Shown here piece after piece: positions 1 through 64,000 of a stretch of DNA of 64,000 nt (position 1 is its first letter; each line of letters starts with the position of its first letter). The notes below the pieces were generated by a model. That model ran no database searches. It had not been told where the DNA came from and saw only the letters and a list, made by a program, of their open reading frames with translations. Source of the DNA: Candidatus Hydrogenedens sp. (GTDB lineage Bacteria; Hydrogenedentota; Hydrogenedentia; Hydrogenedentales; Hydrogenedentaceae). The DNA is taken from positions 6,668 through 70,667 of the forward strand of contig DAOSUS010000008.1 in the NCBI GenBank assembly GCA_035378955.1. The letters are read 5' to 3'. The translations under genes and the position numbers were made by a program.

Positions 1-49
1 GAAGCCTATTGTTTTTTAGATAAATATTTAGGTTGGAACACTAAATAAA

Positions 50-2356
50 TTAATTGTCTCCACCTGCTAATTTTTTAGTTAGATACTCCTCAAAAAAGGA
101 TTCCACAAAAATCCCTTTATTCTTCAAATCATAATATTCCTGCAATGCTTTTTTATAGTCTTTTTCTATAAAAATATCATCGAGGAGGTATTTCCATGAC
201 TGATATAGTCCATTTTCACTTTGTATAGCAGAATAGAACCATTTCTTCGCCTCCTCCTCATTATTTTCAGATAGAGCAATCACACCTAAGGCAATTCGAG
301 GAAGAGCAATATCAGGATTTATATCAACAATATGGTAAAGTTTTTCTTTTGTAATTTTAATATCTCCATTTATAGATGTCATAATAGCATCAAAACAAAG
401 GTATGCTAACTCCAAATTCTTATCCAACTGAATTGCTTTCTTAAGAAAATATTCTTTATATCTCGGACTTATACTTCTCTGGCTTGTTTGGTAATACCTC
501 AGAGATTTTGTAAGTTTTGGCACATCCCCTCTATCTTTTAGAGCATTATATAAATTTTGAAATTGCAACTTTTGTAATGGGTCATTACTTATTAATCTTT
601 CAATTAGATACATGGCACATTCTTTATGGTCTGTTTCAACATTAGCAAGAGCAAAATCAGATATTGTGAACTTTAAAAAATCGTTCTCTAATTCTTTGCC
701 CGTCCAACAAGAATATGTAATTTCTTCTTGAGGTAAAATTTTATATAACCGAATAGGTTCTATCCCATAGAAATCATAAGTCTCATATCGGATTTTGTTG
801 CTATTTAACAATTGCTCTAATTCATGAGAACCAAATTCCCCAAAATAAAAAGAAACATAAACAAACCAAATCTTATCCGTAAAACAACCTGATTTTTTCT
901 GAAACAGTTCCTGGGCAATTGAAATAAATGAATCTATATCTTCGACAAATGATATTGGTATGTTTTTATTTTTAAAGTTAAATGTAAAAACATCTTTATT
1001 TATTGCTTGATATACAAATACAGAAACCTTTTCTGTATTCAATGACTGTTGTTCTATAAAACGAGCCGTATTTCGCCAATTTGTTCTTTGAGGTCCAGGA
1101 AGAGTAATCAGTAATTGATAAAAAAATATGAGTATCAAAGAAAATATGAGAATATAATTTAATCTCCTTTTTTTATTTATCTTAATCAAATAGCCATAAA
1201 GAAAATATATTGCCAGGCTGCTATACAATGTGTATCGTGGAAAAATACATGGTCTCCATAAAATAGAAAGAATATATAAAAATATCGGGGGAACGAATGC
1301 TATCAGCAATAAAAGTATTACCTTGTTTTTTGTATCTAATTCTTCATCATTTCCTACCCTTTTGAAAATATACCTAATGGATAAAACAATCACCAGGATA
1401 GTTATTGATAACAAAAACAAATCCATAACTGGATGTATATTTATTAAATATTGGGGCAATACCTCTTTTATAATTCTTACCTGATATGTCATTCCTACAG
1501 CATCATCTGCAAACAAATCTCCGATGAATTCATATAAAGTTGGCTTTTTAAACCAGAAAGATTGTTCTTTAGAGTAATAATTTATGCTCATTACATACAA
1601 AACAGAAGGAATGCTAATTAATATTTGCAGAATAACAGGTAAATATTTTTCTTTGTTATCAATGTAAAAGATATAAAACAACCATAAAACTTCTATACCA
1701 ACAATAATCACAGCAAAAGGATGTGTCCATAATAGAAGTGCATTTACTAATGTTAAGGCAATCCAATTTTTCCTATTACTATTCTCAGCACATAAAAGCA
1801 AATAGTATATAGACAAAGCGAATAAAAAAGTCAGTAAAACATACATTCGTATTCCCTGACCAAAAAAACGATGTATCGGGGATATAGCAAAAAATAATCC
1901 TGCCACCAAACCTATCTTTTCTAAATTTAATTTTCTACCTATAAGAAATAGAACAGGGATTGTTATCACACTTAACAGAATAGAAAACAAACGAAGACCT
2001 AGAATAGACGGGGATACATAATGCCAGAAAAGGTATTCGAGTACATAATAAACAGGCATGGTTGCAGGGTCATAAAGGGGATTTAAATAAATAAACTCCT
2101 TTAAAGAGTCCGAATTAATATGAACTAAACTTGAATACTCATCCCACCAAACCGACTCATCGGAAATTTTATATATACGAACCCCAAAGGCTAATAAAAC
2201 AATAAGTAACCCAAAAGCAAATAGTTGTATATTATATTTTTGTTGTTCTTCTTTTCTTTCCACAGTATTGCCTTCAATCGTGATATTAAAAATAGAATTT
2301 TTATACTCACAGTTTAGCAATTGAATATTCGCAAATTCCATAGCCTTTTGTAGCAC
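50..2356 (-). CDS. GT-C fold membrane glycosyltransferase (PMT/ArnT-like, GT39/GT83-type) with C-terminal TPR repeats
   Basis: 768 aa. The N-terminal ~420 aa are polytopic membrane with the aromatic-rich loops typical of PMT/ArnT-type GT-C enzymes. The C-terminal ~300 aa are TPR-like helical repeats. It is a paralogue of the protein encoded at 10033-13803. Confidence 0.55.
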   Translation of the reverse strand: MLQKAMEFANIQLLNCEYKNSIFNITIEGNTVERKEEQQKYNIQLFAFGLLIVLLAFGVRIYKISDESVWWDEYSSLVHINSDSLKEFIYLNPLYDPATMPVYYVLEYLFWHYVSPSILGLRLFSILLSVITIPVLFLIGRKLNLEKIGLVAGLFFAISPIHRFFGQGIRMYVLLTFLFALSIYYLLLCAENSNRKNWIALTLVNALLLWTHPFAVIIVGIEVLWLFYIFYIDNKEKYLPVILQILISIPSVLYVMSINYYSKEQSFWFKKPTLYEFIGDLFADDAVGMTYQVRIIKEVLPQYLINIHPVMDLFLLSITILVIVLSIRYIFKRVGNDEELDTKNKVILLLLIAFVPPIFLYILSILWRPCIFPRYTLYSSLAIYFLYGYLIKINKKRRLNYILIFSLILIFFYQLLITLPGPQRTNWRNTARFIEQQSLNTEKVSVFVYQAINKDVFTFNFKNKNIPISFVEDIDSFISIAQELFQKKSGCFTDKIWFVYVSFYFGEFGSHELEQLLNSNKIRYETYDFYGIEPIRLYKILPQEEITYSCWTGKELENDFLKFTISDFALANVETDHKECAMYLIERLISNDPLQKLQFQNLYNALKDRGDVPKLTKSLRYYQTSQRSISPRYKEYFLKKAIQLDKNLELAYLCFDAIMTSINGDIKITKEKLYHIVDINPDIALPRIALGVIALSENNEEEAKKWFYSAIQSENGLYQSWKYLLDDIFIEKDYKKALQEYYDLKNKGIFVESFFEEYLTKKLAGGDN

Positions 2357-2489
2357 ATTGAGGAAATATAGAAACGCTAATACTATTCAAGGATGGGGAT
2401 AAAGATATATTAGGGATTTATCTAATGAATATTTTCCATTTGTCTTACCCCAAAAATGTTAAGATTTCACATCAAATACTTTTATCATT

Positions 2490-3641
2490 TCAGATAGCAT
2501 GAAAATATTTTTCATAAGTATGTGCTGGTATAGTGTGCAATTTACACAAAATCCACACAAACCATTTAAATTTTCGTAATAAAGGATAATATGAAGGATA
2601 GTCTGTGAAATATTTGTTTGGAGCATTAACAATTGCCTCAAACTCTTCTCGGCTTATACCCTGTTTTCTCAAACAATGTTCAATTCTTTCTTCATCCTCA
2701 AAAAACGGAATTTCTTGTAATGCTTTTAATGCGGATTCGCGTGATATTACACCTGTTCTGACTTTTGCTGATAATTCTACAACACGCCAATCAAAGCCAA
2801 ATTTCCTTCGAGCATAGTAATAAACAAGAGTAAACAGTTCATTATCTAAGTGATGTTGTCCTGTATCCTGCCAATCGAACTTTTCCTTAAGCAAGGTTTC
2901 GATTTTCTCTCCTGTATCATCATAATAATTTGTAATGTTAATTACTCGAATTCTTTTCCATAATATCCAATAAATCATATCCCAAAGTTCAACATTCTTA
3001 AAATGTTTTAATGGGATTTTACAATATCGTTCAATAATAGCCCTTGTGTATTTCCCATCAATATAATTCCACATAAGTGGGGTTACCCCTTCTTCACGGA
3101 AAGAATGGCTTAAAATAATATAACGAACATTTTCTGCAACTGCAGTCCTATATAAACTGCTTGCAATTCCTATATCATCTGTCAGGTCTATATAAGGGAC
3201 GCAGGCACGGATAGTTGCATTGGTTAATTCTCGTGATTCAGGCCAATCCATAATTATGGTATGTAATTCCACATCCAATTTATCGCAAAGTTTTGCGAGA
3301 TTGCTTTTGGCAATTTCTGAATCCCAACCATTATCGAAGTGGACAGCCAGAGGGCGTAAATTCATAATTTCTTTTACATAATACAAACAATAGGAAGTGT
3401 CTCTTCCTCCACTGACACCCACCACACAATCATATTTTTTCCCCCGTCCATCTCTTCTTATCTTCTCTGCTATCTTTTGTAATATCATGGCTCCTTGTTC
3501 CCCAACAGGGAACCGTTTATCTAACTTATCATGCATGTGGCAGAAATTACATACTCCTTGATTATCCAAATAAACCCCGGGAATAGATGTATCCATTACA
3601 CATCGCTTACATAATATTTTATCTTCATTTTGACGAATCAT
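2490..3641 (-). CDS. N-acetyl sugar amidotransferase (WbuX/LfnA-like PP-loop ATP pyrophosphatase)
   Basis: N-terminal Cys-rich motif (CKRC...CNFC) followed by a PP-loop (VGVSGGRDTSY). This matches the N-acetyl sugar amidotransferase family found beside HisH/HisF paralogues in O-antigen and legionaminic-acid clusters. Confidence 0.7.
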   Translation of the reverse strand: MIRQNEDKILCKRCVMDTSIPGVYLDNQGVCNFCHMHDKLDKRFPVGEQGAMILQKIAEKIRRDGRGKKYDCVVGVSGGRDTSYCLYYVKEIMNLRPLAVHFDNGWDSEIAKSNLAKLCDKLDVELHTIIMDWPESRELTNATIRACVPYIDLTDDIGIASSLYRTAVAENVRYIILSHSFREEGVTPLMWNYIDGKYTRAIIERYCKIPLKHFKNVELWDMIYWILWKRIRVINITNYYDDTGEKIETLLKEKFDWQDTGQHHLDNELFTLVYYYARRKFGFDWRVVELSAKVRTGVISRESALKALQEIPFFEDEERIEHCLRKQGISREEFEAIVNAPNKYFTDYPSYYPLLRKFKWFVWILCKLHTIPAHTYEKYFHAI

Positions 3642-3658
3642 ACATATACTACCTCTAT

Positions 3659-4477
3659 TTATAATCGTGATAATTCTAAATCAATAGGCTTTTTGGGGTC
3701 TCTTTTTCGAACATGCTCGGGTTTAAAATACTCTAATAGTTGTTCTTCTGTGGGATAAGTGATCAAAACAGTCCTCCGCGGACCGTAAAAAAGGAAAAAG
3801 GCTCCACATGCCACTGCAGAAACTCCCGATTGGTAATAGGCATCTGCCAAATCCTTAACAGAACCTGCCCCTCCACATGCGATTACTGGAATTTGAACAT
3901 TATCTGTAATCATTTTTATTAAGTCTAAATCATACCCTTCAAGTGTGCCATCTCTATCAATGCTTGTAATCAATATTTCTCCTGCACCCTCCGCCTCTGC
4001 TCTTTTTGCTAATTCCACAGGATTCAGACCTGTCGATTTTCGTCCTCCATGTGTAAACACTTCATATTTACCATTTATTCTACGAACATCCATTGACACT
4101 ACGATACACTGTCTCCCAAATTGTTCGGCTGATTTCTGCAATAAATTAGGAACCTCTACTACTGAAGTATTAAGGACTACTCTATCCGCCCCTGCATTCA
4201 GCAATTCTCTTATGGTATGAATATCGCGAATTCCACCTCCGACGGTAAACGGCATGGATGTTTCTGCCGATATTTGTTTAACAACTTCTATTTCTGGAGG
4301 GCGATTTTCAAGTGTCGCCACAATATCTAAAAGTATTAATTCATCAACATTATGTTGATTAAAAACACGAGCCGCGTTAATAGGACAACCCACATATTTC
4401 GGATTTGAAAACTGAATGGTTTTTTCCAAACCCCAATGTCGCAATAAAAGGACTGGTATTACTCTAACTTTTAGCAT
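3659..4477 (-). CDS. imidazole glycerol phosphate synthase cyclase-subunit paralogue (HisF-like, WbuZ-type)
   Basis: Start MLKVRVIPVLLL is HisF-like. Contains GGGIRD...AGADRV and a (beta/alpha)8 HisF signature. It overlaps the upstream HisH-like gene by 14 nt, which suggests translational coupling. Confidence 0.75.
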   Translation of the reverse strand: MLKVRVIPVLLLRHWGLEKTIQFSNPKYVGCPINAARVFNQHNVDELILLDIVATLENRPPEIEVVKQISAETSMPFTVGGGIRDIHTIRELLNAGADRVVLNTSVVEVPNLLQKSAEQFGRQCIVVSMDVRRINGKYEVFTHGGRKSTGLNPVELAKRAEAEGAGEILITSIDRDGTLEGYDLDLIKMITDNVQIPVIACGGAGSVKDLADAYYQSGVSAVACGAFFLFYGPRRTVLITYPTEEQLLEYFKPEHVRKRDPKKPIDLELSRL

Positions 4478-5129
4478 TTAACACCTCGTTCAAAAAATTT
4501 TGTAACAATAAAGCACCACCTATATAACTCTTTTCAGGATGAAACTGTGTTCCGTAAATGTTTTTATTTTGATATAAAGAAATAAAAGAAGTGCCGTATT
4601 CTGTTACCCCCAGATTTCCATCAATTTCTTTGAAAGGGACAAAATAAGAATGGGCAAAATAAAAATTAGGATTTTCTATCATTCCGGATAATAAAGACAA
4701 TTCATCTTTATAAACCTTTACATCGTTCCAACCGATATGAGGCACTCGAATAGGGCTTTTAACTACATTTCGTATATGGCAAACATTTACGGGTATCCAA
4801 CCTAATCCTTTCGACGGACCTTCTTCACTAAATTCTGTCATAATTTGAAAACCTAAACAAATACCTAAAATAGGTTTTTTTAATTCCAATACATAATAAT
4901 TTAATCTTCGGATCAAACCTATCTTTGTTAGAAAATCCATAGCACTACCACAAGCACCAACCCCTGGCAAAACAATACCATCAAATACATCCAGTTCGGT
5001 TTCTTTATTAACAATTTCAATAGAAACTCCTTTTTTTGCAAAAGCCTTATATACAGAATGTATATTTCCTGCCGAGTAATCAATAATCCCAATTTTTATT
5101 TTGTTATTTTGTGTGTTTTCCGTTTTCAT
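4464..5129 (-). CDS. class I glutamine amidotransferase, HisH-like (WbuY-type)
   Basis: Has the GICLGFQ catalytic Cys motif and a C-terminal QFHPEKS His/Glu pair. The likely start is MKTENTQ.. (the ORF track extends to 5159). Confidence 0.75.
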   Translation of the reverse strand: MKTENTQNNKIKIGIIDYSAGNIHSVYKAFAKKGVSIEIVNKETELDVFDGIVLPGVGACGSAMDFLTKIGLIRRLNYYVLELKKPILGICLGFQIMTEFSEEGPSKGLGWIPVNVCHIRNVVKSPIRVPHIGWNDVKVYKDELSLLSGMIENPNFYFAHSYFVPFKEIDGNLGVTEYGTSFISLYQNKNIYGTQFHPEKSYIGGALLLQNFLNEVLNAKS

Positions 5130-6849
5130 TAAAATTATCCTGACTTTGTGCCACCACAAAGTTATTTAAAAATAGATAATCCAATCCTGATTCTTTAAAT
5201 GTTTGTAATGCTTCTTCTGGAGTTCGAACAATAGGCGATTCATGCATGTTAAAACTTGTATTCAGCACTACACTGGTTCCTGATAAATTCTTGTAATGCT
5301 TCAATATTTCGTAAAAAGTCGGATTATTTTCTTTTTTTACAATTTGGGCTCGTGTTGTTCCATCTATATGAACGACCGCCTCATGTTGTTCTTTCATTTT
5401 TGGGGTACTTCGAAAACAGCATGTCATAAATTCACCTGCATGCATTGCCTTTTCATATCCTACCAAAAATTGTTCCGTATCCTCATCTAAAAGAGCAGGA
5501 GCAAAAGGCATAAAATCACTTCGTCTTAACATAGCATTTAATTTTTCCGTTATATTCCGCATTGTTGAATCACATAAAATAGAACGATTTCCCAAAGCAC
5601 GCGGTCCCCATTCCATTTTATCATAAAATCGTGCGATAATTTTTTTATGGTAAATACATTCTGCTATAAACGAAAATATTTGCTGACTATCAAGTTCCTT
5701 AAATGGAAGACCCAATTTAACTATTGCTGTTTTAATATCTTCATTACTAAAGTAATCTCCCCAAAATGCGTGAGGAAGTGATTTGGGATAGAATTGATAT
5801 TGCGAACATATCGCTCCTAAACTCAATCCTCCATCTCCCATATTGGGATATACAAATAATTCTTCGACTTCTTGCAACTCATGTATTCTTTGATTTAGCA
5901 ACACATTAGCAAATACCCCCCCTGCAACCGCTACTTTTTTAAGTCCTGTTTTATTTAGCCAATATCGGATTAAAGAGCAAATTGTCTGTTCTAAAATATT
6001 TTGGGACCATGCACATAAATCCTCTCGTGAATATTTATTTAATAAATGCAAAAGCCATTCTCTTAACTTTTTACCATAAGGGCCTTTATACGAAAGGAAA
6101 TCCTCGTTCCATGAAAAAGGGTTTTCATCTTCAATTTTGTTTGCATCTCCATGGGCGGAAAGTCCTGTAAGTTTTCCTTCATCTCTACATGGGACAAAGC
6201 CTAACACTTCTGTCAGATTTTCAAAAAACAAACCAAAAGAACTTTTTGCAGAGGATTTCCATAATCTCGTTACTGTATTTTCTTTTCCTTTAGAAATAGT
6301 CAAGGATAAACCGTCTCCCATTCCATCGGCAGTAACAATAAGGGCTTCATTATAACCTGAACAGAAATAACTTCCCCATGCATGGGCCTCGTGATGTTCA
6401 ATAAAATGAATAGGGATATTAGCAGGAAGAAACGGTAAGCGTTTGCGAATTATTTTTCTTAAAACGATAGATAGATTTTTTTTCATCCCGTCTGAAGGAT
6501 TGATATAGCTGATAGGATTATAGGAAACCGCCCATTCTGTAATGTTATTCCAGTAGGTCTCACTATTTTGATTTTTCTCTCTTCTGGAAAGAAATGCTTT
6601 TTTTTGCAAGTTAGGGAATAAACGGAAAAAAGGGAATGGGGTTACAAAACCTGAAACACATACTCCCTCTATGTCTTTCCATGTTAAACCTGTTTGCTTC
6701 AAAGCATTTTCCAGAGATAAGTATGGAAATCCTCCCTCATTTTTTCGTCGAGTGTATCGTTCCTCATTGGACATAAATAATATTTGGTCATCATTGCAAA
6801 TAGTAACACCTGCATCGAAAAAATCTTCACTAATTCCAAGTATTATCAT
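5104..6849 (-). CDS. carbamoyltransferase, NodU/CmcH family
   Basis: N-terminus MIILGIS..DAG...NEERYTRRKN is a Kae1/YgjD-like fold typical of NodU/CmcH O-carbamoyltransferases. There is a C-terminal YrdC-like region. Length is ~580 aa. Confidence 0.7.
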   Translation of the reverse strand: MIILGISEDFFDAGVTICNDDQILFMSNEERYTRRKNEGGFPYLSLENALKQTGLTWKDIEGVCVSGFVTPFPFFRLFPNLQKKAFLSRREKNQNSETYWNNITEWAVSYNPISYINPSDGMKKNLSIVLRKIIRKRLPFLPANIPIHFIEHHEAHAWGSYFCSGYNEALIVTADGMGDGLSLTISKGKENTVTRLWKSSAKSSFGLFFENLTEVLGFVPCRDEGKLTGLSAHGDANKIEDENPFSWNEDFLSYKGPYGKKLREWLLHLLNKYSREDLCAWSQNILEQTICSLIRYWLNKTGLKKVAVAGGVFANVLLNQRIHELQEVEELFVYPNMGDGGLSLGAICSQYQFYPKSLPHAFWGDYFSNEDIKTAIVKLGLPFKELDSQQIFSFIAECIYHKKIIARFYDKMEWGPRALGNRSILCDSTMRNITEKLNAMLRRSDFMPFAPALLDEDTEQFLVGYEKAMHAGEFMTCCFRSTPKMKEQHEAVVHIDGTTRAQIVKKENNPTFYEILKHYKNLSGTSVVLNTSFNMHESPIVRTPEEALQTFKESGLDYLFLNNFVVAQSQDNFNENGKHTK

Positions 6850-6879
6850 GAACAATCATTCCTTTGAAATAAAAACAAT

Positions 6880-7872
6880 TTATATCCAGAGAGCATTCCA
6901 GATTGCTGAAGGATTTAAATTCCATATTAGAGCAAGTTCCACTATCGGTGCACACCAACAAGTGGCACAACCTGTGGGTACAGTTAAATGAGTTATTAAG
7001 TTTTCAAAATCTTTTCCATTATCTTTATCTTTTTTCTGTTTATACAATTCTCGGGTTCCAAACAAATGACAAGAAAGTATGGTTCCATCTGGCTCAATTG
7101 TATATGTTAACCTACCAGCACAGCACCATATTTTTGTTGGATGAGGCCAGTTACTTAAATACTTTAAGCCTGCAAATGAATTACGGACAGGTGCCCCTTC
7201 TTTTTTCTTTCTTATTATATCCTGCATCGCATTATAATACGCTTCTTTATCAGGAGCAATAGGATTGGGTTTTAGCGATGAATCCAGATGTAATGTTGCA
7301 GGCTGAAACATTACCTTTGTATGTTCTTCCTGAGCCTTCTGTAAAACAAAATCTATTGTATTTATGTTTAGTTTGGAAATTACACATAAAAAAGAGGTGG
7401 ATATATTTTTCATCTTGCAATATTGCACTACTTCAAATAAACGCTTATAAGTACCCTTTCCCCGTATTTCATCATGTATTTCTTCAGGACCATCAAAACT
7501 CAAGTTAATATGGTCTATATACTTTTCAATCCCATCATATTTTTCTATATTAACACCCGTTGAACTTAAAAAAACATTTAATCCCAGTGATTTTGCATGT
7601 TCCAGAATTTTCATTATATCCTTTTTAATTAAAGGTTCTCCTCCACCAAATGTAATCCATCTCACCCCTGTTTTATATAAAATCGCCAATCGTTCTAATA
7701 TTTCATTTGTATCCAATTCATTCACAGATACTTCTCTTGAACCACAATAAAGGCATTGATAGGGGCAACGAAAAGTTATATTCCATTCCACAAATAATGG
7801 CGAATTTACTCCTAAAACCTTTGTTTTTATCCATGATTTTAATATGGTAGGAATATTTTTTATTTTATTCAT
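6880..7872 (-). CDS. radical SAM protein with C-terminal SPASM-like Cys cluster
   Basis: CxxxCxxC motif (CPYQCLYCG) with a GGGEP glycine-rich SAM motif. The C-terminus carries CCAG...C...CATCWC, an auxiliary Fe-S (SPASM/twitch-like) motif. Confidence 0.65.
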   Translation of the reverse strand: MNKIKNIPTILKSWIKTKVLGVNSPLFVEWNITFRCPYQCLYCGSREVSVNELDTNEILERLAILYKTGVRWITFGGGEPLIKKDIMKILEHAKSLGLNVFLSSTGVNIEKYDGIEKYIDHINLSFDGPEEIHDEIRGKGTYKRLFEVVQYCKMKNISTSFLCVISKLNINTIDFVLQKAQEEHTKVMFQPATLHLDSSLKPNPIAPDKEAYYNAMQDIIRKKKEGAPVRNSFAGLKYLSNWPHPTKIWCCAGRLTYTIEPDGTILSCHLFGTRELYKQKKDKDNGKDFENLITHLTVPTGCATCWCAPIVELALIWNLNPSAIWNALWI

Positions 7873-8801
7873 TGAATACTACTTCCCAAATCAATCTTTT
7901 TATACAATTTTAATCGGATTAATGCTACCCAACCAACAGGAATCCATATCCAGAATGTAAGTATACGAAACAGTCCTATAACAAGGATTATTTCTGGTAA
8001 TTGAACCTGTAGCCAGTGTAGGGAAATACTCATTGTCGTTTCAACAATTCCAATCCCTCCCGGAATACCACTACATATCGCAAGTAGCAGATTCCCCAAA
8101 ACAGTAATTTCTGCTTGACTTAAATAGATTCCCGATTCCTTTCCTCCTAATAATAAATAAAAGATAAAACCATTAATAGTCCAACCTATTGAACAAGCTA
8201 CACAAAATACCATAAGAAATAAAGGGCGAATTAAATCTTCTGATATCCATATTTTAAATTTCGTTAGCCAGGGTTTAAATACTCTAAGCATCCATGGAAA
8301 CATAATTAATAATAATAACGAAAGAATTATTGGCAATAACAAAGTATTCGCATAAAATCCCAAAGATATAATTGTTACTACAAACGCTCCTTCAAAAACA
8401 CATAATAAAAATAAAAATTCTAAAGACATTGCTTTTGAAAGGGGAATATCTGTTGTTTTTGTAATTACATAACCTCTTAATGCCCGCCCCAACTGTGCTG
8501 GCAATACAATGCCTGCTCCCGCACTAAGGTAAATCCAAACAGATTTTATTACAGGAACATTTGCAGAATATTTCTTAAGCATACATCTCCACAAATAGTA
8601 ATCCAATATCCAATCTAATAATCGTAAAATACATGCAAATAAGAATAATCCCCACCTATTTATGATTAAATTCTTTATATCTGTCAGATTCTCTTCTCTT
8701 ATCTGATAGATTCCAAAACAGGTTATTATAATCAGAAGAATAAAACCAAATATATGAAGTAAATTTAATATTTTGTCTTTATTTTTTATAAAATTAAACA
8801 T
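7869..8801 (-). CDS. polytopic membrane protein, flippase-like / lysyl-PG-synthase-TM (UPF0104) family
   Basis: ~8 TM helices with the GxxxG-rich pattern seen in UPF0104/flippase-like accessory proteins of glycosyltransferase loci. It overlaps the downstream radical SAM gene by 4 nt. Confidence 0.4.
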   Translation of the reverse strand: MFNFIKNKDKILNLLHIFGFILLIIITCFGIYQIREENLTDIKNLIINRWGLFLFACILRLLDWILDYYLWRCMLKKYSANVPVIKSVWIYLSAGAGIVLPAQLGRALRGYVITKTTDIPLSKAMSLEFLFLLCVFEGAFVVTIISLGFYANTLLLPIILSLLLLIMFPWMLRVFKPWLTKFKIWISEDLIRPLFLMVFCVACSIGWTINGFIFYLLLGGKESGIYLSQAEITVLGNLLLAICSGIPGGIGIVETTMSISLHWLQVQLPEIILVIGLFRILTFWIWIPVGWVALIRLKLYKKIDLGSSIQ

Positions 8802-8825
8802 TGCTTAAATTATCTTTAATTAGGA

Positions 8826-10022
8826 TTGTATATGATACCACGAAGATGGATACATATTTTACCCTCTGAATATAACGAAGTTCTAAATCCTTCCCACCCA
8901 TTACTATCGAATTACAATATTGTTTCTCAATGGGAAAAAGAGTTTGGTAATTTCATAGGTTCTCCCAATACGGTTGCACTTCCCTCCGGAAGAATTGGAC
9001 TTAAACTTATTTTACAATATTTGAACCTTCAAGAAAATGATGAAGTAATTATTCCAGCCCTAACATTGAAGGCATTGGTAAGTATTATCAAATCATTAGG
9101 TCTTAAACCCGTTTGTGCCGACATAGACCCTAAAACATTAAACATAGACCCCGAATCGGTACGCAATTTAATTACACCTCGAACCAAAGCCATTATCGCA
9201 TTACATACCTTTGGCAACCCCTGCCTAATTGAAGAAATATGTAAAATAGGACAGGAAAACAATATCCCTGTTATAGAAGATGCTGCTCATGCATGTGGCG
9301 CTAAAATACAAAATAAATTCGTAGGAACATTTGGATATGCGGGCTTTTTTAGTTTTGATATATCTAAACCTATAAATACATACGGTGGGGGAATGCTTGT
9401 TAGTGAAGACTTATCACTAATTGATTTCGTAAGAGAATATAATAAAAAACTAATTTTAGACACAACTGAAATAACCAAAAAAGCAAAGTCTATTAAGTTA
9501 GAACAGGCACTATATAAATTAAAACTTATGTATCCCATTCTCTTTTTAAGACTGTTCCGATTTTTCTTCAAGTCTCTGGAATTTGTATACCGTAAAATTC
9601 AAAGTGTTCCCCCTGAAAATATCCAATTTACACCTTTACAAGCAAGTATAGGTATAGAAAAGTTATCTTTACTAAATTCAAGAATAGCGCAAAGAAATGA
9701 AGTAGCACAATTATACCGCAAATTATTATCCGATAAAATTGATATTCCTTATGTAACTTCTGAATGTATACCTTCTTATTACATGTTTGTTGTTATTCTT
9801 CCTAAAAAATCTCATAACATCTGTAGATCTCTCCTTTTCCATGGAATAGATACCGCATTTAAAGAAGAGGTTATAGATGATGTGTCCCTATTAGTTGAAA
9901 AATCACATTGTCCAAATGCGAATGGAGTTTATCCCTATTTACTTGCGTTACCTTTCTATGATGTTATTTCAAAAGATACCATTGAATATATATGTAATTG
10001 CCTGAACGAACTTGTAGAATAA
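8826..10022 (+). CDS. DegT/DnrJ/EryC1/StrS family PLP-dependent sugar aminotransferase
   Basis: Motifs DAAHACGA and the lysine-containing SFDISKPI; fold-type I sugar aminotransferase length and layout. Confidence 0.75.
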   Translation: MYMIPRRWIHILPSEYNEVLNPSHPLLSNYNIVSQWEKEFGNFIGSPNTVALPSGRIGLKLILQYLNLQENDEVIIPALTLKALVSIIKSLGLKPVCADIDPKTLNIDPESVRNLITPRTKAIIALHTFGNPCLIEEICKIGQENNIPVIEDAAHACGAKIQNKFVGTFGYAGFFSFDISKPINTYGGGMLVSEDLSLIDFVREYNKKLILDTTEITKKAKSIKLEQALYKLKLMYPILFLRLFRFFFKSLEFVYRKIQSVPPENIQFTPLQASIGIEKLSLLNSRIAQRNEVAQLYRKLLSDKIDIPYVTSECIPSYYMFVVILPKKSHNICRSLLFHGIDTAFKEEVIDDVSLLVEKSHCPNANGVYPYLLALPFYDVISKDTIEYICNCLNELVE

Positions 10023-10032
10023 GTAAAAACTG

Positions 10033-13000
10033 TTAATCTGAAAATCCCATTTGTTTAAGCCTTTGTTTTACATCCTCGTTTTGAGGATTGAGTTCTATAA
10101 CTTCTGAAAATATCTTCTTTTCATTATCCTTATCACTTAATTTTATATATGTTTCCCCTAATTCTATTAATACCTCTGTAATTATCTCTTTTGGAGCCTC
10201 TTTTTCTTTTAGTTCTTTAATAGCCTTTTGATAAAGTTGTATTGCCTGTTGATAATCACCTATCTCTTTTTTAAATCCAGCATAGATTGCCCAACCTTCA
10301 CCATCACTGGGATAAATTTCTAATGCGGTCTTGTAAGCCTTTTCGGCTTCTTCATATCTTTTCTGCTTTCTATATAAGTTCCCTAAATTTCTCCACGCAA
10401 GAGGAAATCTATATTCTAAATTTACCGCCTCTTTTAAATGTTTTTCTGCTAAATCATATCTGTTAACCTGAAACGCATAAAAGCCTAATGTATTATGAAG
10501 ATTATGGTCCTGAGGTTGTTTCTCTAATGCCTTTTCAAAATATGGAATAACTTTTTCTAATTCACCTTTTGCATAAAAAGCTTCAGCAATATTATAGAGA
10601 GCATTTATCAGGTCGGGTTTTATAGACAAGGATTTTTGATAAAGTTCTATTGCTTTGTCAACATCCCCCGACAAAAAAGCATGATACCCTAAATTGTTAT
10701 ATGCCAGTGGATTTTTGTCATCTATTTCCAACGCTTTGTTATACATATCTTCCGCTTCTTTTGATTTTCCCATTCGGTCGTATAAAACCCCCAGGTCATA
10801 AGGGATATAAGAATTATTGGGGCTATTTACCATCGCCTTTTGATACAACTCTATTGCCTGCTCAGTATTCCCTTTCTTTTCTGCCAACTGAGCCAGATTA
10901 TAGTATGCCAATTCATCATTAGGTCTTATTTTTAATGCTTCATAAAATTTATTTTCCGCCTCGTCCCATTTGTTTAACTTAACTAATAAACTCCCCCAAT
11001 TATTTAATACTAATGTAAAATCAGGAACAACTTCTAATGCTTTTTTAAAGTGTTCTATGGCGTCTTCTGGTTTATCTTCCTGTATTAAGATAGCCAATTC
11101 TCGATGTGCCCGTGCATCTTTGGGGTTCATTTCTATTGCTTTTTCAAAATAAGAAATCGCTTCTTCTTTTTTCCCCATTCTCGACAATACCTGCGCTATC
11201 ATATAATAAACATTTTGAGAATTCGGGTCAATATTTAACGCCAACTTCAACTTTTCTAACGATTTTTCATATTCTCCCCTATTGGCATAAATAGCACCCA
11301 TTTTGGCAATCACATAACAAAATTGGGGATAGGCTTCTAATGCTTTTTCATAGCAGGTAATCGCTTGTTCGTAGTCCTTCTTCAATTCCATAATCTCCCC
11401 TAATTCATTCCATGCCCGAGCATCTCGAATATTTAATTCTATCGCCCTTCGAAAATAATTCTCTGCTTCATCTATTCTTTCCTGTTTCTTTAAGACACAC
11501 CCTAAAAGATAAACACTATCTTGATACTCCGAATTTAGTTCAATGGCCTTTTTAAAGTTATTTTCAGCCTCTGTCAAATTATCTTTGGCAAAAAGAATTC
11601 TTCCTAATTGTTCATAAGCATAGGCAAAATCAGGTCTGACGGACACTGCTTGCCGATAATATTTCTCTGCTGTGTCCCATTCCCCTTCATCTGCATGAAT
11701 GTTCCCCAACTCACAAAGTGCTCTTGCATCCTTAGGATTTAACTCTACCGCTTTTAACAAAGTATCTCGTGCTTCTTCAATTCGACCCAAATTTTTCAAC
11801 TCTCGACCTATAAGAAAGTATACATCCTGATAGGAAGGGTCTGTTTCTAATGCCTTCTGGTAAAAAGCCAAGGCATCTTCTGACCGTCCTTGTGATGAAA
11901 GTATTCTGCCATATTTATCCAGGACATAAGTAAAATCAGGAACGATTTGTAAAGCCTTCTCATAATGAGAAAGGGCTTCCTTCCAATTTCCCTGATGTTC
12001 TAAAATTTCTCCTATTTCATTGTGAGAACGGGCATCATTCGGATTTAATTCAAGAGATTTTTTAAAATATTTTTCCGCATTTACTTCATCTTTCAAGGCA
12101 AGATAGGTTTTTCCAAGATAATAAAACATATCCTGATAACTCGGGTCTAATCGGATACCTTTTTCAAATTGTTCTTTTGCTTCTTTAAAGTAACCCGATT
12201 TAAATAAATCTTTACCTAAACGATGGTGCATATAGGGCAAACTTTTAGGCATGTAAAGAAGGGTTTGTGCTTCTTCCAGAGCCTTTTGAACTTCACCCCT
12301 CCTTAAATACGAATCTGCTCGTTGATAATGCCATCGTGCTAAATCAGGCTCAAAGGGAACCCATCGGACAGAAATTAAAATAAAACTTATAAGGAGAATT
12401 GACAACCAACGAGTTAAGGATAAAGCATTTTTATTTTTAATGCACAACCCTAAGAAATAAATAAAGTTAGCACCTATTAAAAAGAATAGGGGAAGAACAG
12501 GAACTCTTGCTCTCCCGTTCACAAAAAACATTAAGAAACTACCTAAATAGGTAATAATGAATAAATAAATTAATAACAGCAATTCAACGGAATAAGAACC
12601 ACTCGAACAAAAAAGAAGATTAGAAATACTTTCTTTGTTCAACCCAGATCTCATATTAAAAAGAAGGAGAAGGGTCCCTGCAATAAAAAGTCCTCCCGCC
12701 CATGGAAAAGTAGGGAGATATTTCAACGGAGGGTAATGCTTTATCTCATAATACACAACTTTATTACAAGTAATTTCGATAGGGCACCAGAGAAGAATTG
12801 CTTTTTTTAATACCTGTATAATCGTTTCCTTAGGATGTGTTTTAATATATTCTATTGCTTTTTGTGTAAATATTTTCGAAGCATCTGCATGTTTCAAATT
12901 TTTTATCCCCAATTCTCTACCTAATCCTTTCACCACATTCACATAATCACGGGCTGTCCAGTTCCCGGTTCCTTCTAATTTCTGCAAATATTGGTTCCAT

Positions 13001-13803
13001 GGCGTTGTCCCATCGGATTCCGGGTTATTACCTATAAAAAGATTTTCACCAAAATATGTAGAAATAAGGACCCATTCTCCTGAAGCAATATAGTTGCGGA
13101 GAGTAATCGGTATAATGGGAACAAAAGTAAAAATAAAAAGAACAATCCATGATGGAATAAACAAAAAATATTTTTTTTTCTTAAATGTAATCCATGCCAT
13201 CCATAAGGCTATAAAAGGTCCAAAAGATAATATATTGGGTCTCATACTTGCATAAGCACCAATGGATAACCCTAAAGGAATACACCAATACCATTTTTTA
13301 TGAATACTCCAACGATATAGTATATAAAAAATAAGAACAACCAAAAAGACGAATAAGGCAGGGTCATTTACTTCTCCTTCCCAGTAGATAAAAACACTAT
13401 ATGTAGCAACTAAAAAACTAAAAATGAGCCCCACAACTTCATTAAATATAGCCCTCCCTAAATAAAATGACAAAAGGACCGTTAATATACCTGCTATGGC
13501 ATTAACAATACGAGGAGTTAGATAACTATCGGAAATAAAACGATAAAGGAAACTTAAAAAATACCCATGACCCGGTGGACGAAAAAAAGGAGTCGTTCGC
13601 ATTTCTGGGTCGGTTACACCTTCAGGAACACTCCAATCCCCCGTTACTATAGCACGAGCAAAATAATCCTGTACTTCCGGGTCCTGTTGAAGGGCTGAAT
13701 AATCAGGAGCGTATTTATATACTTCATAAAGATACCAAACTCTTAAAATTGTTGCGATGAGAAGGATAAGGAATAAAACAAACCTGACTTTATTTTCCTT
13801 CAC
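10033..13803 (-). CDS. GT-C (PMT/ArnT-like) membrane glycosyltransferase fused to a long TPR array (~18 repeats)
   Basis: 1256 aa. The N-terminal ~480 aa membrane domain resembles PMT/ArnT. The remainder is a continuous run of 34-aa TPR repeats with the W-LG-Y-A-F-P pattern. Confidence 0.6.
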   Translation of the reverse strand: MKENKVRFVLFLILLIATILRVWYLYEVYKYAPDYSALQQDPEVQDYFARAIVTGDWSVPEGVTDPEMRTTPFFRPPGHGYFLSFLYRFISDSYLTPRIVNAIAGILTVLLSFYLGRAIFNEVVGLIFSFLVATYSVFIYWEGEVNDPALFVFLVVLIFYILYRWSIHKKWYWCIPLGLSIGAYASMRPNILSFGPFIALWMAWITFKKKKYFLFIPSWIVLFIFTFVPIIPITLRNYIASGEWVLISTYFGENLFIGNNPESDGTTPWNQYLQKLEGTGNWTARDYVNVVKGLGRELGIKNLKHADASKIFTQKAIEYIKTHPKETIIQVLKKAILLWCPIEITCNKVVYYEIKHYPPLKYLPTFPWAGGLFIAGTLLLLFNMRSGLNKESISNLLFCSSGSYSVELLLLIYLFIITYLGSFLMFFVNGRARVPVLPLFFLIGANFIYFLGLCIKNKNALSLTRWLSILLISFILISVRWVPFEPDLARWHYQRADSYLRRGEVQKALEEAQTLLYMPKSLPYMHHRLGKDLFKSGYFKEAKEQFEKGIRLDPSYQDMFYYLGKTYLALKDEVNAEKYFKKSLELNPNDARSHNEIGEILEHQGNWKEALSHYEKALQIVPDFTYVLDKYGRILSSQGRSEDALAFYQKALETDPSYQDVYFLIGRELKNLGRIEEARDTLLKAVELNPKDARALCELGNIHADEGEWDTAEKYYRQAVSVRPDFAYAYEQLGRILFAKDNLTEAENNFKKAIELNSEYQDSVYLLGCVLKKQERIDEAENYFRRAIELNIRDARAWNELGEIMELKKDYEQAITCYEKALEAYPQFCYVIAKMGAIYANRGEYEKSLEKLKLALNIDPNSQNVYYMIAQVLSRMGKKEEAISYFEKAIEMNPKDARAHRELAILIQEDKPEDAIEHFKKALEVVPDFTLVLNNWGSLLVKLNKWDEAENKFYEALKIRPNDELAYYNLAQLAEKKGNTEQAIELYQKAMVNSPNNSYIPYDLGVLYDRMGKSKEAEDMYNKALEIDDKNPLAYNNLGYHAFLSGDVDKAIELYQKSLSIKPDLINALYNIAEAFYAKGELEKVIPYFEKALEKQPQDHNLHNTLGFYAFQVNRYDLAEKHLKEAVNLEYRFPLAWRNLGNLYRKQKRYEEAEKAYKTALEIYPSDGEGWAIYAGFKKEIGDYQQAIQLYQKAIKELKEKEAPKEIITEVLIELGETYIKLSDKDNEKKIFSEVIELNPQNEDVKQRLKQMGFSD

Positions 13804-13870
13804 ACACTTTTCCTTATATATCTATCTGAGCAAGATAACTAAATTAAAAAATATAAAAAACCCAACAAAA

Positions 13871-14023
13871 TTACAAAGCGTATATAAATGGCGAGATTAC
13901 TCCAGCATTTCCCGCGAAGATAAATAAGGCAGCCAGTAATAACAGAGTAATAATAATAGGAGCCAGCCAATATCTCTTTCTAACCTTTAAGAAATCCCAG
14001 AACTCTTTTAATAATTCTTTCAT
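13871..14023 (-). CDS. small single-TM protein (50 aa), DUF5989-like
   Basis: ORF found by hand (below the 60-aa cut-off of the track). It translates to MKELLKEFWDFLKVRKRYWLAPIIITLLLLAALFIFAGNAGVISPFIYAL, which resembles a conserved small membrane protein family often encoded next to carbamoyltransferase or glycan genes. Confidence 0.4.
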   Translation of the reverse strand: MKELLKEFWDFLKVRKRYWLAPIIITLLLLAALFIFAGNAGVISPFIYAL

Positions 14024-14108
14024 GAATAATGTCTCCATAATCGTATTTTATAATTTATTATACAAAATTTGATTATTCTCATGGGAAAGGAATAAATAAA
14101 CAGAAAAA

Positions 14109-14723
14109 TTATTTATCGATACTCTTCACTTTCATTAAAAAAGGCATAATAAGTTCCTGTATTTTTATTCCTATTTCTTCAACCCTTCTTAAATATAGAT
14201 GATAGGCTACTAATGATGGAATTGCAATAATTAATCCAACTACCGTTGTTATAAGTGCTTTGGATATCCCTTGTGCCAACATCTGTGCATTTCCAATTCC
14301 ACCTACTGTGATTACATTGAATATATCTACCATACCTAAAACAGTCCCAAGTAAACCCAATAAGGGGCTAATCACAGATATTATCTGTAATACAGTTAGA
14401 CCTCGTTCTAAATATGTTATTTGAGTTCGACCTAATGTATTAATATGTTCAACAAGAACATCTTTGGGCTCACTACGAAGATTGATTATTTCATTTACAA
14501 GTATGCCGAGAGGTGAAACATTCCGCTGAGATACAGAACGGATAGTTTCTAAATCTTTTAACATATTAGGATAAGAAAGTAATTGAGTAAGGTTCTCAGG
14601 GATATTCTTTTTCATCCTTAATGCAAAAAAACGCTCTAATATTATGGCTAAGGCTATTACAGAGCATATCCCAAGTGGAAACATAACCCACCCACCTTGA
14701 TATATCATATTCATCCAATTCAT
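14109..14723 (-). CDS. MotA/TolQ/ExbB proton-channel family protein
   Basis: 3 TM helices and the conserved C-terminal GLLGTV.GM...A.GI..ALITT motif. Confidence 0.8.
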   Translation of the reverse strand: MNWMNMIYQGGWVMFPLGICSVIALAIILERFFALRMKKNIPENLTQLLSYPNMLKDLETIRSVSQRNVSPLGILVNEIINLRSEPKDVLVEHINTLGRTQITYLERGLTVLQIISVISPLLGLLGTVLGMVDIFNVITVGGIGNAQMLAQGISKALITTVVGLIIAIPSLVAYHLYLRRVEEIGIKIQELIMPFLMKVKSIDK

Positions 14724-14738
14724 ATAAAACTCCTTTTA

Positions 14739-15713
14739 TCAATACATAAAACTAAATGTCCACCGAATTTGCAAATTTTTATTGCTATATATATCTGATA
14801 CCTGAAACGGAAAAGGCGAAAAGGGTGCCGATTTTTGTAACGATTGTTTACAAATAGCTAAAAATAATGGGTCTTCAGGTTCTCCAATTACATCTATTCT
14901 AACAATTTTACCCTCTGGATTTATCTCACAATCAATTACAACTTCTGTAGGTTTTGTTCCAGAATAGCGTGTATATAAATAGTGACGCCAATATTTTTCT
15001 ACCCTTTGCTGGATTTCTTTCAAATAGGGCGCCAATTGGTCTTGAAGTGCTTCGTAACCCAGTATTCCTATTTTTTTTACTTGATTATAAATTTTCCCTT
15101 GTGGTTTCTGGAGTGCCTTTCCTGAATATTCAGGTTCTAAAACTTCTTCTGGATTTTGCTTTTCTATTAATGGGTTCTCGTCTATTTTATCCTCTTTTTT
15201 TAATAGTATTGCTTCCTCCTTTTCCTTATGAGGTGTTCCCTCAACAGGGAGTTCATTTTTCTTTTTCTCCGTTTCCTTAGCTTGTATTTTAGGCGGTTTC
15301 TTCGTCTGAGGAATAACATTAGCAACCTGGATTTTTTCCGTTTTAGAACCTAATGTTTCAATTTTTGAATTTTCAATTAACGGAGGTCCAGGAGTATCTC
15401 CTTCTTTTGTAACAGGACCAGAAGATATCGAATTAGCCTCTGCAATATTTTCAGTTTTTGAGGGAATTTCATCTGTTGGTTCTACAACTTCCACCAGTTT
15501 TTTAATTGATTCTTGTTGTTCTTGTTTTAAAAATTCTACCCTTATAATTTTTTCTTTTGAAATATAGGGGGTTAATTTTGAATAGGAAGAGGTTCCCATG
15601 AAAAGCCCAAGAATAAAGCAATGAAATATTAATGAAAACAATAGATAAACAAACATTGTTTTCGTATAATTCATTTGCTTTCCGTTTGGGCTTAAGGAAA
15701 AATGGTCATTCAT
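14739..15713 (-). CDS. TonB-like energy transducer (N-terminal TM anchor, Pro/Lys/Glu-rich spacer, TonB C-terminal domain)
   Basis: The layout is TM (aa ~20-40) then a PEK-rich linker. The C-terminus VVIDCEINPEGKIVRIDVIGE...PFSPFP matches the TonB C-terminal domain pattern. No exbD/tolR gene is adjacent. Confidence 0.5.
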   Translation of the reverse strand: MNDHFSLSPNGKQMNYTKTMFVYLLFSLIFHCFILGLFMGTSSYSKLTPYISKEKIIRVEFLKQEQQESIKKLVEVVEPTDEIPSKTENIAEANSISSGPVTKEGDTPGPPLIENSKIETLGSKTEKIQVANVIPQTKKPPKIQAKETEKKKNELPVEGTPHKEKEEAILLKKEDKIDENPLIEKQNPEEVLEPEYSGKALQKPQGKIYNQVKKIGILGYEALQDQLAPYLKEIQQRVEKYWRHYLYTRYSGTKPTEVVIDCEINPEGKIVRIDVIGEPEDPLFLAICKQSLQKSAPFSPFPFQVSDIYSNKNLQIRWTFSFMY

Positions 15714-15735
15714 TAGAAGTTAGTTATTTTCGGGT

Positions 15736-16782
15736 TTATTTGCCCAATTTAGTAAAAATAATTTTTTCATTTTCAACAAGATATGAATATGATATATCCA
15801 ACCACTGAAAAGTCAACAAATCAAGGGCTAATTTGAGTTTCATTTTATTTAAGTAACATGGGTTCACAGGTAAATTTTCTGTCCCGGGCATCATTTCAAT
15901 GGTCAGTCCTGTTTGATTTGCAAGAACTGGAGCCACTTTAGATAATGGTAATGCTCCTTCATAAAAAGGAAGAGAAACTTTTCTATCCAACGGAACGGAT
16001 TTGGGTAAGGAAATTATTACTTCTTTATCCAATAAGGATTGTTTTGTCTCTGGGTTGAAGATTTTACAATCAACAAGTTGGTCCATTCGCATATTTAATG
16101 TAGTATAGAAAAATATAAAATCGTCAGTAGCACACCACCGAATATTCTGGGGAACAATACGGGCACTCTTTAATATCATTTCCAATGCTATACTTAAAGG
16201 CTTCTGAGAAATAACCACCTCCCCTACGGGTAACTCTGCTATGCTATTATCGGCAACAATATTACAACCATAAGTAAAATTCAGACTATTGAGAACATTA
16301 AATAATTTCGTCCCTGCTCCGAACCCTGCTGTTACTGTTATATGTTCATATTTTGAGGGAAATTTACCCATTAAAGACAATCGTGTCAGGTTTTCGTATA
16401 TAGATTGTTCCGTCGGGTATAAAAAATAATAATCATTTACTTCCTGCAAAGACATATTTGTCTTTTCAGATATTTGCTGAATTAAATTAGCCATTTCCTT
16501 TTCAGGTTTATCAATTTGAACCCATCGTGTTTCAGCACCATTAACAATGGAAATAGATATAGGGTATTCTCCTCCTAATCTTCTGACAATAACATTTAAT
16601 AAAGCCGATTCCTTAATAAGGTCAAAAACATTTTCATTTTGTATCATCTCATCAAGGGAATTACTTCGTTCTTCTTTCGGAGTAGATTTGCAAGATAGGT
16701 TTACAAAAATAAGAAGAATACATATCCCAATGAAATATAATATTTTTTTCTGCATAGATTTTCTCATAAAGTAATACAACAC
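15736..16782 (-). CDS. hypothetical secreted protein / possible lipoprotein
   Basis: N-terminal signal (MQKKILYFIGICILLIFVNLSC). No recognisable catalytic motif. It is the first gene of the minus-strand cluster; an alternative start at 16755 is likely. Confidence 0.35.
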   Translation of the reverse strand: MLYYFMRKSMQKKILYFIGICILLIFVNLSCKSTPKEERSNSLDEMIQNENVFDLIKESALLNVIVRRLGGEYPISISIVNGAETRWVQIDKPEKEMANLIQQISEKTNMSLQEVNDYYFLYPTEQSIYENLTRLSLMGKFPSKYEHITVTAGFGAGTKLFNVLNSLNFTYGCNIVADNSIAELPVGEVVISQKPLSIALEMILKSARIVPQNIRWCATDDFIFFYTTLNMRMDQLVDCKIFNPETKQSLLDKEVIISLPKSVPLDRKVSLPFYEGALPLSKVAPVLANQTGLTIEMMPGTENLPVNPCYLNKMKLKLALDLLTFQWLDISYSYLVENEKIIFTKLGK

Positions 16783-16869
16783 TTTTTAATTATGTAATTA
16801 AAGGTCAAATATCATACAATCTTATATCATATAACGAAAAAAAGTAAAAATTCTTTTCTTATTAAGGCT

Positions 16870-17472
16870 ATGTTTCAATTATCTGTTTATATTATACTTT
16901 GGTGCTTGTCTAATGGAGCACAAACTTTTTACGGAGAAATCCCTGAAAATATCCCAACATTCTTAATAAAAATTCAACGAGAACAATCTGAGTTTTATGG
17001 GGGTATTATTATTCAGGGGCAATGGGTAGATAATGCTTCTCTTCCTGAATTAAAAAGTAAATCGGTGGAAATTGTTGTAGATACTCCATGGGAAACACCG
17101 CAAATTCATCGCCGAGAATTAGGACATCGGATTGAACTTTCATATGAAGCACCTGTACTGCGGAAAAAAAGACTGGAGGAAGGTTGGAAAAAAGCAGGTT
17201 ATGTGCTTTTAGATAATCCTCAGGGGAAAAAGGTGTTAAAAGAGGCTATTTATAAGCAAGCAATACGAGCAATCGAAATGGCTCAATCTATTTATCAGCA
17301 AAATCAGCCTCCTGAATTACTATATAGCCCGAGTGGAATAGAACTGGATTCAAACACCAACAGGAATACTTTTATAAAACAGTGGATTTTTCATATTTTG
17401 ATAATCATTTCAGGTGTTTTGTGTTTATCCTTTATTATCTGGAAGTTCCTATTAACTCCCCATTCATCATAA
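16870..17472 (+). CDS. hypothetical protein with N-terminal signal and C-terminal TM anchor
   Basis: 200 aa with hydrophobic N- and C-termini and no recognisable domain. Confidence 0.3.
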   Translation: MFQLSVYIILWCLSNGAQTFYGEIPENIPTFLIKIQREQSEFYGGIIIQGQWVDNASLPELKSKSVEIVVDTPWETPQIHRRELGHRIELSYEAPVLRKKRLEEGWKKAGYVLLDNPQGKKVLKEAIYKQAIRAIEMAQSIYQQNQPPELLYSPSGIELDSNTNRNTFIKQWIFHILIIISGVLCLSFIIWKFLLTPHSS

Positions 17473-17494
17473 GATAAAAAACTCCCATTTATTT

Positions 17495-19135
17495 CTAAAT
17501 CAGCCCTTTAACCTCATAAGCCACAATGAATTGTTCTTTATTTTTTACTTTAAAGGTACCAATAGGAGAACCTCTAACCCTTCCCTTTAACTCTGCCCAT
17601 GCTCCACTTCCCACAACAATTGCCCCTGGATTTGCCATATCACACAAACGCTTTGCAGAATTTACCCTATCCCCTACAACAGTATATTCCATTCGTTTCG
17701 GAGAACCAATAAATCCCGCGACTACCTCTCCCGTTTCGATACCAATACCCAATTGAAAAGCAGGTTTTCCTTCAGAAACTCTTAATACATTCAGTTCTTC
17801 GTTTCTTTTTAATATATCTAAAGAAGCACACACAGCAGAATATGTATCATCTCCTGTGGAAATAGGTGCACCAAATATAGCCATAATCTCATCGCCTATA
17901 TATTTGTCCAATGTTCCATTCCAGGCAAAAACGATTTCTGTCATTGCCGTAAAATGTTCATTTAGCAAAAAGAGTAATTCTTGTGGAGAAAGTCGCTCCG
18001 CCATCTGTGATGAACCCCGAATATCACAAAACATTGTGGCAACTTTTTTCTTTTCACCACCCAATTGAATAGCAGAACCTTTGCTTATGATTTGCTCAAC
18101 AACAATATCGGGCAGAAATCGTCGGAAATTATCCCTCTTTCTTTCTTCTTCAAGCATCTTCATATTTAATTGAGCATTTTCTATAGCAAGGGCAATTTGA
18201 TTAGCCATAGAACAGAATAAATCTAAATCTCCCTCATCAAAAAAAGCCTTCTTTTTAATCGTATCAATATAAATAGAACCTAATATCCTATCTTCGATTC
18301 TTAGGGGAACACACATAGCACTTGTTATTTTGCGGGCAATAACACTCTCCCTATTTCCAAACTCCACATCTGCATAACGGTCTATCATAAGTACGGGTTC
18401 ACCATCTATGGCAGACTTTCCTGCTATACCCATACTCGGTAAATTCGCTTCTAATCCAGAACCCATTGCCCGTGCAACTTTCGTTACTAAGGTATTTTTA
18501 TTTTCATCCTTCAAAAGGATAAAGCCTCGTTCCGCACCTAAAACTTCTATCACAAGGTCTAAAACTTGTTCAAGTTTTGAATCCAAGTGATGTGCAGAAC
18601 CCATAATTTGTGTTGCTTTATATAACGCATCTAACCGACGATAAGTACGAGTCAGTTTCTTTATATCAATAGAGGGGGTAACGACTTCTTTCGTCTTTTG
18701 TAGGGTCGGTTCCGCTTCTTCCTTGGATATTTTAAATAAAGTATTTTTGACCTCTTCTATTTCCTCACGAACATGTTCCATCTGGTCTATATACTTACTT
18801 TCATGTCTGTCCTTATCCTGAAAAGTTTTGGAATCTTTTTTAGGTATGTCATCTCTGAAAACAATTCTGCATTTACTGCCAAGCCATATTTCATCCAAAT
18901 GTTTGAGTTTATGTTCCACTATTCTTTGACGATTTACATAAGTGCCATTCAAACTTTTCAAATCAGCAATAATATACGCTCCATCTTTAATAAAAATCTT
19001 TGCGTGATGTCGCGATATTTCTTCCGTGAATAAAATCACATCACAGTCATTCGACCTGCCTAAAACTATCTCTTTGTCTTCAATAGGAACCGTCTGTGTA
19101 GAAATTCCCTGTTGTTCAATAATCAATAAAGGCAC
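17495..19135 (-). CDS. FHA domain - GAF domain - class III adenylate/guanylate cyclase
   Basis: N-terminal FHA (GRSNDCDVIL...SRHHAKI...NGTYVN). The central region is GAF-like. The C-terminus is a CHD cyclase domain (FCDIRGSS...DKYIGDEIMAIFGAP). Confidence 0.75.
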   Translation of the reverse strand: MPLLIIEQQGISTQTVPIEDKEIVLGRSNDCDVILFTEEISRHHAKIFIKDGAYIIADLKSLNGTYVNRQRIVEHKLKHLDEIWLGSKCRIVFRDDIPKKDSKTFQDKDRHESKYIDQMEHVREEIEEVKNTLFKISKEEAEPTLQKTKEVVTPSIDIKKLTRTYRRLDALYKATQIMGSAHHLDSKLEQVLDLVIEVLGAERGFILLKDENKNTLVTKVARAMGSGLEANLPSMGIAGKSAIDGEPVLMIDRYADVEFGNRESVIARKITSAMCVPLRIEDRILGSIYIDTIKKKAFFDEGDLDLFCSMANQIALAIENAQLNMKMLEEERKRDNFRRFLPDIVVEQIISKGSAIQLGGEKKKVATMFCDIRGSSQMAERLSPQELLFLLNEHFTAMTEIVFAWNGTLDKYIGDEIMAIFGAPISTGDDTYSAVCASLDILKRNEELNVLRVSEGKPAFQLGIGIETGEVVAGFIGSPKRMEYTVVGDRVNSAKRLCDMANPGAIVVGSGAWAELKGRVRGSPIGTFKVKNKEQFIVAYEVKGLI

Positions 19136-19222
19136 AATATACCAACTCCTTTTAATAACATATAGTTATAGAAATTGATATTTAAATTTAATTTAACAAA
19201 AAGTTTTTACTTTCTTTGTCAA

Positions 19223-21760
19223 TTATGGGATATAAGGTTCTATAGATATTTTATCTGAAGCAATTCCTTGAAGTTTCATTGTAAATTCCCAGGCTGCTCC
19301 TTGATTGTATACAGCCATCAACAACACATTATCTTTTTGTAATTTAACAGGGAACTGGTCCTGGTCAGGTGTCATGGTTCTTCCCTCTGCAAATGAGTGA
19401 ACCAGATTTCCATTAAGCCACACTTTAACACCATCATTACTTCCCAATAATATCTTTGCTTCAGCAGGTTCAGGCACTGTAATCTTACATGCTACATAAT
19501 CTACACATTCCACTGCACCACCAGAGAACTCTGCCAAATCTGCATAAATCAAACCATCTCCACGGACTTTTATTGGTAAAATACGCCAATCTTTAACAGA
19601 ACTCATATCCGTTTCCGGTGGGAAAGAAACTTCATCAAATAATCTTCTGGCTCCGTAATCTTCCATGCGGTAAGGACCACTTACACTCCACGAGCCAATA
19701 TATTCTCCTTTATTCTTCAGGCCATTTAACAAATACTCTAACTCTTTTGCTTGATTATCTTTTAGGTTAGGAAGCATTTCTTCCAAAATCGGTATCGTTT
19801 TTGAAGGATAAGAAAAACAGATATTCTTTGCTACACTAAATCTTGCGTTTGCCCAATCTGCTTTTACCGCATTGTTAATATTCCTTCCTTCTATAAAATC
19901 CAATACTTCTAATAAACTCAATTTTGCAAGTCCACCCAAAATATTTTTTTGAAGCGATGGATTGTCACCTGCCATTTTCCAGAGACTTACATAGTAATCA
20001 TATTTTTGTCTATCTGCCATATTTAAGGTCCTCAATATATTTAAGGAACTTAAAATACCGACATTCTTAACCTCTTCATTGGCTTCCTGCGAAATTTCAT
20101 CTACTATCTTTTGCAAAGTATTTGCATCATCACACTGTCCTATGGATTGCAAAATACTTACCTTTAAGTTAGGTTCATTAGACCATAAACTTTCAAGCAT
20201 TGCACATGCTTCCGGGCTTTTAATATTCCCTAATAAAGTTATTAAGGATTTCTTTTGTAAATCATTCTTACATTTTTTCCATTGATCCGTTATAAGCGTT
20301 ACTTTGCGTCCTTCATCTCTTACCCTATCAATAATTAAAGAAATAGCCGGAAGGTAAGCAGAACTATTCTCTGCATCTGCCATAAGTTTATCAAAGAGAA
20401 AAGATAAATCTTCTTCATTTCCTAAAACGGCATAATAATTAATCGCCCCATCCAAAATATCTTTATCATTCTTTGATAGGGCATTCTTAATAATTTCTTT
20501 GGCTTCTATTGACCTGCGTTCTGTTAATAAATCAACGGCTAATTTTTTAACCTCGGCATTTCCTTTCTGAACTTTTTCTATCAAGTACTTGTTGGTATCA
20601 GGATTATCCAATTTAATTAACGCATCTTTGGCTATATCTTTAATTTCACGAGGACCATTTAATACGATATTCACTAATGGCTCTACGGCACGGTTGTCGC
20701 CTATTCGACCTAAACATTGAATTGCAGATATTTTTACTTCTCCATCTGCATTCTCGGCAAGGTCTAAAATCTGAGAAATAGCCCCTGAAATCTTACGAGA
20801 GGCAACAACCTCCAATATTCCTAACTGAAGTCTTGGATTTGCTGTTTTTAATGTATTTACACATTTCTCTAAAAGCAATTCATCAGAAAAAGATTTGTCT
20901 TTTAATAAATCAATAGCCGTCGACGAAAGTATGGCATCTTCACTATCTACACTCTGCCAGACTTCATTAAAGGCTTCCTTACCCTTCAACTGAACCAGTC
21001 CTCTCAGAGCATACCCCCTACTCACAGGAATTACTTTGTCATTATTAAATAATGACGAGTAGATTTCCAAAGCCCTATCTTTTTCAGATAATTCCAATTG
21101 GCTTGCAATCTTTAAAAGAGAAGACTGAACATCCAGATTTTCCAGCATGGACTTATTTTTTGCCCAGTTCCATAATACATTTCCAGATTCTTTTCCACCG
21201 ATAGAACCTAATGCGATTATCACCGAACTTTGTATTTTCGGTGATGGATTATCCAGATATTGTGCTAATGTTTCAACAGATGAGTCATCCTTCCTTCTCC
21301 CCAAAGAATTGATAATAGCGACTTTGTCATCTTTTGATATAGATTCTTGTTTTAATACCTTTATAAGGGATTGTGTCGCTTCCTTACCGGGGATTTGCTC
21401 TAAAATACGACAAGCAATATCAATCGTTTCTTTATCTTTCAATAAAGGTTCTATTCCCGGAACAACGGATGGAGTTGCTATTACAACTAATTGACGAGCA
21501 ATAAATCTCTTGCCATCAATAAAGCATTTGGGCAAAATCGCTACAAGTTGTTTTGATAACTGCTCTTGTTTTGCGGGGTTATTTTGTGTCGTTTTTATTG
21601 CTTCCAGAATAGGCTCTAAGGGTTCCCGATTCATTCCAAACTTATAGGTTTGCAAATAATTCAAGGCATCGTTAATGTTCGGAATTTCCTGAGCAAAGGC
21701 AACCGATACCAAAACTATTAATGTCAGGAATATATTAATCAAAATATAATTATTTTTCAT
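19223..21760 (-). CDS. secreted HEAT/PBS-lyase repeat protein with C-terminal jelly-roll (LamG/DUF1080-like) domain
   Basis: Signal peptide, then multiple HEAT-like repeats (..LG.IG....V..L...L.D......). The C-terminal ~150 aa form a beta-rich domain. Confidence 0.5.
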   Translation of the reverse strand: MKNNYILINIFLTLIVLVSVAFAQEIPNINDALNYLQTYKFGMNREPLEPILEAIKTTQNNPAKQEQLSKQLVAILPKCFIDGKRFIARQLVVIATPSVVPGIEPLLKDKETIDIACRILEQIPGKEATQSLIKVLKQESISKDDKVAIINSLGRRKDDSSVETLAQYLDNPSPKIQSSVIIALGSIGGKESGNVLWNWAKNKSMLENLDVQSSLLKIASQLELSEKDRALEIYSSLFNNDKVIPVSRGYALRGLVQLKGKEAFNEVWQSVDSEDAILSSTAIDLLKDKSFSDELLLEKCVNTLKTANPRLQLGILEVVASRKISGAISQILDLAENADGEVKISAIQCLGRIGDNRAVEPLVNIVLNGPREIKDIAKDALIKLDNPDTNKYLIEKVQKGNAEVKKLAVDLLTERRSIEAKEIIKNALSKNDKDILDGAINYYAVLGNEEDLSFLFDKLMADAENSSAYLPAISLIIDRVRDEGRKVTLITDQWKKCKNDLQKKSLITLLGNIKSPEACAMLESLWSNEPNLKVSILQSIGQCDDANTLQKIVDEISQEANEEVKNVGILSSLNILRTLNMADRQKYDYYVSLWKMAGDNPSLQKNILGGLAKLSLLEVLDFIEGRNINNAVKADWANARFSVAKNICFSYPSKTIPILEEMLPNLKDNQAKELEYLLNGLKNKGEYIGSWSVSGPYRMEDYGARRLFDEVSFPPETDMSSVKDWRILPIKVRGDGLIYADLAEFSGGAVECVDYVACKITVPEPAEAKILLGSNDGVKVWLNGNLVHSFAEGRTMTPDQDQFPVKLQKDNVLLMAVYNQGAAWEFTMKLQGIASDKISIEPYIP

Positions 21761-21779
21761 TTTTTATCTCCTTTTTTGT

Positions 21780-23108
21780 TTAACCTAAAGTCCAGGGTGC
21801 TCTCATAGAAGGTTGCATCATACGGTTGGCTTCATCATCATGGATAAACATTTCCTTTTCAGGGTCCCAATTCAATTTGCGTCCAAGTCTCATCGCAATA
21901 TTTGCCATATGACACATGGTCGCTGTGTGATAACCCACTTCAACAGGAGCCGTGGGGTCTTTACGGGACTTAACACATTCGATGAAATTCTTATGATGTC
22001 CCTTGCTTCTGCCCAAATGAATTTCATTAGGTCCTATGGTCTCTTGCAGTAAAGAAGGAGGATTGGCTCGCAGGTCACCTCTATGAATATAAATAAAAAT
22101 CCATCCTTTATCACCCTCAAACTTAATTCCGCGAGGACCAACACTCTTCCCTAACAATTCAACACCGTTAGCATACTCAAATCGGAATTCATAACTCATT
22201 GCCGTGTTAAACAGTCCTTCTTTGGGGAAGAAACCTTTTCCTTCCACAGAGATGGGGAAGGTATCATCGGTTCCATTACCTAACTGACCTAAATCAATAA
22301 TATGCGCACCTCGGTCTGTCATTTCCCCGCCACTATAGTCCAAAATATAGCGGAACCAGAAATGACACCTCTTTTCTGTATAAGGCTCTTTTGGAGCAGG
22401 ACCTAACCAGAAATCATAATCAAAACCGGGAGGAATCGGCATTTCAGGTTGGGGAGGAATAGGAGTATGATTATCCACAGGCATGTTTACCCGTATAGTA
22501 TGCAATTTTCCTATCCTTCCATTCCTTACCAATTCACATGCATACCTTGCATTATCGCGAGAACGCTCATGACTACCTGTTTGAAACACTCTGCGATATT
22601 TACGGACTGCTTCCACTACTGCTTTCCCTTCTGGAATGGAATTGGCCAACGGTTTTTCGCAATAAATATCCTTCCCCGCTTTTGCCGCAGCGATAGAAAT
22701 AATAGGATGCCAATGGTCAGGTGTTGCAATCATTACCGCATCAACATCTTTACGAGCAATTACATCCCGAAAGTCATGATATACATCACAGCCTTTATAA
22801 TCCGGTATATTTTTATTTTGGGCGTAGAAATCATTCACTATCTTTTGGGCTTCCTGCGCATGATTATCATCCACATCACAAACAGCAACCACTTGGACTT
22901 CAGGTAGACTTAAAAAAGCCTTCATATCATACTTACCCTGACCTCCAACGCCAATACAGGCAACGGTAATTCGTTCATTAGGCAAAGCAGAAGGTTCGGC
23001 TCCCCAAACATAGGAAGGAATAATTGCAGGTGCAACCGTTATTCCTGCTGTTCCCATAAGAACATTTTTTATAAATGTTCTTCTTGAGTAATGATTTGAT
23101 TTATTCAT
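21780..23108 (-). CDS. Gfo/Idh/MocA family oxidoreductase with twin-arginine (Tat) signal
   Basis: N-terminus SRRTFIKNVLMGTAGITVAPA is a Tat signal. It is followed by a Rossmann GxGxxG (IGVGGQG) motif and a Gfo/Idh/MocA C-terminal domain. Confidence 0.75.
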   Translation of the reverse strand: MNKSNHYSRRTFIKNVLMGTAGITVAPAIIPSYVWGAEPSALPNERITVACIGVGGQGKYDMKAFLSLPEVQVVAVCDVDDNHAQEAQKIVNDFYAQNKNIPDYKGCDVYHDFRDVIARKDVDAVMIATPDHWHPIISIAAAKAGKDIYCEKPLANSIPEGKAVVEAVRKYRRVFQTGSHERSRDNARYACELVRNGRIGKLHTIRVNMPVDNHTPIPPQPEMPIPPGFDYDFWLGPAPKEPYTEKRCHFWFRYILDYSGGEMTDRGAHIIDLGQLGNGTDDTFPISVEGKGFFPKEGLFNTAMSYEFRFEYANGVELLGKSVGPRGIKFEGDKGWIFIYIHRGDLRANPPSLLQETIGPNEIHLGRSKGHHKNFIECVKSRKDPTAPVEVGYHTATMCHMANIAMRLGRKLNWDPEKEMFIHDDEANRMMQPSMRAPWTLG

Positions 23109-23279
23109 AGGGCAAACTCCAGTTAGATGTTAAATAACCAATATCCTACTTTTATTATTCAACCAAAAATATATAGCAATTCTAATGCAAACAGAGGTAT
23201 TAATTAAAGTGAGAAACGAACCAAAACAAATCATAAAAAGGAAGGGGGCAACTTGACAAAGAATTTCACATTTTAGGGA

Positions 23280-24827
23280 CTATTTTAATTCTAAGAGGGA
23301 CTGTGCCGTAGCGGTCTTTATTTGATACCATGCTCGGAACAAAGCGACCCGTGCGGAAGCAAGTCTTCCCTCTGCTTCAATCAAATCTTTTTGAGCCTGA
23401 TTTAATCGAACCAATGAAGTTTGCCCTGCTTTGTATTCCTGTTCCACCAAATCCCTATTTTTCCTAACATATTGTGCATTTTCTCGTTGTAATTTTAGTT
23501 GTTCCTGTGCCGATTTTAGTTCTTGCAGAGTGCTTTGGACATCTGTTATAACATCAATTCTACCTGCATAATAATTTTGCTCTGCTTCACGAAGTTTTGC
23601 CCTTGCTTCTGCCCGCAATGCACGGTATTTACCACCCGAAAAGAGATTATACGAAACATCCACACTTACCGTTGTAGCAAAATCATCGGAACCAAATTCG
23701 CTATCTACCGTCCTCGTTGCTGAACGGGATAAGGATACATTCATTTGGGGATATAGTGTAGAACGACTTTGTCCAACCTGTGCTTCGGATTGCTGAATAA
23801 TCAAGGTTAACATCTTTAAATCAGGTCTGTTTTGTAAAGCAACTGATAACAATTCATCAACATTCGGATTTTTCAAATCTTCATCGGTCTCATCTTTCAG
23901 AGGTGTTAATTTTACATAGTCTGGAAGGATACCTGCATTCAAACCCATTACACCAGCTAATGATATACGAGCAATTTCTCGATTCTGTCGAGCATTGATA
24001 ATCTGTGCTTCTGCCGACCTCAATAGAACTTCAAAATTCAGGACATCACTTAAAGAACCGGCTCCTAATTCTTGTTTTACCTTTGCCTCATAAAGGAGTC
24101 TTTCATTAAAGGCTTTGTCCGCTTCGGCTATTCGAATATTTTCTTCTGCTAATTGCACAGCATAAAAACTATTTGCTACCGCTGATAACAACATGCGTAC
24201 GGCTTCCTGCTGGGATTCTTGCGTTGCTTTTTCACCTAATTTTGCAAGTGCAACAGAATATTTACGAGCAAAACCATCAAATAAGGTGTATCGAATAATA
24301 AAATTTATCGCATAATTATTCTGTGATTCGGGAATACTATTACTTGCTTGATATGCAGAAATCCATGAATTTAAAACAGTTTCCCAGGGGATTGAGGATA
24401 AAATATCCGTGCTAGTCCCTCCCGTTCCTCTAAACATAGATTGAGAAATAGCATTGGAACTCTGTTGCCAAACAGCGTTCTGTGAACGCCGTATAGCCGT
24501 ATCTGATAAGTCTGTGTGTGAAGCCGTATAATTGGCAATGATTTGGGGATAGTATTGGGCTAATGCCTGTTTAACTTTCTGCCTTGCTTGTTCTATTCGT
24601 TCGGACACTGCTTTTAGTGAAGGATTTTGCTCTAATGCTATTTTTTGTGCTGTTTGTAAGTCTAAATATTCAGGGAGTTGCTGACTGACTTGAGTTGTAT
24701 CTTCAGATTTTAATGGGAAAGTATCTGCACCTGTATCTCGAGAATAGGCTACAAAACACATAAAAATACATATACCTGTAATACATACACTTAAATATTT
24801 TTTAATACCGAAACTTGCGAATGCCAT
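23280..24827 (-). CDS. TolC-family outer-membrane efflux channel
   Basis: Signal peptide, two repeated coiled-coil/beta-barrel halves, and the characteristic length and repeats of the OEP family. Confidence 0.7.
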   Translation of the reverse strand: MAFASFGIKKYLSVCITGICIFMCFVAYSRDTGADTFPLKSEDTTQVSQQLPEYLDLQTAQKIALEQNPSLKAVSERIEQARQKVKQALAQYYPQIIANYTASHTDLSDTAIRRSQNAVWQQSSNAISQSMFRGTGGTSTDILSSIPWETVLNSWISAYQASNSIPESQNNYAINFIIRYTLFDGFARKYSVALAKLGEKATQESQQEAVRMLLSAVANSFYAVQLAEENIRIAEADKAFNERLLYEAKVKQELGAGSLSDVLNFEVLLRSAEAQIINARQNREIARISLAGVMGLNAGILPDYVKLTPLKDETDEDLKNPNVDELLSVALQNRPDLKMLTLIIQQSEAQVGQSRSTLYPQMNVSLSRSATRTVDSEFGSDDFATTVSVDVSYNLFSGGKYRALRAEARAKLREAEQNYYAGRIDVITDVQSTLQELKSAQEQLKLQRENAQYVRKNRDLVEQEYKAGQTSLVRLNQAQKDLIEAEGRLASARVALFRAWYQIKTATAQSLLELK

Positions 24828-25401
24828 ATTTTTTCATTAACTCCTCTGTTTGTTGTAATTTTTCAGGAGAAACATTTTCAATACGATGACCCACTTTTCG
24901 TGCGGGGACTCCTGCCCATACCTCCAAAGGTCCTACCTTTGTATCCTCTGTAAGGACACTTCCTACACCAATAATAGCGCCATCTCCAATTTCTACACCC
25001 GGATGTATATAACAACGACTACCCACAAGGACATTATCTCCAATAATTATCGGCTTAGCGATATGTGGTGTTAAGGCAAAATGTTCTTTTGTTCCCCAAA
25101 AAACATGGTGAGTATCTCTTATAACTGTAAATTCAGCAATAGCCGTATTACTTCCAATTTGTATTAATGCAGTAGATTCTAAAATTGTATAGTAACTTAA
25201 TACGGAGTGAGTACCCATTATTATTTTTCCATCTCTATGGGTACGAAGTATCACATAATCTCGAAAACGACAATAATCCCCACATTCTACATGTCCCTCT
25301 ATAGTAAAGTGTTTCCCCTGAATACGACATCTCTTCCCTTTTTTGGCAAATTTTAAGCCATGATAGAAACTTCGCCAGCGAACTAAAAAAGGTTCAAACA
25401 T
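24802..25401 (-). CDS. hexapeptide-repeat (LbH) acyl/acetyltransferase
   Basis: Imperfect [LIV]-G-x-x-x-x hexapeptide repeats (IGDNVLVGSRCYIHPGVEIGDGAIIGVGSV). The gene sits inside the RND operon and overlaps the tolC-like start by 26 nt. Confidence 0.65.
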   Translation of the reverse strand: MFEPFLVRWRSFYHGLKFAKKGKRCRIQGKHFTIEGHVECGDYCRFRDYVILRTHRDGKIIMGTHSVLSYYTILESTALIQIGSNTAIAEFTVIRDTHHVFWGTKEHFALTPHIAKPIIIGDNVLVGSRCYIHPGVEIGDGAIIGVGSVLTEDTKVGPLEVWAGVPARKVGHRIENVSPEKLQQTEELMKKYGIRKFRY

Positions 25402-25425
25402 GTTTTATTATTCCTTCATCCATTC

Positions 25426-28400
25426 TTATAGTGAACTATTTTCTAATTGCCGTTTTTGTTCTAACATTGAAAATACGGGTTCCACTTCTTCAGGTTTGGG
25501 AATTTTTCGAGTTTTAATTATATAAAATAATCTTCGAATATCATTTAGTACACCAATAATAGTAGGTATAAATAAAAGCGTTACTGTAGTGGAAAATACT
25601 AAACCAATTGCTAAAGAAACGGCCATCGGCTTTATGAATTGTGCCTGCATATCACGCGTAAAGAGCAATCCAACAAGTCCTCCGAATGTAGTACTTGAAG
25701 TTAAGAAAATAGCCCGAAATCTTCTCTTCCCAGCTTGAAGGATTGATGAAATAAAACTATTTCCTTCGCTAAGGTTTGCATTAAAACAATCTACAAAAAC
25801 AATGGCATCGTTAACAACCACCCCGGAAAGAGCAACAATCCCGAATAAGCTCATGAGTGTTACAATTTGTCCGAATAATAAGTGTCCAATTAGTGCTCCC
25901 ACAATTCCAAATGGAATTGTAAGCATAATCAGTATTGGCTGAGTATAGGAATGGAATATGGATGAAATAATCAGAAAAATCAGCAATAAAGCAATCGGAA
26001 ACCCTACTTTTAATGAAGCCAGAGCATCTCTACTGCTTTGTTGGGGTCCTTCAAATGACCATATTAATCCCGGATATTTCTTTTGAAGAGATGGGAGAAA
26101 AGTATTTGTTAAATCATTAATAATTTCTGTTGAATTAGTCTTTGTTGAGTCTATATCTGCTGTAACAACCACTCTTCGCATCCCATCAACGCGTGTTATT
26201 GAAGAAAATCCAGGAGTAAAATCTACATCGGCAACAGCAAATAGAGGAACTTCATATCCTTGATTGGTCCTTATACGGACTTGATTTAATATAGAAAGGT
26301 AACTACGGTCTTCACGAGGATAGCGAACCCGTATGCGGATATCATCCCTACCCCTTTGTATTCGGACAGCCTCTTCCCCAAAGAAACCACCGGCTAATTG
26401 TCTGCCTAAGGAATCCAGGGTTATTCCCAATGTTTGTGCTTCAGGTTTCAAATAAAATCTCGCTTCAATTTTTGCAGGACGGTAATCATCTTCAATCTGA
26501 TATACCCCTTCATAAGTCTTAAGTTTTTCTTTTATCTCTTGACTGGCATGAATTATATCTTGAAGATTTTCACTTCTTAACCATAATTCTATCCCCGTTC
26601 CCCGTGGACCTCCACCACTTACATCATATTTCTGTTTTAATGTCCCCGGAATTATCCCCGTCTCTTTCGCCCACATAGAACTTATTTTCTTCGCATGAAT
26701 CCCCCTTCGTTCTGTAGGTAATAACTCTACTCGAATTTCACCCACATTACTTCCACCCTGAGCAGAAAAGCCACTGCTACTCTGCCCTACGACACTATAG
26801 ATATTCTGAATTAATGGTTCACCGCTTATTGTAGTTGTCTTTTCTGCTAACCTTTTAAGAGCCTCCTCCATCCTCTTTACCGCATCTTTGGTAACATGAA
26901 AAGGTGTCCCCGCTGGGAACTCAACTTGTGCCATTAAAGAATCTCCATCAGCGTCAGAAAAGACTTCAAATTTAATAATCTGTCCTCGGACAAGTCCCAG
27001 TACCGTTAATAATATGGCTATAAAAGCAGTTAATGAAATATAACGATGTTTTAACATAGTATTTAAAATCGGGAGATATATTTTATCAATAAAAGCATCA
27101 AGAGAATCGCTAAAGAACCATCTTAGTTTTCTCAAAGGATGTTTCCGATTATCGGAATTTGAAATAGTATGAGATAAATCAGGGAGGTCATTGAGATGAG
27201 CAGGAAGTAAGAAAAGAGCTTCAGATAATGATATACTTAATGCCGAAATAACAACTATTGGTAAAATGCGGATAAACTTGCCCATAATTCCACTCACAAA
27301 CATCAATGGTAAAAATGCCGCTATTGTTGTGGTTACAGCCCCTATGACAGGCAATCCCACTTCTTCCACACCTGTTAACGCTGCCTTCATAGGTGGTAGT
27401 CCTCGCTGACGATGGTAATATATCGCTTCACCAATTACTATCCCATCATCAACCAACATACCTAACACCATGATTAACCCAAATAATGACATCATGTTTA
27501 TGGTACTTCCAAGATAATACATAATGCTAATAGCCCCTGCAAAGGAAATAGGAATGCCTAAAGTAACAAAAAAGGATAAACGAGCATTCATTAATAACAG
27601 CAACATTAAAATTACAATAATTAACCCTTGAATTCCATTTTCTTCAAGTAACTTCAATCGGGCTCGAATTAACCGGGCTCCATCGTTCCATAAAGAAATT
27701 TTTACGCCGGGAGGCAACTGTTTTTGTTTCGCCTCTACATATTTATGAACTGCATCGGATATGGCTATATCATCTTCTTCTTGTGTTTTGAAACACGAAA
27801 TTAAAACGGACTTCTCCCCATTAAAATCTGCCTCTAAGGGGTCTTCGTTAAAATCATCTCGTATTTCCGCTACCTGGTCCAGTGTAATAACTTCACCCGT
27901 AGGTTTGGCAAGCACAACTATCTTAGCCAGTTCATCCGCATAATATTTTCTTCCTATTGTTCGAACTCGTATTTCCGCTCCTTTCGAACGAATAAGTCCC
28001 CCGGAAATATTTAAGTTTCCAGAACGAATTGCTGATGCTACCTGTGAAAATGTTAGTCCTAATTTTTGAAGTTTTTCTTCCGAAATCTCAATTCCTATTT
28101 CGTACTGTTTCGCTCCAAAAATAAAAACTTGTGAAAGTTCCGGTAGGGCTTGTAATTCATCTTTTATTTGTTCCGCCCACTCTTTTAAGATTTTATCCGG
28201 CAAATTCCCTGATAAGGCAACTTGAATAACCTCACGGCGGATAGTTACTTCATTAGTTATAGGTTTCTCGGCATCTTTTGGAAATGTAGAAATAGAATCA
28301 ATAGCATTGCGAACCTTATCATAAACCTTGCTTAAATCATAACTATCCATCACCTCAATATTTGCCATTCCCATATTTTCTGAAGCAACCGTTGTATATC

Positions 28401-28638
28401 GTTTGATTCCTTCCACAGTGTCTAAAGATTCTTCAATCTTTCGACAAATTCCTTCTTCGACTTCTTCGGGGTCTGCACCAGGATAAAGCACCTGCACGGT
28501 TATCATATCCAACGAGAACTCCGGGAATAACTCTCTTCGGATTAATAACAAAGAAATTAGTCCCGCAATAAGAATAACAGCAGTTAGTATATTTGCAAAA
28601 ACACGGTTTCCGACAAAATACCCTAAAAACTGATTCAT
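25426..28638 (-). CDS. RND superfamily efflux permease (AcrB/CzcA-like)
   Basis: 1070 aa with 12 TM helices, two large periplasmic loops and conserved RND motifs. Confidence 0.85.
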   Translation of the reverse strand: MNQFLGYFVGNRVFANILTAVILIAGLISLLLIRRELFPEFSLDMITVQVLYPGADPEEVEEGICRKIEESLDTVEGIKRYTTVASENMGMANIEVMDSYDLSKVYDKVRNAIDSISTFPKDAEKPITNEVTIRREVIQVALSGNLPDKILKEWAEQIKDELQALPELSQVFIFGAKQYEIGIEISEEKLQKLGLTFSQVASAIRSGNLNISGGLIRSKGAEIRVRTIGRKYYADELAKIVVLAKPTGEVITLDQVAEIRDDFNEDPLEADFNGEKSVLISCFKTQEEDDIAISDAVHKYVEAKQKQLPPGVKISLWNDGARLIRARLKLLEENGIQGLIIVILMLLLLMNARLSFFVTLGIPISFAGAISIMYYLGSTINMMSLFGLIMVLGMLVDDGIVIGEAIYYHRQRGLPPMKAALTGVEEVGLPVIGAVTTTIAAFLPLMFVSGIMGKFIRILPIVVISALSISLSEALFLLPAHLNDLPDLSHTISNSDNRKHPLRKLRWFFSDSLDAFIDKIYLPILNTMLKHRYISLTAFIAILLTVLGLVRGQIIKFEVFSDADGDSLMAQVEFPAGTPFHVTKDAVKRMEEALKRLAEKTTTISGEPLIQNIYSVVGQSSSGFSAQGGSNVGEIRVELLPTERRGIHAKKISSMWAKETGIIPGTLKQKYDVSGGGPRGTGIELWLRSENLQDIIHASQEIKEKLKTYEGVYQIEDDYRPAKIEARFYLKPEAQTLGITLDSLGRQLAGGFFGEEAVRIQRGRDDIRIRVRYPREDRSYLSILNQVRIRTNQGYEVPLFAVADVDFTPGFSSITRVDGMRRVVVTADIDSTKTNSTEIINDLTNTFLPSLQKKYPGLIWSFEGPQQSSRDALASLKVGFPIALLLIFLIISSIFHSYTQPILIMLTIPFGIVGALIGHLLFGQIVTLMSLFGIVALSGVVVNDAIVFVDCFNANLSEGNSFISSILQAGKRRFRAIFLTSSTTFGGLVGLLFTRDMQAQFIKPMAVSLAIGLVFSTTVTLLFIPTIIGVLNDIRRLFYIIKTRKIPKPEEVEPVFSMLEQKRQLENSSL

Positions 28639-29984
28639 GAAACGGCTTCCTTATCTCCCAATTTTTGAACTTCCAGTAATGAATTTTCTATCGGATTAAT
28701 TAAACGGGTTGTAATAACTACAGTCCCTGCTTTAAGACCACTCACTATCACTTCATCGCCTTGAATATATAACCTCTCTACTTGAACTGATTTCAATCGG
28801 TTATTTTCTGCCGTATAAACTATCCCTTCAAAACTTACAGCCGTATCCGGCAACCGATATACTCCCGACAATACTTTTCCCGGAATTTTTACCTGACAAA
28901 ACATACCCTGAACCAATGGGATTTTATCATCCGTTATTGAAAAAATATTTTCCTTCTCAATACGAATAACTGTATAAACTGTCCTCGTTTTCTCATCATA
29001 CCTTTCGATACGGTTTAATAATCCTTTCCATTTATGATTTTCCTTGTCTTCTGTCCACAAAATCTCGCATTCTTTAGGCTCTAATGGTGGAAACCATGCA
29101 GAATCAATATTTATATTATCTTTCTGAAACGGAAGCCATTGGGTCGCTTGTTTTGCATCTAAGGGAACGGATATTTCCAGAATGGAATCATCTGAAAGAG
29201 TCATTACAACAGCACCAGGGTTCACATACTGCCCTGCCTCAAGATTAACTGTTTTAATCCGTGCATTAAAGGGAACTTTCACCTGGGTCCGTGATAAATT
29301 AATCTCAGCCTGAGATAATTGGGCTTCTGCGCTTTTTACTGCTTCCTCGGATTCTCTAACTTTTAAAGGATATAACTCAACGGATTGAACCAATAGGTTA
29401 TAAGCATCCAATGCCTGATTATAAGCCCTCTCTGTTTGTTCAACATTGGATTGTGTCCCTACTTTTTCTCTTTCAAATAACTGCTTTACACGCTGAAACT
29501 CTGAATAAGCCAGGTCTTTTGTGCGTTCTAATGTTTTTAGTCGTTCCTTATCAGAGGCAAACTGTTCCTGTATTCTTTTCAATGTTTGTCTCGATTGCTC
29601 TAAACCTGCTTGTGCAGACTTTAATCGCACCTGATAGTCACTGGGGTCTATTTCAAATAAAACTTCTCCCGCCGGAATAACTTCACCGGCTTCAAGTCTT
29701 GGATGTATGCGAATAACGCGTCCTGATACTTCCGGGGATATAGGAACAGTCGCTAAGGTCCGAACTTCTCCAAAACCGTTCAATATAATCGGGACATCTT
29801 CGGGCTGAGCCTGAATTACATTAACAGGAATGGGAATTTCTTCCTGTTCCGCTTGTGCAGGCGGCTTGCGAAGGGAGGAAAAGAAAACGAATGAAATAAT
29901 CCCTAATAACAAAATTAAAATAGCGATAAAAAATGAGAATAACTTTGCTATTGTTAAATATCTTTTTACTTCATCATTACTCAT
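28635..29984 (-). CDS. RND efflux membrane fusion protein (HlyD/AcrA family)
   Basis: N-terminal TM, coiled-coil hairpin, lipoyl and beta-barrel segments. It overlaps the RND gene by 4 nt (ATGA). Confidence 0.75.
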   Translation of the reverse strand: MSNDEVKRYLTIAKLFSFFIAILILLLGIISFVFFSSLRKPPAQAEQEEIPIPVNVIQAQPEDVPIILNGFGEVRTLATVPISPEVSGRVIRIHPRLEAGEVIPAGEVLFEIDPSDYQVRLKSAQAGLEQSRQTLKRIQEQFASDKERLKTLERTKDLAYSEFQRVKQLFEREKVGTQSNVEQTERAYNQALDAYNLLVQSVELYPLKVRESEEAVKSAEAQLSQAEINLSRTQVKVPFNARIKTVNLEAGQYVNPGAVVMTLSDDSILEISVPLDAKQATQWLPFQKDNINIDSAWFPPLEPKECEILWTEDKENHKWKGLLNRIERYDEKTRTVYTVIRIEKENIFSITDDKIPLVQGMFCQVKIPGKVLSGVYRLPDTAVSFEGIVYTAENNRLKSVQVERLYIQGDEVIVSGLKAGTVVITTRLINPIENSLLEVQKLGDKEAVS

Positions 29985-29998
29985 AAAATTTCCTCTCT

Positions 29999-30472
29999 TT
30001 ATTTATTGGTATTCTGAACGGTTATTAAATATTCTCTTATCTTTTTATAAACATCAACCCATTGAGATGCCGTTTCATCGCCTAAACCCTTTAACAATTC
30101 ACTTATCCCCGTTAAAATCTGATTTTCATGCCATTTTAGAGTTTCACTGGCTTCCGGTGTTAAGCGTATCTGTATCTCACGACGGTCCTCCGACGACTGT
30201 TCGCGAACTACTAAACCTAATTCTACCAATCGGTCTAACATCAAACTTGCTGCAGAAGGTGATACATATAAATATTCTGCTAACTCTTTTAATTTTAATG
30301 GCTCACAGTCCTTTATTGTAATCAACATCTGGAACTGCGGCATTGTCAGGTCATGCCCTAACTTTATTTTTTCTTTATCGGCAGAACAACAATGGAACCT
30401 GTTATGCATCCACCGTTGTATCATCTGAATTGTTTTGAATATTTCGTAGACTAACTCATCATAGCGTTCCAT
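29999..30472 (-). CDS. MarR family transcriptional regulator
   Basis: Winged-HTH MarR pattern (LTMPQFQMLITI...LAEYLYVSPSAASLMLDRLVELGLV). Confidence 0.75.
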   Translation of the reverse strand: MERYDELVYEIFKTIQMIQRWMHNRFHCCSADKEKIKLGHDLTMPQFQMLITIKDCEPLKLKELAEYLYVSPSAASLMLDRLVELGLVVREQSSEDRREIQIRLTPEASETLKWHENQILTGISELLKGLGDETASQWVDVYKKIREYLITVQNTNK

Positions 30473-30499
30473 TATTTATCTCCAAAATCTGCGAAAATC

Positions 30500-30868
30500 C
30501 TATTTTTGAATTTTTTCTTTAATTACTTCCGTCATCTGTTGAACCAACTCATCGGTAACAATTGTTTTCCCTTTTTCTACGCCTAAATCTGTTATTACAA
30601 TATGTTCAAAGGGTATTTCTCTCTTCTCAAATATTTTCTTCCCACAGGCAACAGAGCAACCATCTATTACCACATTCTTGTTTGCTGCTAATGCAGACTG
30701 TATAAAACCAGATGCATCAGATGCAACGCCTGAAAGACACGAACCACGACAAACTTTTTCTCTTACTAAATTTCTCATAACTCGGTCTGCTATCAGCCCC
30801 GTATTTGCGACACCAGAACAAGAGTAAATAAGAGTAACACCTTCTTCATTAGAACAATTACATTGCAT
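30500..30868 (-). CDS. DGC-domain putative zinc-binding protein
   Basis: Conserved D-G-C motif (VIDGCSVACG) plus additional Cys pairs. It is the first gene of the MarR-RND operon. Confidence 0.5.
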   Translation of the reverse strand: MQCNCSNEEGVTLIYSCSGVANTGLIADRVMRNLVREKVCRGSCLSGVASDASGFIQSALAANKNVVIDGCSVACGKKIFEKREIPFEHIVITDLGVEKGKTIVTDELVQQMTEVIKEKIQK

Positions 30869-31071
30869 AAACTCAATCCTTATAGTAATAGTTTTTTAAT
30901 TATTTTACCATAAAATAATTTAATAATCAAATTATTTTTTTTATTTATTATTTAATTATTAAAATATTTTATATTCTTATTAATAAAACACCAAAAATAA
31001 AAGGAAAGTTCCCTTCATGTGGTTTTTATCGTTATAATATAAACTAAAGTAAATAACTATCTTTGATTAAA

Positions 31072-32049
31072 ATGACTGCATTAGTAAAATGTGAACTTTG
31101 TCCGCGTTATTGTATTCTTGACAATGGTCAAAAAGGCGAATGCCGTATCCGCGTCAATATAGAGGGGAAACTTTATACTCTTACATATGGTCATCCCTGT
31201 TCTATCCATATTGACCCTGTAGAAAAAAAACCTCTTTATCATTTTTTACCGGGAACACCTATTTTATCGCTTGCCACTGTAGGTTGTAACCTTCATTGTA
31301 AAAATTGCCAGAATTGGGAAATATCTCAGACAGAACCTTATCAATTGGAAACAGAATTTATAGAACCTGAAAAAATTTCTACATTGGCTATCCAGTATCA
31401 ATGTCCTTCCATCGCTTATACTTATACAGAGCCATTGGCTTACTATGAATATACCTACGAGTGCTGTAAAATATCCGCTGAAAAAGGCTTAAAGAATGTT
31501 CTTGTAACCGCAGGATATATTAACGAAGAACCTTATAAAAGATTATTACCTCTTGTCCATTCTGCAAATATAGATTTAAAAGGCTTTTCAGAGGAATTTT
31601 ACAGGACGGTATGCGATGGAACTTTAAAGCCTGTATTAAAAACTTTGGAACTAACTAAAAATGCGGGCGTTGAATTAGAAGTTACAAATTTAGTTATTCC
31701 TACAATGAACGATAAAGATGAAGATTTTCAAAAACTATGCGAATGGGTAGTAAGTAATTTAGGAAAAGACACCCCATTACATTTCTCCCAATTCTATCCT
31801 CGTTACAAAATGACACATTTACCCCCAACACCTTTAGAAACCCTTCTGAAAGCGCGTCAAATTGCCTTAAATGTAGGTTTGCAATTTGTGTATATTGGGA
31901 ATATTATTCATAGAGAAAGTTCTAATACCTATTGCCCATCATGTAAAAGTTTACTTGTTGAACGATATGGCTTCAATGTTCTTCAAAATAATATTTCACA
32001 GGGGAAATGTCCCAAATGTAACACGGAGATATACGGAATATGGCAATAA
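31072..32049 (+). CDS. AmmeMemoRadiSam system radical SAM enzyme (PFL-activase-like)
   Basis: KCELCPRYC...GECRIR N-terminal Cys cluster and the CNLHCKNCQN radical-SAM motif, with the family length and layout. The ORF track starts at a TTG at 31063; ATG at 31072 is more likely. Confidence 0.75.
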   Translation: MTALVKCELCPRYCILDNGQKGECRIRVNIEGKLYTLTYGHPCSIHIDPVEKKPLYHFLPGTPILSLATVGCNLHCKNCQNWEISQTEPYQLETEFIEPEKISTLAIQYQCPSIAYTYTEPLAYYEYTYECCKISAEKGLKNVLVTAGYINEEPYKRLLPLVHSANIDLKGFSEEFYRTVCDGTLKPVLKTLELTKNAGVELEVTNLVIPTMNDKDEDFQKLCEWVVSNLGKDTPLHFSQFYPRYKMTHLPPTPLETLLKARQIALNVGLQFVYIGNIIHRESSNTYCPSCKSLLVERYGFNVLQNNISQGKCPKCNTEIYGIWQ

Positions 32050-32231
32050 ATAGACGAAGATTTTTATCATATTTTTTAACTGCTGTAATCACGAAATATG
32101 GTGTAAAAAAGCCTTCTTTAATTCGACAGACTTATGCTATACCACTACCTAATAAGAAAGTTCTTATTCATTTTACTACCAAAAATAAAAATAATATTTT
32201 TTCACCCAAACCTTCATCATGGATAGGTTGA
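32040..32231 (+). CDS. doubtful small ORF with twin-arginine-like N-terminus (MAINRRRFLSYFLTAVIT...)
   Basis: 63-codon ORF whose ATG lies inside the last codons of the radical SAM gene. It carries an RRRFLS Tat-consensus motif. It is out of frame with the downstream Memo gene. It may be spurious or a remnant. Confidence 0.15.
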   Translation: MAINRRRFLSYFLTAVITKYGVKKPSLIRQTYAIPLPNKKVLIHFTTKNKNNIFSPKPSSWIG

Positions 32232-32271
32232 AATTTAATATAATAATAAAAGGTCAATAAGGGGATATTCG

Positions 32272-33807
32272 ATGAGAAATTATTCCTATATAATTTTATT
32301 CCTTCTATTCATTGTTGTTATTCCATTTGCATGCGGAGAAAATTCCACTTCGAATAAGGAGAAAGAAGTTGGTTCTCCAAAAGTTTATAAATCACTAATA
32401 GCCGGCCAATGGTATGACGCATCTCCTCAAAAACTTACGCAGCAGATTTCGGAAATGTTTAATAAGGCAGATATAGAACCTATAGAAAATGTAATAGGAC
32501 TTATATTACCTCATGCAGGTTATATGTATTCTGGACTAACTGCATGCAAAGGGATTAAGGCAACAGATAAATCTTTATATTCCAGAATAATTATCTTGGG
32601 AACCAGTCATAGAGCACCCTTGGAGAATATTATAAGTATTCCCTCCGTAGATTTTTATGAAACACCCTTAGGACAAATACCTATTGATGTAGAAATTATT
32701 CAGGATTTAAAAAAATTTCCGTATTTTAAAGAAGTCCCTTTGGCTCAACAGGGAGAACATAGTATTGAAATTGAGTTGCCATTACTTCAATACGTTAAAA
32801 AAGACTTTAAATTAATTCCTCTAATTTGCGGAAAATTAGATTTAGAAACTACACAAAAAATAGCACAGATATTACAAAACTACATTGATGAAAAAACATT
32901 AGTCATTGCCAGTAGCGATTTCACTCATTATGGACCGAATTATAATTACATACCTTTTAGTGAGGACATTCCTAAAAATCTTAAAAAACTGGATATGGGA
33001 GCATATCAATATATAGAAAAACGGGATGTAAAGAAGTTTTATGAATATATTGAAAAAACAGGGATTACAATTTGTGGTCCGTATGGAATTGGAGTTTTAA
33101 TGTATCTATTACCCGAAAATACTCAAGTAAATCTTGTAGAATATAAACAATCCGGTGAAATTGTAAACGATTATCAGAATTCCGTAAGTTATTTCGGGAT
33201 TGCTTTCACTGGGACATGGGAAAAGAAGGAAAGAACACCTATGAATACTTCAACAACATTAACACCTGAAGAAAAAAAAGACTTATTAAAATTAGCACGC
33301 TGGACACTTGAATATGTGTTAGAACACAACAAATTGCCATCTGATAACGAAATACCCATCAAAGTAACAGAAATAATGAAAACACCACGAGCCGCCTTTG
33401 TTACTTTGAAAATAAACGAGGACCTTCGAGGTTGTATCGGCGAAATTTTTGCAACAAAACCTATGTATAAATCTGTTCTTCAAAACGCATATAATGCAGG
33501 TTTTAAAGATCCTCGATTTTACCCTATTTCAAAAGAGGAGTTACCTAAAATTAAAATTGATATATCCCTTCTTACCCATCCCCGAAAAATAAATCATTAT
33601 AACGAGATTGAATTAGGCAAACACGGAATTATTCTTAAAAAAGGTTATTATCAGGCTTTATTCTTACCGCAGGTAGCCCCTGAACAAAATTGGAATTTGC
33701 AGCAGACATTAGAACATCTGTCCATGAAAGCAGGATTACCACCTGATGGATATAAAGAAGGTGCTGAATTTGAAGTTTTTGAAGCAGAAGTATTCCACGA
33801 AGAGTAA
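32272..33807 (+). CDS. AmmeMemoRadiSam system proteins B+A fused (Memo-like domain + AMMECR1 domain) with hydrophobic N-terminal signal/anchor
   Basis: aa 1-25 hydrophobic (IILFLLFIVVIPFAC). The Memo fold motifs are AGQWYDAS, LPHAGYMYSG and GTSH. The C-terminal AMMECR1 motifs are PRAAFVTLKINEDLRGCIGE and KDPRF. Confidence 0.7.
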   Translation: MRNYSYIILFLLFIVVIPFACGENSTSNKEKEVGSPKVYKSLIAGQWYDASPQKLTQQISEMFNKADIEPIENVIGLILPHAGYMYSGLTACKGIKATDKSLYSRIIILGTSHRAPLENIISIPSVDFYETPLGQIPIDVEIIQDLKKFPYFKEVPLAQQGEHSIEIELPLLQYVKKDFKLIPLICGKLDLETTQKIAQILQNYIDEKTLVIASSDFTHYGPNYNYIPFSEDIPKNLKKLDMGAYQYIEKRDVKKFYEYIEKTGITICGPYGIGVLMYLLPENTQVNLVEYKQSGEIVNDYQNSVSYFGIAFTGTWEKKERTPMNTSTTLTPEEKKDLLKLARWTLEYVLEHNKLPSDNEIPIKVTEIMKTPRAAFVTLKINEDLRGCIGEIFATKPMYKSVLQNAYNAGFKDPRFYPISKEELPKIKIDISLLTHPRKINHYNEIELGKHGIILKKGYYQALFLPQVAPEQNWNLQQTLEHLSMKAGLPPDGYKEGAEFEVFEAEVFHEE

Positions 33808-33809
33808 TT

Positions 33810-36800
33810 GTGAAAAAATATCTATTACCCATTTCATTAGGTTTGTTTTCAATTACTGCACAAGCATTGCTTGTGCGTGATTTCTTACATTGTATCGAAG
33901 AAAACGAACTTACATTAGGTATTCTTTACTTCTTTTGGTTTTTATGGATTATTCCCGGCTCTCTTGTTGGAAAACTTTTTTACAAATATTCCTACCTTTT
34001 TCCGATTACCTCTCTTCTCTATATTCCATCATGGTTATGGGGTCATTTTCTGGTTCGTAATTCACGATATATCTCGGATATCCCAACATATGAACTCTTT
34101 AACATCCACGACCTCTTTTTATATTCTGCAATAGCACCCGCAGGGATAAGTTTCTTTACAGGATTTTTATTTACCCATTGTGTCTTATGGTGGGAGAACA
34201 ATTTTATCCATAAAACAAGTAATTCCCAACCTTCGACAATAGTTCGTCATGTATATGCTTATGAGGCTTTAGGTGCAGTATTGGGTGGAGTTATTACCTC
34301 TATTAGTATTTTTTTGGGACTTTCTCATTGGATACCCTTTTGTATTTCCGTATGGTTTCTAATTACTTCCTCTCTATTATCATTAGATTATCCATTCTTG
34401 GAAAAAGTATTACCTATTGCTCTTCTTCCATTACTCCTACTATCAACATTCCTTCTGGAATCGTGGGAAAACAAATCCCTGTGGAATCATATTACAAAAA
34501 ATGAAAATTTTAAAGGGAAAATAATTACTCAAAAAGGGGAATATTTATACGGGTATGATAATAGCCAATTTATCCTTCTACGAAACCTCAAGCCCGTATT
34601 AAGTTTTCCAAATCAGGAATACGGTTTGCATTTACTATCTACTTTCCTTGCCCAGAAAAATGATGCAAAAAACATTCTACTTATAGGAGAACCTTTTCTT
34701 TATACATTACCCTATTTAATAAATATCAACAGTATAGAAAAAATTTTATGGATACCTTTTGACTTTGAACTATCCACAAAAATTATTCCATTATTATCTG
34801 AAAATTCTCTTTTTAATAATAAAAAACTCGTATTTCCACAAGCCGAACCCCATTCTTTTTTGAAAAATACGGACGATAGATTTGACATTATCCTTGTCTA
34901 TACAAGTGACCCACAAACTATTTCTTCTAATCAATATTTAACGGATAGTTTTTTTACTTTGCTCAAAACTCATCTTGCAGATAAAGGTATAGGAGGTATT
35001 CGAATTTCGGGGGGAGAAAATTTTTTAGGTGGTGAAATAGCCACACTTGGCGCATCCATATACTTTACTTTTCAGCAGGTATTTAAAGTTAATGCATTGA
35101 AACCCGGTAATGAAACATGGTTATTCGGCTCTTTAACTCACCCTATAAGCGAGCATATACCAACCCTTGAACAACGATTGTCCGTCATATCTCAACAAAT
35201 TTCAGAAATCAAACCCAATATTGTAAGAGACTTATATCCCGCAGATAGAATTATTTTTCAAAAAAATCGTTATGAAGAAGTAAAGAAATTTATCCATGAA
35301 GACTACTTAATTGCCACAGAGAACAAATATCTCGGCTTTTTATATAGTAATCTTTTATATCTCTGGAAACAGGGTTATTCGGGATTATTAGATAAAATTA
35401 TTACCATTAAACAAATTACCCTTTTTCTTATAATCTCATCTCCCTTATGTTTCATATTAGCCCGCGGAATATATAAACGAAAATCTATTCAGAAAGGAAA
35501 AGAAAAATATCTTTCTACTACATTAGAGACATACTTTGCTATTTTTGTTATTGGCACCATTGGCATGGGGATTACTATCCTACTACTTATACAATTTCAA
35601 TACCGTTATGGGACTCTTTCAACTTATATCGGGCTATTATCATCTATGTTTATGCTGGGACTTTCAATAAGTCCTATTATTTTTAATTTTCTGTATGCAG
35701 ACAAAAATAATAAACGACCTTTCTTTGTTCTCCTCTTTCTTGTTTCTATTTGTATTTGCTATACCCTTGTAATACTGTTTGTTTTACCTCCCTATTTTTA
35801 TACTTACCTCGCTATATTCTTTTTATGGGGGCTTACTTTATCTTTTCTTCTCTCCCTGTTCCTGAATAACTTAGATAAAGAAGCAGAAACCGCTCAAATT
35901 GCTGTAAATTTAGAGGTATGGGACCACCTCGGAGCAGGAATAGGGGCTTTTATATTCCCTATTATTCTACTTCCGATTTTAGGATTACAATATGCCATCG
36001 GATATATTCTTTTTTCTCTACTCCTAATTCTTCTATGTATTCCCCTTCTTCAAAAAATCCCCACATCCCAGTCTCCGTCATGGGGAAGAATTTATGGATA
36101 TACGCTATTCCCTATTCTTGTATTATGCTTTATCTCTACAGAGATATATTACCGTTCTACAGTTCCTTTACCCGAAGATACATTTACAAAAATCGCACAG
36201 GAATTATCTGATGGGGGAAAACTCCAACCGGAAACAACAACTCTTCCTGATAACAGGGAAATTCGTTACTATTCCGTTATAAAAAAGGATGAAAACCAGA
36301 ATGAAATTATTTCCTACATCTTTTCCACTGCCTCTCTTTTCAAGGTAATTGGATATGGTGGAGAAATAGACATTGCAGTTAAAGTATCACAGGAAGGAAT
36401 CATTGAAAATATTAAGGTCATTCAATCCAATGAAACTCCTGATTATCTATCTCTTGTTGAAAATTACTTCTTTTCATATAAAGGGAAAAATATATTCCGA
36501 CCCGAAACTATATCGGTAATAGATGCCGTTAGCGGAGCCACAACAACCTCTGATGCTGTAAAAAGAGCTGTTCAGTTTGCGGGAAAGGAATTTGCTCAGA
36601 TTATCCAGAACAATAACATAAATCGCTCGGAAACATTATTTACCTATGGGACCTCTACCCCAACAACATATTCCGTATATATCTTTCTATTATTTATTCT
36701 TCTGGCAATAATCTTTCGATTTTTCTATAAAGACTTGCTTCGAACATTATGGTTAATTTCTGTAGTAGTCATTTTAGGCTTCTGGTTAAATATTCAATAC

Positions 36801-37367
36801 GGACTTTACTCTATCGTTCAATTATTATCTGCTGACAAGTTACAATTTCATTTTACTATCTCAACCCTTTTAACCATCGGCATCCCAGTTCTTGTTCTTA
36901 TTAATGGAAATATTTACTGCGGATATTTATGTCCATTCGGGGCACTGTCGGAACTAATAAGTAAATTTAATTGGATAAATAAAAGAATAACTCCTACGAA
37001 AAAAACATGGTATACAGCCCGACAATTTAAATTTATTCTTGCCTTTTTATTTTTCTTAATATACTTTTTTATACGAAAAAATAAACTCATTAGCATTGAC
37101 CCTTTACTTTCCTTTTTCACCCTGGATATGTCAAACTATATAACAATATTTGGAATTTGTGTTTTGCTGGCAAGTCTTTTTTATAACCGTTTCTGGTGCA
37201 GGGTGCTTTGTCCCACAGGTGCTTTTTTAAGTTTAATCCAATCCTTTCGGATATTTTCATTCTTCTGGCAAAGAACTTTCCCTGCACATTGCGACCTTGG
37301 AATATCAAGAACTGAAGAAATAGACTGTATTCAATGTAATCGGTGCTACAAACATGAAAAGAAATGA
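33810..37367 (+). CDS. large chimeric membrane protein: N-terminal TM + spermidine-synthase-like (PABS) domain + polytopic TM block + FMN-binding (NosR/NqrC/RnfG-type) domain + NapH/NosR-like 4Fe-4S polyferredoxin membrane domain
   Basis: GTG start 2 nt after the Memo-AMMECR1 stop. aa ~280-480 carry a PABS-like core (FDIILVYTSDPQT, cf. SpeE FDVII.D.TDP). aa ~800-930 carry an FMN_bind motif (VSGATTTSDAVKRAV). aa ~1000-1185 carry two CxxxCP motifs (CGYLCPFGA, CRVLCPTGA) and a terminal Cx11CxxCxxC. Confidence 0.6.
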   Translation: MKKYLLPISLGLFSITAQALLVRDFLHCIEENELTLGILYFFWFLWIIPGSLVGKLFYKYSYLFPITSLLYIPSWLWGHFLVRNSRYISDIPTYELFNIHDLFLYSAIAPAGISFFTGFLFTHCVLWWENNFIHKTSNSQPSTIVRHVYAYEALGAVLGGVITSISIFLGLSHWIPFCISVWFLITSSLLSLDYPFLEKVLPIALLPLLLLSTFLLESWENKSLWNHITKNENFKGKIITQKGEYLYGYDNSQFILLRNLKPVLSFPNQEYGLHLLSTFLAQKNDAKNILLIGEPFLYTLPYLININSIEKILWIPFDFELSTKIIPLLSENSLFNNKKLVFPQAEPHSFLKNTDDRFDIILVYTSDPQTISSNQYLTDSFFTLLKTHLADKGIGGIRISGGENFLGGEIATLGASIYFTFQQVFKVNALKPGNETWLFGSLTHPISEHIPTLEQRLSVISQQISEIKPNIVRDLYPADRIIFQKNRYEEVKKFIHEDYLIATENKYLGFLYSNLLYLWKQGYSGLLDKIITIKQITLFLIISSPLCFILARGIYKRKSIQKGKEKYLSTTLETYFAIFVIGTIGMGITILLLIQFQYRYGTLSTYIGLLSSMFMLGLSISPIIFNFLYADKNNKRPFFVLLFLVSICICYTLVILFVLPPYFYTYLAIFFLWGLTLSFLLSLFLNNLDKEAETAQIAVNLEVWDHLGAGIGAFIFPIILLPILGLQYAIGYILFSLLLILLCIPLLQKIPTSQSPSWGRIYGYTLFPILVLCFISTEIYYRSTVPLPEDTFTKIAQELSDGGKLQPETTTLPDNREIRYYSVIKKDENQNEIISYIFSTASLFKVIGYGGEIDIAVKVSQEGIIENIKVIQSNETPDYLSLVENYFFSYKGKNIFRPETISVIDAVSGATTTSDAVKRAVQFAGKEFAQIIQNNNINRSETLFTYGTSTPTTYSVYIFLLFILLAIIFRFFYKDLLRTLWLISVVVILGFWLNIQYGLYSIVQLLSADKLQFHFTISTLLTIGIPVLVLINGNIYCGYLCPFGALSELISKFNWINKRITPTKKTWYTARQFKFILAFLFFLIYFFIRKNKLISIDPLLSFFTLDMSNYITIFGICVLLASLFYNRFWCRVLCPTGAFLSLIQSFRIFSFFWQRTFPAHCDLGISRTEEIDCIQCNRCYKHEKK

Positions 37368-37677
37368 TTTTATTTTTTTAACTGTTTCATTACTCTACAC
37401 CACTACTTTTATTGTTATCCTTCTTTACCATGTCTTACCTGAAAAATCATCAGCAGAATTATCTTCTATACAGACAGAAGGAACTTCAATTAAACCTACA
37501 GGAACCGCAACCGATATTGAAAAAATTAAAAGCATGATAAAAACTAACAAACTTTCAGATAAGGAAGCCCTGTTTTATAAAAAGTTGACAGAGGAAGAAA
37601 ATAATAAAAATGCAAACCCTAAAGAACATCAACAAATTCGCAAGCGATGGAGACGAGGTAGGCAAGGAGAAAATTAA
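37354..37677 (+). CDS. small membrane-anchored protein with charged C-terminal tail
   Basis: 107 aa with an N-terminal TM, then a K/E-rich tail ending RKRWRRGRQGEN. It overlaps the preceding gene by 14 nt and is probably the last gene of the operon. Confidence 0.3.
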   Translation: MKRNDFIFLTVSLLYTTTFIVILLYHVLPEKSSAELSSIQTEGTSIKPTGTATDIEKIKSMIKTNKLSDKEALFYKKLTEEENNKNANPKEHQQIRKRWRRGRQGEN

Positions 37678-37678
37678 A

Positions 37679-37698
37679 ATTTATATTTAAATATAAAT
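37679..37698. repeat. 20-bp perfect palindrome ATTTATATTTAAATATAAAT
   Basis: Seen directly in the sequence. It lies 2 nt after the stop of the 107-aa ORF and 60 nt before the acyl-CoA synthetase start. It is AT-only. Confidence 0.3.
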
Positions 37699-37759
37699 CC
37701 TTTTTAAAGATTTGTTAATATAAACCCAGTTTTCAAATACAGACATAGGAGTTGCCTTA

Positions 37760-39931
37760 ATGAAGCAAAAACAAACAAATATCCTTTCTGATATACAAAC
37801 ATTAGACTTATTAGAAAAATATAAAATACCTGCTGCTGATTTTCGCATCTGCCATAATTTAAATGAAGTTATTTCAGCCTCGAAAGAATTAGGATTTCCA
37901 ATAACAATTAAAGGGATGGTAGAAGGGATTGCCCATAAAAGCGATTTGGGATTGGTAAAAACAGGTTTAAAATCGGAAGAAGATTTATTAACAGCAACAA
38001 AAGAAATACAGAACAACTCCCAAAATCATTGTTTATCAGGCTTTTTATTACAAAAACATATTTTTGGGAAACGAGAACTTATTGTTGGAGGAATGAAACA
38101 TAATGAATATGGTTTATGTGTTTACATTGGGATAGGAGGTATTTTTGTAGAAGCGGTAGAGGATGTGGCTTTCCGTGCTGCCCCTATCAGTGAAATTGAT
38201 TTACAAGAAATGATTTCAGAATTGCATTTCAAAAAAATCTTTCAATCTTTCCGCGGAGACCCTCCCATTGATACACAAAAACTTTTTGCCATAATAAAAT
38301 CTATTGAAAATCTATTAGGTAATGAAACAGAAATTAGTCAATTGGAATTAAATCCCATTTTAATACATCATGATGCACCTATTGCCGTAGATGCACTTAC
38401 GGTTAAAGGAAATACCCCTGTAAAGGATATTCAGCCGAGAATTACCTCACTTGATTTTAATAAATTATTAAAACTATTTGAACCAGAAAGTATAGCCATT
38501 GTTGGTATAACAGATACCCCAATCAAATGGGGTTTTCGTGTTCTATTTAATACTCTGGAAGGCGGATATACAGGAAAAATATATGGTGTCAATCCGAAAC
38601 GGAGTGAGGTCTTAAATATTCCTTGCTATCCTTCAATTTCTGCCTTGCCTGAAGTAGTTGATTTAGCAGTTATTATTGTTCCGCCTCCAGCTGTTCAGCC
38701 TTCGGTTCAGGAATGTATTCAAAAAGGTATCCAAGTTGTATTGGTCATAACAGCAGGTTTCGGGGAATTAAATGATGAATTGGCTCAAACCGCTCAAGAT
38801 AAATTAAAACAAATTGCCCTTGAAAATGACCTGTATCTTATCGGTCCCAATTGTGCCGGCGTCGTTAGTCCAGACCCTAAAAAACTGTATTGTTCTATGA
38901 TAGGAAGATATCCACAACCCGGAGGATTAGGCATCTTATCTCAGAGTGGGAATATCGGTAATACAGCAATGAGTTGGGCTATGGAGCATCATTTAGGACT
39001 GTCAAGGTTTATTAGTACAGGGAATGAAGCCGTCATTAAGAACTATCACTACCTAAACTTTTTAGGTTCTGACCCCAAAACGAAAGTAATTTTTTCTTAT
39101 ATTGAAAGTGCAAAAGATATTCATCTTTTCTTCAACGAATTAAAACATGTAACGCAGAAAAAACCAGTAATAATATTGAAAGGTGGTAAAACACAAGCAG
39201 GTTCTCGTGCTGCATCCTCTCATACCGGAGCATTAGCCACGGATTACCGATTATTTCGTGGAATTTGTGTCCAACAAGGAGCCCTACTAACTGAAGATGT
39301 TTATGAAGCCGTAGAGACAGCCCACCTTCTTTCTAATGTTCCACTACCCCGAGGAAGGAATGTAGGTATTTTATCGCAGGGAGGTGGTTGGGGTGTGATT
39401 TCTGCAGATGTATGCACAAAAGCAGGATTAAATGTTATACCTCTATCTGAAAACACATTAAAAAGATTAGATGCCATTATGCCTAAATGGTGGAACCGAA
39501 CAAATCCTGTAGATATGGTAGCAGGGACAGATATGGACTTATTCAAAAATTCTATGGAAATACTAATTCAGGACGAGGAAATTGATATTCTGGTTATTTT
39601 AGGTATTGGCTACATTGGCAGTGCCTATATCCGTTTACAAAATTCAGAACGGGCAAAAAATTTGGGACTTAACAAGCTATCTGAAATCGGAACTCAATTT
39701 GAGATAAAAGATGCAGAAGAAATTGCAAAACTCATGCAAACCTATCAAAAACCTATTATTGTAGCTTCCGACACAACTATTCTATCTCACGGTCAAAATA
39801 TAAACCCCGTGCTAAAAAGATTAGAAGAAATGAACATTTATGTTTTCCAAAATCCAACCAACATGGCCAAAGCTATTGCCCACCTCTGCCGATATAGCGA
39901 ATACATCAGAAATACACCACGAACTTTTTAA
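37760..39931 (+). CDS. acyl-CoA synthetase (NDP/ADP-forming) family, fused ATP-grasp (beta) + CoA-binding/ligase (alpha) domains
   Basis: N-terminal ATP-grasp followed by a CoA-binding Rossmann (IAIVGITDTP...VNPK) and a phospho-His loop region (ASSHTGALA). Length is ~720 aa. Confidence 0.65.
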   Translation: MKQKQTNILSDIQTLDLLEKYKIPAADFRICHNLNEVISASKELGFPITIKGMVEGIAHKSDLGLVKTGLKSEEDLLTATKEIQNNSQNHCLSGFLLQKHIFGKRELIVGGMKHNEYGLCVYIGIGGIFVEAVEDVAFRAAPISEIDLQEMISELHFKKIFQSFRGDPPIDTQKLFAIIKSIENLLGNETEISQLELNPILIHHDAPIAVDALTVKGNTPVKDIQPRITSLDFNKLLKLFEPESIAIVGITDTPIKWGFRVLFNTLEGGYTGKIYGVNPKRSEVLNIPCYPSISALPEVVDLAVIIVPPPAVQPSVQECIQKGIQVVLVITAGFGELNDELAQTAQDKLKQIALENDLYLIGPNCAGVVSPDPKKLYCSMIGRYPQPGGLGILSQSGNIGNTAMSWAMEHHLGLSRFISTGNEAVIKNYHYLNFLGSDPKTKVIFSYIESAKDIHLFFNELKHVTQKKPVIILKGGKTQAGSRAASSHTGALATDYRLFRGICVQQGALLTEDVYEAVETAHLLSNVPLPRGRNVGILSQGGGWGVISADVCTKAGLNVIPLSENTLKRLDAIMPKWWNRTNPVDMVAGTDMDLFKNSMEILIQDEEIDILVILGIGYIGSAYIRLQNSERAKNLGLNKLSEIGTQFEIKDAEEIAKLMQTYQKPIIVASDTTILSHGQNINPVLKRLEEMNIYVFQNPTNMAKAIAHLCRYSEYIRNTPRTF

Positions 39932-40147
39932 TTCATTTATCAATATACTTACAGCAAAACTTATCGTATCTCTTTTGATAATAAAATCTTGTTTTCAATA
40001 GTAGTTTAAATATACCCGTATTTCTCTAATAAACATAATCTTTCCACTCACATAATCCAATTAAAATATTATCTGCACCCGATACAGAACTATCCCCATG
40101 GAAAGATTATCCTTTTTAGAATAACATTACAACCGAATATTTAAAAT

Positions 40148-41011
40148 TTATTTTTTGGGAATTCGAGGTTTGATAATGTGTTCTATCCAATTAATAAATT
40201 CACATTCACGAATTTTATCATCAATTAAATCGTCATCAATTTTATATTGCCAACGAATATACTTCAGGGAGGGATTTTCATGTACCATTTCGAGACGCGT
40301 TACATATATCATCATATCTTCATGGTCTCGAAACATCCCTTGCTGGATAAGTTTTGGCTCACGAGCAATAATCAACCGTGCGACTTCATGAAGATTGTAT
40401 TCAGGGTGGTATTGTGTTGCCCAAAAAACTCCTTTTTTATAATGTACTTCACATGCCTGAACAGTACTCCAATCGTTCCCTGCCAATAAGATTGCGCCAT
40501 CGGCTAATTTTGTTACCTGGTCATCATGACTGACAAAATGAGAATATACTTCAGGCTTCCCCTGAAACATGGGATGTTTTTTCCCTTCTTCCGTCAGTCG
40601 GATTTTTGTAGCAATTCCCATTTCGCGTCCTTTGGGGTGAGGTTCAACCTTTCCACCTGCAGAATAGTTGGCTAATTGAATTCCCCAGCAACTTCCAATT
40701 TGTGGAATTCCTGCTTCATAACAACGCTGACACAAGCGTATATGGGCTTGAACTCTTGGGTCATCTTCATGATAAATTGTCAGATTACATCCGGGCCAGA
40801 TAACCCCAGTGTATTGACTTAATTGTTCATCGGTCGGAGGGACAGCACCTTCATCACTGCTATACCAAATATCATATTCTGCCTCTGGCAAGTATTTTAT
40901 AAGTAAATCAGCATAAAGCACTCCGGCAAGTTTCATGCCTACCTGTTCAAATTGTTCACGGCTTTTCACAGAATAGCCATCTACTATAAGAAATCGTGGG
41001 GCTTTACTCAT
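40148..41011 (-). CDS. class I glutamine amidotransferase-like (GATase1/MetA-like fold) protein
   Basis: Nucleophile elbow GSCWGIQ and downstream QYHPEY His/Glu motif. Confidence 0.45.
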   Translation of the reverse strand: MSKAPRFLIVDGYSVKSREQFEQVGMKLAGVLYADLLIKYLPEAEYDIWYSSDEGAVPPTDEQLSQYTGVIWPGCNLTIYHEDDPRVQAHIRLCQRCYEAGIPQIGSCWGIQLANYSAGGKVEPHPKGREMGIATKIRLTEEGKKHPMFQGKPEVYSHFVSHDDQVTKLADGAILLAGNDWSTVQACEVHYKKGVFWATQYHPEYNLHEVARLIIAREPKLIQQGMFRDHEDMMIYVTRLEMVHENPSLKYIRWQYKIDDDLIDDKIRECEFINWIEHIIKPRIPKK

Positions 41012-41065
41012 ACGAACTACTCCTTATACTACAATTTTTATTTTTATATTCATTAGAAACATCAC

Positions 41066-41827
41066 TTAATTTTCTATATCTAATTCTTGAATAATGTCAG
41101 GCAAGTCCTCATATTTTTTACAAATAGCATCCGGACAGGCACCATCTAAAGGTCTTTCTTTCACTGCTGTCAAAAGCACACCTCTTGCTCCTACGGCTTG
41201 CGGTCCTAAAATATCATTATGCGGACGGTCTCCAACATGGACAATATTTTGTAGTTCAATATCAAAATGTCGGGCTACTGCTTCAAAAACTGCTGGATGG
41301 GGCTTTGATACACCTATTTCATCAGAAAAAACAAAGTAGTCAAAAAAGGGATACATACCCGCTTCTTTTAATAGGATTCGCAAATTTCTGCCAGGTGTAA
41401 AAATAGCATCTGATATGATAGCCAACTTGTATTGTTCCCTCAATTTTCTTAATGCATCTACGGCACCTGGTACAGGGTCGGGCATATATTGAACTTCCAT
41501 ATCTTCGTAAGATACAACTATCTCATCAAAAATATTCTTCGGGAGGGAACGACCTAATCCTTCTAATAAAACCGAAACCCGTTCGGCTACCGTCCAGGTT
41601 ACAAGTTGGTCATGCCATACTTTACGAAAGGCAGCATCCACCACATCGAAAGCAGTATCAACAAGAATACGGTCAATCGGTGCAATTTTTGATAACGCAT
41701 TATAGAGTATTTCTCGCCGTGAAACTTTTTTAGTTTGTAAACCCGCCTTTGCTCTTTTGGGTTCATCACTATCATCAATAAAAAGGCAATCCCATAAATC
41801 AAAGGTAACTACCTTAACCTTTGCCAC
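41066..41827 (-). CDS. HAD superfamily hydrolase
   Basis: N-terminal VVTFDLWDCLF (motif I-like), SKP (motif III Lys) and VGDRPHNDI (motif IV). Confidence 0.6.
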   Translation of the reverse strand: MAKVKVVTFDLWDCLFIDDSDEPKRAKAGLQTKKVSRREILYNALSKIAPIDRILVDTAFDVVDAAFRKVWHDQLVTWTVAERVSVLLEGLGRSLPKNIFDEIVVSYEDMEVQYMPDPVPGAVDALRKLREQYKLAIISDAIFTPGRNLRILLKEAGMYPFFDYFVFSDEIGVSKPHPAVFEAVARHFDIELQNIVHVGDRPHNDILGPQAVGARGVLLTAVKERPLDGACPDAICKKYEDLPDIIQELDIEN

Positions 41828-41919
41828 AATTTATTCTCCAGTTTGTAATATTTTTTTGTTATTTAAATACAATTTTAATGTTTATAGTTATAGAGGGGAA
41901 AGATGTGTAATTATAACAA

Positions 41920-42792
41920 TTATGAACCCCATTTGAAAACAGTTATAACAGGGAAATGGTCTGAGGGATATTTGCCATTCTTGTTATAGACAATTGTCTC
42001 GCATCTTAATGGATGGTAGGGTCCTTTATACAAAATCCAATCAATACGATAATCGGAATTTGAATCCGGGTCTTTAAATCCACACCATGTAGTCAAAGGA
42101 CCTATTTTTTCATCTGCTTTCAACCAAGAATCGTTAAAACCATTACTCATAAAAATCTTCCATGGTTCTGATTTTTCACCTACTGCATTAAAATCGCCTG
42201 TAATTATAACAGGTAAATTTTCACCTTCCTTTTTTACTCTCTCACAGATAATCTCTGCCCCTTTTTGCCGAGCAATCTCACCTTTATGGTCAAGGTGCGT
42301 ATTGATATAAAGAATTTCTTTGCCTGAAGGTTTATGCTTCAATTTTAACCATGTAACAATCCGTGTGCAAACAGTATCCCATGATTTCGAACCGGGTTCT
42401 TCAGGAGTTTCTGAAATCCAGAAATATTTTGTATCTAAAACTTCCCATAAATCTTTCTTATAAAATACTGCTGTTTGTTCACTGGAACCGTCTTTTTCTC
42501 TACCTTTTCCCACATATAAATAAGATGGAATTTGTTCTGCAATATATTTCGCCTGAAAATCAAGACACTCTTGAGTTCCTAATAAATCAGGGTCATAATT
42601 TCTAATTACCTCGACAAGAATATCTTTTCTTTTGTCCCAGTGGTTAGGACCATCCATTGCAGTGCCATAACGAAGATTAAAAGTCATTACTTTAATTGTT
42701 TCTTCTGCAAAACCTTGTTCAGCAAAAAAACAGATATTTGAAATCACGAGGAAACTAAAAGTTAAAAGGACTAAAAATAAAGTCTTTTTCAT
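41920..42792 (-). CDS. secreted endonuclease/exonuclease/phosphatase (EEP) family protein
   Basis: Signal peptide, then VMTFNLRYG, GTQE, and the C-terminal SDHFPV motif of EEP enzymes. Confidence 0.7.
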   Translation of the reverse strand: MKKTLFLVLLTFSFLVISNICFFAEQGFAEETIKVMTFNLRYGTAMDGPNHWDKRKDILVEVIRNYDPDLLGTQECLDFQAKYIAEQIPSYLYVGKGREKDGSSEQTAVFYKKDLWEVLDTKYFWISETPEEPGSKSWDTVCTRIVTWLKLKHKPSGKEILYINTHLDHKGEIARQKGAEIICERVKKEGENLPVIITGDFNAVGEKSEPWKIFMSNGFNDSWLKADEKIGPLTTWCGFKDPDSNSDYRIDWILYKGPYHPLRCETIVYNKNGKYPSDHFPVITVFKWGS

Positions 42793-42890
42793 ATCATTTT
42801 CCTTTTATATAATGTTTTTTTCTTAGACTTCAATATTACGAAATGACTTTTTAAATTATCAAATTTAGAAAAAAACAATCATTCATAGGA

Positions 42891-42931
42891 ACAATAAAAA
42901 AGCACAGGTCACATCAAAATGTGACCTGCGC
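42891..42931 (-). terminator. rho-independent terminator for the small AKKA-peptide gene
   Basis: Minus-strand hairpin GCGCAGGTCACAT-TTTG-ATGTGACCTGTGC (12-13 bp GC-containing stem) followed by TTTTTATTGTT. Confidence 0.55.
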
Positions 42932-42959
42932 TTGAAAGAGTAGTAACTATTGTCCTACT

Positions 42960-43055
42960 TTACTTTTTGCATCCTGCTTTCTTTGCAGGAGCCTTCTTTG
43001 CGGCGGCTTTCTTCGCAGGAGCCTTCTTTGCAGCGGCCTTCTTTGCTGTAGCCAT
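42960..43055 (-). CDS. 31-aa lysine/alanine-rich basic peptide (MATAKKAAAKKAPAKKAAAKKAPAKKAGCKK), histone-H1/HU-tail-like repeats
   Basis: Found by hand. There is an AAGGAGA RBS 6 nt upstream of the ATG. Two near-perfect 30-nt tandem repeats encode AKKA/PAKK units. Lys is encoded mostly by AAG despite the AT-rich genome. The gene has its own terminator and is flanked by ~600 bp of AT-rich non-coding DNA. Confidence 0.5.
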   Translation of the reverse strand: MATAKKAAAKKAPAKKAAAKKAPAKKAGCKK

Positions 43056-43101
43056 TTCCATTCTCCTTTTTATTAGTTTACATAAATTGTAAGTTGCCCA
43101 G

Positions 43102-43131
43102 GGTATACACAACTTTTATATTGTGTATACC
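43102..43131. promoter_or_regulatory. 11-bp perfect inverted repeat GGTATACACAA-N8-TTGTGTATACC upstream of the AKKA-peptide gene
   Basis: Seen directly. It is centred ~60 nt upstream of the ATG at 43055 and no T-tract follows it on either strand, so it is a candidate operator or 5'-UTR stem-loop rather than a terminator. Confidence 0.35.
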
Positions 43132-43472
43132 GATAATATTTATACTACATATAGATACCCTTTGTCAACATAATTTATACTATTCATTAAATACTTTTAT
43201 TTTTATATAAAATTATTATTTTATCTATGTTCATTTTTTTCATTAATTCAATTCAAAAACAGTTTTATTTATATTTTCTTGAATATCAATAACTTATGAA
43301 ATCAAATTTTCTATCACATATAAATTTTATTTTTTGAAAAAGATATAAAATAAGTTATAAGAAAAACTTATAGAGATTATAAGAAATATTTATATAATTT
43401 TTTAGAGGAATAAAATAAAAAACCAATCAAAAATAGTAAAAAACTGATGATAATTAATTATAGTCTGAAAAA

Positions 43473-45005
43473 TTAAACGATAGGCATACTTCGTAATTGG
43501 CGTTTTAAGATTTTTCCGGTAGGACCTTTCGGTAATTGAGGCAGAACGACAACATCTTTAGGCCATTTAAACTTCGCTATTTTCTCTTGTAAAAATTGCA
43601 TAATTTCTTCGGGATGAATTTCTTCTCCTTCCTTTGGAGAGACATAAACACGGACTTCTTCTCCCCGTAATTTGTCAGGAATACCAACTACAGCCGCTTC
43701 TAAAACTTTAGGATGTGTATATAAAATTTCTTCAATCTCCCGTGGATATATATTCATTCCTCCCCGAATAATCAATTCTTTCTTGCGGTCAACAATATAG
43801 AAATATCCATCCTTATCCGTTCGTCCCATATCTCCTGTGTGGAACCAATCATTTAACATAACTTCTGCTGTTGCTTCCGGGCGTTTATAGTATCCTTTCA
43901 TTACATTGTGACCCCGAATTACAATCTCACCTATTTCATCCGGTCCCGCAAATGTCCCATCATCTCTCATAATCCGCATGTCCACACCCCAAATAGGTTT
44001 ACCTATCGAACCAACACGAACTTCTTCTCCTAAAACAGTAAAGGATGCTACAGGACTTGTTTCTGATAAACCGTATCCTTCAAGAATTGTAATCCCATAC
44101 CTTTCTTGGAACCTTTGATGAATATCTGCAGGCAATGCAGCACCTCCAGACACCGCCAAAGTAACACAGGAAAAATCGAACTCCTGCCAATTGGGCGCAT
44201 TCAAAATAAATGCATACATGGTTGGAACCATAGCAAGCACATTGATACGGTCTCTCGCTATGACTTCCATTGCTTTTTGTGTTTCAAATCGGGGAAGCAT
44301 GGACATGGTTCCGCCTCGCATAATACAGGCATTCATAACACAAGTCTGACCGAAGGAATGAAACAGCGGTAAAACGACCAGAGACACCGTACCTGGTTTT
44401 ACTCGGACAATTTCGTGTGAAGCATAATAAGCATTAAAAAACATATTGAAATGGGTTAACTCCGCTCCTTTGGGTGCTCCTGTTGTTCCTGAAGTATAAA
44501 GAATAACAGCAGTGTCATCGGGCATAGTTTGCACAATGTCGAATGTATCGTTTGCTTCCATTAGCAACTTATTAAAATTCTCCCCGGCTTCTAAATCTCC
44601 CATATTATCCATCGGAGGAATAATAATAAGGTGCTTGCAGGAATCCACAGATTGGAATGCTTTTATTGCCTCTTCAGAACAACCATGATATACGAAGAAA
44701 GCAACGGCTTCTGAATCACGAATATAATGTTCAATTTCCATTTTTTGGTATAAAACATTTACAGGAACCACAACTCCTCCTGCTTTTAAAATCCCATAAT
44801 ACACCATAGGAAAATAAGGAAGATTCGGTATCATTACTGCAACTTTATCTCCCTTTTTGAGTCCTTTTTGCTTTAATATATTTGCTACGCGATTGGAGTA
44901 TTTATTCAATTGTTCATAACTGATTTTTATCTGGTTTAAAATTACAGCAGTAATATCTGGATGAGTTTTCGCTGTTTCTTCCAATACATAACCGAGATTA
45001 AGCAT
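43473..45005 (-). CDS. AMP-dependent synthetase / long-chain fatty-acid--CoA ligase
   Basis: AMP-binding motif YTSGTTGAPKG, the GYGLSETS motif, and C-terminal GWFHTGD...K. Confidence 0.8.
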   Translation of the reverse strand: MLNLGYVLEETAKTHPDITAVILNQIKISYEQLNKYSNRVANILKQKGLKKGDKVAVMIPNLPYFPMVYYGILKAGGVVVPVNVLYQKMEIEHYIRDSEAVAFFVYHGCSEEAIKAFQSVDSCKHLIIIPPMDNMGDLEAGENFNKLLMEANDTFDIVQTMPDDTAVILYTSGTTGAPKGAELTHFNMFFNAYYASHEIVRVKPGTVSLVVLPLFHSFGQTCVMNACIMRGGTMSMLPRFETQKAMEVIARDRINVLAMVPTMYAFILNAPNWQEFDFSCVTLAVSGGAALPADIHQRFQERYGITILEGYGLSETSPVASFTVLGEEVRVGSIGKPIWGVDMRIMRDDGTFAGPDEIGEIVIRGHNVMKGYYKRPEATAEVMLNDWFHTGDMGRTDKDGYFYIVDRKKELIIRGGMNIYPREIEEILYTHPKVLEAAVVGIPDKLRGEEVRVYVSPKEGEEIHPEEIMQFLQEKIAKFKWPKDVVVLPQLPKGPTGKILKRQLRSMPIV

Positions 45006-45205
45006 AGCCTGTCTCCTTATTAAATTCTATAATTCTGTAAAAAACATAATACCGAAAAATAATGCGATAAGCAAATTGACATGTATGGGATATTCCATTA
45101 AGTATTGGGAATCTCTTCCTATAAATGTTATATAATCTTGCTTTATTATTTGTTCGTATAGACTTAAATTTTTTTAATTTAATAATATATTTTTCGGATT
45201 ATAAT

Positions 45206-46060
45206 ATGAGAACTCTTTTGACTGCCTACGCTTTGCCAGATATTCCTGTTGTTTTATTTTGGATTTTCATTGCACTGGGTGTTCTTATTCAAGGGATTAG
45301 CAAATCGGGCTTTGCTGGTGGTGCCGGTATTATTTCTGTTCCACTTATGATGCTTGTAATGCCCCCGGATAAAGTTGCTGCCACCTTACTTCCCCTTCTA
45401 ATCCTATGCGACTTAAACGCTATTTATATACATCGAAAAAATAAAATTTGGAAACCTATAATGGAAATTTATATTCCTGCAATTGTTGGAATTCTTATAG
45501 GTTCTTTTATGTGGTGGTATATGGGAGAAAAAGGAATTAAAGAATATGAAAAAATATTGAAGCAATTTGTAGGAATCATCGCTATTACTTTTGCCTTCTA
45601 TATATATGGAAGAGAATTTTCTTTAAAATGGGTAGAGAAAAAGAGTTTTGGAGTTCGTGCCGGGATTATTGCAGGAATTCTTGCGGGCATTACTTCAACA
45701 CTGGCTCATGCTGCAGGGCCTATTGTAAGTCTTTTTCTATTCTCAAAAAATTTAGGGAAAACTTTATTTGTAGGAACAGTTGCATGGACCTTTACCCTCA
45801 TTAACATTACCAAACTACCTTTTTATATTGCGGTAGGACTTGTAGATTGGTCGGTATTAAAATTTGATGTATTTCTAATTCCATTTATCCCTATAGGCTC
45901 ATTCCTTGGGGTATGGCTTCATAATAAAATTTCAGAAAGAACATTTAATTTTGTTATTATGGTATTAACTATCATAATAGGTATTCAATTGTTAATAGGA
46001 ATAAATCCCATTGAAATAATAATAAAAGCATTTGTAAGCACATCATCTTCTGTTACATAA
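45206..46060 (+). CDS. TauE/SafE (DUF81) family sulfite/anion exporter-like membrane protein
   Basis: Two repeated 4-TM halves with GxGGG-like motifs (GFAGGAGIISVP; AGILAGITSTLAHAAGP). The start is placed at ATG 45206 (the track ORF begins at 45125). Confidence 0.6.
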   Translation: MRTLLTAYALPDIPVVLFWIFIALGVLIQGISKSGFAGGAGIISVPLMMLVMPPDKVAATLLPLLILCDLNAIYIHRKNKIWKPIMEIYIPAIVGILIGSFMWWYMGEKGIKEYEKILKQFVGIIAITFAFYIYGREFSLKWVEKKSFGVRAGIIAGILAGITSTLAHAAGPIVSLFLFSKNLGKTLFVGTVAWTFTLINITKLPFYIAVGLVDWSVLKFDVFLIPFIPIGSFLGVWLHNKISERTFNFVIMVLTIIIGIQLLIGINPIEIIIKAFVSTSSSVT

Positions 46061-46068
46061 GAAAACAA

Positions 46069-47079
46069 ATGGAAAACAACAGACCTATAAACTACAAACT
46101 ATCCATTGTAGCCCCTGTGTTCAATGAAGGTTCTTATATAAAAAATTTTGTATCTGAAATTATTGAAGTATTGGATAAGTTAGAGATAACCCAAAATAGT
46201 GAGATTATCCTTGTAAATGACGGGAGCACAGATGAGACCGAGAAGCATCTGGATACTCTGACTGAAACATATCCAGGACTTGTTTATGCTATTCACCTTG
46301 CAAGAAACTTTGGTCAAGCATCCGCTATAACTGCTGGATTGCACTACTCTTCTGGTGATTGCATGATTATTATGGATTCGGATGGACAGGACGACCCGAA
46401 ATGTTTTTCCGAATTTATCGAGTTATGGAAAAAGGGATATGATGTCGTTTTTGCAAAAAGAGCAAACCGAAAAGAGGGCGTCCTTTTTCGTTTTTGTTCC
46501 TGGCTTTTTTACAGACTTTTATCCATTAGTGCTCAAATATCTCTTCCGATAGATGCAGGAAATTATGCACTGATTGACAAAAGAGTAATTGAAGCCATTA
46601 AATTATGTCCTGAGCGGAACCGTTATATTCCGGGTTTACGGAGTTGGGTTGGCTTTAAACAAACGGGCCTTGTTGTTGAGAGAAGAGCCCGTTATGATTT
46701 GAAACCCCGTGTGGGTTTTCGTGGTCTGTGGACACTTGCCATGAATGCTTTCTTCTCTTTTTCTTATGTCCCCCTATTCTTTTTCCGATTTGCAGGTGTT
46801 GTCAGTTTGCTATTATGTTTTGCTCTGATTCTTTTCGCTCTTTACCATAAGTTAATAACAGGGCTTGCCGTAACAGCATGGGCTTCTCAACTCATATCTA
46901 TCTCCTTCTTTGGAGGAATTAATTTGATAGGAATTGCTCTTTTAGGCGAATACATAGCACGGATATACGATGAAGTGAAACAAAGACCTTTATACATTTG
47001 CGCTCGGACTTCAGGTTTACAGAAGGGAAATAAGTCGAAGATTAATAGTCCAAACGATGGAAATCATGATAAAATATGA
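46069..47079 (+). CDS. GT2 family polyprenyl-phosphate glycosyltransferase (Dpm1/ArnC/GtrB-like)
   Basis: SIVAPVFNE...LVNDGSTD...DSDGQDDP (DxD) and two C-terminal TM helices typical of lipid-phosphate sugar synthases. Confidence 0.75.
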   Translation: MENNRPINYKLSIVAPVFNEGSYIKNFVSEIIEVLDKLEITQNSEIILVNDGSTDETEKHLDTLTETYPGLVYAIHLARNFGQASAITAGLHYSSGDCMIIMDSDGQDDPKCFSEFIELWKKGYDVVFAKRANRKEGVLFRFCSWLFYRLLSISAQISLPIDAGNYALIDKRVIEAIKLCPERNRYIPGLRSWVGFKQTGLVVERRARYDLKPRVGFRGLWTLAMNAFFSFSYVPLFFFRFAGVVSLLLCFALILFALYHKLITGLAVTAWASQLISISFFGGINLIGIALLGEYIARIYDEVKQRPLYICARTSGLQKGNKSKINSPNDGNHDKI

Positions 47080-47112
47080 ATATGAACTTAACAACGAAAT
47101 AAGGAAGAACCT

Positions 47113-48042
47113 GTGGGCGATTTCCAACATAATATCCTGAAAGAAATCGGACCTAAAGACGAGAAAAGATACACTTATGATTTAACTAATGAAACTATTG
47201 AAGTCTGCATGATTTCTGATATTGGAAGCCGCAGAACCAATAATGAAGACCATTGTCTCTTTTCAAAGGCTAATGATAATGACTACCGTGAACGATTGGG
47301 TATATTAACTGCCGTTGCCGATGGCATGGGAGGTGCCGTTGCCGGAGAACATGCCAGTAAAATGGCTGTTACTCTTCTATCCGATTTTTATTTTTCGTCA
47401 GAAGGAGAAAATATACCCGAAATATTATTCAATTCTATTCAAAAAATTAATGAAAATATTTTTAATTTGAGTGAAAATGACCCTTCTTATTTTGGAATGG
47501 GAACAACCCTATCTGCCTTAGTTATTCATGGGGATGTAGGATATGTTGCTCAGGTTGGAGATAGTCGCATTTACCTTTATAGAAAAGATTATCCTGTAAA
47601 ACAAATTACTGAGGACCATTCCATTGTTGCCGAGCAATTAAAAGAAGGATTAATTAATGAAGAAGAAGCCCGAAATCATATATTAAAAAATCTTATAACA
47701 AGAGCCTTAGGAATTAAAGAAATTGTTGAAACAGATTTATATGCATTCACAATAAAAACGGGTGATACATTACTTCTCTGTTCGGATGGATTAAGTAACA
47801 TGGTAACGGAAGAACAAATACAACAAGGTTTATCATCTGAAAAACTTGTTTTAGGTTTGAATTCTCTCATAGATATTGCTATCCAAGAAGGAGCCCCCGA
47901 TAATATAACCGCTGTTGCTGTGCGTATTATTGGTGAATTGGAACACAAAGATATCATTCAACATGAAAAAATGACTATTGTATCTCCTGAAAAGAAACTC
48001 TCATTTCTCAAAAAAATATTTAATCTTTTCTCGTTTAAATAA
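47113..48042 (+). CDS. PP2C-family Ser/Thr protein phosphatase
   Basis: ADGMGG, GTTL and LLCSDGL motifs. Confidence 0.75.
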   Translation: MGDFQHNILKEIGPKDEKRYTYDLTNETIEVCMISDIGSRRTNNEDHCLFSKANDNDYRERLGILTAVADGMGGAVAGEHASKMAVTLLSDFYFSSEGENIPEILFNSIQKINENIFNLSENDPSYFGMGTTLSALVIHGDVGYVAQVGDSRIYLYRKDYPVKQITEDHSIVAEQLKEGLINEEEARNHILKNLITRALGIKEIVETDLYAFTIKTGDTLLLCSDGLSNMVTEEQIQQGLSSEKLVLGLNSLIDIAIQEGAPDNITAVAVRIIGELEHKDIIQHEKMTIVSPEKKLSFLKKIFNLFSFK

Positions 48043-48046
48043 ATCC

Positions 48047-48388
48047 TTATCTTCTTTTTCGAGGACCTCGATGCCGAGCATGGGGATGCTTCTTATGCGA
48101 AGGATTCCGACGAGGTTCTATAATCTCTTCATTTTTTTCTTCTCGAATTGTATTTGTTACAGCAGGATTAATGTTGTAACTATAACAACGAGGGCATTGA
48201 GATATTTCTTCTGCTTCGGTATCCAGATATACAAAAGCGCAATATTTACATTCCCACACATTTTGGTTTTTAAAAGCAGTATAAATTCTTCGTGTGCTAA
48301 CTTCGGATAATCCCCATAAAATAATACCGGAAATAGCAATAATAAACGAATAGATGATAAATGCTCCCGTTATTGATATTTCAATCAT
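48047..48388 (-). CDS. small membrane-anchored zinc-ribbon protein with Arg/Lys-rich C-terminal tail
   Basis: N-terminal TM, CKYC...CPRC ribbon, and tail HKKHPHARHRGPRKRR. The start overlaps the TonB-like stop (ATGA). Confidence 0.4.
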   Translation of the reverse strand: MIEISITGAFIIYSFIIAISGIILWGLSEVSTRRIYTAFKNQNVWECKYCAFVYLDTEAEEISQCPRCYSYNINPAVTNTIREEKNEEIIEPRRNPSHKKHPHARHRGPRKRR

Positions 48389-49377
48389 AATGAAACTCCG
48401 GATATATGGTAACGAATAGTTACCTGCTGTTCTCCAGAATCAGTATTTATCAAAGGCTCAAAACGAATTTTATTGATTTCCCCTTCTATATATCTTGACA
48501 TTTCATCTTCAATTATATTCAAATCTATCACCCGCGAAACTGTTCCATCTGGTAATACAGTTAACATAAAATCGTAATTCTTTTCACCCTCTACCGTAGA
48601 TTTTTTTGACATTTCCAACAAACCCGGGAAAAACAGAATTGTTCTATTATAAGGAGGGGTAATCCAACGGAAAATAATCTCTGTTCCATTCCCTATATTT
48701 TGTTTCATCAAAGGGGCTGATGTATGGTCTTCCGATTCTTTATTTTGAAGCTCTGTAGATGGAGAAAAGGGACTTAAAGCAGTAATAGATTCTCTTATTC
48801 TATTTATCCCTGCCCCAAATTGTGCCCAGCTGTCCCTATATTCTTCAGCCAAAGGTTTTGAAGGAGATTCATCCTCTACCAGAGTTCTACGAAGTTTTAA
48901 CTTTTCTAATTCTTCAAATTCAATTTTAGGGAGTTCAAAACCACTTGACTGTTTTAATTCATTTATGTCAAACTCGTTGTTTTTATTATCATCTTCCAGA
49001 TTCTTAGATAATCTTAGCCTCGATGTTAAAATAGAATCGGTCGTTTTATCTGTATCTGCCTGAACAACACGAATATCCAGATATTGAAGATCAGAACGAG
49101 GAATATAGACTACAATCTTAAAAAGAGTTACCGCAGAAAGATGCAGAAGGAAAGCAAAAATAATCGTTTTAAAAAACCGATTACGGTCCTTTTTTATCTG
49201 GAGCAGTAAATCTCCCTGATGGCTTGTTGAAATATCATATTGGAATATCTCTGCATCGGTCTTCGGTAAGACAAGCGACTCTGAAATTTTAGAAAAATCA
49301 GGATTCTCCTGTATATTTTCTTCCATCTCGTAATTTTTCTCGTGCTTGCGCACGGATTTTCGCGTGCGCCTTTTCAT
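48385..49377 (-). CDS. TonB-like protein (TM anchor + acidic linker + TonB C-terminal-like domain)
   Basis: TM at aa ~70-95. The C-terminus LTVLPDGTVSRVIDLNIIEDE...IRFEPL resembles the TonB C-terminal domain. The start is moved to MKRRTRKS to avoid overlapping exbD (the track gives 49467). Confidence 0.45.
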   Translation of the reverse strand: MKRRTRKSVRKHEKNYEMEENIQENPDFSKISESLVLPKTDAEIFQYDISTSHQGDLLLQIKKDRNRFFKTIIFAFLLHLSAVTLFKIVVYIPRSDLQYLDIRVVQADTDKTTDSILTSRLRLSKNLEDDNKNNEFDINELKQSSGFELPKIEFEELEKLKLRRTLVEDESPSKPLAEEYRDSWAQFGAGINRIRESITALSPFSPSTELQNKESEDHTSAPLMKQNIGNGTEIIFRWITPPYNRTILFFPGLLEMSKKSTVEGEKNYDFMLTVLPDGTVSRVIDLNIIEDEMSRYIEGEINKIRFEPLINTDSGEQQVTIRYHISGVSL

Positions 49378-49393
49378 GGTATCAATCCGTGTG

Positions 49394-49858
49394 TTATTGA
49401 GTTTTTTCTTCAGTAGTTGATGGAATGGCTGCAATCCCGTAATGTTTAATCCCAACAGAATTAGCAATACCTAACACCTTAACCAATCGCTCTGTAGGTA
49501 CCCGACGGTCAGGACGAATAAGCAAAAGCCCTTCGGGTCTTCTCTCATAAAAACTTTCCATGGCTCTTGTTAATTCATACCAACTTTTAATTGGGATTTC
49601 ATTATCTTCCGTGTAAAAAATTTCTCCCTGATTATCCGGTCCTCCTTCCCCGTAGGCCAGGGTTACCGCAGCATCTTTTTGTTCTAATTGTTCCGATGAA
49701 TCACTTTTAGATAGTTCTACAGGGATAGATGCCTGCACTACAAAAGTAGATGTCAACATGAAAAAGAGAAGTAATTGAAATACAACATCAATAAGTGGGG
49801 TCAGGTCAATTGTCGCTTTAACAAATTTATTTTGACTTTGTTTCCGTTTAAATTTCAT
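49394..49858 (-). CDS. ExbD/TolR biopolymer transport protein
   Basis: N-terminal TM with IDLTPLIDVVFQLLLFFM and a periplasmic domain. Confidence 0.75.
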   Translation of the reverse strand: MKFKRKQSQNKFVKATIDLTPLIDVVFQLLLFFMLTSTFVVQASIPVELSKSDSSEQLEQKDAAVTLAYGEGGPDNQGEIFYTEDNEIPIKSWYELTRAMESFYERRPEGLLLIRPDRRVPTERLVKVLGIANSVGIKHYGIAAIPSTTEEKTQ

Positions 49859-49859
49859 A

Positions 49860-50495
49860 TTAAATCTCCTTGTCTCCCTGATGCCGTGTTAGCAAATCTA
49901 CTAATTCCGAAGAACTAATCTCCATTTCTACAATCATATTATCTACTCTTGATACAAAATAGTTATAAAACACTAATAGAGGAATGGCTACGGTTAATCC
50001 TGCGGCGGTAGTAATTAATGCATTGGAAATACCCTCTGCAAGGTCTGAAGGATTGACCTGTCCCCTTTTATTCTGAATAGCAGCGAAACACTTTATCATC
50101 CCTTGCACTGTTCCCAACAATCCCAATAAAGGGGCTATACTTGCACATGTTGCCAGTGCGGATAGATACCTTTCCAAACGGGGAATTTCCATCTGTCCTG
50201 CATCTTCTATGGATTCTCGAATTTCCTCCTTCGATTTCTTATACTTTAAGATTCCTGCTTTTAATATTCTCGCTACGGGGGCATCTACGCGATTACAAAT
50301 ATCTACGGCGTCCTGGATACGATTCTGGCGAAGCACCTGACGAATTGTGTCCATAAATTCACTCGTATCAATTCCTGCCTTTCGTAGAAACCAAAATCGC
50401 TCAATAATAATACAAACACCTATCACAGAACAAAGCAGGATAGGCCACATTAAAATCCCACCTTTAAACATAATTTCAAGAGGGTCCATTGGCAT
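49860..50495 (-). CDS. MotA/TolQ/ExbB proton-channel family protein
   Basis: GLLGTVQGM...ALITTAAGL motif and 3 TM helices. Its stop abuts the exbD start. Confidence 0.8.
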   Translation of the reverse strand: MPMDPLEIMFKGGILMWPILLCSVIGVCIIIERFWFLRKAGIDTSEFMDTIRQVLRQNRIQDAVDICNRVDAPVARILKAGILKYKKSKEEIRESIEDAGQMEIPRLERYLSALATCASIAPLLGLLGTVQGMIKCFAAIQNKRGQVNPSDLAEGISNALITTAAGLTVAIPLLVFYNYFVSRVDNMIVEMEISSSELVDLLTRHQGDKEI

Positions 50496-50565
50496 TAGAT
50501 AATCTCCTTTTCAGATAGATTTATAACTTTAAAGTTTTTTTAACAATATTTATTACGACAAAATA

Positions 50566-51435
50566 TCAAGAAAGATATACAAGGGTTCCTAATCCCTCTC
50601 GGGTAAATATTTCAAGCAATAAACTATGAGGAATACGTCCATCTATAATATGAGTTTTGCGTACCCCATGGTCTAATGCTTTAAGACATGATTCAATTTT
50701 AGGTATCATTCCGCCACTAATTATTTTTTCTTCCTTCAAACGCTGAACTTCATTAGAGGGCAATTGATGAATTAATGTTTCCGGATTGGAAGGGTCCCGA
50801 AGCAAACCGGGAGTATCGGTTAAAAACACTAATTTTTCTGCCCTCATTGCAGAGGCGATATCACCGGCTACGGTATCGGCATTGATATTCCATACTCCTC
50901 CAAATTCATCTGTTGCCAGCGGAGCAACCACCGGGATAAAACCTGATTCGCATAAAACCTGAATAATTTTGGTTTCCACCTTTGTAATTCTACCTACCTG
51001 ACCAATATCTGTCCCATCATCTGCGTATTTTTTTACAGCATAAAGCAATCCGCCATCTTTCCCACTGATACCGACAGCAGAACCTCCCACACAATTTATT
51101 AAAGCGACTATATCTTTATTTACTACTCCAGAAAGAACCATTTCCACAACCGATATAGTCTTATCATCCGTAATTCTAAGTCCCTGAGGGCTAAATTGGG
51201 GTGTAATCCCTAACTTCTTGAGCATTTCATTTATTGAAGGACCACCTCCATGAACAACTATCGGATTCATTCCAACATATTTCATTAGAACAATGTCTTC
51301 TGCTGTACTTTGCCGTAATCGTTCATCTATCATTGCAGCACCACCGTATTTTACAACTACTGTCTTACCCCAGAACTCACGGATATAGGGCAATGCTTCA
51401 ATCAGGACATTAGCTTTTTCTATAAGTTTGTCCAT
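50566..51435 (-). CDS. argB: acetylglutamate kinase
   Basis: VVKYGGAAM, VVHGGGP and the AAK family signature; argCJB gene order. Confidence 0.9.
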   Translation of the reverse strand: MDKLIEKANVLIEALPYIREFWGKTVVVKYGGAAMIDERLRQSTAEDIVLMKYVGMNPIVVHGGGPSINEMLKKLGITPQFSPQGLRITDDKTISVVEMVLSGVVNKDIVALINCVGGSAVGISGKDGGLLYAVKKYADDGTDIGQVGRITKVETKIIQVLCESGFIPVVAPLATDEFGGVWNINADTVAGDIASAMRAEKLVFLTDTPGLLRDPSNPETLIHQLPSNEVQRLKEEKIISGGMIPKIESCLKALDHGVRKTHIIDGRIPHSLLLEIFTREGLGTLVYLS

Positions 51436-51453
51436 AAACTTTCCTTGTAAAGT

Positions 51454-52665
51454 TTAGGTTCTATAATCTGCATTTATTTTTACATAATCATAACTTAAAT
51501 CAGAAGTCCAATAATAGATTTCCTCCGACCCCATACCTAAATCTGCCCGAATAACAAACTCTTTGTTTCTCATTATTTCTGCAACTTCTTTCTCTTCATA
51601 GTTAGTGGGGAGTCCTTTTTCAAAAACAAGTATATTCCCTATCCATAGTTTGATTTTTTCAGGCTCTATAGGGACACCGCTATATCCTATGGCACATAGT
51701 ATTCTACCCCAGTTGGGGTCGCCCCCAAAAAAGGCTGTCTTGCATAACTGGGAAACCGCAATGGATTTTGCTATCTTTTTTGCATCATCTATGGTATCTG
51801 CTCCAGTTATCTTAATCTCAATGAATTTAGTTGCCCCCTCTCCATCAGCAACAATATTTCGTGCTAATCGCATACATACTTGAAGTAAACCTTGATAAAA
51901 GGACTCTTCATCCTCCGTGCCTGATTGGATTTTTATACCAGAGGCTCCATTAGCCAATAATATCACCGAGTCGTTTGTACTCATATCGTTATCAACAGCA
52001 ATACAATTAAATGATTTCTGGACAGCTCGCAGAAGTAATTCTCTGAGTTTTTCTTTGGCTATTCCTGCATCTGTAGTTATAACCGATAACATAGTAGCCA
52101 TATTAGGACAAATCATTCCTGCCCCTTTTGCCATTCCACCAATACGAACTATACCTTCGGATAATTGCACAGCCACTGCATATTCTTTGGGAACTGTATC
52201 TGTAGTCATAATCGCTTTTGCGGAATTTAAATGATTTTCCGACGACAAAGATTTCACACATTCATTTACCCCTTTTTTAATTCTATCCATAGGTAAGGGA
52301 ACTCCAATAACCCCTGTGCTCATAACTAATACTTGTGTCTTATCAATCTTTAATAATGTTGCTACTTCTTCTGCTATTTTTTCTACATCATTTAAGCCGC
52401 GTTCTCCTGTGCATGCATTGGCATTTCCGCTATTAATAAATACAGCCTGAGCCTCGCCCTTTGCACAAATCCTCTGACACCATAATACGGGAGCGGCCTT
52501 AACACGATTTGTTGTAAATGTTCCTGCAACAGTTGCTTTATCTTTAGAAAAGACTAAAGCACAATCCAATCTCTTATTTTCTGGATTTTTTATACCCGCA
52601 GAGGCTGCCGATGATTCAAATCCTAAACTCGCACATATACCACCATCTATAGGGACTATATTCAT
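51454..52665 (-). CDS. argJ: bifunctional ornithine acetyltransferase / N-acetylglutamate synthase
   Basis: Autoproteolytic ATMLS site and ArgJ family conservation. Confidence 0.9.
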   Translation of the reverse strand: MNIVPIDGGICASLGFESSAASAGIKNPENKRLDCALVFSKDKATVAGTFTTNRVKAAPVLWCQRICAKGEAQAVFINSGNANACTGERGLNDVEKIAEEVATLLKIDKTQVLVMSTGVIGVPLPMDRIKKGVNECVKSLSSENHLNSAKAIMTTDTVPKEYAVAVQLSEGIVRIGGMAKGAGMICPNMATMLSVITTDAGIAKEKLRELLLRAVQKSFNCIAVDNDMSTNDSVILLANGASGIKIQSGTEDEESFYQGLLQVCMRLARNIVADGEGATKFIEIKITGADTIDDAKKIAKSIAVSQLCKTAFFGGDPNWGRILCAIGYSGVPIEPEKIKLWIGNILVFEKGLPTNYEEKEVAEIMRNKEFVIRADLGMGSEEIYYWTSDLSYDYVKINADYRT

Positions 52666-52697
52666 ATTTACTTTTCTCCTTTAATTTAAAACTTATA

Positions 52698-53708
52698 TTA
52701 TGGCATCATTCCTGGGAAACGAAGTCCTGTATCTTCGGGAAATCCAAAGCGAACATTCAAACATTGGATACCCATACCTGCTGTTCCCCCTACCAGATTA
52801 TCTATCGCACTAACAATAACAATATTTCCTGTTCTATCATCATAAGTCCAGCCAATATCACAAAAGTTGGAATTACGAACATAGTTAATCTCTGGAAACT
52901 GCCCTTGCGGCAAAACACGAACAAAAGGCTCGTTATCATAACATTTATATATTTCAGATGGGTTTACTTCTTTTGTGGGTCTCAATGTGATCGTAGATAA
53001 AATTCCACGCGTAAGAGGTGCTACATGTGGAGTAAATTGTACTTTATATTTTCCACCAATTTCTTGTTCTATCTCGGGAATGTGTTGATGAGTTCCAATT
53101 CGATATGCCCGCATATTTTCATTCATATTGGGGAAATGAAACAGCTCGTTTAAACTCCGTCCTGCACCGGAAACACCCGAAACAGAATCAATAACTATTG
53201 GAATATCGGGTTCCGCATAGGGAACTAAAGGACGCAAGGGCAATATATTACTAATCGGGAAACATCCTGGAACAGCAACTATATCTGCTTTTTTAATTTG
53301 TTCTCGATACCATGGGACCAAACCATAAATCGAACGAGATACCAATTCTGGATGAGTATATTCCAACTTATAAAACTTTGAGTATTGTTCCGCATCTTTT
53401 ATTCGGAAATCCGAACCTAAGTCCATCACTATCACACCTCTTTTTACCAACTCTGAAGCCAATGGCATAGATTTTCCTGCTGGTAAAGCAAAAAATACTA
53501 CATCACATTTTTTCGCAATGACATCCGGGTCAAATATTTCTAATTCTATATCCACCAATTTACGAAGATTGGGAAGAACATCCTGTAATTTTTTGCCCGT
53601 TTCCATTTCTACAGCGCAAACTAATTTTGCCTGAGGATGTGCCACGAGAAGACGAATAAATTCTCTTCCCGCATAACCTATTGCTCCGACAATTCCTACT
53701 TTTATCAT
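52698..53708 (-). CDS. argC: N-acetyl-gamma-glutamyl-phosphate reductase
   Basis: N-terminal GAIGYAGRE Rossmann motif and the catalytic Cys motif PGCFP. Confidence 0.9.
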   Translation of the reverse strand: MIKVGIVGAIGYAGREFIRLLVAHPQAKLVCAVEMETGKKLQDVLPNLRKLVDIELEIFDPDVIAKKCDVVFFALPAGKSMPLASELVKRGVIVMDLGSDFRIKDAEQYSKFYKLEYTHPELVSRSIYGLVPWYREQIKKADIVAVPGCFPISNILPLRPLVPYAEPDIPIVIDSVSGVSGAGRSLNELFHFPNMNENMRAYRIGTHQHIPEIEQEIGGKYKVQFTPHVAPLTRGILSTITLRPTKEVNPSEIYKCYDNEPFVRVLPQGQFPEINYVRNSNFCDIGWTYDDRTGNIVIVSAIDNLVGGTAGMGIQCLNVRFGFPEDTGLRFPGMMP

Positions 53709-53933
53709 GTTTAACTCCTAAAAGGTATAGGTTCTTACATTGAAAAACTTCCCCTTATTCATTTAAACTATCATTCCGATAAATATTTATTGGGGGATTA
53801 AGTGGATATTATACTCTTAATTACCGTTTTTTTTAAAATATAGATTTTATATGTGTTTATCATCATTTGAAAATACAAAAATTAAAGTTATATATCATTA
53901 CTTCAAAATATCATAGGCAGGAGAAAAAATAAA

Positions 53934-55709
53934 ATGCATCCATTTCGCACACATAACTGTAATCAATTAAGAAAATCCGATGTTGGTAAGGTAGTAAAAC
54001 TATCAGGTTGGGTACATACAAAACGAGACCATGGAGGAGTTATTTTTATTGATTTGCGTGACCATTATGGAATTACACAAATAGTTGTAAATCCAGACCG
54101 TCCTTTTTTCTCGGAGGTAGAAACTGTAAGAAATGAAAGTGTAATTACTATTGAAGGGGAAGTTGTTGCTCGAACCCCTGAAACAGTTAATCCAAATATT
54201 GATACTGGCGAAATTGAAGTGGTTGCAACCAGTTTCCTTCTGGAATCTGCCTGTGAACAATTGCCTTTCCCTGTTAATAAAGAAATAGATGCGCCCGAAG
54301 AACTTCGATTAGAATACCGATTTTTAGACCTCCGGAGAAATACCCTTCATAAAAATATTATGTTGCGTACTCAATTGGCAAAACTTGTTAGAGAACACCT
54401 TATTTCTCGCGGTTTTAATGAATTTCATACACCTATCCTTACAAGTTCCTCACCAGAAGGTGCTCGTGATTTCCTTGTGCCCAGTCGAATATATCCAGGG
54501 CAATTTTACGCACTACCTCAGGCTCCTCAGCAATTTAAACAATTATTAATGATTTCGGGTTTTGATAGATATTTCCAGATAGCCCCCTGTTTTCGTGATG
54601 AAGATTCCCGTGCAGACCGTAGCCCTGGGGAATTCTACCAGATAGATATTGAAATGTCGTTTGTTACTCAGGAAGATATTTTTGACGAACTTGAATTATT
54701 AATGGTTCGTATATTTAAAGAACTCTCAAATAAAAATATTATCTGGGAAAAATTTCCACGAATTCCCTACCGAGAGGCTATGGAAAAATATGGTACCGAT
54801 AAGCCTGATTTGCGTTATGGATTAGAAATGCATGATTGCACAGATATTTTTGCACATTCAGACCTTAAGGTTTTCAGTGCACAGGTGGCTACTGGAGGGG
54901 TTATCAAGGTAATTCATTTACCTCATGCAGACCAACAACCTCGAAAATTCTTTGATGATGCAGAAGAATATGCAAAAAGCGAAGGTGCAAAAGGTTTAGC
55001 ATGGCTTATCCTAAAAGAAGGTGATTTCAAAGGTCCTATAGCGAAATTCATGAAAGAAGAAGAGAAAAAAGCCCTTATACAAAAACTTCAGATGAATGAG
55101 GGCGATGCCGTTTTCTTTGGGGCAGGTTCCAGAAATGAAACCAATACACTTATGGGTAAGGTTCGCACATATCTTGCTCGTCAATTGAATATGATAGATT
55201 CTAATCAAGTAGCCTTCTGCTGGATTGTGGATTTCCCTATGTTCGAATGGAATGAGGAAGAAAAACATTACGATTTCTCTCATAACCCATTTTCTATGCC
55301 TCAAGGTGGAATGGATGTATTACTCAACAAAAACCCGCTGGATATATTGGCATACCAGTACGACATCGTTTGCAATGGAGTGGAACTTTCTTCCGGTGCT
55401 ATTCGTAACCATAAGCCAGAAATTATGTTAAAAGCATTTGAAATTGTTGGTTATCCTCCTGAAGTTGTTAAAAATAAATTTCCAGCATTATGGAAAGCAT
55501 TTCATTACGGAGCTCCTCCTCACGGAGGTATAGCCCCTGGTTTTGACCGAATATTAATGCTTTTGACAGACTCCCCCAATATTCGTGAAGTGATTGCCTT
55601 CCCACTAAATCAAAAAGCACGCGACCTTCTTATGGGCGCACCCAGTGAGGTTACACCAAAACAACTTCAAGAACTGCATATTACTATCGTCCCCCCTAAA
55701 AATAAGTAA
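53934..55709 (+). CDS. aspS: aspartate--tRNA ligase
   Basis: N-terminal OB-fold (GWVHTKRDHGGVIFIDLRD), class II motifs FRDE and GGIAPGFDRILM, and the GAD insertion domain. Confidence 0.9.
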   Translation: MHPFRTHNCNQLRKSDVGKVVKLSGWVHTKRDHGGVIFIDLRDHYGITQIVVNPDRPFFSEVETVRNESVITIEGEVVARTPETVNPNIDTGEIEVVATSFLLESACEQLPFPVNKEIDAPEELRLEYRFLDLRRNTLHKNIMLRTQLAKLVREHLISRGFNEFHTPILTSSSPEGARDFLVPSRIYPGQFYALPQAPQQFKQLLMISGFDRYFQIAPCFRDEDSRADRSPGEFYQIDIEMSFVTQEDIFDELELLMVRIFKELSNKNIIWEKFPRIPYREAMEKYGTDKPDLRYGLEMHDCTDIFAHSDLKVFSAQVATGGVIKVIHLPHADQQPRKFFDDAEEYAKSEGAKGLAWLILKEGDFKGPIAKFMKEEEKKALIQKLQMNEGDAVFFGAGSRNETNTLMGKVRTYLARQLNMIDSNQVAFCWIVDFPMFEWNEEEKHYDFSHNPFSMPQGGMDVLLNKNPLDILAYQYDIVCNGVELSSGAIRNHKPEIMLKAFEIVGYPPEVVKNKFPALWKAFHYGAPPHGGIAPGFDRILMLLTDSPNIREVIAFPLNQKARDLLMGAPSEVTPKQLQELHITIVPPKNK

Positions 55710-55715
55710 GGTAGG

Positions 55716-56504
55716 TCATTTACATAAACAAAAAGGCGAGTTCTTTTCTCTCCAGACCTCGCTTCCTATTTTTATATGGTCTTCCTCAACCCAGAAAAAA
55801 TCTACTTCTTTTGATAACTGCATATTCGGTCTTCGATAAACAAAAAATGGCAGGTCGCGTTTTTTTATTTCTTCTGTTTTATCGAAGTATTCATTTTTAG
55901 AGATATTCAGCATATCTGCATTTTTAAATCCATTCCTTCCCAGAGGCAGAAAACGATATAAATGCCATGCATGAATCTTCGCTCCTTTTTCCCATAAATG
56001 AAGTAAAAAAGCAGTTATCTCATTTAACATATCTAAATTTATTTTGCAAACAACGGTAGAAACAGTAAAAGGAATTCCCTTTTCTGTTAAATATTTCAAC
56101 CTTTGCTTTATTAAATCGTAGTGTTTTCGAAAACCTTTTCGCAGATAATTATGAACCTGAGGATTATTTGAATCAAGAGGTAGAACATATCGGTCAGCAT
56201 TCAAGTTTTCTATCACATTAGGAGTTAAACCAACCCCATTTGTTCCTACTTGAGTATGAAGACCCATTGTTTTTGCTAAATTTATTGAATGGGATAAAGG
56301 ATATTTCCATTGCAAAGGTTCTCCTCCACCAAAAACAACACTTTCCATTTCTCGCCCTTTAACTATTTCCAGGACTTTTTCTACCTGTTTCGGCGTCATT
56401 TCTGATAGGGTATTTTCTGTAATACAGAATAGGCAACTCATGGAACAGGCACCATGAAACATAATTACTCCTACCCTGCGATGTTGAATATTTATTTCTT
56501 GCAT
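55716..56504 (-). CDS. radical SAM protein (small, 262 aa), partner of the B12-radical SAM enzyme
   Basis: CxxxCxxC (CSMSCLFC) and GGGEP motifs. Two Cys residues occur at the C-terminus (FCLCK). Confidence 0.6.
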   Translation of the reverse strand: MQEINIQHRRVGVIMFHGACSMSCLFCITENTLSEMTPKQVEKVLEIVKGREMESVVFGGGEPLQWKYPLSHSINLAKTMGLHTQVGTNGVGLTPNVIENLNADRYVLPLDSNNPQVHNYLRKGFRKHYDLIKQRLKYLTEKGIPFTVSTVVCKINLDMLNEITAFLLHLWEKGAKIHAWHLYRFLPLGRNGFKNADMLNISKNEYFDKTEEIKKRDLPFFVYRRPNMQLSKEVDFFWVEEDHIKIGSEVWREKNSPFCLCK

Positions 56505-56507
56505 GTT

Positions 56508-58634
56508 TTACTTCATCCGAACTGCTGATATGGCAAATCTCAATCCTGTAAAAATTTCAAAAAACAATACTCCTGGTATATAAAACATCTTTTGCCATCG
56601 AAATCTTCCAATAGATAAATCATGTTTTAATCCTATCCACCAACGATTAATTTTTCTTCGATGGGCAACTGATTTTATCATTATTTCTTCGTAACTACAA
56701 ATTATCTTCTTCTTTACCAGGGAATCAAATCGGATTAAGTTTTCAAAATTAGGTACACAGGACTTGAAACTGTTTACCTGTTCTTTTAACCCACTTAATT
56801 GCTGTTCCAACTTTCTCTGTATTTTACGATTCATCTGTCCCGATGTTTGGGATAATTGTAATAGCAACTCGTTGGTCTTTTGAATAATTTGTTCATACTC
56901 CTGAGATACAAATTGGGCATATTGATTGGACTGCAATATTTGTATTAAATGGGCACGAATTTCCTGAAGATAAGAATAAGCAGAGGCTAAAGAGTCCCTT
57001 TTCTCTTTCAACTGTTTCCGTGTTAATAACCATATTTCCTGATATTCATAAAATACCTGCATAATTACTTTAACTTGATTAACAAAATCTTTTATTCTTC
57101 TGTGTAAAAAAGCACCGATACTTTCCATTTCCATTGTTTGACGACGCTCCTTCCGCCCCTTTTTTCTTAAAAATCCCATACTCATAGGATGATTGCTTAA
57201 TAGAGTAGAATAGCGATTCCACAAGGTCAACCAAAAAGCATTCCAGTACTGTTCCGGCGGGCAACGAAGTAATATATCAATAATATTGTCTTTGGAATAA
57301 AAAAGGGACCATGCTTTTAGCCATGATTTTTTTAACTCTCCTACTTTGAAATTAGGATGCGGAAAAGTTTCATGACAACTATCATAGTTGTTGTAATCCT
57401 CTGATATTTGTTCCCCTCTTTCTAACCTCTCTTTATGGTCTTTAGAACCTGGAAGTGGCGTCATAATGAAAAAAGAGGCTTCATCAACCTTTACTTCAGT
57501 TTTTAACAATTTAACATCATGGAGAATGCTTTGTGGAGTATCACAAGGCATACCTAAAATATAACCCACATGGACAAGAACCCCTGCCTTATGCCATGTT
57601 TCTACCATCTCCGCATATTCGGATGTTTTATTTTGTGTTTTTCCCATCAATACAAGATTTTGTGGATTAACACTTTCCATTCCGATAAAAACAAGATAAC
57701 ATCCTGCTTCTGATGCCATACGAACAAAATCAGGGATTTTCCATGATTGCGTATCAATTTGCATCATGAATCGAATTTTTTTACCTTTTTGTTTTAATTC
57801 TATAAGTCCCATAAAAAGTTCTTTCCAGATAGGAGAACGGGACATATTGTCATCTGTAAAGAAATAACTGAAAAACCCGTTGTCATAATTTTGCTCAACT
57901 ATTTGTAAAATCTTTTCTGCAGAACGACACCTAATTTTCCTACCCTGAACATTAATTATGGTGCAGAAAGAACAATTAAATGGACATCCACGGCTTGTAT
58001 CTATCGTACACATTGGTTGCATAAAGTGTTTTAAATATTCGGGGTCTGCTACAGGGATAGGGGCATCCTGAATATCAGGAGATTCTAACACCCTATAATA
58101 CGGTTGTAGTTTGCCATTTATAGCATCATTCAATATATTAGAAAGGACACCGTCTCCTTCTACTTCGCCACAAACGAAACTCACACCCTTATCCATTAAA
58201 AATTTCAAATCAGGGGCATCAGGTCCGAACAGTTTCATAACCCCACTAACATGAAAGCCTCCTATTATCACGGGCACTTGATATTTGCGAAACATTATAG
58301 CCAAATCACTTGCCCGTGCGAACATATTGGTCTGCACACCTACCAGCCCTACTATCAAAATTTCATCTCGTTTTTTACTTTCATGGACAATTTTATCTAC
58401 ATCTATCCTTTGAACAAATTCATCTCTTATTTCGACATGAACCTCAAATTGTTCCTCAAATTTCTTTTCATTAATCAACTTTTGTGTCAGAGCCCTCATA
58501 CATACAAGTGTATTGGATGGCAATAATCCTTTCCAGAAATGATAAGGATAACCATCATCATCATAATGTGAAGGAAGAATATAAAGAATTTTTACATTTT
58601 TCTTTTGTGTTTTTTTATACGAAAACAATTTCAT
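56508..58634 (-). CDS. B12-binding radical SAM protein with ~250-aa C-terminal coiled-coil extension
   Basis: N-terminal cobalamin-binding Rossmann (ILIVGLVGVQT...VIIGGFH) and a radical SAM core (SRGCPFNCSFC). After ~aa 460 comes a Q/E/K-rich heptad-type region ending in a hydrophobic/amphipathic segment. Confidence 0.7.
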   Translation of the reverse strand: MKLFSYKKTQKKNVKILYILPSHYDDDGYPYHFWKGLLPSNTLVCMRALTQKLINEKKFEEQFEVHVEIRDEFVQRIDVDKIVHESKKRDEILIVGLVGVQTNMFARASDLAIMFRKYQVPVIIGGFHVSGVMKLFGPDAPDLKFLMDKGVSFVCGEVEGDGVLSNILNDAINGKLQPYYRVLESPDIQDAPIPVADPEYLKHFMQPMCTIDTSRGCPFNCSFCTIINVQGRKIRCRSAEKILQIVEQNYDNGFFSYFFTDDNMSRSPIWKELFMGLIELKQKGKKIRFMMQIDTQSWKIPDFVRMASEAGCYLVFIGMESVNPQNLVLMGKTQNKTSEYAEMVETWHKAGVLVHVGYILGMPCDTPQSILHDVKLLKTEVKVDEASFFIMTPLPGSKDHKERLERGEQISEDYNNYDSCHETFPHPNFKVGELKKSWLKAWSLFYSKDNIIDILLRCPPEQYWNAFWLTLWNRYSTLLSNHPMSMGFLRKKGRKERRQTMEMESIGAFLHRRIKDFVNQVKVIMQVFYEYQEIWLLTRKQLKEKRDSLASAYSYLQEIRAHLIQILQSNQYAQFVSQEYEQIIQKTNELLLQLSQTSGQMNRKIQRKLEQQLSGLKEQVNSFKSCVPNFENLIRFDSLVKKKIICSYEEIMIKSVAHRRKINRWWIGLKHDLSIGRFRWQKMFYIPGVLFFEIFTGLRFAISAVRMK

Positions 58635-58775
58635 AGCGAAAATCCTCTCTGAGTTGTATTAAAATTAGTGAGTTTCTTCTTCAAAGTTATATTATAATAT
58701 TTCTGTTTTAATATTCTGAAAACATAAACCATGTTACTTTACACTTATTAACGATTAACAAAAGGAGAAAAAAAT

Positions 58776-60005
58776 ATGACAAAGGTAATGTTCGTTATAG
58801 GTTTATCTTTCTTAATGTTCTTTTTATGCTCTTCTTATAATACCGCTTTTACTGATTCTCGTTTCAAAGATGATGTAGAATTTTTGAAACAATATGTAAC
58901 CGTCATTCTATTAAAAGATACAGAATCGAATGGAGAAGTAGCCATTGTTCCTGAATATCAGGGTCGGATAATGACAAGCACAGCGGAGGGACCTGAAGGG
59001 TTAAGTTTCGGCTGGATTAACCGTGAATTAATTTCTTCAAAAAAATTTGAACCTCATATTAATGTCTTTGGAGGTGAAGACCGTTTCTGGATTGGTCCAG
59101 AAGGTGGACAATATGGTATTTTCTTTCCTCCCAATGCACCTTTTGATTTAGAACATTGGCAAACACCTGCTGTTATTGATACAGAACCGTATGAAATAGT
59201 TTCTCAAAATGATAAACAAGTTTCTTTCCGAAAAGATGCGAAATTAAAAAACTGGACAGGAACTGATTTTCAGATATCAATCGAACGCACCGTTAGCATT
59301 TTATCTAAAGAACAAATAGCAGGAGCCTTAGGAGTTAGAATCCCTTCAGGTGTCAAATATATAGGTGTTGAATCCAAGAATAAAATTACCAATACAGGCA
59401 CGGAAGATTGGAATAAGGAAAAAGGTTTGCTCTCTATCTGGATATTAGGAATGTTCAACCCCTCCCCCGAAACAACCATCGTTATACCCTTTTTACCCGG
59501 TTCCGAAGAAAATTTAGGTCCGAAAGTAAACGATGCTTATTTTGGCAAAGTTCCAGCAGACCGACTAATTGTAAGGGATAATGTGGTTTTCTTCCGTGGC
59601 GATGGTCAATATCGCAGTAAAATTGGAATTTCACCTAAACGGGCATTATCTGTTTGTGGAAGTTTTGATGCCAAAAATAAAGTTTTAACTATTGTTCAAT
59701 ATAGTAAACCCGATGTTCCAAAACCCTATGTAAATTCTATGTGGGAACTGCAAAAAGAACCGTATGGAGGTGATGTAATCAATTCGTATAACGACGGTCC
59801 GTTAGGTCCCGGGAAAAAGCCCTTAGGACCCTTCTATGAACTGGAAACTTCTTCGCCAGCAGAAGAATTGAAAAAGGGAGAACATGTTGAACATACCCAT
59901 CGCACATTTCACTTTATAGGAAGTGAAAAAGAATTAAATTATCTGACAGAGGAAATATTAGGTATTGATTTACAAACCATCCAGAGTGTTTTTGCAAGTA
60001 ACTAA
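58776..60005 (+). CDS. hypothetical secreted protein
   Basis: Signal peptide (MTKVMFVIGLSFLMFFLCSS). It is beta-rich and has no recognisable motif. Confidence 0.35.
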   Translation: MTKVMFVIGLSFLMFFLCSSYNTAFTDSRFKDDVEFLKQYVTVILLKDTESNGEVAIVPEYQGRIMTSTAEGPEGLSFGWINRELISSKKFEPHINVFGGEDRFWIGPEGGQYGIFFPPNAPFDLEHWQTPAVIDTEPYEIVSQNDKQVSFRKDAKLKNWTGTDFQISIERTVSILSKEQIAGALGVRIPSGVKYIGVESKNKITNTGTEDWNKEKGLLSIWILGMFNPSPETTIVIPFLPGSEENLGPKVNDAYFGKVPADRLIVRDNVVFFRGDGQYRSKIGISPKRALSVCGSFDAKNKVLTIVQYSKPDVPKPYVNSMWELQKEPYGGDVINSYNDGPLGPGKKPLGPFYELETSSPAEELKKGEHVEHTHRTFHFIGSEKELNYLTEEILGIDLQTIQSVFASN

Positions 60006-60019
60006 TTTATCCATAACAC

Positions 60020-60062
60020 AAAACAGGGCAACCATTTTTTATTATGTTTGCCCTGTTTTTTA
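60020..60062. terminator. bidirectional rho-independent terminator between convergent genes
   Basis: AAAACAGGGCAA-N16-TTGCCCTGTTTT (12-bp stem) followed by a T-tract on the plus strand and preceded by an A-tract, so it can serve both strands. Confidence 0.55.
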
Positions 60063-60074
60063 TTTATGAATTTG

Positions 60075-61286
60075 TTAGACGCTGGCGTTTGTTATCTGTT
60101 CTATCATACTAATCATCGGATAGAACAATGAAACAAATAGAGTAACCACAATAATACCTACAACAATTGTAAATATAGGTTGCAAGGCTTCCCCTAAAGA
60201 ATCAACCGCTACTTGAACTTCGTTATCGTATATATCGGCGATTTGTTCTGCTATCTTATCTATACTTCCAGATTCTTCGCCTGTTATCAACATATCGGCA
60301 ACCACAGGAGGTATTACATCAGCAGAAGCCCGTAAAGGTGCTTCCAAACCACCTCCGCGTTCAATAGAATCTCGCAAAGATTGCAAACTTTGAGCCACTG
60401 CTTGATTATGAATAGAGTATTTTGTGAGTTCCAACGATGACATCATGGAAAGCCCACTTCTTAATAGCAATGACCATGTTCTCATCATTTCGACGATAGC
60501 ATATTTATGGATTATTTTTCCTATAATAGGGATTTTTAACTTGAAACGGTCCGCAGATAATCGGCGAAGTGGATTTCGGATGAACCATACCTGATAAAAC
60601 AATATCAGAATAAGTATTAATACAATAGGCAACCACCACCAAACACGGAACCAATCAGAAACCCTAAAAAACAGTTCTGTGGCAGGGGGAATTTTAATAC
60701 TCTGTTTTTCATACATATCTCGAAATTGTGGAACGACGAAATTAGTAAGTAGCAACAACACTCCCAAACATGCAATTACAAGGACTATCGGATAGAAAAG
60801 AGCACCACGCACTTTTCTTCGAAGCAAATCTCTTCTCTGGCGATAATCCACTAATCGTTGTAGAACTGTAGTAAGGGTACCACTGGCTTCACTGGCTTTG
60901 ATTAAATTTACAAAAACGGTATCAAAATAACGCGGATGTCTATCAAATGCTTGCCATAAGGGATTACCCTCTTCTACATATAACGCCATATCATTAATCA
61001 ATCCTCGTATGGCTTCCGATTGACCTCGTTGAGCCAGAGTCTTTAATGATTTCAACAAAGGCGTACCGGACTCCAGAAGCATTATCAATTGTCGGAGAAA
61101 ATCTGTAATTTCCTGATAACGAACGGTACTTTTTCTCATAAAAGATAAACTCATTGAGAAAGTATTACTAACTCCAGGTTCTCGTCGAATTACTTCTTCC
61201 TCACTGACGATTTGAGAGAGACTCTGTACCTTTCCTTTTGTGGATTTCCGAATTTTTTTAATTCCTTCGGCGTTTTTCTCAGCCAT
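60075..61286 (-). CDS. type II secretion system / type IV pilus platform protein (GspF/PilC family)
   Basis: Two repeated GspF domains, each with 3 TM, and conserved Gly/Pro-containing loops. Confidence 0.8.
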   Translation of the reverse strand: MAEKNAEGIKKIRKSTKGKVQSLSQIVSEEEVIRREPGVSNTFSMSLSFMRKSTVRYQEITDFLRQLIMLLESGTPLLKSLKTLAQRGQSEAIRGLINDMALYVEEGNPLWQAFDRHPRYFDTVFVNLIKASEASGTLTTVLQRLVDYRQRRDLLRRKVRGALFYPIVLVIACLGVLLLLTNFVVPQFRDMYEKQSIKIPPATELFFRVSDWFRVWWWLPIVLILILILFYQVWFIRNPLRRLSADRFKLKIPIIGKIIHKYAIVEMMRTWSLLLRSGLSMMSSLELTKYSIHNQAVAQSLQSLRDSIERGGGLEAPLRASADVIPPVVADMLITGEESGSIDKIAEQIADIYDNEVQVAVDSLGEALQPIFTIVVGIIVVTLFVSLFYPMISMIEQITNASV

Positions 61287-61308
61287 CGCTGTTCTCCTTA
61301 TGTCGTTA

Positions 61309-62307
61309 TCAATTTTTTATTTTTTCTGCCGGGATATTTCTATTCCAAACAACCATCGGATTACCTTCTACAAACACAATACCTGCTTCTTTTGAAGCAA
61401 AAACACGGTTGTATTTCTTGCCCGAAACTTCTCTACTAAGTTCTGCTATAACTGAAACCTTAAAACTGTTTGACTTTTCTGTAAACGGGAACTGCCAATT
61501 CGAGGACATATTATCAACTTTTATATTATACCCCGTTGTAGGTTTCCCCAATATTGTAATTAGGTCATTCATTGATTTTATCGGACGGGCATTTGTAATT
61601 TTCTGTGCTTCATCAGAATTTATGTTAAACAAAGCCATTAAAACTTCGACAGGTGCTTTATTAATATTCAAATAAGGAACAGGATTATTGGGATTGCCCG
61701 CATTCCATGTGGAAACAAAATTTATTATTTGTTCATTAAACTCTCCCTGAATGAACCCCTTTGTACCATATAGTTCTTCTACCAGATAAAACCATTCCCC
61801 TGTGGACGAGGATACTCCTGAATTTGGCAAATTTGAAACAATTCTTCTCGCTATTTCGCCATTTGTATTTAATATTTTCTGCAGCACACTTGCTGGACTG
61901 CAATTTAAATTTATTTTTCCACTTTCGTCTGTTATCCAGACTTTCACATTAACACTTATTGTATCCGATGGTTCTAATGCAAAAGTCCCATTTCCCTTAT
62001 ATTCTTGTTTATAGTAAGGGTAACTAAACTCAAGAGGACATTTATCTATTAATTCCGAAACTGTATCCGTTCGCCATGCCTTTTCTAACTCTACCAATGC
62101 GGAACTTATACCCGTTTTTGCATATTCTCTTACCCTCATTTCATCTAAAAGCAGGACAGTCCTTCTCATTTCAGTTTCTGCATCACGCACATAATACATT
62201 CCTAATAAGGCAAAAACTCCTAATAAGGATATGGCTATCATTAAAGCCACACCTTTTTTACTTGAAGTATAAAACGATTTTTGGTTTTTATTGAACATAG
62301 ATTTCAT
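61309..62307 (-). CDS. minor pseudopilin-like protein, GspK-like (C-terminal helix-hairpin-helix)
   Basis: N-terminal hydrophobic anchor (GVALMIAISLLGVFALLG). The C-terminus INKAPVEVLMALFNINSDEAQKI is HhH/SAM-like as in GspK. The start is placed at MKSMFNK (the track gives 62355). Confidence 0.4.
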   Translation of the reverse strand: MKSMFNKNQKSFYTSSKKGVALMIAISLLGVFALLGMYYVRDAETEMRRTVLLLDEMRVREYAKTGISSALVELEKAWRTDTVSELIDKCPLEFSYPYYKQEYKGNGTFALEPSDTISVNVKVWITDESGKINLNCSPASVLQKILNTNGEIARRIVSNLPNSGVSSSTGEWFYLVEELYGTKGFIQGEFNEQIINFVSTWNAGNPNNPVPYLNINKAPVEVLMALFNINSDEAQKITNARPIKSMNDLITILGKPTTGYNIKVDNMSSNWQFPFTEKSNSFKVSVIAELSREVSGKKYNRVFASKEAGIVFVEGNPMVVWNRNIPAEKIKN

Positions 62308-62936
62308 AGAATATTCCCTAACCAAAAAGTGCTTTCGCGCACTACTTGTTCCCATATCCTGTTTTCATCTACTAAAACGAAACTCACTTTCACTGCTTTT
62401 GGATAAAAAGGTTTATCCCATTGCTCTAACCAATTATTCCCATCATAGCAATGAATTTTCATTGCAAGAACACCTGTCATGATAATTTCCCTGGCTCCAC
62501 TTGGCTCTTTTTGTCCTAAAGGACTTACTACCCTAACAAGAGCAGGAACACCCCCCAAACTTCGGTCTATATAGTAAAACACCCGCATAATTGTATTCTT
62601 ATCTTCAGAATTTACATAAAGGATAGGAAACGATATTTTATCGTTATCTAAAGGAACGGATTGGTATCGTTTTTCATTTTCAATATGTCGAATTGAAGTT
62701 AAACAGCCTTTTGTAAATGTTGGAGGAACTATCTGGTCAAAATCTAATTGTAACCGATTTATTAATCTTAAATAATTAATATTAATAGCCTGCCGAATCT
62801 CAGATTGACGCCGATAATCCATAATCTTACCGAACATAACTACGCCAATAGTAGACAGCACGGAAAGAACAGCTAGAACTGTAATAATCTCAATTAAAGA
62901 AAAGCCTCTATTATATGTTCGTTTCGTTTTCTTCAT
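62304..62936 (-). CDS. pseudopilin with prepilin-type N-terminal cleavage/methylation domain
   Basis: NRGFSLIEIITVLAVLSVL matches the G-F-[ST]-L-[IL]-E motif. Confidence 0.6.
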   Translation of the reverse strand: MKKTKRTYNRGFSLIEIITVLAVLSVLSTIGVVMFGKIMDYRRQSEIRQAININYLRLINRLQLDFDQIVPPTFTKGCLTSIRHIENEKRYQSVPLDNDKISFPILYVNSEDKNTIMRVFYYIDRSLGGVPALVRVVSPLGQKEPSGAREIIMTGVLAMKIHCYDGNNWLEQWDKPFYPKAVKVSFVLVDENRIWEQVVRESTFWLGNIL

Positions 62937-63484
62937 TTCTTAATTACCTTATCAATCTGGAAACGAGGGATAATTGAATTGATTGTATAATATTTCGTTC
63001 GCCCAAATTCTTTATATATTACAGTAACTACTATTTCGTAATAACTATTATCTTCGGGCAATAATTTTCCGAATGCTTTCCATCGAAATTTTTGTGAGAT
63101 ATTTTTATAATTTCTAAAACTTGCCCAATCTGGGGGCGCTATAATAGGTATATCCGCAACATTCCCCGCCTTGGCTTCATCTTCTGATGTTAAAATAGGA
63201 AAAACTCCTTCTTTATCGTTAGCCTCAGAAATTTTCCAGATAAATTTCTCTGGGCAATTTTTCAAATAATTCAATTTTTCATTTGCTAAATTACTGGCTA
63301 ATAGGGCATTTTGAGATGTTTGTGCCAGATTTAAACTTAATGTAAACATCTGCACTAATGCAGTTATTGCTATGCTTACCACAGCCAGTGCAACAATTAA
63401 CTCGATTAAAGTAAAACCTCTTGTTCTCTTCAACCATAACATTTTATTCTTATTATAATTTTTTCTTGCCATAAGAAATACCAT
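62933..63484 (-). CDS. pseudopilin with prepilin-type N-terminal cleavage/methylation domain
   Basis: RGFTLIELIVALAVVSIAITAL. The probable true start is at M15 (MLWLKRT.., ~63442). Confidence 0.6.
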   Translation of the reverse strand: MVFLMARKNYNKNKMLWLKRTRGFTLIELIVALAVVSIAITALVQMFTLSLNLAQTSQNALLASNLANEKLNYLKNCPEKFIWKISEANDKEGVFPILTSEDEAKAGNVADIPIIAPPDWASFRNYKNISQKFRWKAFGKLLPEDNSYYEIVVTVIYKEFGRTKYYTINSIIPRFQIDKVIKK

Positions 63485-63552
63485 TACCCACTCTTTAATG
63501 TTCTATAATAATTTATCATTTAAATAATATTCTTATTCAAATCTACACTTAT

Positions 63553-64000
63553 ATGCAAAAAAAATATAACACAAATAATTTATTAAATAAAATACCCATT
63601 TCTCTATTTTACAACAATCAAGAGATAAAAACATCTCTTCCACAGGAAGGATTTAAGGGAATTTTTGAATTGCAATTTTCAAAAACACAAAATTTGCCTG
63701 AACAACTATTTGAAAAAGCGGTTCAAAATCCTATCGGTAATCCCCTAAACCCCTTCTATCAAAAAATAAATAATCTAAATATTTCTATTGCTATTTCGGA
63801 TACTTTCCGATATACAGGTCTTGAACAGTTTATTAAAGTAATGATGGATAAACTATTTGCTTGCGGAGCCAGTCCTGAAAAATTAAAGTTTTTAGTATCT
63901 GTAGGTTCTCATCGTCCTCCAACAGAAACAGAGTTGCAATCACTTTTGACACCTGAAATATATAATACTTTCAAACAAAATATATTTATTCCGAAACCAG
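63553..64000 (+). CDS. LarA-like (nickel-pincer-dependent lactate racemase family, DUF2088) protein, 5' partial
   Basis: NPIGNPLN, ISDTFRYTG (DxTR-like) and VGSHRP (cf. GTHR) motifs. It is truncated by the window edge. Confidence 0.55.
   Translation, partial: MQKKYNTNNLLNKIPISLFYNNQEIKTSLPQEGFKGIFELQFSKTQNLPEQLFEKAVQNPIGNPLNPFYQKINNLNISIAISDTFRYTGLEQFIKVMMDKLFACGASPEKLKFLVSVGSHRPPTETELQSLLTPEIYNTFKQNIFIPKP

Follow-up and report, generated by a model that had tools for sequence, protein, structure and literature searches.

A candidate lipid-carrier-dependent, GT-C-mediated glycosylation locus for an amidino or carbamoyl amino sugar in Candidatus Hydrogenedens

Gene content and layout of the locus

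The window (the whole 64,000-nucleotide stretch analysed) comes from a genome close to Candidatus Hydrogenedens terephthalaticus. An earlier note on this DNA described a 17-kb glycan locus at positions 50-16782. The ORF boundaries are identical to those reported there, but the family matches place glycan genes only in 50-13803. The right-hand 2.7 kb, separated from them by a 305-nt gap, lies outside the glycan locus. The features are as follows.

50..2356 (-): GT-C_A glycosyltransferase (PMT_2), 768 aa; Pfam PMT_2 27.4 bits, cutoff 26.1
2490..3641 (-): PP-loop N-acetyl-sugar-amidotransferase-like enzyme (WbuX/WbpG/NASAT family); TIGR03573 224 bits, cutoff 203
3659..4477 (-): HisF2/AglZ/WbuZ-type TIM barrel, ammonia-channel partner; NF038364 330.5 bits, cutoff 310
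4464..5159 (-): HisH/WbuY-type class-I glutaminase; Pfam GATase, TIGR01855
5104..6855 (-): TobZ/NovN/NodU-family carbamoyltransferase (Kae1-like and YrdC-like domains); Carbam_trans_N 98.7 bits, Carbam_trans_C 188 bits
6880..7872 (-): radical SAM enzyme, 330 aa; Pfam Radical_SAM
7869..8801 (-): polytopic membrane protein of the LPG_synthase_TM/flippase-like family; PF03706 74.5 bits
8826..10022 (+): DegT/DnrJ/EryC1 PLP-dependent sugar aminotransferase; PF01041 218 bits
10033..13803 (-): second GT-C, 1256 aa, with a PMT_2 N-terminal domain (~480 aa) and a TPR array (~750 aa)
14109-16782: three non-glycan genes (MotA/ExbB, a protein with a weak TonB_2 C-terminal match and an unannotated lipoprotein-like ORF)
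46069..47079 (+): GtrB/ArnC/PgfS-like GT2 with C-terminal TM helices; PgfS 204 bits, ArnC 140 bits, both under cutoffs
Beyond the left window edge (L001 17680-18831): AglJ/PpgS-like GT2; AglJ 140 bits, PpgS 76 bits

The left window edge truncates the locus, which continues for ~10 kb on contigs of the same organism (L001/L002) with five extra genes. Two of these encode a hydrolase and a secreted unknown protein; the other three, for a B12-radical SAM enzyme, a polyprenyl-phosphate-type GT2 and the third PMT_2/TPR protein of the locus, were read from same-species contigs (L001/L002/L013), not from the window. The nucleotide-sugar dehydratase or epimerase genes sought just outside the window were not found within ~10 kb on either side of the locus.

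The genes had been assigned to one or two co-directional operons. Co-directionality is weak evidence for this because 37 of the 50 window ORFs lie on the minus strand; the operon signal proper is the translationally coupled spacing, -56 to +24 nt, from the LPG_synthase_TM gene, which heads the tailoring operon, through the amidotransferase gene. The degT gene diverges from this operon across a 24-nt gap and is convergent with the 1256-aa GT-C gene, 10 nt away, so that the latter cannot be transcribed together with the tailoring genes. At least two minus-strand transcription units are present.

Sugar-tailoring enzymes

The translation of the amidotransferase contains a PP-loop (SGGRDT) and a tetracysteine motif (C11xxC14...GxC31xxC34), in agreement with the NASAT family definition (PMC10607449), with a match of just 35 bits to the single solved NASAT (PDB entry 8wex). 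It shares at least 57% identity with relatives across Hydrogenedentota, Planctomycetota, Nitrospirales and Elusimicrobia and at most 45% with classical WbuX, placing it by sequence comparison in a distinct, highly conserved clade and not among ordinary WbuXYZ members. Its HisF2 partner aligns with HisF end to end but scores as an AglZ/WbuZ-type paralogue and not as a true histidine-biosynthesis HisF: it reaches 231 bits against TIGR00735 (cutoff 294.55) and carries Leu at the position of the cyclase catalytic Asp11 ('pvlllrh' versus 'PCLDVKD' in the alignment to HisF structures). HisH (231 aa as the longest ORF, with a 221-aa start called) retains the motifs GICLGFQ and FHPEKS, and its gene overlaps that of HisF2 by 14 nt. 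The two are dedicated paralogues, as had been proposed. A CN_hydrolase glutaminase takes the place of HisH/HisF2 in six of nine loci of the sister clade, which supports a genuine ammonia-dependent amidotransfer step.

The trio resembles the WbpG, WbuX-WbuY-WbuZ and AglX-AglY-AglZ systems (PMC10607449) in its PP-loop (SGGxD[ST]), tetracysteine zinc motif and adjacent private HisH and HisF. In contrast to those, it is accompanied by a carbamoyltransferase, radical SAM enzymes and GT-Cs, where O-antigen clusters have a dehydratase, a GFO oxidoreductase, an acetyltransferase, a GT1 and a PGT. The clade amidotransferase is also sometimes alone in its genome: it stands by itself in L005 and L008, and with only a B12-radical SAM gene in L006, which shows that clustering of the module is not obligatory. 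The proposed acetamidino pathway of WbuXYZ type is partly supported, by the WbuX and AglZ models, and is qualified by the separate clade and unlike neighbours.

The carbamoyltransferase has the Kae1-like and YrdC-like architecture and metal/ATP motifs of TobZ, NovN, GdmN and NodU (HHEAH metal motif, DGMGDG and NTSFN) and scores 160-188 bits against solved members (~185 to NovN 9s2t and TobZ 3ven). It had been called NodU-type; the family assignment stands, but the NodU equivalog is missed (87 bits against a cutoff of 1000). Unlike these enzymes, it has a fixed place ahead of an ammonia-channel/amidotransferase trio, a setting that literature searches did not turn up for the characterized members.

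The radical SAM enzyme contains a C36xxxC40xxC43 motif and a C-terminal auxiliary-cluster region with conserved C250, G263, C268, C302, C305 and C307; it is similar to BlsE, BtrN, anSME and DesII in its CxxxCxxC near the N-terminus, its Cys-rich C-terminal region and the absence of an N-terminal RRE domain. The top NCBIfam matches are PTO1314/PqqE, all under cutoffs. The best length-matched structural hit of its AF2 model (pLDDT 91) is BlsE (7vob), an enzyme acting on a sugar nucleoside, with a reciprocal TM-score of 0.67/0.67; CteB, SkfB, SuiB, PqqE and anSME are further matches, and identity is at most 21% to any of the structural matches listed. The model and the five conserved C-terminal Cys residues indicate a twitch/SPASM-like enzyme; the earlier SPASM label is retained in this broader sense, as no Pfam SPASM domain is detected even at E<=1. 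The family is narrow and occurs mostly in Hydrogenedentota; related loci carry an NAD-dependent GFO/IDH/MocA oxidoreductase in its place.

The aminotransferase reported earlier is confirmed by its PF01041 match, with LegC/PseC/ArnB as the top NCBIfam matches, all under cutoffs. DegT lies within the module in Hydrogenedens (L012, L014, L015), Pirellulaceae (L022) and Planctomycetaceae (L026/L027) and is missing from the clade loci L010, L017, L020 and L028.

Lipid-carrier genes, GT-C enzymes and recurrence of the module

The LPG_synthase_TM protein scores 32 bits against the TIGR00374 flippase-like domain (cutoff 43) and is a candidate flippase of a lipid-linked sugar; its gene also lies at the module head in L010, L012, L020 and L093. 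The GT2 at 46069-47079 had been expected to be the lipid-linked donor synthase. It is of the polyprenyl-phosphate type (PgfS/ArnC-like), but it lies 29 kb from the locus, between TauE exporter and PP2C phosphatase genes, and a nearer, dedicated GT2 exists just outside the window. The best matches of the latter are dolichyl/polyprenyl-phosphate sugar synthases and it has about four C-terminal TM helices, making it the likely donor synthase by sequence. The GT2, DegT, radical SAM and flippase-like matches are all under equivalog cutoffs.

The 768-aa GT-C (gene callers choose a 763-aa start) has ~11-13 TM helices, a W70-x-D72-E73 motif in the first external loop that is conserved in a 45-sequence alignment, a periplasmic alpha/beta domain (~427-545) and a C-terminal TPR-like helical array (~559-763). 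Foldseek matches of its AlphaFold (AF2) model (pLDDT 91) are STT3, PglB, ArnT, Pmt4 and ALG9/12, with STT3/PglB placed above ArnT. In Nitrospirales (L017) and Hydrogenedentes (L020), the gene immediately downstream of the amidotransferase gene encodes an orthologue of this GT-C. The 1256-aa GT-C matches PMT_2 over residues 1-570 (39.7 bits), and TPR families match along its long array. It shows no BLAST similarity to the 768-aa protein, is 36% identical to its paralogue, the third PMT_2/TPR protein past the left edge, and adjoins the module only inside the genus Hydrogenedens; the long TPR GT-Cs, together with DegT, are missing from more distant Hydrogenedentota loci (L010). Both window proteins are PMT_2/ArnT/STT3-like GT-C_A enzymes and not ligases or polymerases of O-antigen. 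The two outcomes that the earlier note named as contradicting it, a histidine-biosynthetic HisH/HisF grouping and a ligase or polymerase class for the GT-Cs, were not found.

A logic of three components (lipid-sugar synthase, flippase and GT-C) is established in other systems (PMC11127046). GtrA/B/C, ArnC/EF/T, LgmA/B, FlmF2/K, CsbB/GtcA/YfhO and the GT136 pentofuranose system (PMC11127046) resemble the present locus in combining a GT2, a candidate flippase and a GT-C. Unlike in those systems, the candidate flippase here is of the LPG_synthase_TM type and not GtrA, SMR-type or MATE, the donor sugar is apparently tailored by six dedicated enzymes, and the GT-Cs, up to three paralogues per locus, carry TPR arrays. 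The eukaryotic protein O-mannosyltransferases TMTC1-4 and TMEM260 also join a GT-C to a lumenal TPR region (PMC7801869, PMC10214176), sharing with the locus proteins an ArnT-like GT-C_A domain, then a non-cytoplasmic TPR array, and an acidic first-loop motif. The locus GT-Cs differ from them in being bacterial, in lying within a sugar-tailoring operon, in a donor unlikely to be mannose and in giving no match to DUF1736.

The gene order LPG_synthase_TM-radical SAM-carbamoyltransferase-HisH-HisF2-WbuX is kept in other Hydrogenedentota (L010, L012 and L020, and L093 without WbuX), and the last four genes or a near variant occur in Nitrospirales (L017), Pirellulaceae (L022), Planctomycetaceae (L027) and Elusimicrobia (L028). 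A carbamoyltransferase lies near the amidotransferase in 15 of 35 loci of the clade and its sister versus 0 of 51 classical loci (Fisher 1.5e-7) and a PMT_2 GT-C in 11 of 35 versus 1 of 51 (1.4e-4), phylogenetic non-independence being ignored in both values. Only in the clade and its sister is the carbamoyltransferase immediately upstream of HisH-HisF2-WbuX, and PMT_2 GT-Cs repeatedly adjoin the module in four phyla. Neighbours were also censused in nine carbamoyltransferase-bearing clade loci and nine classical loci. The commonest in the former are Radical_SAM, Carbam_trans, B12-binding, PMT_2, TPR, DegT, GT2 and LPG_synthase_TM; common neighbours in the latter include GT1, Bac_transf, GDP_Man_Dehyd/Epimerase, GFO_IDH_MocA and Hexapep acetyltransferases, all absent from the top 25 of the nine clade loci. 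Classical WbuX genes, too, often have a DegT aminotransferase gene beside them.

Proposed pathway and alternative explanations

By family matches, the earlier description of an amidotransferase trio with a carbamoyltransferase, DegT, a radical SAM enzyme and GT-C delivery is a fair one. The families to which the enzymes belong, the intact catalytic motifs, the tight operon layout and the recurrence of the module in several phyla are consistent with positions 50-13803 and the ~10 kb to their left forming a lipid-carrier-dependent, GT-C-mediated extracytoplasmic glycosylation system for an amidino/carbamoyl amino sugar, a reading given an even chance. A HexNAc-type sugar, nucleotide- or polyprenyl-phosphate-linked, would be tailored on the cytoplasmic side: the twitch/SPASM-like enzyme would oxidize or otherwise activate a ring position, DegT would install an amino group, and the TobZ-type enzyme would add a carbamoyl group via carbamoyl-adenylate chemistry. 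The PP-loop amidotransferase would then adenylate an amide carbonyl and exchange its oxygen for glutamine-derived ammonia, supplied through the private HisH/HisF2 channel, to give a cationic amidine, and the B12-radical SAM enzyme encoded outside the window may modify the sugar further. The AglJ/PpgS-like GT2 would load it onto polyprenyl phosphate, with the LPG_synthase_TM protein as candidate flippase, and the 768-aa GT-C would transfer it to an acceptor at the outer face of the membrane; in the genus Hydrogenedens the two long TPR-bearing paralogues probably also transfer it.

An ordinary WbpG/WbuXYZ acetamidino-sugar nucleotide pathway, feeding a Leloir-built O-antigen or capsule encoded elsewhere with the GT-C/TPR genes unrelated, would account for the curated WbuX and AglZ/HisF2 cutoffs being exceeded and for DegT, which accompanies classical WbuX as well. 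It is nevertheless improbable given the separate amidotransferase clade and the recurrence of PMT_2 GT-Cs beside the module; furthermore, GT1, an initiating phosphoglycosyltransferase, Wzx/Wzy, dehydratase, epimerase and acetyltransferase are common neighbours in the nine classical loci but not in the nine clade loci. The same absence of common acetyltransferase neighbours, where Hexapep is frequent in classical loci, would fit a guanidino-sugar route with the same GT-C delivery, in which the carbamoyltransferase fills the role of a WbpD-type acetyltransferase, N-carbamoylating the DegT-derived amine, and the divergent amidotransferase converts the resulting ureido group, in place of an acetamido group, to a guanidino group by ArgG-like (argininosuccinate synthetase) chemistry. 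PP-loop enzymes acting on ureido carbonyls are established for ArgG. The clade-specific position of the carbamoyltransferase and the pairing of an oxidase (radical SAM or GFO_IDH_MocA) with DegT beside the module in two phyla also favour this route, and an altered substrate would fit the divergence of the clade. However, the solved relatives of the carbamoyltransferase are all O-carbamoyltransferases, N- and O-carbamoylation are not distinguishable from sequence, several clade loci are without DegT and we know of no guanidino sugar in bacterial envelopes; the route is considered unlikely.

The hopanoid genes hpnI, hpnJ and hpnL encode a GT2, a B12-radical SAM enzyme of ring contraction and an LPG_synthase_TM protein. 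A comparable membrane-lipid headgroup pathway, yielding a modified amino-cyclitol or amino-sugar lipid and not a transferable glycan, is suggested by HpnJ being the best full-length NCBIfam match of the flanking B12-radical SAM enzyme (186 bits), by the HpnL family type of the LPG_synthase_TM protein and by the adjacent GT2. The HpnJ score is, however, far under its cutoff (578) and nearly equalled by BchE (180), the GT2 matches polyprenyl-phosphate synthases and not HpnI, HpnL itself is not matched, and the window and its flanks contain neither a squalene-hopene cyclase gene nor any other hpn gene. Recurrent GT-C partners imply instead that a lipid-linked donor is passed onward, leaving this pathway very improbable. 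Transfer of an undecaprenyl-phosphate amidino sugar to lipid A or LPS core by a GT-C, giving a less negative surface in the manner of Arn/Lgm/Flm systems, shares the component logic of ArnB (DegT), ArnC (GT2) and ArnT (GT-C), and an amidine is cationic like Ara4N, GlcN and GalN. The sub-threshold ArnB/ArnC matches, the presence of ArnT among the structural matches and a GT9 heptosyltransferase-family gene directly upstream of the module in one genome (L093) agree with it. Such a charge modification is unlikely, as ArnT/LgmB/FlmK-type enzymes are without TPR arrays, the fold search ranks STT3/PglB higher, no lipid A genes lie nearby and the single GT9 neighbour is anecdotal.

In the preferred glycosylation system, the TPR and alpha/beta domains of the GT-Cs would choose the acceptor. 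Protein Ser/Thr is a doubtful candidate, LPS or lipid A/core is held equally doubtful, and another glycan or lipid is plausible though short of an even chance. Protein O-glycosylation has as its one basis the likeness to the TPR-bearing TMTC/TMEM260 enzymes. The locus would provide a nitrogen-rich, positively charged sugar that is apparently attached outside the membrane, by a route unlike that of ordinary O-antigen clusters.

Gene content and extent of the locus

The glycan locus at window 50–13803 comprises nine genes.

Genes of the locus (window coordinates)
50–2356, minus strand, 768-aa GT-C protein
2490–3641, minus strand, amidotransferase
3659–4477, minus strand, HisF2
4464–5159, minus strand, HisH
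5104–6855, minus strand, carbamoyltransferase (CarbT)
6880–7872, minus strand, radical SAM enzyme (rSAM330)
7869–8801, minus strand, LPG_synthase_TM protein (LPGTM)
8826–10022, plus strand, DegT
10033–13803, minus strand, 1256-aa GT-C/TPR protein

Re-calling of the open reading frames reproduced exactly the positions given in an earlier note on this DNA, and Pfam and NCBIfam searches upheld its list of families for window 50–13803. The note had also counted 14109–16782 as part of the glycan locus; this stretch is excluded, since it lies beyond a 305-nt gap and encodes a MotA/ExbB protein, a weak TonB C-terminal protein and an unannotated lipoprotein-like ORF. These three genes (MotA/ExbB, TonB_2-like and a 348-aa lipoprotein-like protein) lie upstream of the 1256-aa GT-C/TPR gene as a tight trio, separated from one another by 15 and 22 nt. 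The proposal of one or two operons, made from the shared strand and the tiny gaps or overlaps, stands only in part. The intergenic spacing from LPGTM to the amidotransferase (−56 to +24 nt) is counted as an informative operon signal, but co-directionality itself is uninformative because 37 of the 50 ORFs in the window already lie on the minus strand. The 1256-aa gene and degT are convergent with their ends 10 nt apart, and the LPGTM gene and degT are divergent with their starts 24 nt apart; the minus-strand genes must therefore belong to two or more transcription units. A consensus scan of window 1–17600 found fewer promoter-like sites than in shuffled sequence and no useful terminators, and did not delimit the transcripts.

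The window edge cuts the locus, as is evident from two same-organism metagenome contigs (L001 and L002) that carry identical copies of the amidotransferase and cover ∼10 kb past the left edge. Further genes lie there beyond the 768-aa GT-C gene and are convergent with it. The window amidotransferase also shares 97% identity with its counterpart in Candidatus Hydrogenedens terephthalaticus.

Genes beyond the left window edge (contigs L001 and L002)
alpha/beta hydrolase
uncharacterized secreted 489-aa protein
B12-binding radical SAM enzyme; best matches HpnJ (186 bits) and BchE (180 bits), both far under cutoff
GT2 with about four C-terminal TM helices; best matches dolichyl/polyprenyl-phosphate sugar synthases, AglJ (140 bits) and PpgS
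third PMT_2/TPR protein, 36% identical to the 1256-aa protein

The earlier note had asked for nucleotide-sugar dehydratase or epimerase genes to be sought outside the window; none was found within ∼10 kb on either side. Membership in a hopanoid hpnI/J/K/L module, raised by the best match of the B12-binding enzyme, was rejected, given that its HpnJ score lies far below the cutoff of 578 bits; no match to HpnI or HpnL was found among the locus proteins, nor any hopanoid core gene in the window or its flanks. A B12-radical SAM gene also directly follows the amidotransferase in three Pirellulales loci (L006, L024 and L025) and one Bacteroidales locus (L091), a pairing that recurs on its own. The Hydrogenedens locus L012 has two B12-radical SAM paralogues (11260–12705 and 17594–19039) that are 29% identical, one of them directly after the amidotransferase.

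Several other groups of genes in the window were recorded. Immediately to the right of the studied region, an FHA–GAF–adenylate/guanylate cyclase protein (546 aa) adjoins an 845-aa HEAT-repeat protein (17495–21760). A complete and seemingly ordinary RND efflux set (outer-membrane factor, AcrB-type pump and HlyD-type adaptor) occupies 23280–29984. At 31063–37367, a radical SAM gene (31063–32049) and a Memo–AMMECR1 fusion (32272–33807) resemble an AmmeMemoRadiSam system and are followed by an unusual 1185-aa protein with spermine-synthase-like, FMN_bind and Fer4_5 domains. Two uncharacterized proteins are encoded at 56508–60005, namely a DUF6786 protein (554 bits) and a 708-aa radical SAM protein that is greatly extended at its N-terminus.

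The amidotransferase, its partners and its clade

The amidotransferase passes the TIGR03573 model (NASAT/WbuX) narrowly, with 224.4 bits against a cutoff of 203.2. Its PP-loop is SGGRDT (residues 77–82), with threonine in the last position, and its tetracysteine site, C11xxC14...G29-V-C31xxC34, fits the family motif; the motifs described for NASATs are SGGXDS and CXXCXn[GN]XCXXC, respectively (PMC10607449). HisF2 scores 330.5 bits with NF038364 (cutoff 310) and 231.4 bits with the hisF model TIGR00735 (cutoff 294.55), and aligns with HisF structures over its full length, with leucine in place of the cyclase catalytic residue Asp11. HisH (Pfam GATase, 71.6 bits) retains the glutaminase motifs GICLGFQ and HPEKS, and TIGR01855 does not tell it from true HisH. 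Assignment of the pair to histidine biosynthesis was rejected on the HisF2 model scores, the sub-cutoff hisF score and the Asp11-to-Leu replacement. The AglZ/WbuZ character of HisF2, together with this replacement and the 14-nt overlap of the HisH and HisF2 genes, bears out the suggestion that these are dedicated proteins. By sequence, the trio belongs to the NASAT/HisF2 families and its catalytic role is predicted. A 656-aa natural fusion of a WbuX-like amidotransferase with a His_biosynth (HisF-type) domain (protein P0090) was also observed, and supports physical coupling of these two proteins.

A scan using one genome per species yielded 80 loci, and a tree of the amidotransferases was built. 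The window protein falls in a separate clade with at least 57% identity within it, distributed across Hydrogenedentota, Planctomycetota, Nitrospirales, Elusimicrobia and Terriglobales; the classical WbuX/WbpG-type members (Bacteroidota, archaea, Chloroflexota, Proteobacteria and others) are all at most 45% identical to it. Two kinds of neighbouring gene distinguish this clade and its sister clade, pooled, from the classical members in Fisher tests that treat loci as independent.

Genes beside the amidotransferase
Carbamoyltransferase: in-clade 12/26, sister clade 3/9, classical 0/51, Fisher 1.5e-7
PMT_2 GT-C: in-clade 9/26, sister clade 2/9, classical 1/51, Fisher 1.4e-4

The order CarbT–HisH–HisF2–amidotransferase recurs in Nitrospirales (L017), Pirellulaceae (L022) and other Hydrogenedentota, with an orthologue of the 768-aa GT-C directly after this block in L017 and in another Hydrogenedentota locus (L020). 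In an Elusimicrobia locus (L028) the carbamoyltransferase lies directly ahead of oversized HisF2 and amidotransferase ORFs, and two PMT_2 genes precede the block. Among 106 neighbours from nine clade loci, the Pfam census is led by Radical_SAM, His_biosynth, Carbam_trans, B12-binding, PMT_2, TPR, GATase, DegT, GT2 and LPG_synthase_TM; DegT, GT1, GDP_Man_Dehyd/Epimerase, Bac_transf, GFO_IDH_MocA and Hexapep acetyltransferases are common among 110 neighbours from nine classical loci, as is typical of ordinary gene clusters for O-antigen or capsule. One module is split on the 3.5-Mb contig ctg97496l, where an amidotransferase alone (L005, 2.87 Mb) lies 0.4 Mb from a GT9–LPGTM–rSAM–CarbT–HisH–HisF2 block (L093, 3.29 Mb) with IS630 transposase genes ∼2 kb downstream. 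The GT9 (heptosyltransferase-family) gene that heads the block is a possible hint of a link to the LPS core.

In six of the nine sister-clade loci (L032, L035, L036, L040, L053 and L058, the last at 3919–8604 in the Elusimicrobia MAG contig PWOI01000190.1) a CN_hydrolase (nitrilase-superfamily) glutaminase, of the type found in glutamine-dependent NAD synthetase, is encoded directly upstream of the amidotransferase in place of HisH/HisF2. The ammonia donor thus appears to have been exchanged for a non-orthologous one, and such a replacement independently supports an ammonia-dependent amidotransfer step.

Candidate tailoring enzymes and GT-C transferases

CarbT is a two-domain carbamoyltransferase by Pfam. 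It scores 86.8 bits with the NodU equivalog NF041651 (cutoff 1000) and is not a member, its sequence placing it only in the wider Carbam_trans_N/C family.

The radical SAM enzyme rSAM330 contains a C36xxxC40xxC43 motif and belongs to a narrow family, mostly from Hydrogenedentota. No SPASM domain (PF13186) was matched by Pfam at E ≤ 1, and distant homologues carry PF13186. Of the conserved C-terminal residues (C250, G263, C268, C302, C305 and C307), C250-x12-G263-x4-C268 fits the first half of the seven-cysteine SPASM motif CX9-15GX4C...CX2CX5CX3C...C, while C302xxC305xC307 deviates from it. The fold of the predicted model (pLDDT 91) matches the SPASM/twitch enzymes CteB, SkfB, SuiB, PqqE and anSME, and the best length-matched structure is BlsE, a twitch enzyme that modifies a sugar-nucleoside (TM 0.67/0.67). 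A RiPP maturase was considered and rejected, with the CxxxCxxC motif beginning at residue 36 and no RRE domain upstream; such a role is unlikely because the flanking gaps (−4 and +24 nt) leave no space for a precursor peptide gene. The modules of a Planctomycetaceae locus (L027) and the Elusimicrobia locus L058 have a GFO/IDH/MocA oxidoreductase, adjoining DegT in L027, where Hydrogenedentota and L022 carry rSAM330. Since the oxidoreductase fills its place there, rSAM330 may perform an oxygen-independent oxidation before transamination, by analogy with the known pair of BtrN and NeoA. A GFO/IDH/MocA oxidoreductase is also encoded at window 21780–23108, 5 kb to the right of the locus as first drawn, and a link to the module is possible.

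Both GT-C proteins have PMT_2 matches (27.4 bits for the 768-aa and 39.7 bits for the 1256-aa protein, cutoff 26.1); in the latter, this domain occupies the first ∼480 residues and precedes a very long TPR array. Sequence searches of the PDB returned no match for the 768-aa protein and TPR proteins only for the N-terminus of the 1256-aa protein, and a comparison of folds was needed because these searches were uninformative. An AlphaFold model of the 768-aa protein (45 homologues in the alignment, pLDDT 91, pTM 0.88) has the GT-C_A fold, with Foldseek matches to STT3, PglB, AglB, ArnT, Pmt4 and ALG9/12 (probability 1.00 for STT3, PglB, ArnT and Pmt4), and also displays an alpha/beta domain on the periplasmic side and a helical tail that resembles TPRs. 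The W70-x-D72-E73 motif of the first external loop is conserved in at least 93% of the 45 homologues and its D72-E73 pair in at least 96%. Pfam found no Wzy_C/O-antigen ligase domain in either protein, and no WaaL or Wzy was among the top 50 structural matches listed for the 768-aa model. Both are thus PMT/ArnT-type transferases, as had been supposed, and not O-antigen ligases or polymerases. Neither matched the GT39 PMT (PF02366), MIR or PMT_4TMC families in Pfam, so that they are not placed among GT39 O-mannosyltransferases; the 'family 39' labels on their homologues at NCBI are automatic names.

Proposed route, alternatives and implications

In other systems, a lipid-sugar synthase, a flippase and a GT-C act as three established components (PMC11127046). 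Here the GT-C is present, an AglJ/PpgS-type GT2 with sub-cutoff scores lies outside the window on the same-species contigs and LPGTM is a candidate flippase. The GT2 at 46069–47079, named in the earlier note as donor synthase, is of the right type (PgfS/ArnC-like) but lies 29 kb away, with genes for a TauE exporter and a PP2C phosphatase on either side; the flanking GT2 is closer and is the better candidate. The distant GT2 is the centre of an odd co-directional trio (45125–48042) of a TauE/SafE exporter, a GtrB/ArnC/PgfS-like GT2 and an Stp1-type PP2C phosphatase, with 8- and 33-nt gaps; no function common to the three is apparent.

Alongside the observed families, motifs, operon structure and conservation of the module across phyla, a lipid-carrier route delivering a tailored sugar via the PMT_2 GT-Cs is proposed, and the sequence as a whole is given an even chance of being correct. 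A HexNAc-type sugar would be oxidized and aminated by rSAM330 and DegT and carbamoylated via a carbamoyl-adenylate by CarbT as a TobZ-type enzyme, and the PP-loop enzyme would turn one amide into a cationic amidine using ammonia from glutamine supplied through HisH/HisF2, perhaps with further change by the B12-radical SAM enzyme. The flanking GT2 would load the sugar onto polyprenyl phosphate, with tailoring before or after loading; the lipid-linked sugar would then be flipped, with LPG_synthase_TM as the candidate flippase, and the PMT_2 GT-Cs would complete its transfer outside the membrane.

For this last step, the addition of a cationic sugar to lipid A in the manner of Arn/Lgm/Flm systems and protein O-glycosylation appear about equally plausible. 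The latter is suggested by architectural likeness to TMTC/TMEM260 (PMC7801869): TMTC-like O-mannosyltransferases combine a DUF1736 loop with a C-terminal TPR array, and here the TPR array is present and the architecture similar, but no DUF1736 was detected. As to the chemistry, the amidotransferase may act on a sugar N-acetyl group or, given its clade-specific carbamoyltransferase partner, on another amide. The classical WbpB/E/D/G logic has an acetyltransferase make the amide that the amidotransferase then converts; no acetyltransferase is among the common clade neighbours, and the carbamoyltransferase is fixed directly upstream of the ammonia-channel and amidotransferase genes. The same PP-loop chemistry acting on an N-carbamoyl (ureido) group would yield a guanidino sugar, and the CarbT/HisH/HisF2/amidotransferase block could then be a previously unrecognized means by which Hydrogenedentota, Planctomycetota, Nitrospirales and Elusimicrobia equip a sugar with a guanidino group. 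An amine formed by radical SAM or NAD-dependent oxidation and DegT would be N-carbamoylated, the WbuX-derived enzyme would adenylate and aminate the ureido carbonyl, and a lipid carrier would export the strongly cationic sugar, which the TPR-bearing GT-Cs would add to envelope proteins or to LPS. However, the solved relatives of CarbT are all O-carbamoyltransferases and several clade loci lack DegT, and this version is considered improbable.

Each of the enzyme families is already known. What appears to be new is their combination, in which a distinct amidotransferase clade accompanies a carbamoyltransferase, radical SAM enzymes, LPG_synthase_TM and TPR-bearing GT-Cs without Leloir assembly genes; no description of it was found in the searchable literature on N-acetyl sugar amidotransferases, carbamoyltransferase pairing and Hydrogenedentes/Hydrogenedens. 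To our knowledge, there is almost no experimental glycobiology for the phyla concerned. The module is conserved and recognizable, consisting of a radical SAM or GFO oxidase, DegT, carbamoyltransferase, ammonia donor, PP-loop amidotransferase, B12-radical SAM enzyme and PMT_2 GT-C. The annotation 'N-acetyl sugar amidotransferase' covers at least two clades, which would differ in function if the lipid-carrier model holds. That model would also join the acetamidino-sugar trio of O-antigen and flagellin glycans with lipid-carrier/GT-C periplasmic glycosylation, which have so far been studied apart. If correct, it would offer a heterologously expressible module for a new cationic sugar, possibly with new amidine or guanidine chemistry, and would give a first function to the very large, uncharacterized bacterial PMT_2/TPR family.

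Follow-up and report, generated by a model that had tools for sequence, protein, structure and literature searches.

Five genes on the forward strand of the window, the whole stretch of 64,000 nucleotides analysed from Candidatus Hydrogenedens sp., form one unit. They encode, in order, a radical SAM enzyme, a mini-protein, a Memo-AMMECR1 fusion, a large membrane protein called the hub here and a 107-aa tail protein (Table 1). The hub starts 2 nt past the stop of the fusion, and the tail protein overlaps the hub by 14 nt. A sequence-only reading of the same DNA had delimited the frames of 328, 511, 1185 and 107 aa, and these boundaries, the gap and the overlap were confirmed. The 63-aa gene, the signal of the fusion, the MFS fold of the hub and the identity of the tail protein as a split hub C-terminus had been missed in that reading.

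Table 1. Features of the five-gene unit (positions in the window; signals, sidedness and membrane helices are predictions)
Feature	Position	Strand	Remarks
Radical SAM enzyme of AmmeMemoRadiSam (amrS-type, PFL-activase-like)	31063..32049	+	328 aa; TIGR04337, PF04055
Mini-protein	32040..32231	+	63 aa; between radical SAM and Memo genes; 10-nt overlap with radical SAM stop
Twin-arginine (Tat-type) signal of mini-protein, MAINRRRFLS...	~32049-32066	+	sequence motif
Mini-protein C-terminal W-x-G (here WIG)	32220-32228	+	invariant in family
Memo-AMMECR1 fusion (amrB+amrA)	32272..33807	+	511 aa; PF01875/TIGR04336 + PF01871/TIGR04335
Fusion N-terminal signal / lipobox-like segment	32272-32334	+	aa 1-21; Cys21
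Memo domain	32398-33198	+	PF01875 E 2.7e-61; TIGR04336
AMMECR1 domain	33286-33795	+	PF01871 E 4.5e-51; TIGR04335
Hub protein	33810..37367	+	1185 aa; single gene
Hub MFS N-lobe (TM1-6) and extra TM7 leading out of the cytoplasm	33810..34496	+	aa 1-229
Hub complete spermidine-synthase (SpeE) fold	34497..35384	+	aa 230-525; predicted outer face
Hub TM8 (return helix), MFS C-lobe TM9-14, TM15 out to FMN domain	35397..36158	+	aa 530-783
Hub NqrC/RnfG/NosR-type FMN_bind domain	36207..36599	+	aa 800-930; outer face
Hub ApbE-type flavinylation motif D-A-V-S-G-A-T, T911	36540-36542	+	motif definition from PMC8238504
Hub NapH/NosR-like membrane Fe-S module	36663..37367	+	aa 952-1185; 5 TM helices
Hub CxxxCP #1	36918-36935	+	predicted cytoplasmic
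Hub CxxxCP #2	37197-37214	+	predicted cytoplasmic
Hub C-terminal C-x11-C-x2-C-x2-C	37290-37346	+	predicted cytoplasmic
Tail protein	37354..37677	+	107 aa; one TM helix and periplasmic motif ...KTNKLSDKEALFYKKL

The radical SAM protein is a standard member of its family (TIGR04337, 385 bits, cut-off 220). Its earlier identification was correct, but the TTG start at 31063 that went with it is doubtful; judged by its homologues, the true start is probably ATG 31072 (MTALVKCELCP). The match to TIGR02493 is far under the cut-off (E 6e-14, 51.9 bits, cut-off 231.75). The CxxxCxxC motif is present in 67 of 68 family members and a C-terminal CxxC...CxxC in all 68. Neither an RRE nor a SPASM domain was found in the enzyme, and its net charge is about +2. 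Since it has no signal peptide, it is predicted to be cytoplasmic. The mini-protein is composed of a Tat-type signal, a hydrophobic segment, a basic tail and the C-terminal W-x-G. In its alignment, R-R, F, A, W and the last G do not vary, except that two loci (L009 and L010) carry R-G instead of R-R, and the majority ending is K-W-S-G. Its gene was present in every locus that contains the radical SAM-Memo interval. In the majority of loci, it starts with an ATG that shares bases with the stop of the radical SAM gene (ATGA), and its own stop directly adjoins or runs into the start of the Memo gene. Its relatives fall into 535 clusters, all named 'hypothetical' and none covered by a Pfam or NCBIfam family. 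Such a peptide was missing from both full canonical amrB-amrS pairs that were inspected.

The domain profiles bore out the proposed fusion of Memo to AMMECR1. Such fusions are themselves already known (PMC2034487). The PHAG, RGCxG and DxRF motifs are intact in all of the 74 fusions compared. A signal anchor or lipoprotein-type signal, taken as an N-terminus that is basic and leads into 15 aa or more of hydrophobic sequence, was recognised in 69 of the 74, many with a lipobox-like Cys after it. Therefore, the fusion is predicted to be tethered to the membrane outside the cytoplasm. The earlier idea that a NosR/NapH-type module serves an extracytoplasmic partner gained support from these signals.

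Twelve full-length homologues of the hub (95-27% identity) align with it end to end, and its reading as a frameshift artefact was rejected on this ground. Its modules are an MFS fold, a SpeE fold, an FMN domain and a NapH/NosR-like Fe-S membrane module. The polytopic blocks make up the fold of an MFS transporter, and the AF2 model of the hub has 7 + 8 + ~5 TM helices. In the family member P0008, the block equivalent to aa 530-783 matches the membrane domain of PRK03612. The fold matches include lipid and amine transporters, the best MFS matches being cationic-amine transporters, and E152, E702 and D705 are invariant and membrane-embedded. The SpeE-like part (PF01564, aa 282-394, 28.5 bits, cut-off 22.9), already proposed in the earlier reading, turned out to be a complete fold, but without the aminopropyltransferase signature, and it is predicted to be periplasmic. 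In the present protein the Gly-rich loop has degenerated (ILLIGEPFL), a different residue takes the place of the first Asp in D-x-x-D-P (VYTSDP), and GGENxxGxE is an invariant motif specific to the family. The loop is lost in Hydrogenedentota (this window), Kiritimatiellia, Verrucomicrobiota and Margulisiibacteriota; Planctomycetota and Lentisphaerota keep the G-x-G loop and the adenosyl-contacting acidic motifs. The proposed FMN_bind and double CX3CP Fer4_5 domains were upheld by Pfam scores above threshold and by invariant motifs. The former (PF04205, aa 848-924) scored 53.6 bits (cut-off 22), has PDB matches to RnfG and NqrC and keeps the flavinylation motif SGAT, with G909, A910 and T911, in all hubs; the latter (PF12801, twice) scored 45.2 bits. 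The Cys residues C1037, C1041, C1130, C1134, C1161, C1173, C1176 and C1179 are invariant. Of 83 family members, 81 have two or more CxxxCP motifs and 82 have the Cys cluster at the C-terminus. The module can be called NapH-like, but an orthologue of NosR or NapH it is not, as the scores against the NosR (49.6 vs 1000 bits), NapH (29 vs 213) and RnfG profiles are all weak and sub-threshold.

In 13 of 13 hub sequences, K+R numbered 13-33 on the N-terminal side and 2-5 on the other. Therefore, by the positive-inside rule, the SpeE-fold and FMN domains are predicted to lie outside and the CX3CP/Fe-S sites inside. The support for this topology comes from hydropathy, the positive-inside rule and the number of helices in the AF2 model, not from coordinates or experiment, and the NapH-like part of the AF2 model is of low confidence (pLDDT 40-65). 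The tail protein, as read from alignments, is the split-off equivalent of a C-terminal extension that most family members carry as part of the hub itself. In the distant hubs aligned (P0010-P0012), this extension has a TM helix and a KLSDxEAxFY motif, and [KR]LS[DE]xEAx[FY]Y stands at the C-terminus of 57 of 83 hubs. The split with its ATGA...TGA overlap is retained in loci L004-L011, and the 14-nt overlap is conserved in Hydrogenedentota.

Hub relatives are encoded in 201 GTDB species representatives of Hydrogenedentota, Planctomycetota, Kiritimatiellia, Lentisphaerota and Verrucomicrobiota. In every fetched locus with sufficient upstream DNA, the radical SAM gene lies 5' of the hub, so that the proposed co-occurrence with AmmeMemoRadiSam genes held. 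The fusion lies there as well and the order radical SAM, mini-protein, Memo/AMMECR1, hub is kept, with the one exception of L058, where no Memo-AMMECR1 gene adjoins the hub but the hub and radical SAM genes are still together. Overlapping or abutting genes in constant order were observed across at least five phyla, all remaining neighbours differ between loci, and the families of the operon itself are the only ones conserved across the fetched loci. No ApbE or Tat genes were linked to the operon in the loci examined. In the fetched loci, neither lipid- or isoprenoid-pathway genes nor a glycyl-radical enzyme were conserved beside it, and nos and nap genes were absent from the families recurring in the flanks. 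The sequence-only reading was to fall if domain searches failed to support the FMN or polyferredoxin domain, or if the 1185-aa frame proved to be two or three genes without conserved co-occurrence; neither was the case. Its view that the arrangement is undescribed also held, as no earlier description of an envelope-spanning variant turned up in the literature that could be searched, which did not cover Burroughs et al. 2019 (JBC; Memo gene contexts).

Among known systems, AmmeMemoRadiSam itself (amrS/amrB/amrA; TIGR04337, TIGR04336, TIGR04335) is represented here by all three components, adjacent and above curated cut-offs, with intact catalytic motifs, and the fusion occurs in canonical loci too (PMC2034487). 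In contrast to these, the radical SAM gene comes first here, a Tat-signal W-x-G mini-protein is inserted, the fusion carries a signal anchor or lipoprotein signal, and a 20-TM MFS/SpeE/FMN/Fe-S hub follows. A canonical Ideonella pair has no mini-protein, fusion signal, hub or radical SAM-first order; a Segatella fusion has a signal-like N-terminus, but neither peptide nor hub. With the NapH-like flavinylated extracytosolic systems, including NosR and PceC (Meheust et al. 2021, PMC8238504), the hub shares PF12801 with two CX3CP and an extracytosolic FMN_bind with [S/T]GA[S/T] before it. This class is modular and serves extracytosolic redox enzymes, and that survey does not mention Memo-AMMECR1 or radical SAM partners (PMC8238504). 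Unlike these proteins, the hub has one C-terminal four-Cys site instead of two ferredoxin motifs, is fused to an MFS/SpeE module and has no linked apbE gene. The mini-protein differs from DUF4266 of flavinylation-associated DsbD systems (PMC8238504) in its W-x-G without Cys, its Tat-type signal and its partners. An MFS-type membrane domain with a SpeE fold is also found in the fused MFS/spermidine synthase NF037959 and the membrane-bound polyamine aminopropyltransferase PRK03612, but the hub profile scores (22.9 bits for P0011 and 37-64 bits) are far under the cut-offs (40 and 472). The SpeE part of the hub is inserted between the MFS lobes on two extra helices, is predicted outside, lacks the GGGDG signature as well as the first Asp of D-x-x-D-P, and is followed by FMN and Fe-S modules.

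Peptides modified by radical SAM enzymes give rise to cofactors or subunits in MftA/MftC (mycofactocin), PqqA/PqqE (PQQ) and QhpC/QhpD (quinohemoprotein amine dehydrogenase gamma subunit). Their genes adjoin the radical SAM gene and their conserved residues lie at or near the peptide C-terminus, as in the mini-protein; the QHNDH peptide is modified in the cytoplasm, is used in the periplasm and carries a Trp-derived quinone. The present system differs in that its radical SAM enzyme is PFL-activase-like without SPASM or RRE, Tat export is predicted, the mini-protein gene is translationally coupled on both sides, and modification is only inferred. The closest characterised relatives of the enzyme are the glycyl-radical-enzyme activases (PflA with PFL or GrcA). 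They abstract hydrogen from a Gly in R-V-S-G-Y, a motif to which the majority ending K-W-S-G of the mini-protein can be compared. In the mini-protein, however, the Gly comes at the very end of a tail that is short and probably unstructured, the neighbourhood of the operon has no conserved glycyl-radical enzyme, and the activase score falls far short, as given above.

The best reading of the region is a conserved, envelope-spanning AmmeMemoRadiSam variant, to which, as a whole model including its mechanism, only a tentative probability of about 0.4 can be given. The genes present, their order and coupling, their conservation, the motifs and the folds are shown, and topology and export signals are predictions from the sequence; the chemistry at each step, the way in which electrons flow and what the mini-protein does are inferred. 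The cytoplasmic radical SAM enzyme would act on the C-terminal W-x-G; among characterised enzymes, those nearest to it remove a hydrogen from a glycine within a protein. The modified mini-protein would be exported by Tat, a post-translational-only route, and would bridge the cytoplasmic enzyme and the periplasmic fusion. Outside, Memo (aromatic-ring-dioxygenase fold) and AMMECR1 (conserved catalytic Cys) may complete the chemistry of the Trp/Gly end. PFL activase normally receives its electrons from flavodoxin/FMN, and a phosphotyrosine peptide was reportedly seen by Qiu and co-workers in 2008 in the vestigial active site of Memo. The hub would transfer electrons between the cytoplasmic Fe-S sites and the periplasmic FMN, and its MFS/SpeE part would move or hold a co-substrate or product that is small and probably cationic. 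Those NapH-like proteins that have an FMN domain at the N-terminus form a recognised modular class joining membrane electron pools to extracytosolic enzymes (PMC8238504). The opposite charges of the mini-protein tail (~ +7) and the mature fusion (~ -7) count for this model. On the other hand, no experiment or structure links the mini-protein to the radical SAM enzyme. As the enzyme is an ordinary TIGR04337 member, an altered substrate class is not obviously expected. The overlap of starts and stops at both ends of the mini-protein gene points to subunits in a 1:1 ratio and not to a substrate in excess, and the MFS and SpeE modules are left without a necessary role. Also counted against it are the absence of RRE/SPASM and of linked ApbE/Tat genes, the R-G of L009/L010, the peptide missing from canonical pairs, the model-based topology and the low pLDDT.

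In a possible, though less likely, explanation, the substrate is the same unknown non-peptide as in canonical AmmeMemoRadiSam, for instance a nucleotide-like compound or a lipid of isoprenoid type. It would be acted on by the radical SAM enzyme at the cytoplasmic face and flipped or exported by the MFS, and the tethered fusion would finish it outside with FMN electrons, the mini-protein being a structural or docking subunit. The whole MFS fold with its lipid and amine transporter matches, the invariant membrane-embedded acidic residues, the tethering of both mini-protein and fusion, the standard radical SAM enzyme and a start/stop coupling suited to stoichiometric subunits agree with this. Burroughs and colleagues reportedly tied Memo contexts to isoprenoid and nucleotide-base modification. 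However, the invariant W-x-G and the use of Tat instead of Sec for a 60-aa protein are left unexplained, and no lipid/isoprenoid-pathway genes are conserved adjoining the operon.

It is rather improbable that all three activities are outside, with the mini-protein as a Tat escort (hitchhiker) that takes the radical SAM enzyme, folded and with its Fe-S cluster, to the periplasm. Here the hub FMN would be a flavodoxin surrogate reducing the radical SAM cluster, and MFS and SpeE would supply S-adenosylmethionine or remove 5'-deoxyadenosine. The enzyme is the sole soluble part without a signal and is translationally coupled to a Tat-signal gene; Fe-S proteins are among the usual passengers of Tat, PFL activase takes its electrons from flavodoxin (FMN), and the hub-bearing lineages are presumably mostly anaerobic. 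The adenosyl-contacting motifs of the outer-face SpeE in Planctomycetota and Lentisphaerota and the cationic-amine transporter matches are also in line, but the Gly loop is lost in the other four lineages, this one included. The enzyme (~ +2) and the tail (~ +7) are mismatched in charge, a 30-aa tail is a small hitchhiking handle, and neither radical SAM enzymes in the periplasm nor exporters of SAM in bacteria are known to us. Improbable to a slightly greater degree is an inward supply, in which the NapH-like sites would be the dedicated reductant of the radical SAM enzyme, with electrons from quinol or from Memo-AMMECR1 oxidation outside passing via FMN; this is compatible with a peptide or a lipid substrate. 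Its CX3CP and four-Cys cluster are predicted on the same side as the enzyme, every radical SAM enzyme requires a one-electron donor, and the two genes stay linked even in L058, but canonical systems cope without such a donor and sequence does not tell which way the electrons run. Finally, the weak NosR and NapH similarity could mean that the hub, as a respiratory or regulatory protein of NosR type, merely lies beside an ordinary AmmeMemoRadiSam operon. This reading can in effect be ruled out, since the linkage is conserved in every fetched locus with sufficient flanking DNA, across at least five phyla, with genes in constant order that overlap or abut and with variable other neighbours; nos/nap genes are not among the recurring flank families, and the NosR score is very low.

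If the envelope-spanning reading is correct, the orphan AmmeMemoRadiSam system gains a candidate substrate and a redox partner to test. Memo and AMMECR1 have human relatives, and the operon is found in more than 200 bacterial species.

The ORFs that the sequence-only reading had listed on the plus strand between 31063 and 37677 were all present, and its domain calls were all supported by profile searches. The 2-nt gap in front of the gene of the 1185-aa membrane protein (hub) and the 14-nt overlap of this gene with that of the 107-aa protein (tail) were also found as described. The start of the radical SAM gene was revised, as the true start is probably the ATG at 31072 instead of the TTG at 31063. 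The earlier gene list had also overlooked an ORF in what looked like a gap, about 220 nt long, separating the radical SAM gene from the Memo gene. It encodes a mini-protein, with a 10-nt overlap at the radical SAM stop. The Memo-AMMECR1 fusion exceeded the cut-offs of both TIGR04336 (228.1 bits against 26) and TIGR04335 (168 bits against 99) within a single protein. All three AmmeMemoRadiSam components are encoded side by side on one strand. With three signature models above their cut-offs and the genes together, the set meets AmmeMemoRadiSam membership. The window shares about 95% nucleotide identity and synteny with a contig of Candidatus Hydrogenedens terephthalaticus. A scan for promoters and terminators gave a chance-level result.

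Features of the window and of related loci (L numbers denote loci of relatives; positions are those of the window unless a locus is named)
Feature	Position	Strand	Length	Matches or content
Radical SAM enzyme (amrS)	31063-32049	+	328 aa	TIGR04337, 385 bits (cut-off 220)
Mini-protein	32040-32231		63 aa	
Memo-AMMECR1 fusion	32272-33807	+	511 aa	PF01875, E 2.7e-61; PF01871, E 4.5e-51
Hub	33810-37367	+	1185 aa	Spermine_synth, aa 282-394, 28.5 bits; FMN_bind (PF04205), aa 848-924, 53.6 bits; Fer4_5 x2, 45.2 bits
Tail protein	37354-37677	+	107 aa	
Acetyl-CoA synthetase-like protein (ADP-forming)	37760-39931	+	723 aa	ATP-grasp_5, CoA_binding, Succ_CoA_lig
DGC-domain protein, MarR regulator and, further upstream, RND efflux set	29999-30868 and 23280-29984	-		HlyD-like, AcrB-like, hexapeptide-repeat transferase, outer-membrane factor (efflux set)
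Separate cluster	3659-10022			LPG_synthase_TM-family membrane protein, DegT-type aminotransferase, carbamoyltransferase, HisF/HisH-like genes
Second radical SAM protein, in the separate cluster	6880-7872	-		
TPR protein	10033-13803	-	1256 aa	almost all TPR repeats
Cyclase protein	17495-19135	-		FHA, GAF, adenylate/guanylate cyclase
Extra gene, L001	5609-6178			
Extra gene, L035	7436-8023			
Mini-protein gene, L009	1011-1229			
Mini-protein gene, L010	3277-3495			
Mini-protein gene, L046	8054-8404			
Radical SAM gene to hub gene, L058	8564-13912			
amrS, L085	9082-10098			
Memo-AMMECR1 fusion (amrB), L087	4408-5883			

The hub is one real gene, and 12 full-length homologues with 95 to 27% identity could be aligned end to end. 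Searching the database again with the hub alignment yielded no proteins beyond the same 13. Hub relatives were found in 201 species when GTDB was scanned with one genome per species. Among them are Hydrogenedentota, many Planctomycetota (Phycisphaerae, Sedimentisphaerales and bins labelled Pirellulales), Kiritimatiellia, Victivallales/Lentisphaerales, Verrucomicrobia and one Margulisiibacteriota cell. ORFs were called in 80 fetched loci and four metagenome loci (n = 84) and searched with the window proteins. The order of radical SAM gene, Memo-AMMECR1 fusion and hub was kept on one strand in every locus reaching far enough upstream except L058, with insertions in a few loci. In a clustering of all ORFs from the 84 loci, only the gene families of the system itself were conserved; other neighbours varied, and no family outside the system recurred in more than 13 loci. 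The same clustering gave no conserved neighbour encoding ApbE, a Tat component, nos/nap functions or lipid functions. ApbE and Tat were also not found among the 37 window ORFs scanned, which included none beyond about 50.5 kb. The sequence-only reading was to be abandoned if domain searches failed to support FMN_bind or the polyferredoxin domain, or if the hub proved to be two or three genes without conserved AmmeMemoRadiSam co-occurrence. It withstood both tests, because Pfam supports both domains, the hub is a single gene and the operon linkage is conserved. The system is found in more than 200 species, most of them uncultured, so it is a trait of whole lineages rather than a peculiarity of a single genome.

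A few loci depart from this arrangement. In L058, a Lentisphaerales MAG (JAQBFM010000030.1), the radical SAM gene and a mini-protein ending in KWGG are followed directly by the hub, without a Memo-AMMECR1 gene between them. The latter may lie elsewhere in the genome, or the trio may work without it. In two Victivallales-like loci, L001 and L035, an additional gene (189-195 aa) separates the radical SAM gene from that of the mini-protein. The two products are alike and begin with a signal-like segment, and the L001 gene has no recorded Pfam match.

The genes around the operon were also surveyed. The acetyl-CoA synthetase-like gene lies 3' of the operon on the same strand. Its family is present in only 8 of the 84 loci (L004, with 44% hub identity, is an example), and therefore it is lineage synteny outside the system. 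The DGC-domain, MarR and efflux genes are divergent from the operon, and the MarR and efflux families each occur in only 5 of the 84 loci. The separate cluster, whose radical SAM protein is unrelated to that of the operon, looks like a lipid or sugar modification cluster. Proteins of TPR repeats and of FHA, GAF and cyclase domains are encoded elsewhere in the window.

An ORF of about 60 aa equivalent to the mini-protein was found in every locus covering the radical SAM-Memo interval. In most loci, its ATG and the radical SAM stop share nucleotides (ATGA), and its own stop abuts or overlaps the Memo start. The only invariant positions in an alignment of 35 diverse members are RR and Phe near the N-terminus, one Ala, the Trp and the final Gly. 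Most loci encode an N-terminal MTRRKF[IL] resembling the Tat consensus (S/T-R-R-x-F-L-K), and the window protein has N-R-R-R-F-L-S. The C-terminal end is K-W-S-G in the majority and W-I-G in the window. The two motifs are joined by a segment of moderate hydrophobicity and then a basic tail, whose median net charge is +7. Judged from its sequence, the mini-protein meets the criteria of a Tat substrate, and its export is inferred. No Pfam or NCBIfam family matched it even at E values up to 10. The 535 clusters found with its profile are all labelled hypothetical and have no Pfam domain.

Several variants of the mini-protein were seen. In two close relatives, the Hydrogenedentota-type loci L009 and L010, of which the latter is from a bin labelled Nitrospirales, S-R-G-V-F-L or G-R-G-V-F-L replaces the twin arginine, and the retention of Tat targeting there is in question. 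In the L046 copy, an inserted stretch of about 43 aa separates the signal segment from the PRKFVRA...KWSG tail, and thus the length of the spacer is tolerant. The mid-region (PRKFxRA...KYPG) is present in Planctomycetota and absent or different in Hydrogenedentota and Kiritimatiellia. Across L001-L084 it seems to co-vary with the glycine loop of the SpeE fold (hub residues 288-301). This hints at a possible contact between the two, and the evidence is anecdotal with only 5-6 independent lineages.

The Memo-AMMECR1 fusion also carries export features. In 69 of the 74 full-length fusions, the Memo domain comes after a basic N-terminus and a hydrophobic stretch of 15 residues or more. A lipobox-like Cys follows the stretch in many of them (VVIPFAC-GENS in the window). 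These segments predict export of the fusion and its tethering to the membrane. The mature protein is acidic, with a net charge of about -7. The PHAG motif of Memo and the RGCxG and DxRF motifs of AMMECR1 are intact in all 74, and the latter two contain the proposed catalytic residues of AMMECR1 (PMC2034487).

The family-averaged hydropathy of the hub gave seven TM helices, the SpeE part, eight TM helices, the FMN_bind domain and about five TM helices. An AlphaFold2 model has the same helix count and a mean pLDDT of 73. The pLDDT is 80-90 over residues 1-750 and 40-65 in the NapH-like part, where confidence is low. Among the 12 homologues, the flavinylation motif G909-A910-T911, the CxxxCP pairs C1037/C1041 and C1130/C1134 and the C-terminal C1161, C1173, C1176 and C1179 are invariant. 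The family-specific GGENxxGxE of the SpeE part and several membrane-embedded polar residues (E152, E702 and D705) are invariant as well. The motif [S/T]GA[S/T] with T911 is present, and the covalent FMN itself is inferred. In all 13 aligned sequences, the short loops on the N-terminus side hold 13-33 Lys and Arg residues against 2-5 on the opposite side. By the positive-inside rule, this asymmetry predicts a cytoplasmic N-terminus, with the SpeE fold, the FMN_bind domain and the tail after the last hub helix outside. Both CX3CP motifs and the C-terminal Cys cluster would be inside, and these elements are inside in NapH and NosR. In the simplest layout, TM1-6 and TM9-14 form the pair of MFS lobes, the SpeE fold is displayed on the outer face by an additional hairpin of TM7 and TM8, and TM15 leads out to the FMN domain. 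The hub meets the MFS criterion of a twelve-helix, two-lobe fold.

The SpeE part meets the criterion of an N-terminal beta-hairpin domain with a Rossmann domain, and it can be aligned with the dcSAM-binding region of real enzymes. However, GGGDG is absent from it, and the first Asp of D-x-x-D-P is Tyr, His or Asn. In Planctomycetota the glycine loop is G-S-G-L-G, whereas Victivallales/Lentisphaerales have G-P-G-S. Kiritimatiellia, Verrucomicrobia, Margulisiibacteriota and Hydrogenedentota have lost it, and the window protein reads IGEPFL there. Since these signatures are altered or lost, canonical aminopropyl transfer by the hub appears unlikely. An active aminopropyltransferase was rejected as an explanation because the domain lacks signature residues and is predicted to lie outside. 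More plausibly, it serves in binding or as a scaffold.

The hubs of distant homologues are longer (1270-1450 aa), and at the C-terminus they have an extra part made up of a single TM helix and then [KR]LS[DE]xEAx[FY]Y. The strict pattern is found in 57 of 83 hubs. The window tail protein has a matching TM helix and the motif KLSDKEALFY. These shared elements identify it, at the sequence level, as the split-off C-terminal tail of the hub. Hub and tail are one polypeptide in all lineages except Hydrogenedentota. There, the overlap of hub stop and tail start (37354-37367 in the window, ATGAAAAGAAATGA and variants) is kept in L004-L011 at 44-95% protein identity. A frameshift or pseudogene origin was rejected, because every Hydrogenedentota locus keeps the overlap while its sequence varies. 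The split is read from these alignments as a genuine lineage-specific gene fission with translational coupling. The tail had no Pfam or NCBIfam match even at E values up to 10. A SHOCT-like motif was considered for KLSDxEAxFY and dropped, as no model supports it.

The hub had been described as NosR/NapH-like. Pfam supports its FMN_bind domain and two CX3CP motifs, but the NosR and NapH models scored far below threshold. For NosR (NF046105) the window hub reached 49.6 bits and the distant homologue P0011 60 bits against a cut-off of 1000. The hub resembles NosR in having FMN_bind with an invariant SGAT, predicted periplasmic, followed by TM helices and two invariant CxxxCP. It differs in having only one C-x11-C-x2-C-x2-C site where NosR has two 4Fe-4S motifs of the ferredoxin type, and conserved nos genes are lacking near it in the 84 loci. 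NapH/MauN was not met (TIGR02163, 29 bits against 213.05; PRK09477, 24.1 against 234), and RnfG gave only a weak, far sub-threshold match. In contrast, the hub meets the definition of a NapH-like flavinylated system, PF12801 and PF04205 in one polypeptide with TM helices (Meheust et al. 2021, PMC8238504), although its operon has no adjacent apbE gene. These systems are modular and their reactions are mostly unknown; Memo, AMMECR1, radical SAM and spermidine synthase are unmentioned in that survey (PMC8238504). The hub is not a spermidine synthase by TIGR00417 (27.7 bits against 249.55). The fused MFS/spermidine synthase model NF037959 did not match the window hub and gave 22.9 bits against 40 for P0011. 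PRK03612 (37-64 bits against 472) is a related but distinct family.

The mini-protein meets the criterion of RiPP-like systems that a precursor peptide lies next to a radical SAM maturase. However, the window radical SAM enzyme has no SPASM/twitch or RRE domain at E values up to 0.01; only Radical_SAM and Fer4_12 were above the cut-offs. By model scores its nearest characterised relatives are glycyl-radical activases, whose models were not met (TIGR02493, 51.9 bits against 231.75; TIGR02494, 42.1 against 174.35). Annotated amrS genes on plasmids served as canonical reference points. Ideonella dechloratans has a signal-less amrB, a Memo-AMMECR1 fusion, followed by amrS, with neither the small ORF nor the hub. 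Segatella hominis (L087, plasmid NZ_CP137560.1) has a fusion and a truncated amrS, again without peptide and hub. The N-terminus of this Bacteroidota amrB, MRKIVLVVLLTMCMMMEAK, is signal-peptide-like, and exported Memo-AMMECR1 may not be limited to the hub clade. Trichlorobacter lovleyi (L085) has amrS alone on a plasmid, with a gene for an FAD:protein FMN transferase (ApbE) about 2 kb away. The proximity is probably a coincidence, with unrelated housekeeping genes in between. Because the mini-protein and the hub are absent from the canonical amr loci compared, they are clade-specific additions to the canonical system.

The predicted locations place one soluble enzyme, the radical SAM enzyme, inside and four modules outside, namely the mini-protein tail, Memo-AMMECR1, the SpeE fold and the FMN domain. 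The hub alone is predicted to span the membrane with both an Fe-S-to-FMN path and a transporter fold. The inside and outside enzymes must have a connecting component. We propose that the mini-protein is this connector, with a probability of about 0.4 and with the chemistry inferred. The radical SAM enzyme would act on the W-x-G end, since its nearest relatives, the glycyl-radical activases, abstract hydrogen from a protein glycine. The modified mini-protein would then be exported by Tat, which operates only after translation. Memo has an aromatic-ring dioxygenase fold and binds a peptide aromatic residue in its pocket, and the acidic Memo-AMMECR1 might complete the reaction on the mini-protein. 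The NapH-like/FMN module may serve the redox reaction, as redox service of extracytosolic partners has been proposed for other members of the modular NapH-like class (PMC8238504).

Mere adjacency of the hub and the AmmeMemoRadiSam genes is effectively excluded because their linkage is conserved. The substrate could instead be a lipid or small molecule that the MFS part carries, and the mini-protein would then be a subunit. This is rather unlikely but deserves attention, as it accounts for the MFS fold and the membrane tethering and retains the substrate class of the canonical systems. The mini-protein might also escort the folded radical SAM enzyme through Tat to the periplasm, where the covalent FMN would stand in for flavodoxin as electron donor, and S-adenosylmethionine would be supplied by the MFS part together with the outer-face SpeE fold. 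All hub modules would be explained and, if true, this would be the first case of a radical SAM system at work beyond the cytoplasm. We regard it as improbable, since it needs unprecedented biology and is weakened by the glycine-loop loss in several lineages. Inward electron supply by the hub to a cytoplasmic radical SAM enzyme has a similarly slim chance, and it is compatible with the other explanations, including the preferred role of the mini-protein as connector.

No literature on the hub architecture was found, and Burroughs et al. 2019, the main survey of Memo gene contexts, was outside the search. As far as the literature searched without that survey goes, the conserved combination of the known components named next, the Tat-signal W-x-G mini-protein, the predicted extracytoplasmic Memo-AMMECR1 and SpeE fold, and the hub architecture are new. 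The AmmeMemoRadiSam neighbourhood, Memo-AMMECR1 fusions, NapH-like flavinylated modules and MFS/SpeE fusions were known before.

Memo and AMMECR1 are ancient proteins. Human MEMO1 is linked to cell motility and metal/redox biology, and AMMECR1 to an X-linked syndrome. To our knowledge, their reaction is unknown, and we know of no substrate for the bacterial three-gene system. The genetically coupled mini-protein of about 60 aa with its invariant W-x-G end is a candidate substrate or docking partner of this orphan system. The dedicated transmembrane electron and solute hub is a second handle on it. The system would also add a new class of partner to the modular NapH-like flavinylated systems and would give the first functional context for the widespread, uncharacterised fusions of MFS and SpeE folds.

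Follow-up and report, generated by a model that had tools for sequence, protein, structure and literature searches.

MEMO1 is associated with cell migration and cancer, and AMMECR1 with the AMME contiguous-gene syndrome. The closest described relative of the locus analysed here is the AmmeMemoRadiSam system, in which both families go together with a radical SAM enzyme. In the window, by which we mean the whole 64-kb stretch of Candidatus Hydrogenedens sp. DNA, we found its three families (TIGR04335, TIGR04336 and TIGR04337) in adjacent genes and all above curated cutoffs, with the metal-site residues of Memo and the LRGCIG motif of AMMECR1 conserved. The locus differs from that system in that proteins B and A are fused, that the fusion has a putative export signal and that two more genes, both conserved, join it: one is a small ORF carrying a twin-arginine motif, the other encodes a large membrane protein. 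Human MEMO1 (PDB 3bcz; 7kq8, iron-bound; 7l5c, copper-bound) shares the fold and 32-33% identity with the fusion, but is a cytosolic single-domain protein without signal and without AMMECR1 fusion.

The large membrane protein calls for comparison with the NapH/NosR/PceC conduits, in which the FMN domain faces outwards and serves an extracytosolic oxidoreductase. Experimentally, the FMN domain of the homologous PceC is exocytoplasmic (Buttet et al. 2018, PMC5928378), and Meheust et al. 2021 (PMC8238504) describe NapH-like flavinylated proteins as conduits of modular build that serve extracytosolic oxidoreductases. Shared features are an FMN_bind domain with S-G-A-T, two CX3CP motifs, multiple transmembrane (TM) helices and, in six related loci, an adjacent ApbE gene. 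In contrast to these conduits, 15 extra TM helices and a spermidine-synthase-like domain predicted to face outwards are fused ahead of the FMN/NapH module, and the partner enzyme would be Memo-AMMECR1.

Radical SAM enzymes are known to mature polypeptides in the cytoplasm before export: the anaerobic sulfatase-maturing enzymes (anSME) act on sulfatases in this way, QhpD acts on QhpC (the gamma subunit of quinohemoprotein amine dehydrogenase) and PqqE on PqqA. The logic is the same as here: the gene of a radical SAM enzyme that works in the cytoplasm neighbours that of a small or exported polypeptide, which is destined for the periplasm and its redox partners. However, the radical SAM enzyme of our locus is PflA-like and without significant similarity to SPASM-type peptide maturases (the only match of this type, StsB, reaches 24.7 bits vs 625); the small protein belongs to no known family, and its modification is hypothetical. 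The comparison is one of analogy and not of membership. Small Tat proteins of redox clusters (TIGR02811, 'formate dehydrogenase region TAT target', 66 residues) resemble it in size, RRxF and the presence of a conserved C-terminal motif, but there is no sequence relationship (E = 0.21, one orthologue), the C-terminal motif is another one, and the small ORF is coupled to a radical SAM gene.

In the literature searched, AmmeMemoRadiSam appears in passing mentions only, an exported and fused version is not described, and AMMECR1 is nowhere paired with flavinylation, NosR, NapH, FMN-binding or twin-arginine; Burroughs et al. 2019 may already cover membrane-associated Memo contexts. Top-ranked literature matches for AMMECR1 with signal peptide, lipoprotein or periplasmic included no AMMECR1 paper. 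The text of the 2021 flavinylation survey (PMC8238504) does not mention Memo-AMMECR1, nor do the supplements searched list PF01875 or PF01871.

The fused enzyme and its gene cassette

The fusion and the gene upstream of it comprise the following features:

32272..33807, + strand: Memo-AMMECR1 fusion gene (AmmeMemoRadiSam proteins B + A), 511 residues
32392..33207, + strand: Memo domain, residues 41-312 (TIGR04336, Pfam Memo)
33283..33795, + strand: AMMECR1 domain, residues 338-508 (TIGR04335, Pfam AMMECR1)
31063..32049, + strand: radical SAM enzyme of the AmmeMemoRadiSam system, 328 residues, without signal sequence and presumed cytoplasmic

Both domains of the fusion score above the curated cutoffs. 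Pfam places Memo at residues 43-309 and AMMECR1 at 339-508, and the NCBIfam models score 228.1 bits for TIGR04336 (41-312; cutoff 26) and 168 bits for TIGR04335 (338-508; cutoff 99). In alignments of 50 and 43 sequences of the exported clade, H81, H113, D216, H219 and C268 of the Memo domain, which with the alignment to MEMO1 in hand we take to correspond to the MEMO1 metal ligands, are invariant, as is the LRGCIG motif (385-390) of the AMMECR1 domain. The AlphaFold2 model has a mean pLDDT of 90.6 and is confident for residues 38-511, while residues 1-37 are not part of the fold: residues 4-16 form a solitary low-confidence helix and pLDDT falls below 50 at 16-33. Foldseek matched the model to MEMO1 (target-normalised TM-score 0.86-0.87) and also to the AMMECR1-type structures 1zq7 and 1vaj. 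Residue 9 of human MEMO1 aligns with residue 43 of the fusion, leaving about 35-40 additional N-terminal residues, just as the sequence-only reading had assumed when it called the extension extra relative to cytoplasmic Memo proteins.

That reading had also taken the extension for a signal or anchor pointing to a non-cytoplasmic site and had asked whether orthologues keep it. They do: among the 120 closest homologues, 110 have a hydrophobic N-terminal extension, the other ten being mostly truncated or interrupted versions, and 100 of 145 diverse fusion cluster representatives (~70%) have a signal. The accompanying premise that Memo and AMMECR1 proteins are normally cytoplasmic thus does not hold for the fused clade. 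Judged from the N-terminus, the extension is most likely an export signal or anchor and the enzyme extracytoplasmic; we consider the fusion very probably exported.

The gene context fits this picture. Radical SAM enzyme, small ORF, signal-bearing fusion and an approximately 1185-residue membrane protein make up the cassette, which our genome scan found complete at 39 loci and which occurs in Hydrogenedentota, Planctomycetota, Kiritimatiellia, Lentisphaerota and deltaproteobacterial or Myxococcales genomes. About 45 loci have the fusion gene next to that of the large membrane protein, and wherever the fusion N-terminus is complete it has a signal; this supports the fit with a periplasm-facing FMN_bind domain downstream that had been proposed earlier from the window. 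Counted by cassette, a signal is found in 42/42 loci with a complete N-terminus, whereas none of 16 signal-less fusions lies in a cassette (Fisher p = 1.1e-6). The radical SAM gene lies 222 nt upstream of the fusion in the window and upstream of it in 39 related loci. Its product scores 385 bits with TIGR04337 (cutoff 220), with Pfam Radical_SAM at residues 72-225, but stays below the cutoffs for glycyl-radical activases (PflA 51.9 vs 231.75, NrdG2 40.9 vs 131); by these scores it is related to the PflA/NrdG type without being a member.

Downstream of the fusion, the following features were annotated:

33810..37367, + strand: polytopic membrane protein, 1185 residues, GTG start 2 nt past the fusion stop
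34458..35411, + strand: spermidine-synthase-like soluble domain, residues 217-534, predicted periplasmic from loop parity
36351..36581, + strand: FMN_bind domain, residues 848-924 (Pfam PF04205, E = 3.6e-14)
36717..37289, + strand: NapH/NosR-like membrane iron-sulfur module, residues 970-1160 (Pfam Fer4_5, PF12801, twice)
37354..37677, + strand: ORF of 107 residues with a TM helix at its N-terminus; 14-nt overlap with the 3' end of the large membrane protein gene

The topology of the large protein was derived in a home-made analysis that used mean hydropathy and mean K+R counts of 31 orthologues. It predicts an N-terminus inside, seven TM helices, the outward spermidine-synthase-like domain, eight TM helices, the outward FMN_bind domain, five TM helices and the NapH/NosR-like part with the C-terminus inside. 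Loops rich and poor in K/R alternate with consistent parity in the 31 orthologues, and this positive-inside pattern, resting on home-made hydropathy, agrees throughout with an FMN domain on the outer side and CX3CP loops on the inner side. Pfam recognises Spermine_synth, FMN_bind and Fer4_5, while NCBIfam matches are all far below threshold (NosR 49.6 vs 1000, NapH 29 vs 213, and RnfG); from its domains, the protein would work like the NapH/NosR/PceC class but is no equivalog of any of them. The flavinylation motif S908-G-A-T911 (Thr911 codon 36540..36542) conforms to [S/T]GA[T/S], and G909, A910 and T911 are invariant in the 31 orthologues. So are the two CX3CP motifs, CGYLCP and CRVLCP, and the cysteine cluster that follows them towards the C-terminus (invariant cysteines C1037, C1041, C1130, C1134, C1161, C1173, C1176 and C1179). 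The glycine-rich motif of the spermidine-synthase-like domain, which the family partly preserves as IGsG, reads IGEPF in the window and is degenerate there. An ApbE gene adjoins the cassette in the six related loci (L005, L012, L019, L020, L028, L052); tblastn found none in the 64-kb window, and it could lie elsewhere in the genome. The 107-residue ORF is an uncertain member of the cassette: it is conserved only in the Hydrogenedens-type loci L001, L002 and L003, and neither Pfam nor NCBIfam gave a significant match.

The small ORF and the topology puzzle

But, how should a cytoplasmic radical SAM enzyme serve an enzyme that is probably located outside? The sequence-only reading had raised this puzzle; what it had missed is a candidate answer, a small ORF between the two genes:

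32040..32231, + strand: conserved small ORF, unannotated here, 63 residues, MAINRRRFLSYFLTAVITKYG..SPKPSSWIG-stop

Its ATG overlaps the stop codon of the radical SAM gene by 10 nt, and in about 31/35 loci the overlap is 1, 4 or 10 nt. Orthologues were found in 39/39 complete cassettes but not at L070, L079 and L081, radical SAM-adjacent loci without the large membrane protein. Compared with L001, the nucleotide differences by codon position are 12/7/21. The protein carries a twin-arginine motif and a weakly hydrophobic region; its tail is basic, and W-x-G stands at the C-terminus. Among 24 aligned sequences, R4, W58 and the terminal G60 are invariant and R3 and F6 at least 90% conserved; members of the family measure 55-67 residues and end in (K/R)W(S/A)G or (D/N)LAG. 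This hydrophobic-(Ser/Ala)-Gly end resembles the R-V-(S/A)-G glycine loop targeted by glycyl-radical activases. Database homologues form 180 clusters, all named 'hypothetical protein' and without Pfam domain. Gene callers often overlook this small ORF: the Hydrogenedens-type assemblies L001-L003, like L004, carry no call for it.

Two features of the small protein are Tat-like. The N-terminus follows the Tat-type pattern (S/T)-R-R-x-F-L-K, in the window copy as N-R-R-R-F-L-S, and 118 of 120 database homologues have RR within the first 10 residues. Hydrophobicity is weaker than in Sec-type signals: the best 12-residue Kyte-Doolittle mean at cassette loci is 1.89 for the small proteins vs 2.84 for the fusion signals (Mann-Whitney p = 2e-11), and 1.36 for the window copy. 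With the Tat models TIGR01409 and PF10518, one of six small proteins tested passes, the L004 orthologue (TIGR01409, 21 bits vs 16.7), while the window copy matches neither; apart from that orthologue's Tat-signal match, Pfam and NCBIfam gave no significant known family. A simple scan for a TatA motif found none in the 64-kb window, which is uninformative for a piece of this size.

From this, we suggest that the small protein may connect the cytoplasmic radical SAM enzyme with the periplasmic parts of the cassette. The puzzle could be solved without it, if the radical SAM enzyme modified the unfolded fusion precursor before Sec export, or a lipid or small molecule which then reaches the periplasmic leaflet. 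The enzyme is most similar to PflA-type protein activators, albeit far below cutoffs, radical SAM maturation before export has precedents such as anSME with sulfatases, and Burroughs et al. 2019 reportedly link Memo gene contexts to isoprenoid modification. We nevertheless place this solution on the unlikely side, as it leaves unexplained why an ORF with RRxF and W/L-x-G accompanies every complete cassette, why it overlaps the radical SAM stop so regularly and why it is absent from the three loci examined that have the radical SAM gene but no membrane protein. Quite tentative, and in its full form rather improbable, is the most specific version of our suggestion: the small protein would be the real substrate, modified in the cytoplasm by the PflA-like radical SAM enzyme, exported by Tat and finished in the periplasm by the tethered Memo-AMMECR1 with electrons arriving via the flavinylated NapH-like protein. 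A periplasmic radical SAM system, in which the small protein would take the iron-sulfur radical SAM enzyme itself across the membrane by way of Tat, is highly improbable.

Type and orientation of the probable export signal

The fusion begins with MRNYSYIILFLLFIVVIPFACGENSTSNKEKEVGSPKVYKSLIAGQWYDAS, in which we distinguish:

32259..32265, + strand: Shine-Dalgarno-like AAGGGGA, ending 6 nt before the fusion ATG, read from the sequence
32272..32331, + strand: signal peptide, residues 1-20; the n-region MRNYSY has a single Arg, and IILFLLFIVVIPFA is the hydrophobic region; from hydropathy and hydrophobic moment
32332..32334, + strand: Cys21, candidate lipidated cysteine in a lipobox-like I-P-F-A-C
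32335..32391, + strand: flexible polar tether, residues 22-40, GENSTSNKEKEVGSPKVYK; AlphaFold2 pLDDT <50 at 16-33

A uniformly hydrophobic core (7-20) without a single charged residue is thus followed by Cys21 and the tether, whose low-complexity character, but not its sequence, is conserved across orthologues. The best 19-residue Kyte-Doolittle mean is 2.37 (residues 4-22), and residues 4-21 have an Eisenberg mean hydrophobicity of 0.88. Hydrophobic N-termini are common in the window, which has 35% GC: a comparable filter retains 20/50 of its ORFs with 120 residues or more. The significance of the extension comes from its conservation in GC-rich orthologues of other phyla.

The sequence-only reading had left the choice between signal peptide and type II anchor. 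Its notion of an export signal stands, and we refine it to what looks like an SPase II lipoprotein signal with Cys21, the position of the cysteine being corrected to residue 21 (codon 32332..32334). As in lipoproteins, a charged n-region (Arg2) precedes an uncharged hydrophobic region (7-20) of a length between 7 and 22 residues. The canonical lipobox [LVI][ASTVI][GAS]C (PROSITE PS51257 and both G+LPP patterns) is not matched: Ala at -1 fits, but each of the three patterns is broken by Pro at -3 and Phe at -2, so that we state lipidation as a likelihood and claim no membership. A cysteine follows the hydrophobic region in 13/13 Hydrogenedentota-type homologues of at least 68% identity; it is found at this place in P0001-P0016, L006 and L028, in part within canonical motifs (LTAC, LISC, LTGC), whereas L044 lacks it, as do many orthologues from Planctomycetota that rely on anchors. 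Taken together, these features lead us to favour, by a modest degree, a lipoprotein lipidated at Cys21 over other forms of export.

An exported fusion that is no lipoprotein, cut by SPase I (e.g. after Ala20-Cys21-Gly22) and soluble in the periplasm or held by an uncut type II inner-membrane anchor, would agree with the failing lipobox patterns and with the small residues at -3 and -1 in A-C-G. Many orthologues also lack the cysteine (64/120 close homologues, 25/46 cassette loci) and use plain cleavable signals or long uncleaved-looking anchors instead. Against this, the Hydrogenedentota keep the cysteine while its neighbours vary (PFAC, STSC, AISC, NASC, LTAC, LTGC), and a cysteine followed by a low-complexity polar tether is the typical layout of a lipoprotein. 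With no more than two or three further lipoprotein-like N-termini, the window does not yield a lipobox consensus, but two of them are likewise non-canonical (NLSC, FFLC). We therefore regard a non-lipidated form in this organism as unlikely.

Homologues of the fusion show lipobox, plain cleavable and uncleaved anchor forms of the signal, a mixture that fits only with an exported enzyme. Cleavable examples in cassette orthologues are ..GLSFA|QEP, ..SLMARA|ETLN and ..GVYIMA|KNTD. Such signals, like canonical lipoboxes, can export just the C-terminal part of a protein, which speaks against a hydrophobic segment lying N-out/C-in. That orientation would keep Memo-AMMECR1 in the cytoplasm with the radical SAM enzyme, uniting the three AmmeMemoRadiSam proteins in one compartment and dissolving the puzzle. 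Flanking charges favour N-in, C-out: of 110 homologues, 83 have more positive charge on the N-terminal than on the C-terminal flank, 13 have equal flanks and 14 show the reverse bias. The last group, with C-terminal flanks such as ..NSCKKK.., would suit the inverted orientation, but these K-rich flanks come after lipobox cysteines, where they are normal, and both soluble domains of the neighbouring protein are predicted to face outwards. We consider an inverted segment very improbable.

As to the start codon, in-frame ATG/GTG/TTG codons within the first 100 occur at residues 1, 62 and 85 only, and an in-frame TAA lies 11 codons 5' of the ATG. A downstream start was rejected, the next one (residue 62) falling within the Memo domain, and so was an amphipathic cytoplasmic helix, given a hydrophobic moment of 0.02 over residues 4-21. 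Although in an AT-rich genome with hydrophobic N-termini on so many long ORFs hydrophobicity by itself is weak evidence, an annotation artefact or amphipathic helix is effectively refuted by that moment, by the Shine-Dalgarno-like motif, by the extension of GC-rich orthologues and by ATG 32272 alone keeping whole a Memo domain whose alignment begins at 41-43.

Proposed arrangement and what it would mean

Overall, we think it probable that a Sec-type, likely lipoprotein, signal on the fusion combined with a membrane-spanning cassette explains the locus best. The fusion precursor would cross SecYEG by means of its signal (residues 1-20), be cut between Ala20 and Cys21 and lipidated at Cys21, so that a flexible tether some 19 residues long would hold the folded two-domain enzyme on the periplasmic side of a membrane. 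Some orthologues would get there with an ordinary cleavable signal, others with an uncleaved signal anchor and a long Pro/Ala/Lys/Glu linker. From the gene context we infer a functional coupling of four parts: (i) the radical SAM enzyme in the cytoplasm, (ii) the translationally coupled protein of about 60 residues with its twin-arginine-type N-terminus and invariant C-terminal Trp/Leu-x-Gly, (iii) the exported Memo-AMMECR1 fusion and (iv) the large membrane protein, with its NapH/NosR-like iron-sulfur part inside and its putatively covalently flavinylated FMN domain and spermidine-synthase-like domain outside, which would carry electrons to or from the Memo metal centre.

Memo and AMMECR1 are ancient and poorly understood families, and the cassette offers a test of what they act on. 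A fused, exported and conduit-linked clade would mean that Memo/AMMECR1 chemistry can run outside the cytoplasm and that it is redox chemistry. The small ORF provides a concrete candidate substrate or partner for the Memo-AMMECR1/radical SAM system. If it is the substrate, it would be the first defined one for both families, possibly yielding a peptide-derived cofactor or a modified small subunit.

N-terminal extension of the Memo-AMMECR1 fusion

Our analysis centres on the following genes (positions in the window).

31063..32049, upstream of the fusion: radical SAM enzyme of the AmmeMemoRadiSam system (TIGR04337, 385 bits against a cutoff of 220)
32040..32231, + strand: small ORF of 63 codons within a 222-nt 'intergenic' stretch, its ATG overlapping the radical SAM stop codon
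32272..33807, + strand: Memo-AMMECR1 fusion, 511 residues, N-terminus MRNYSYIILFLLFIVVIPFACGENSTSNKEKEVGSPKVYKSLIAGQWYDAS

Pfam places Memo at residues 43-309 of the fusion and AMMECR1 at residues 339-508. The corresponding NCBIfam models TIGR04336 (AmmeMemoRadiSam protein B; 228 bits, cutoff 26, residues 41-312) and TIGR04335 (AmmeMemoRadiSam protein A; 168 bits, cutoff 99, residues 338-508) were also matched, and the fusion and the radical SAM gene are hence assigned to this system by its defining models. A fold search matched MEMO1 with a target-normalised TM-score of 0.86-0.87, together with archaeal AMMECR1-type structures, and the Memo metal site is intact, H81, H113, D216, H219 and C268 being invariant in the alignments.

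A sequence-only reading had proposed that the fusion carries a hydrophobic signal or anchor which cytoplasmic Memo proteins lack. The extension is indeed additional, as residue 9 of human MEMO1 pairs with residue 43 of the fusion, leaving about 35-40 extra residues. That reading had itself named a true start at an internal Met as a possible artefact, which was not borne out: within the first 100 codons, in-frame ATG, GTG or TTG codons occur only at residues 1, 62 and 85, and a downstream start was rejected since residue 62 already lies within the Memo domain. An in-frame TAA is found 11 codons 5' of the ATG, and an AAGGGGA sequence ends 6 nt from it. An amphipathic cytoplasmic helix was likewise dismissed: residues 4-21 have an Eisenberg mean hydrophobicity of 0.88 and a hydrophobic moment of 0.02, which points to a membrane-inserting core, and residues 7-20 are free of charged or strongly polar residues. 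An AlphaFold2 model built from 43 aligned homologues (pLDDT 90.6) is confident over residues 38-511, while residues 4-16 form an isolated low-confidence helix and residues 16-33 stay below 50; in the model, this is the pattern of a predicted signal followed by a flexible tether. As 20 of the 50 long ORFs in the window (35% GC) also start with a hydrophobic stretch, the fusion sequence alone is weak evidence, and the weight falls on the comparison across genomes.

Conservation and type of the signal

The extension is kept in orthologues: 110 of the 120 best homologues have a hydrophobic N-terminal segment, and the other ten are mostly truncated or interrupted versions. The nearest relatives belong to Candidatus Hydrogenedens (99-68% identity), followed by Sedimentisphaerales and Phycisphaerae (~50%). 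In the 110, the N-terminal flank of the segment carries more positive charge than the C-terminal flank in 83 cases and less in 14, with 13 ties, a bias that favours an N-in, C-out orientation. Cluster representatives (1.84 billion) were searched exhaustively, and the best 150 fusions were classified as signal-bearing (100, of which 37 with Cys), without extension (36), ambiguous (9) or fragments (5). Judged by these predictions, exported Memo-AMMECR1 fusions are a large class and no oddity of the window's genome; the premise that such proteins are normally cytoplasmic fails for the fused clade.

Signals and topologies were called by simple rules of hydropathy, charge and pattern, combined with comparison across genomes. 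At the fusion N-terminus, a single Arg precedes a hydrophobic region of 14 residues, and Ala20-Cys21 and a polar low-complexity stretch follow; this is the predicted layout of a lipoprotein signal. Cys occurs at exactly the Cys21 position in all homologues of at least 68% identity and in several more distant ones from Hydrogenedentota, preceded by variable and in part canonical residues (PFAC, STNC, STSC, AISC, NASC, LTAC, MTAC, LISC, LTGC). The I-P-F-A-C box itself, with Pro at -3 and Phe at -2, fails PROSITE PS51257 and both G+LPP patterns, and a lipobox-like Cys is present in 46 of the 110 segment-bearing homologues and absent from 64. Alternatively, SPase I could cut after A-C-G22, or the segment could be left as an uncleaved anchor. 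We consider export of the fusion very probable on these grounds, and its lipidation slightly favoured.

The conserved cassette and its large membrane protein

The gene order radical SAM, fusion, large membrane protein was the same in four independent look-ups (Hydrogenedens, another Hydrogenedentota genome, Sedimentisphaerales and a further planctomycete-like contig). The product of the third gene (1184-1314 residues) combines Spermine_synth, FMN_bind and Fer4_5 domains, and in one of the four the gene is directly followed by that for ApbE, a flavin transferase.

Fusion signal in relation to the large membrane protein (genome scan of one genome per species; 80 loci annotated locally with phmmer)
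Large membrane protein beside the fusion: n = 46; signal in 42, remaining 4 cut by the contig end
No large membrane protein nearby, signal-bearing fusion: n = 23; signal in 23
No large membrane protein nearby, signal-less fusion: n = 16; signal in 0

Signal and cassette are thus associated (42/0 vs 23/16; Fisher's exact test, p = 1.1e-6), and 15 of the 16 signal-less loci also miss the adjacent radical SAM gene. Complete cassettes occur in Hydrogenedentota, Planctomycetota, Kiritimatiellia, Lentisphaerota/Victivallales and deltaproteobacterial or Myxococcales genomes. Their fusions carry either a lipobox, an uncleaved-looking anchor with a long Pro/Ala/Lys/Glu linker or a short classical cleavable signal (..GLSFA/QEP, ..TGSAA/EKRV, ..CGQLAA/KTIN, ..SLMARA/ETLN, ..GVYIMA/KNTD; slash, predicted cleavage). 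Only an exported C-terminal domain fits all three forms, which together with the hydrophobic core and its retention among homologues support the proposed non-cytoplasmic location.

A signal-bearing 'orphan' fusion (MKWVGLLAVLISACVLFLIVC..) was found in an Akkermansia muciniphila MAG (locus L059, 8001-9458), with neither radical SAM gene nor membrane partner in the available 8 kb upstream and 2.3 kb downstream; as this species is culturable, fusion export is testable in it. Two anammox genomes (Brocadiaceae, Scalindua) have a second, stand-alone AMMECR1-like ORF after the fusion (L064, 9713-10276; L069, 9618-10181) and a neighbouring radical SAM gene with a weak match.

For the 1185-residue membrane protein of the window, hydropathy and K+R content averaged over 31 orthologues predict an inside N-terminus, seven TM helices, a 318-residue outward loop (spermidine-synthase-like domain), eight TM helices, a 172-residue outward loop (FMN_bind), five TM helices and an inside C-terminus; K/R-rich and K/R-poor loops alternate without exception. 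The suggested link to an FMN_bind domain predicted to face the periplasm is supported by the charge pattern and by the signals on every cassette fusion with an intact start. G909, A910 and T911 of the flavinylation motif, two CX3CP motifs and four C-terminal cysteines are all invariant. ApbE adjoins the cassette in six related loci (L005, 13527-14603; L012, L019, L020, L028, L052) but has no gene in the 64-kb window. For the homologous PceC, experiments placed the FMN domain on the exocytoplasmic side, with covalent FMN on the equivalent Thr (PMC5928378), and NapH-like flavinylated proteins are described as modular conduits to extracytosolic oxidoreductases, with partners mostly unknown (PMC8238504). 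The large membrane protein would resemble such NapH/NosR/PceC conduits in its way of working, yet scores far below the curated cutoffs of those families.

By prediction, its spermidine-synthase-like domain (34458..35411, residues 217-534) lies on the periplasmic side, in a compartment where neither SAM nor decarboxylated SAM would be expected. Of the glycine-rich motif, the window copy has a degenerate form (IGEPF) and the family retains only a part (IGsG); the domain may be a binding module instead of an enzyme. The last 14 nt of the large membrane gene are shared with a 107-residue ORF (37354..37677, + strand) that has a TM helix at its N-terminus; this ORF had no family match and is kept in the Hydrogenedens-type loci L001-L003 only.

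Divergent genes upstream of the cassette are:

30500..30868, - strand: DGC-domain protein
29999..30472, - strand: MarR-type regulator
28635..29984 and 25426..28638, - strand: RND efflux pair

Their order is the same in L001, and the DGC gene is also present in L002. An outer-membrane factor (OEP) further along in L001 fits a two-membrane cell envelope. Elsewhere in the window, two neighbouring ORFs (62304..63484, - strand) have N-termini that resemble those of prepilins (..GFSLIEIITVLAV.. and ..GFTLIELIVALAV..), as is usual for type IV pilin or type II secretion pseudopilins.

The small protein and a proposed topology

The small ORF has an orthologue in all 39 complete cassettes and was not found at three radical-SAM-adjacent loci without the large membrane protein; its orthologues (L001-L053 and others) always lie directly upstream of the fusion. 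In ~31 of the 35 loci scored, the beginning of the ORF and the radical SAM stop overlap, by 4 nt (ATGA), 10 nt or 1 nt. The window copy differs from L001 in the manner of coding DNA (12/7/21 by codon position); gene callers left the ORF uncalled in L001-L004, and its 180 database clusters are all 'hypothetical protein', none with a Pfam domain. The orthologues have 55-67 residues and the consensus MTRRxFIxxL, hydrophobic region, PRRFxxAVRxxxYPGxxKxLxxIxKQxKWxG. One Arg and one Trp are invariant, the second Arg and Phe of RRxF almost so, and Gly is the last residue; in the deltaproteobacterial, Myxococcales and gamma-proteobacterial versions, the C-terminus reads DLAG or NLAG. Compared with the Sec-type signals on the adjacent fusions, the hydrophobic region is much weaker (mean 1.89 vs 2.84; p = 2e-11), and over the last 35 residues the net charge is about +7 to +9. 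The Tat-signal model TIGR01409 was matched by one orthologue and not by the window copy.

How, then, could a presumably cytoplasmic radical SAM enzyme serve an exported fusion? The Sec-type fusion signal, the small protein with its Tat-like N-terminus and its coupling to the radical SAM gene, and the membrane protein, with FMN predicted outside and iron-sulfur motifs inside, co-occur strictly. We suggest that the fusion would be exported and tethered, that the radical SAM enzyme would remain in the cytoplasm, and that the small protein would span both compartments, either as a substrate modified before Tat export or as a subunit. The Tat route suits cargo folded, cross-linked or complexed before export, which would account for its use by a peptide of ~35 mature residues; radical SAM work ahead of export has precedents in anSME with sulfatases and QhpD with QhpC. 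Alternatively, the unfolded fusion could be modified before Sec export, or a lipid or small molecule could act as intermediate; least likely, the radical SAM enzyme itself would hitch-hike via Tat.

The searchable literature, outside which the key comparative paper of Burroughs et al. 2019 lies, holds no description of the exported version, its association with a flavinylated conduit or the small protein. The version in the window is a distinct variant within the AmmeMemoRadiSam system, being fused, predicted to be exported and joined by two further conserved genes. In the proposed topology, the large membrane protein would carry out the electron transfer that connects the periplasmic enzyme with the cytoplasmic or quinone pool; a periplasmic Memo-AMMECR1 with an intact metal site is a plausible partner for it.
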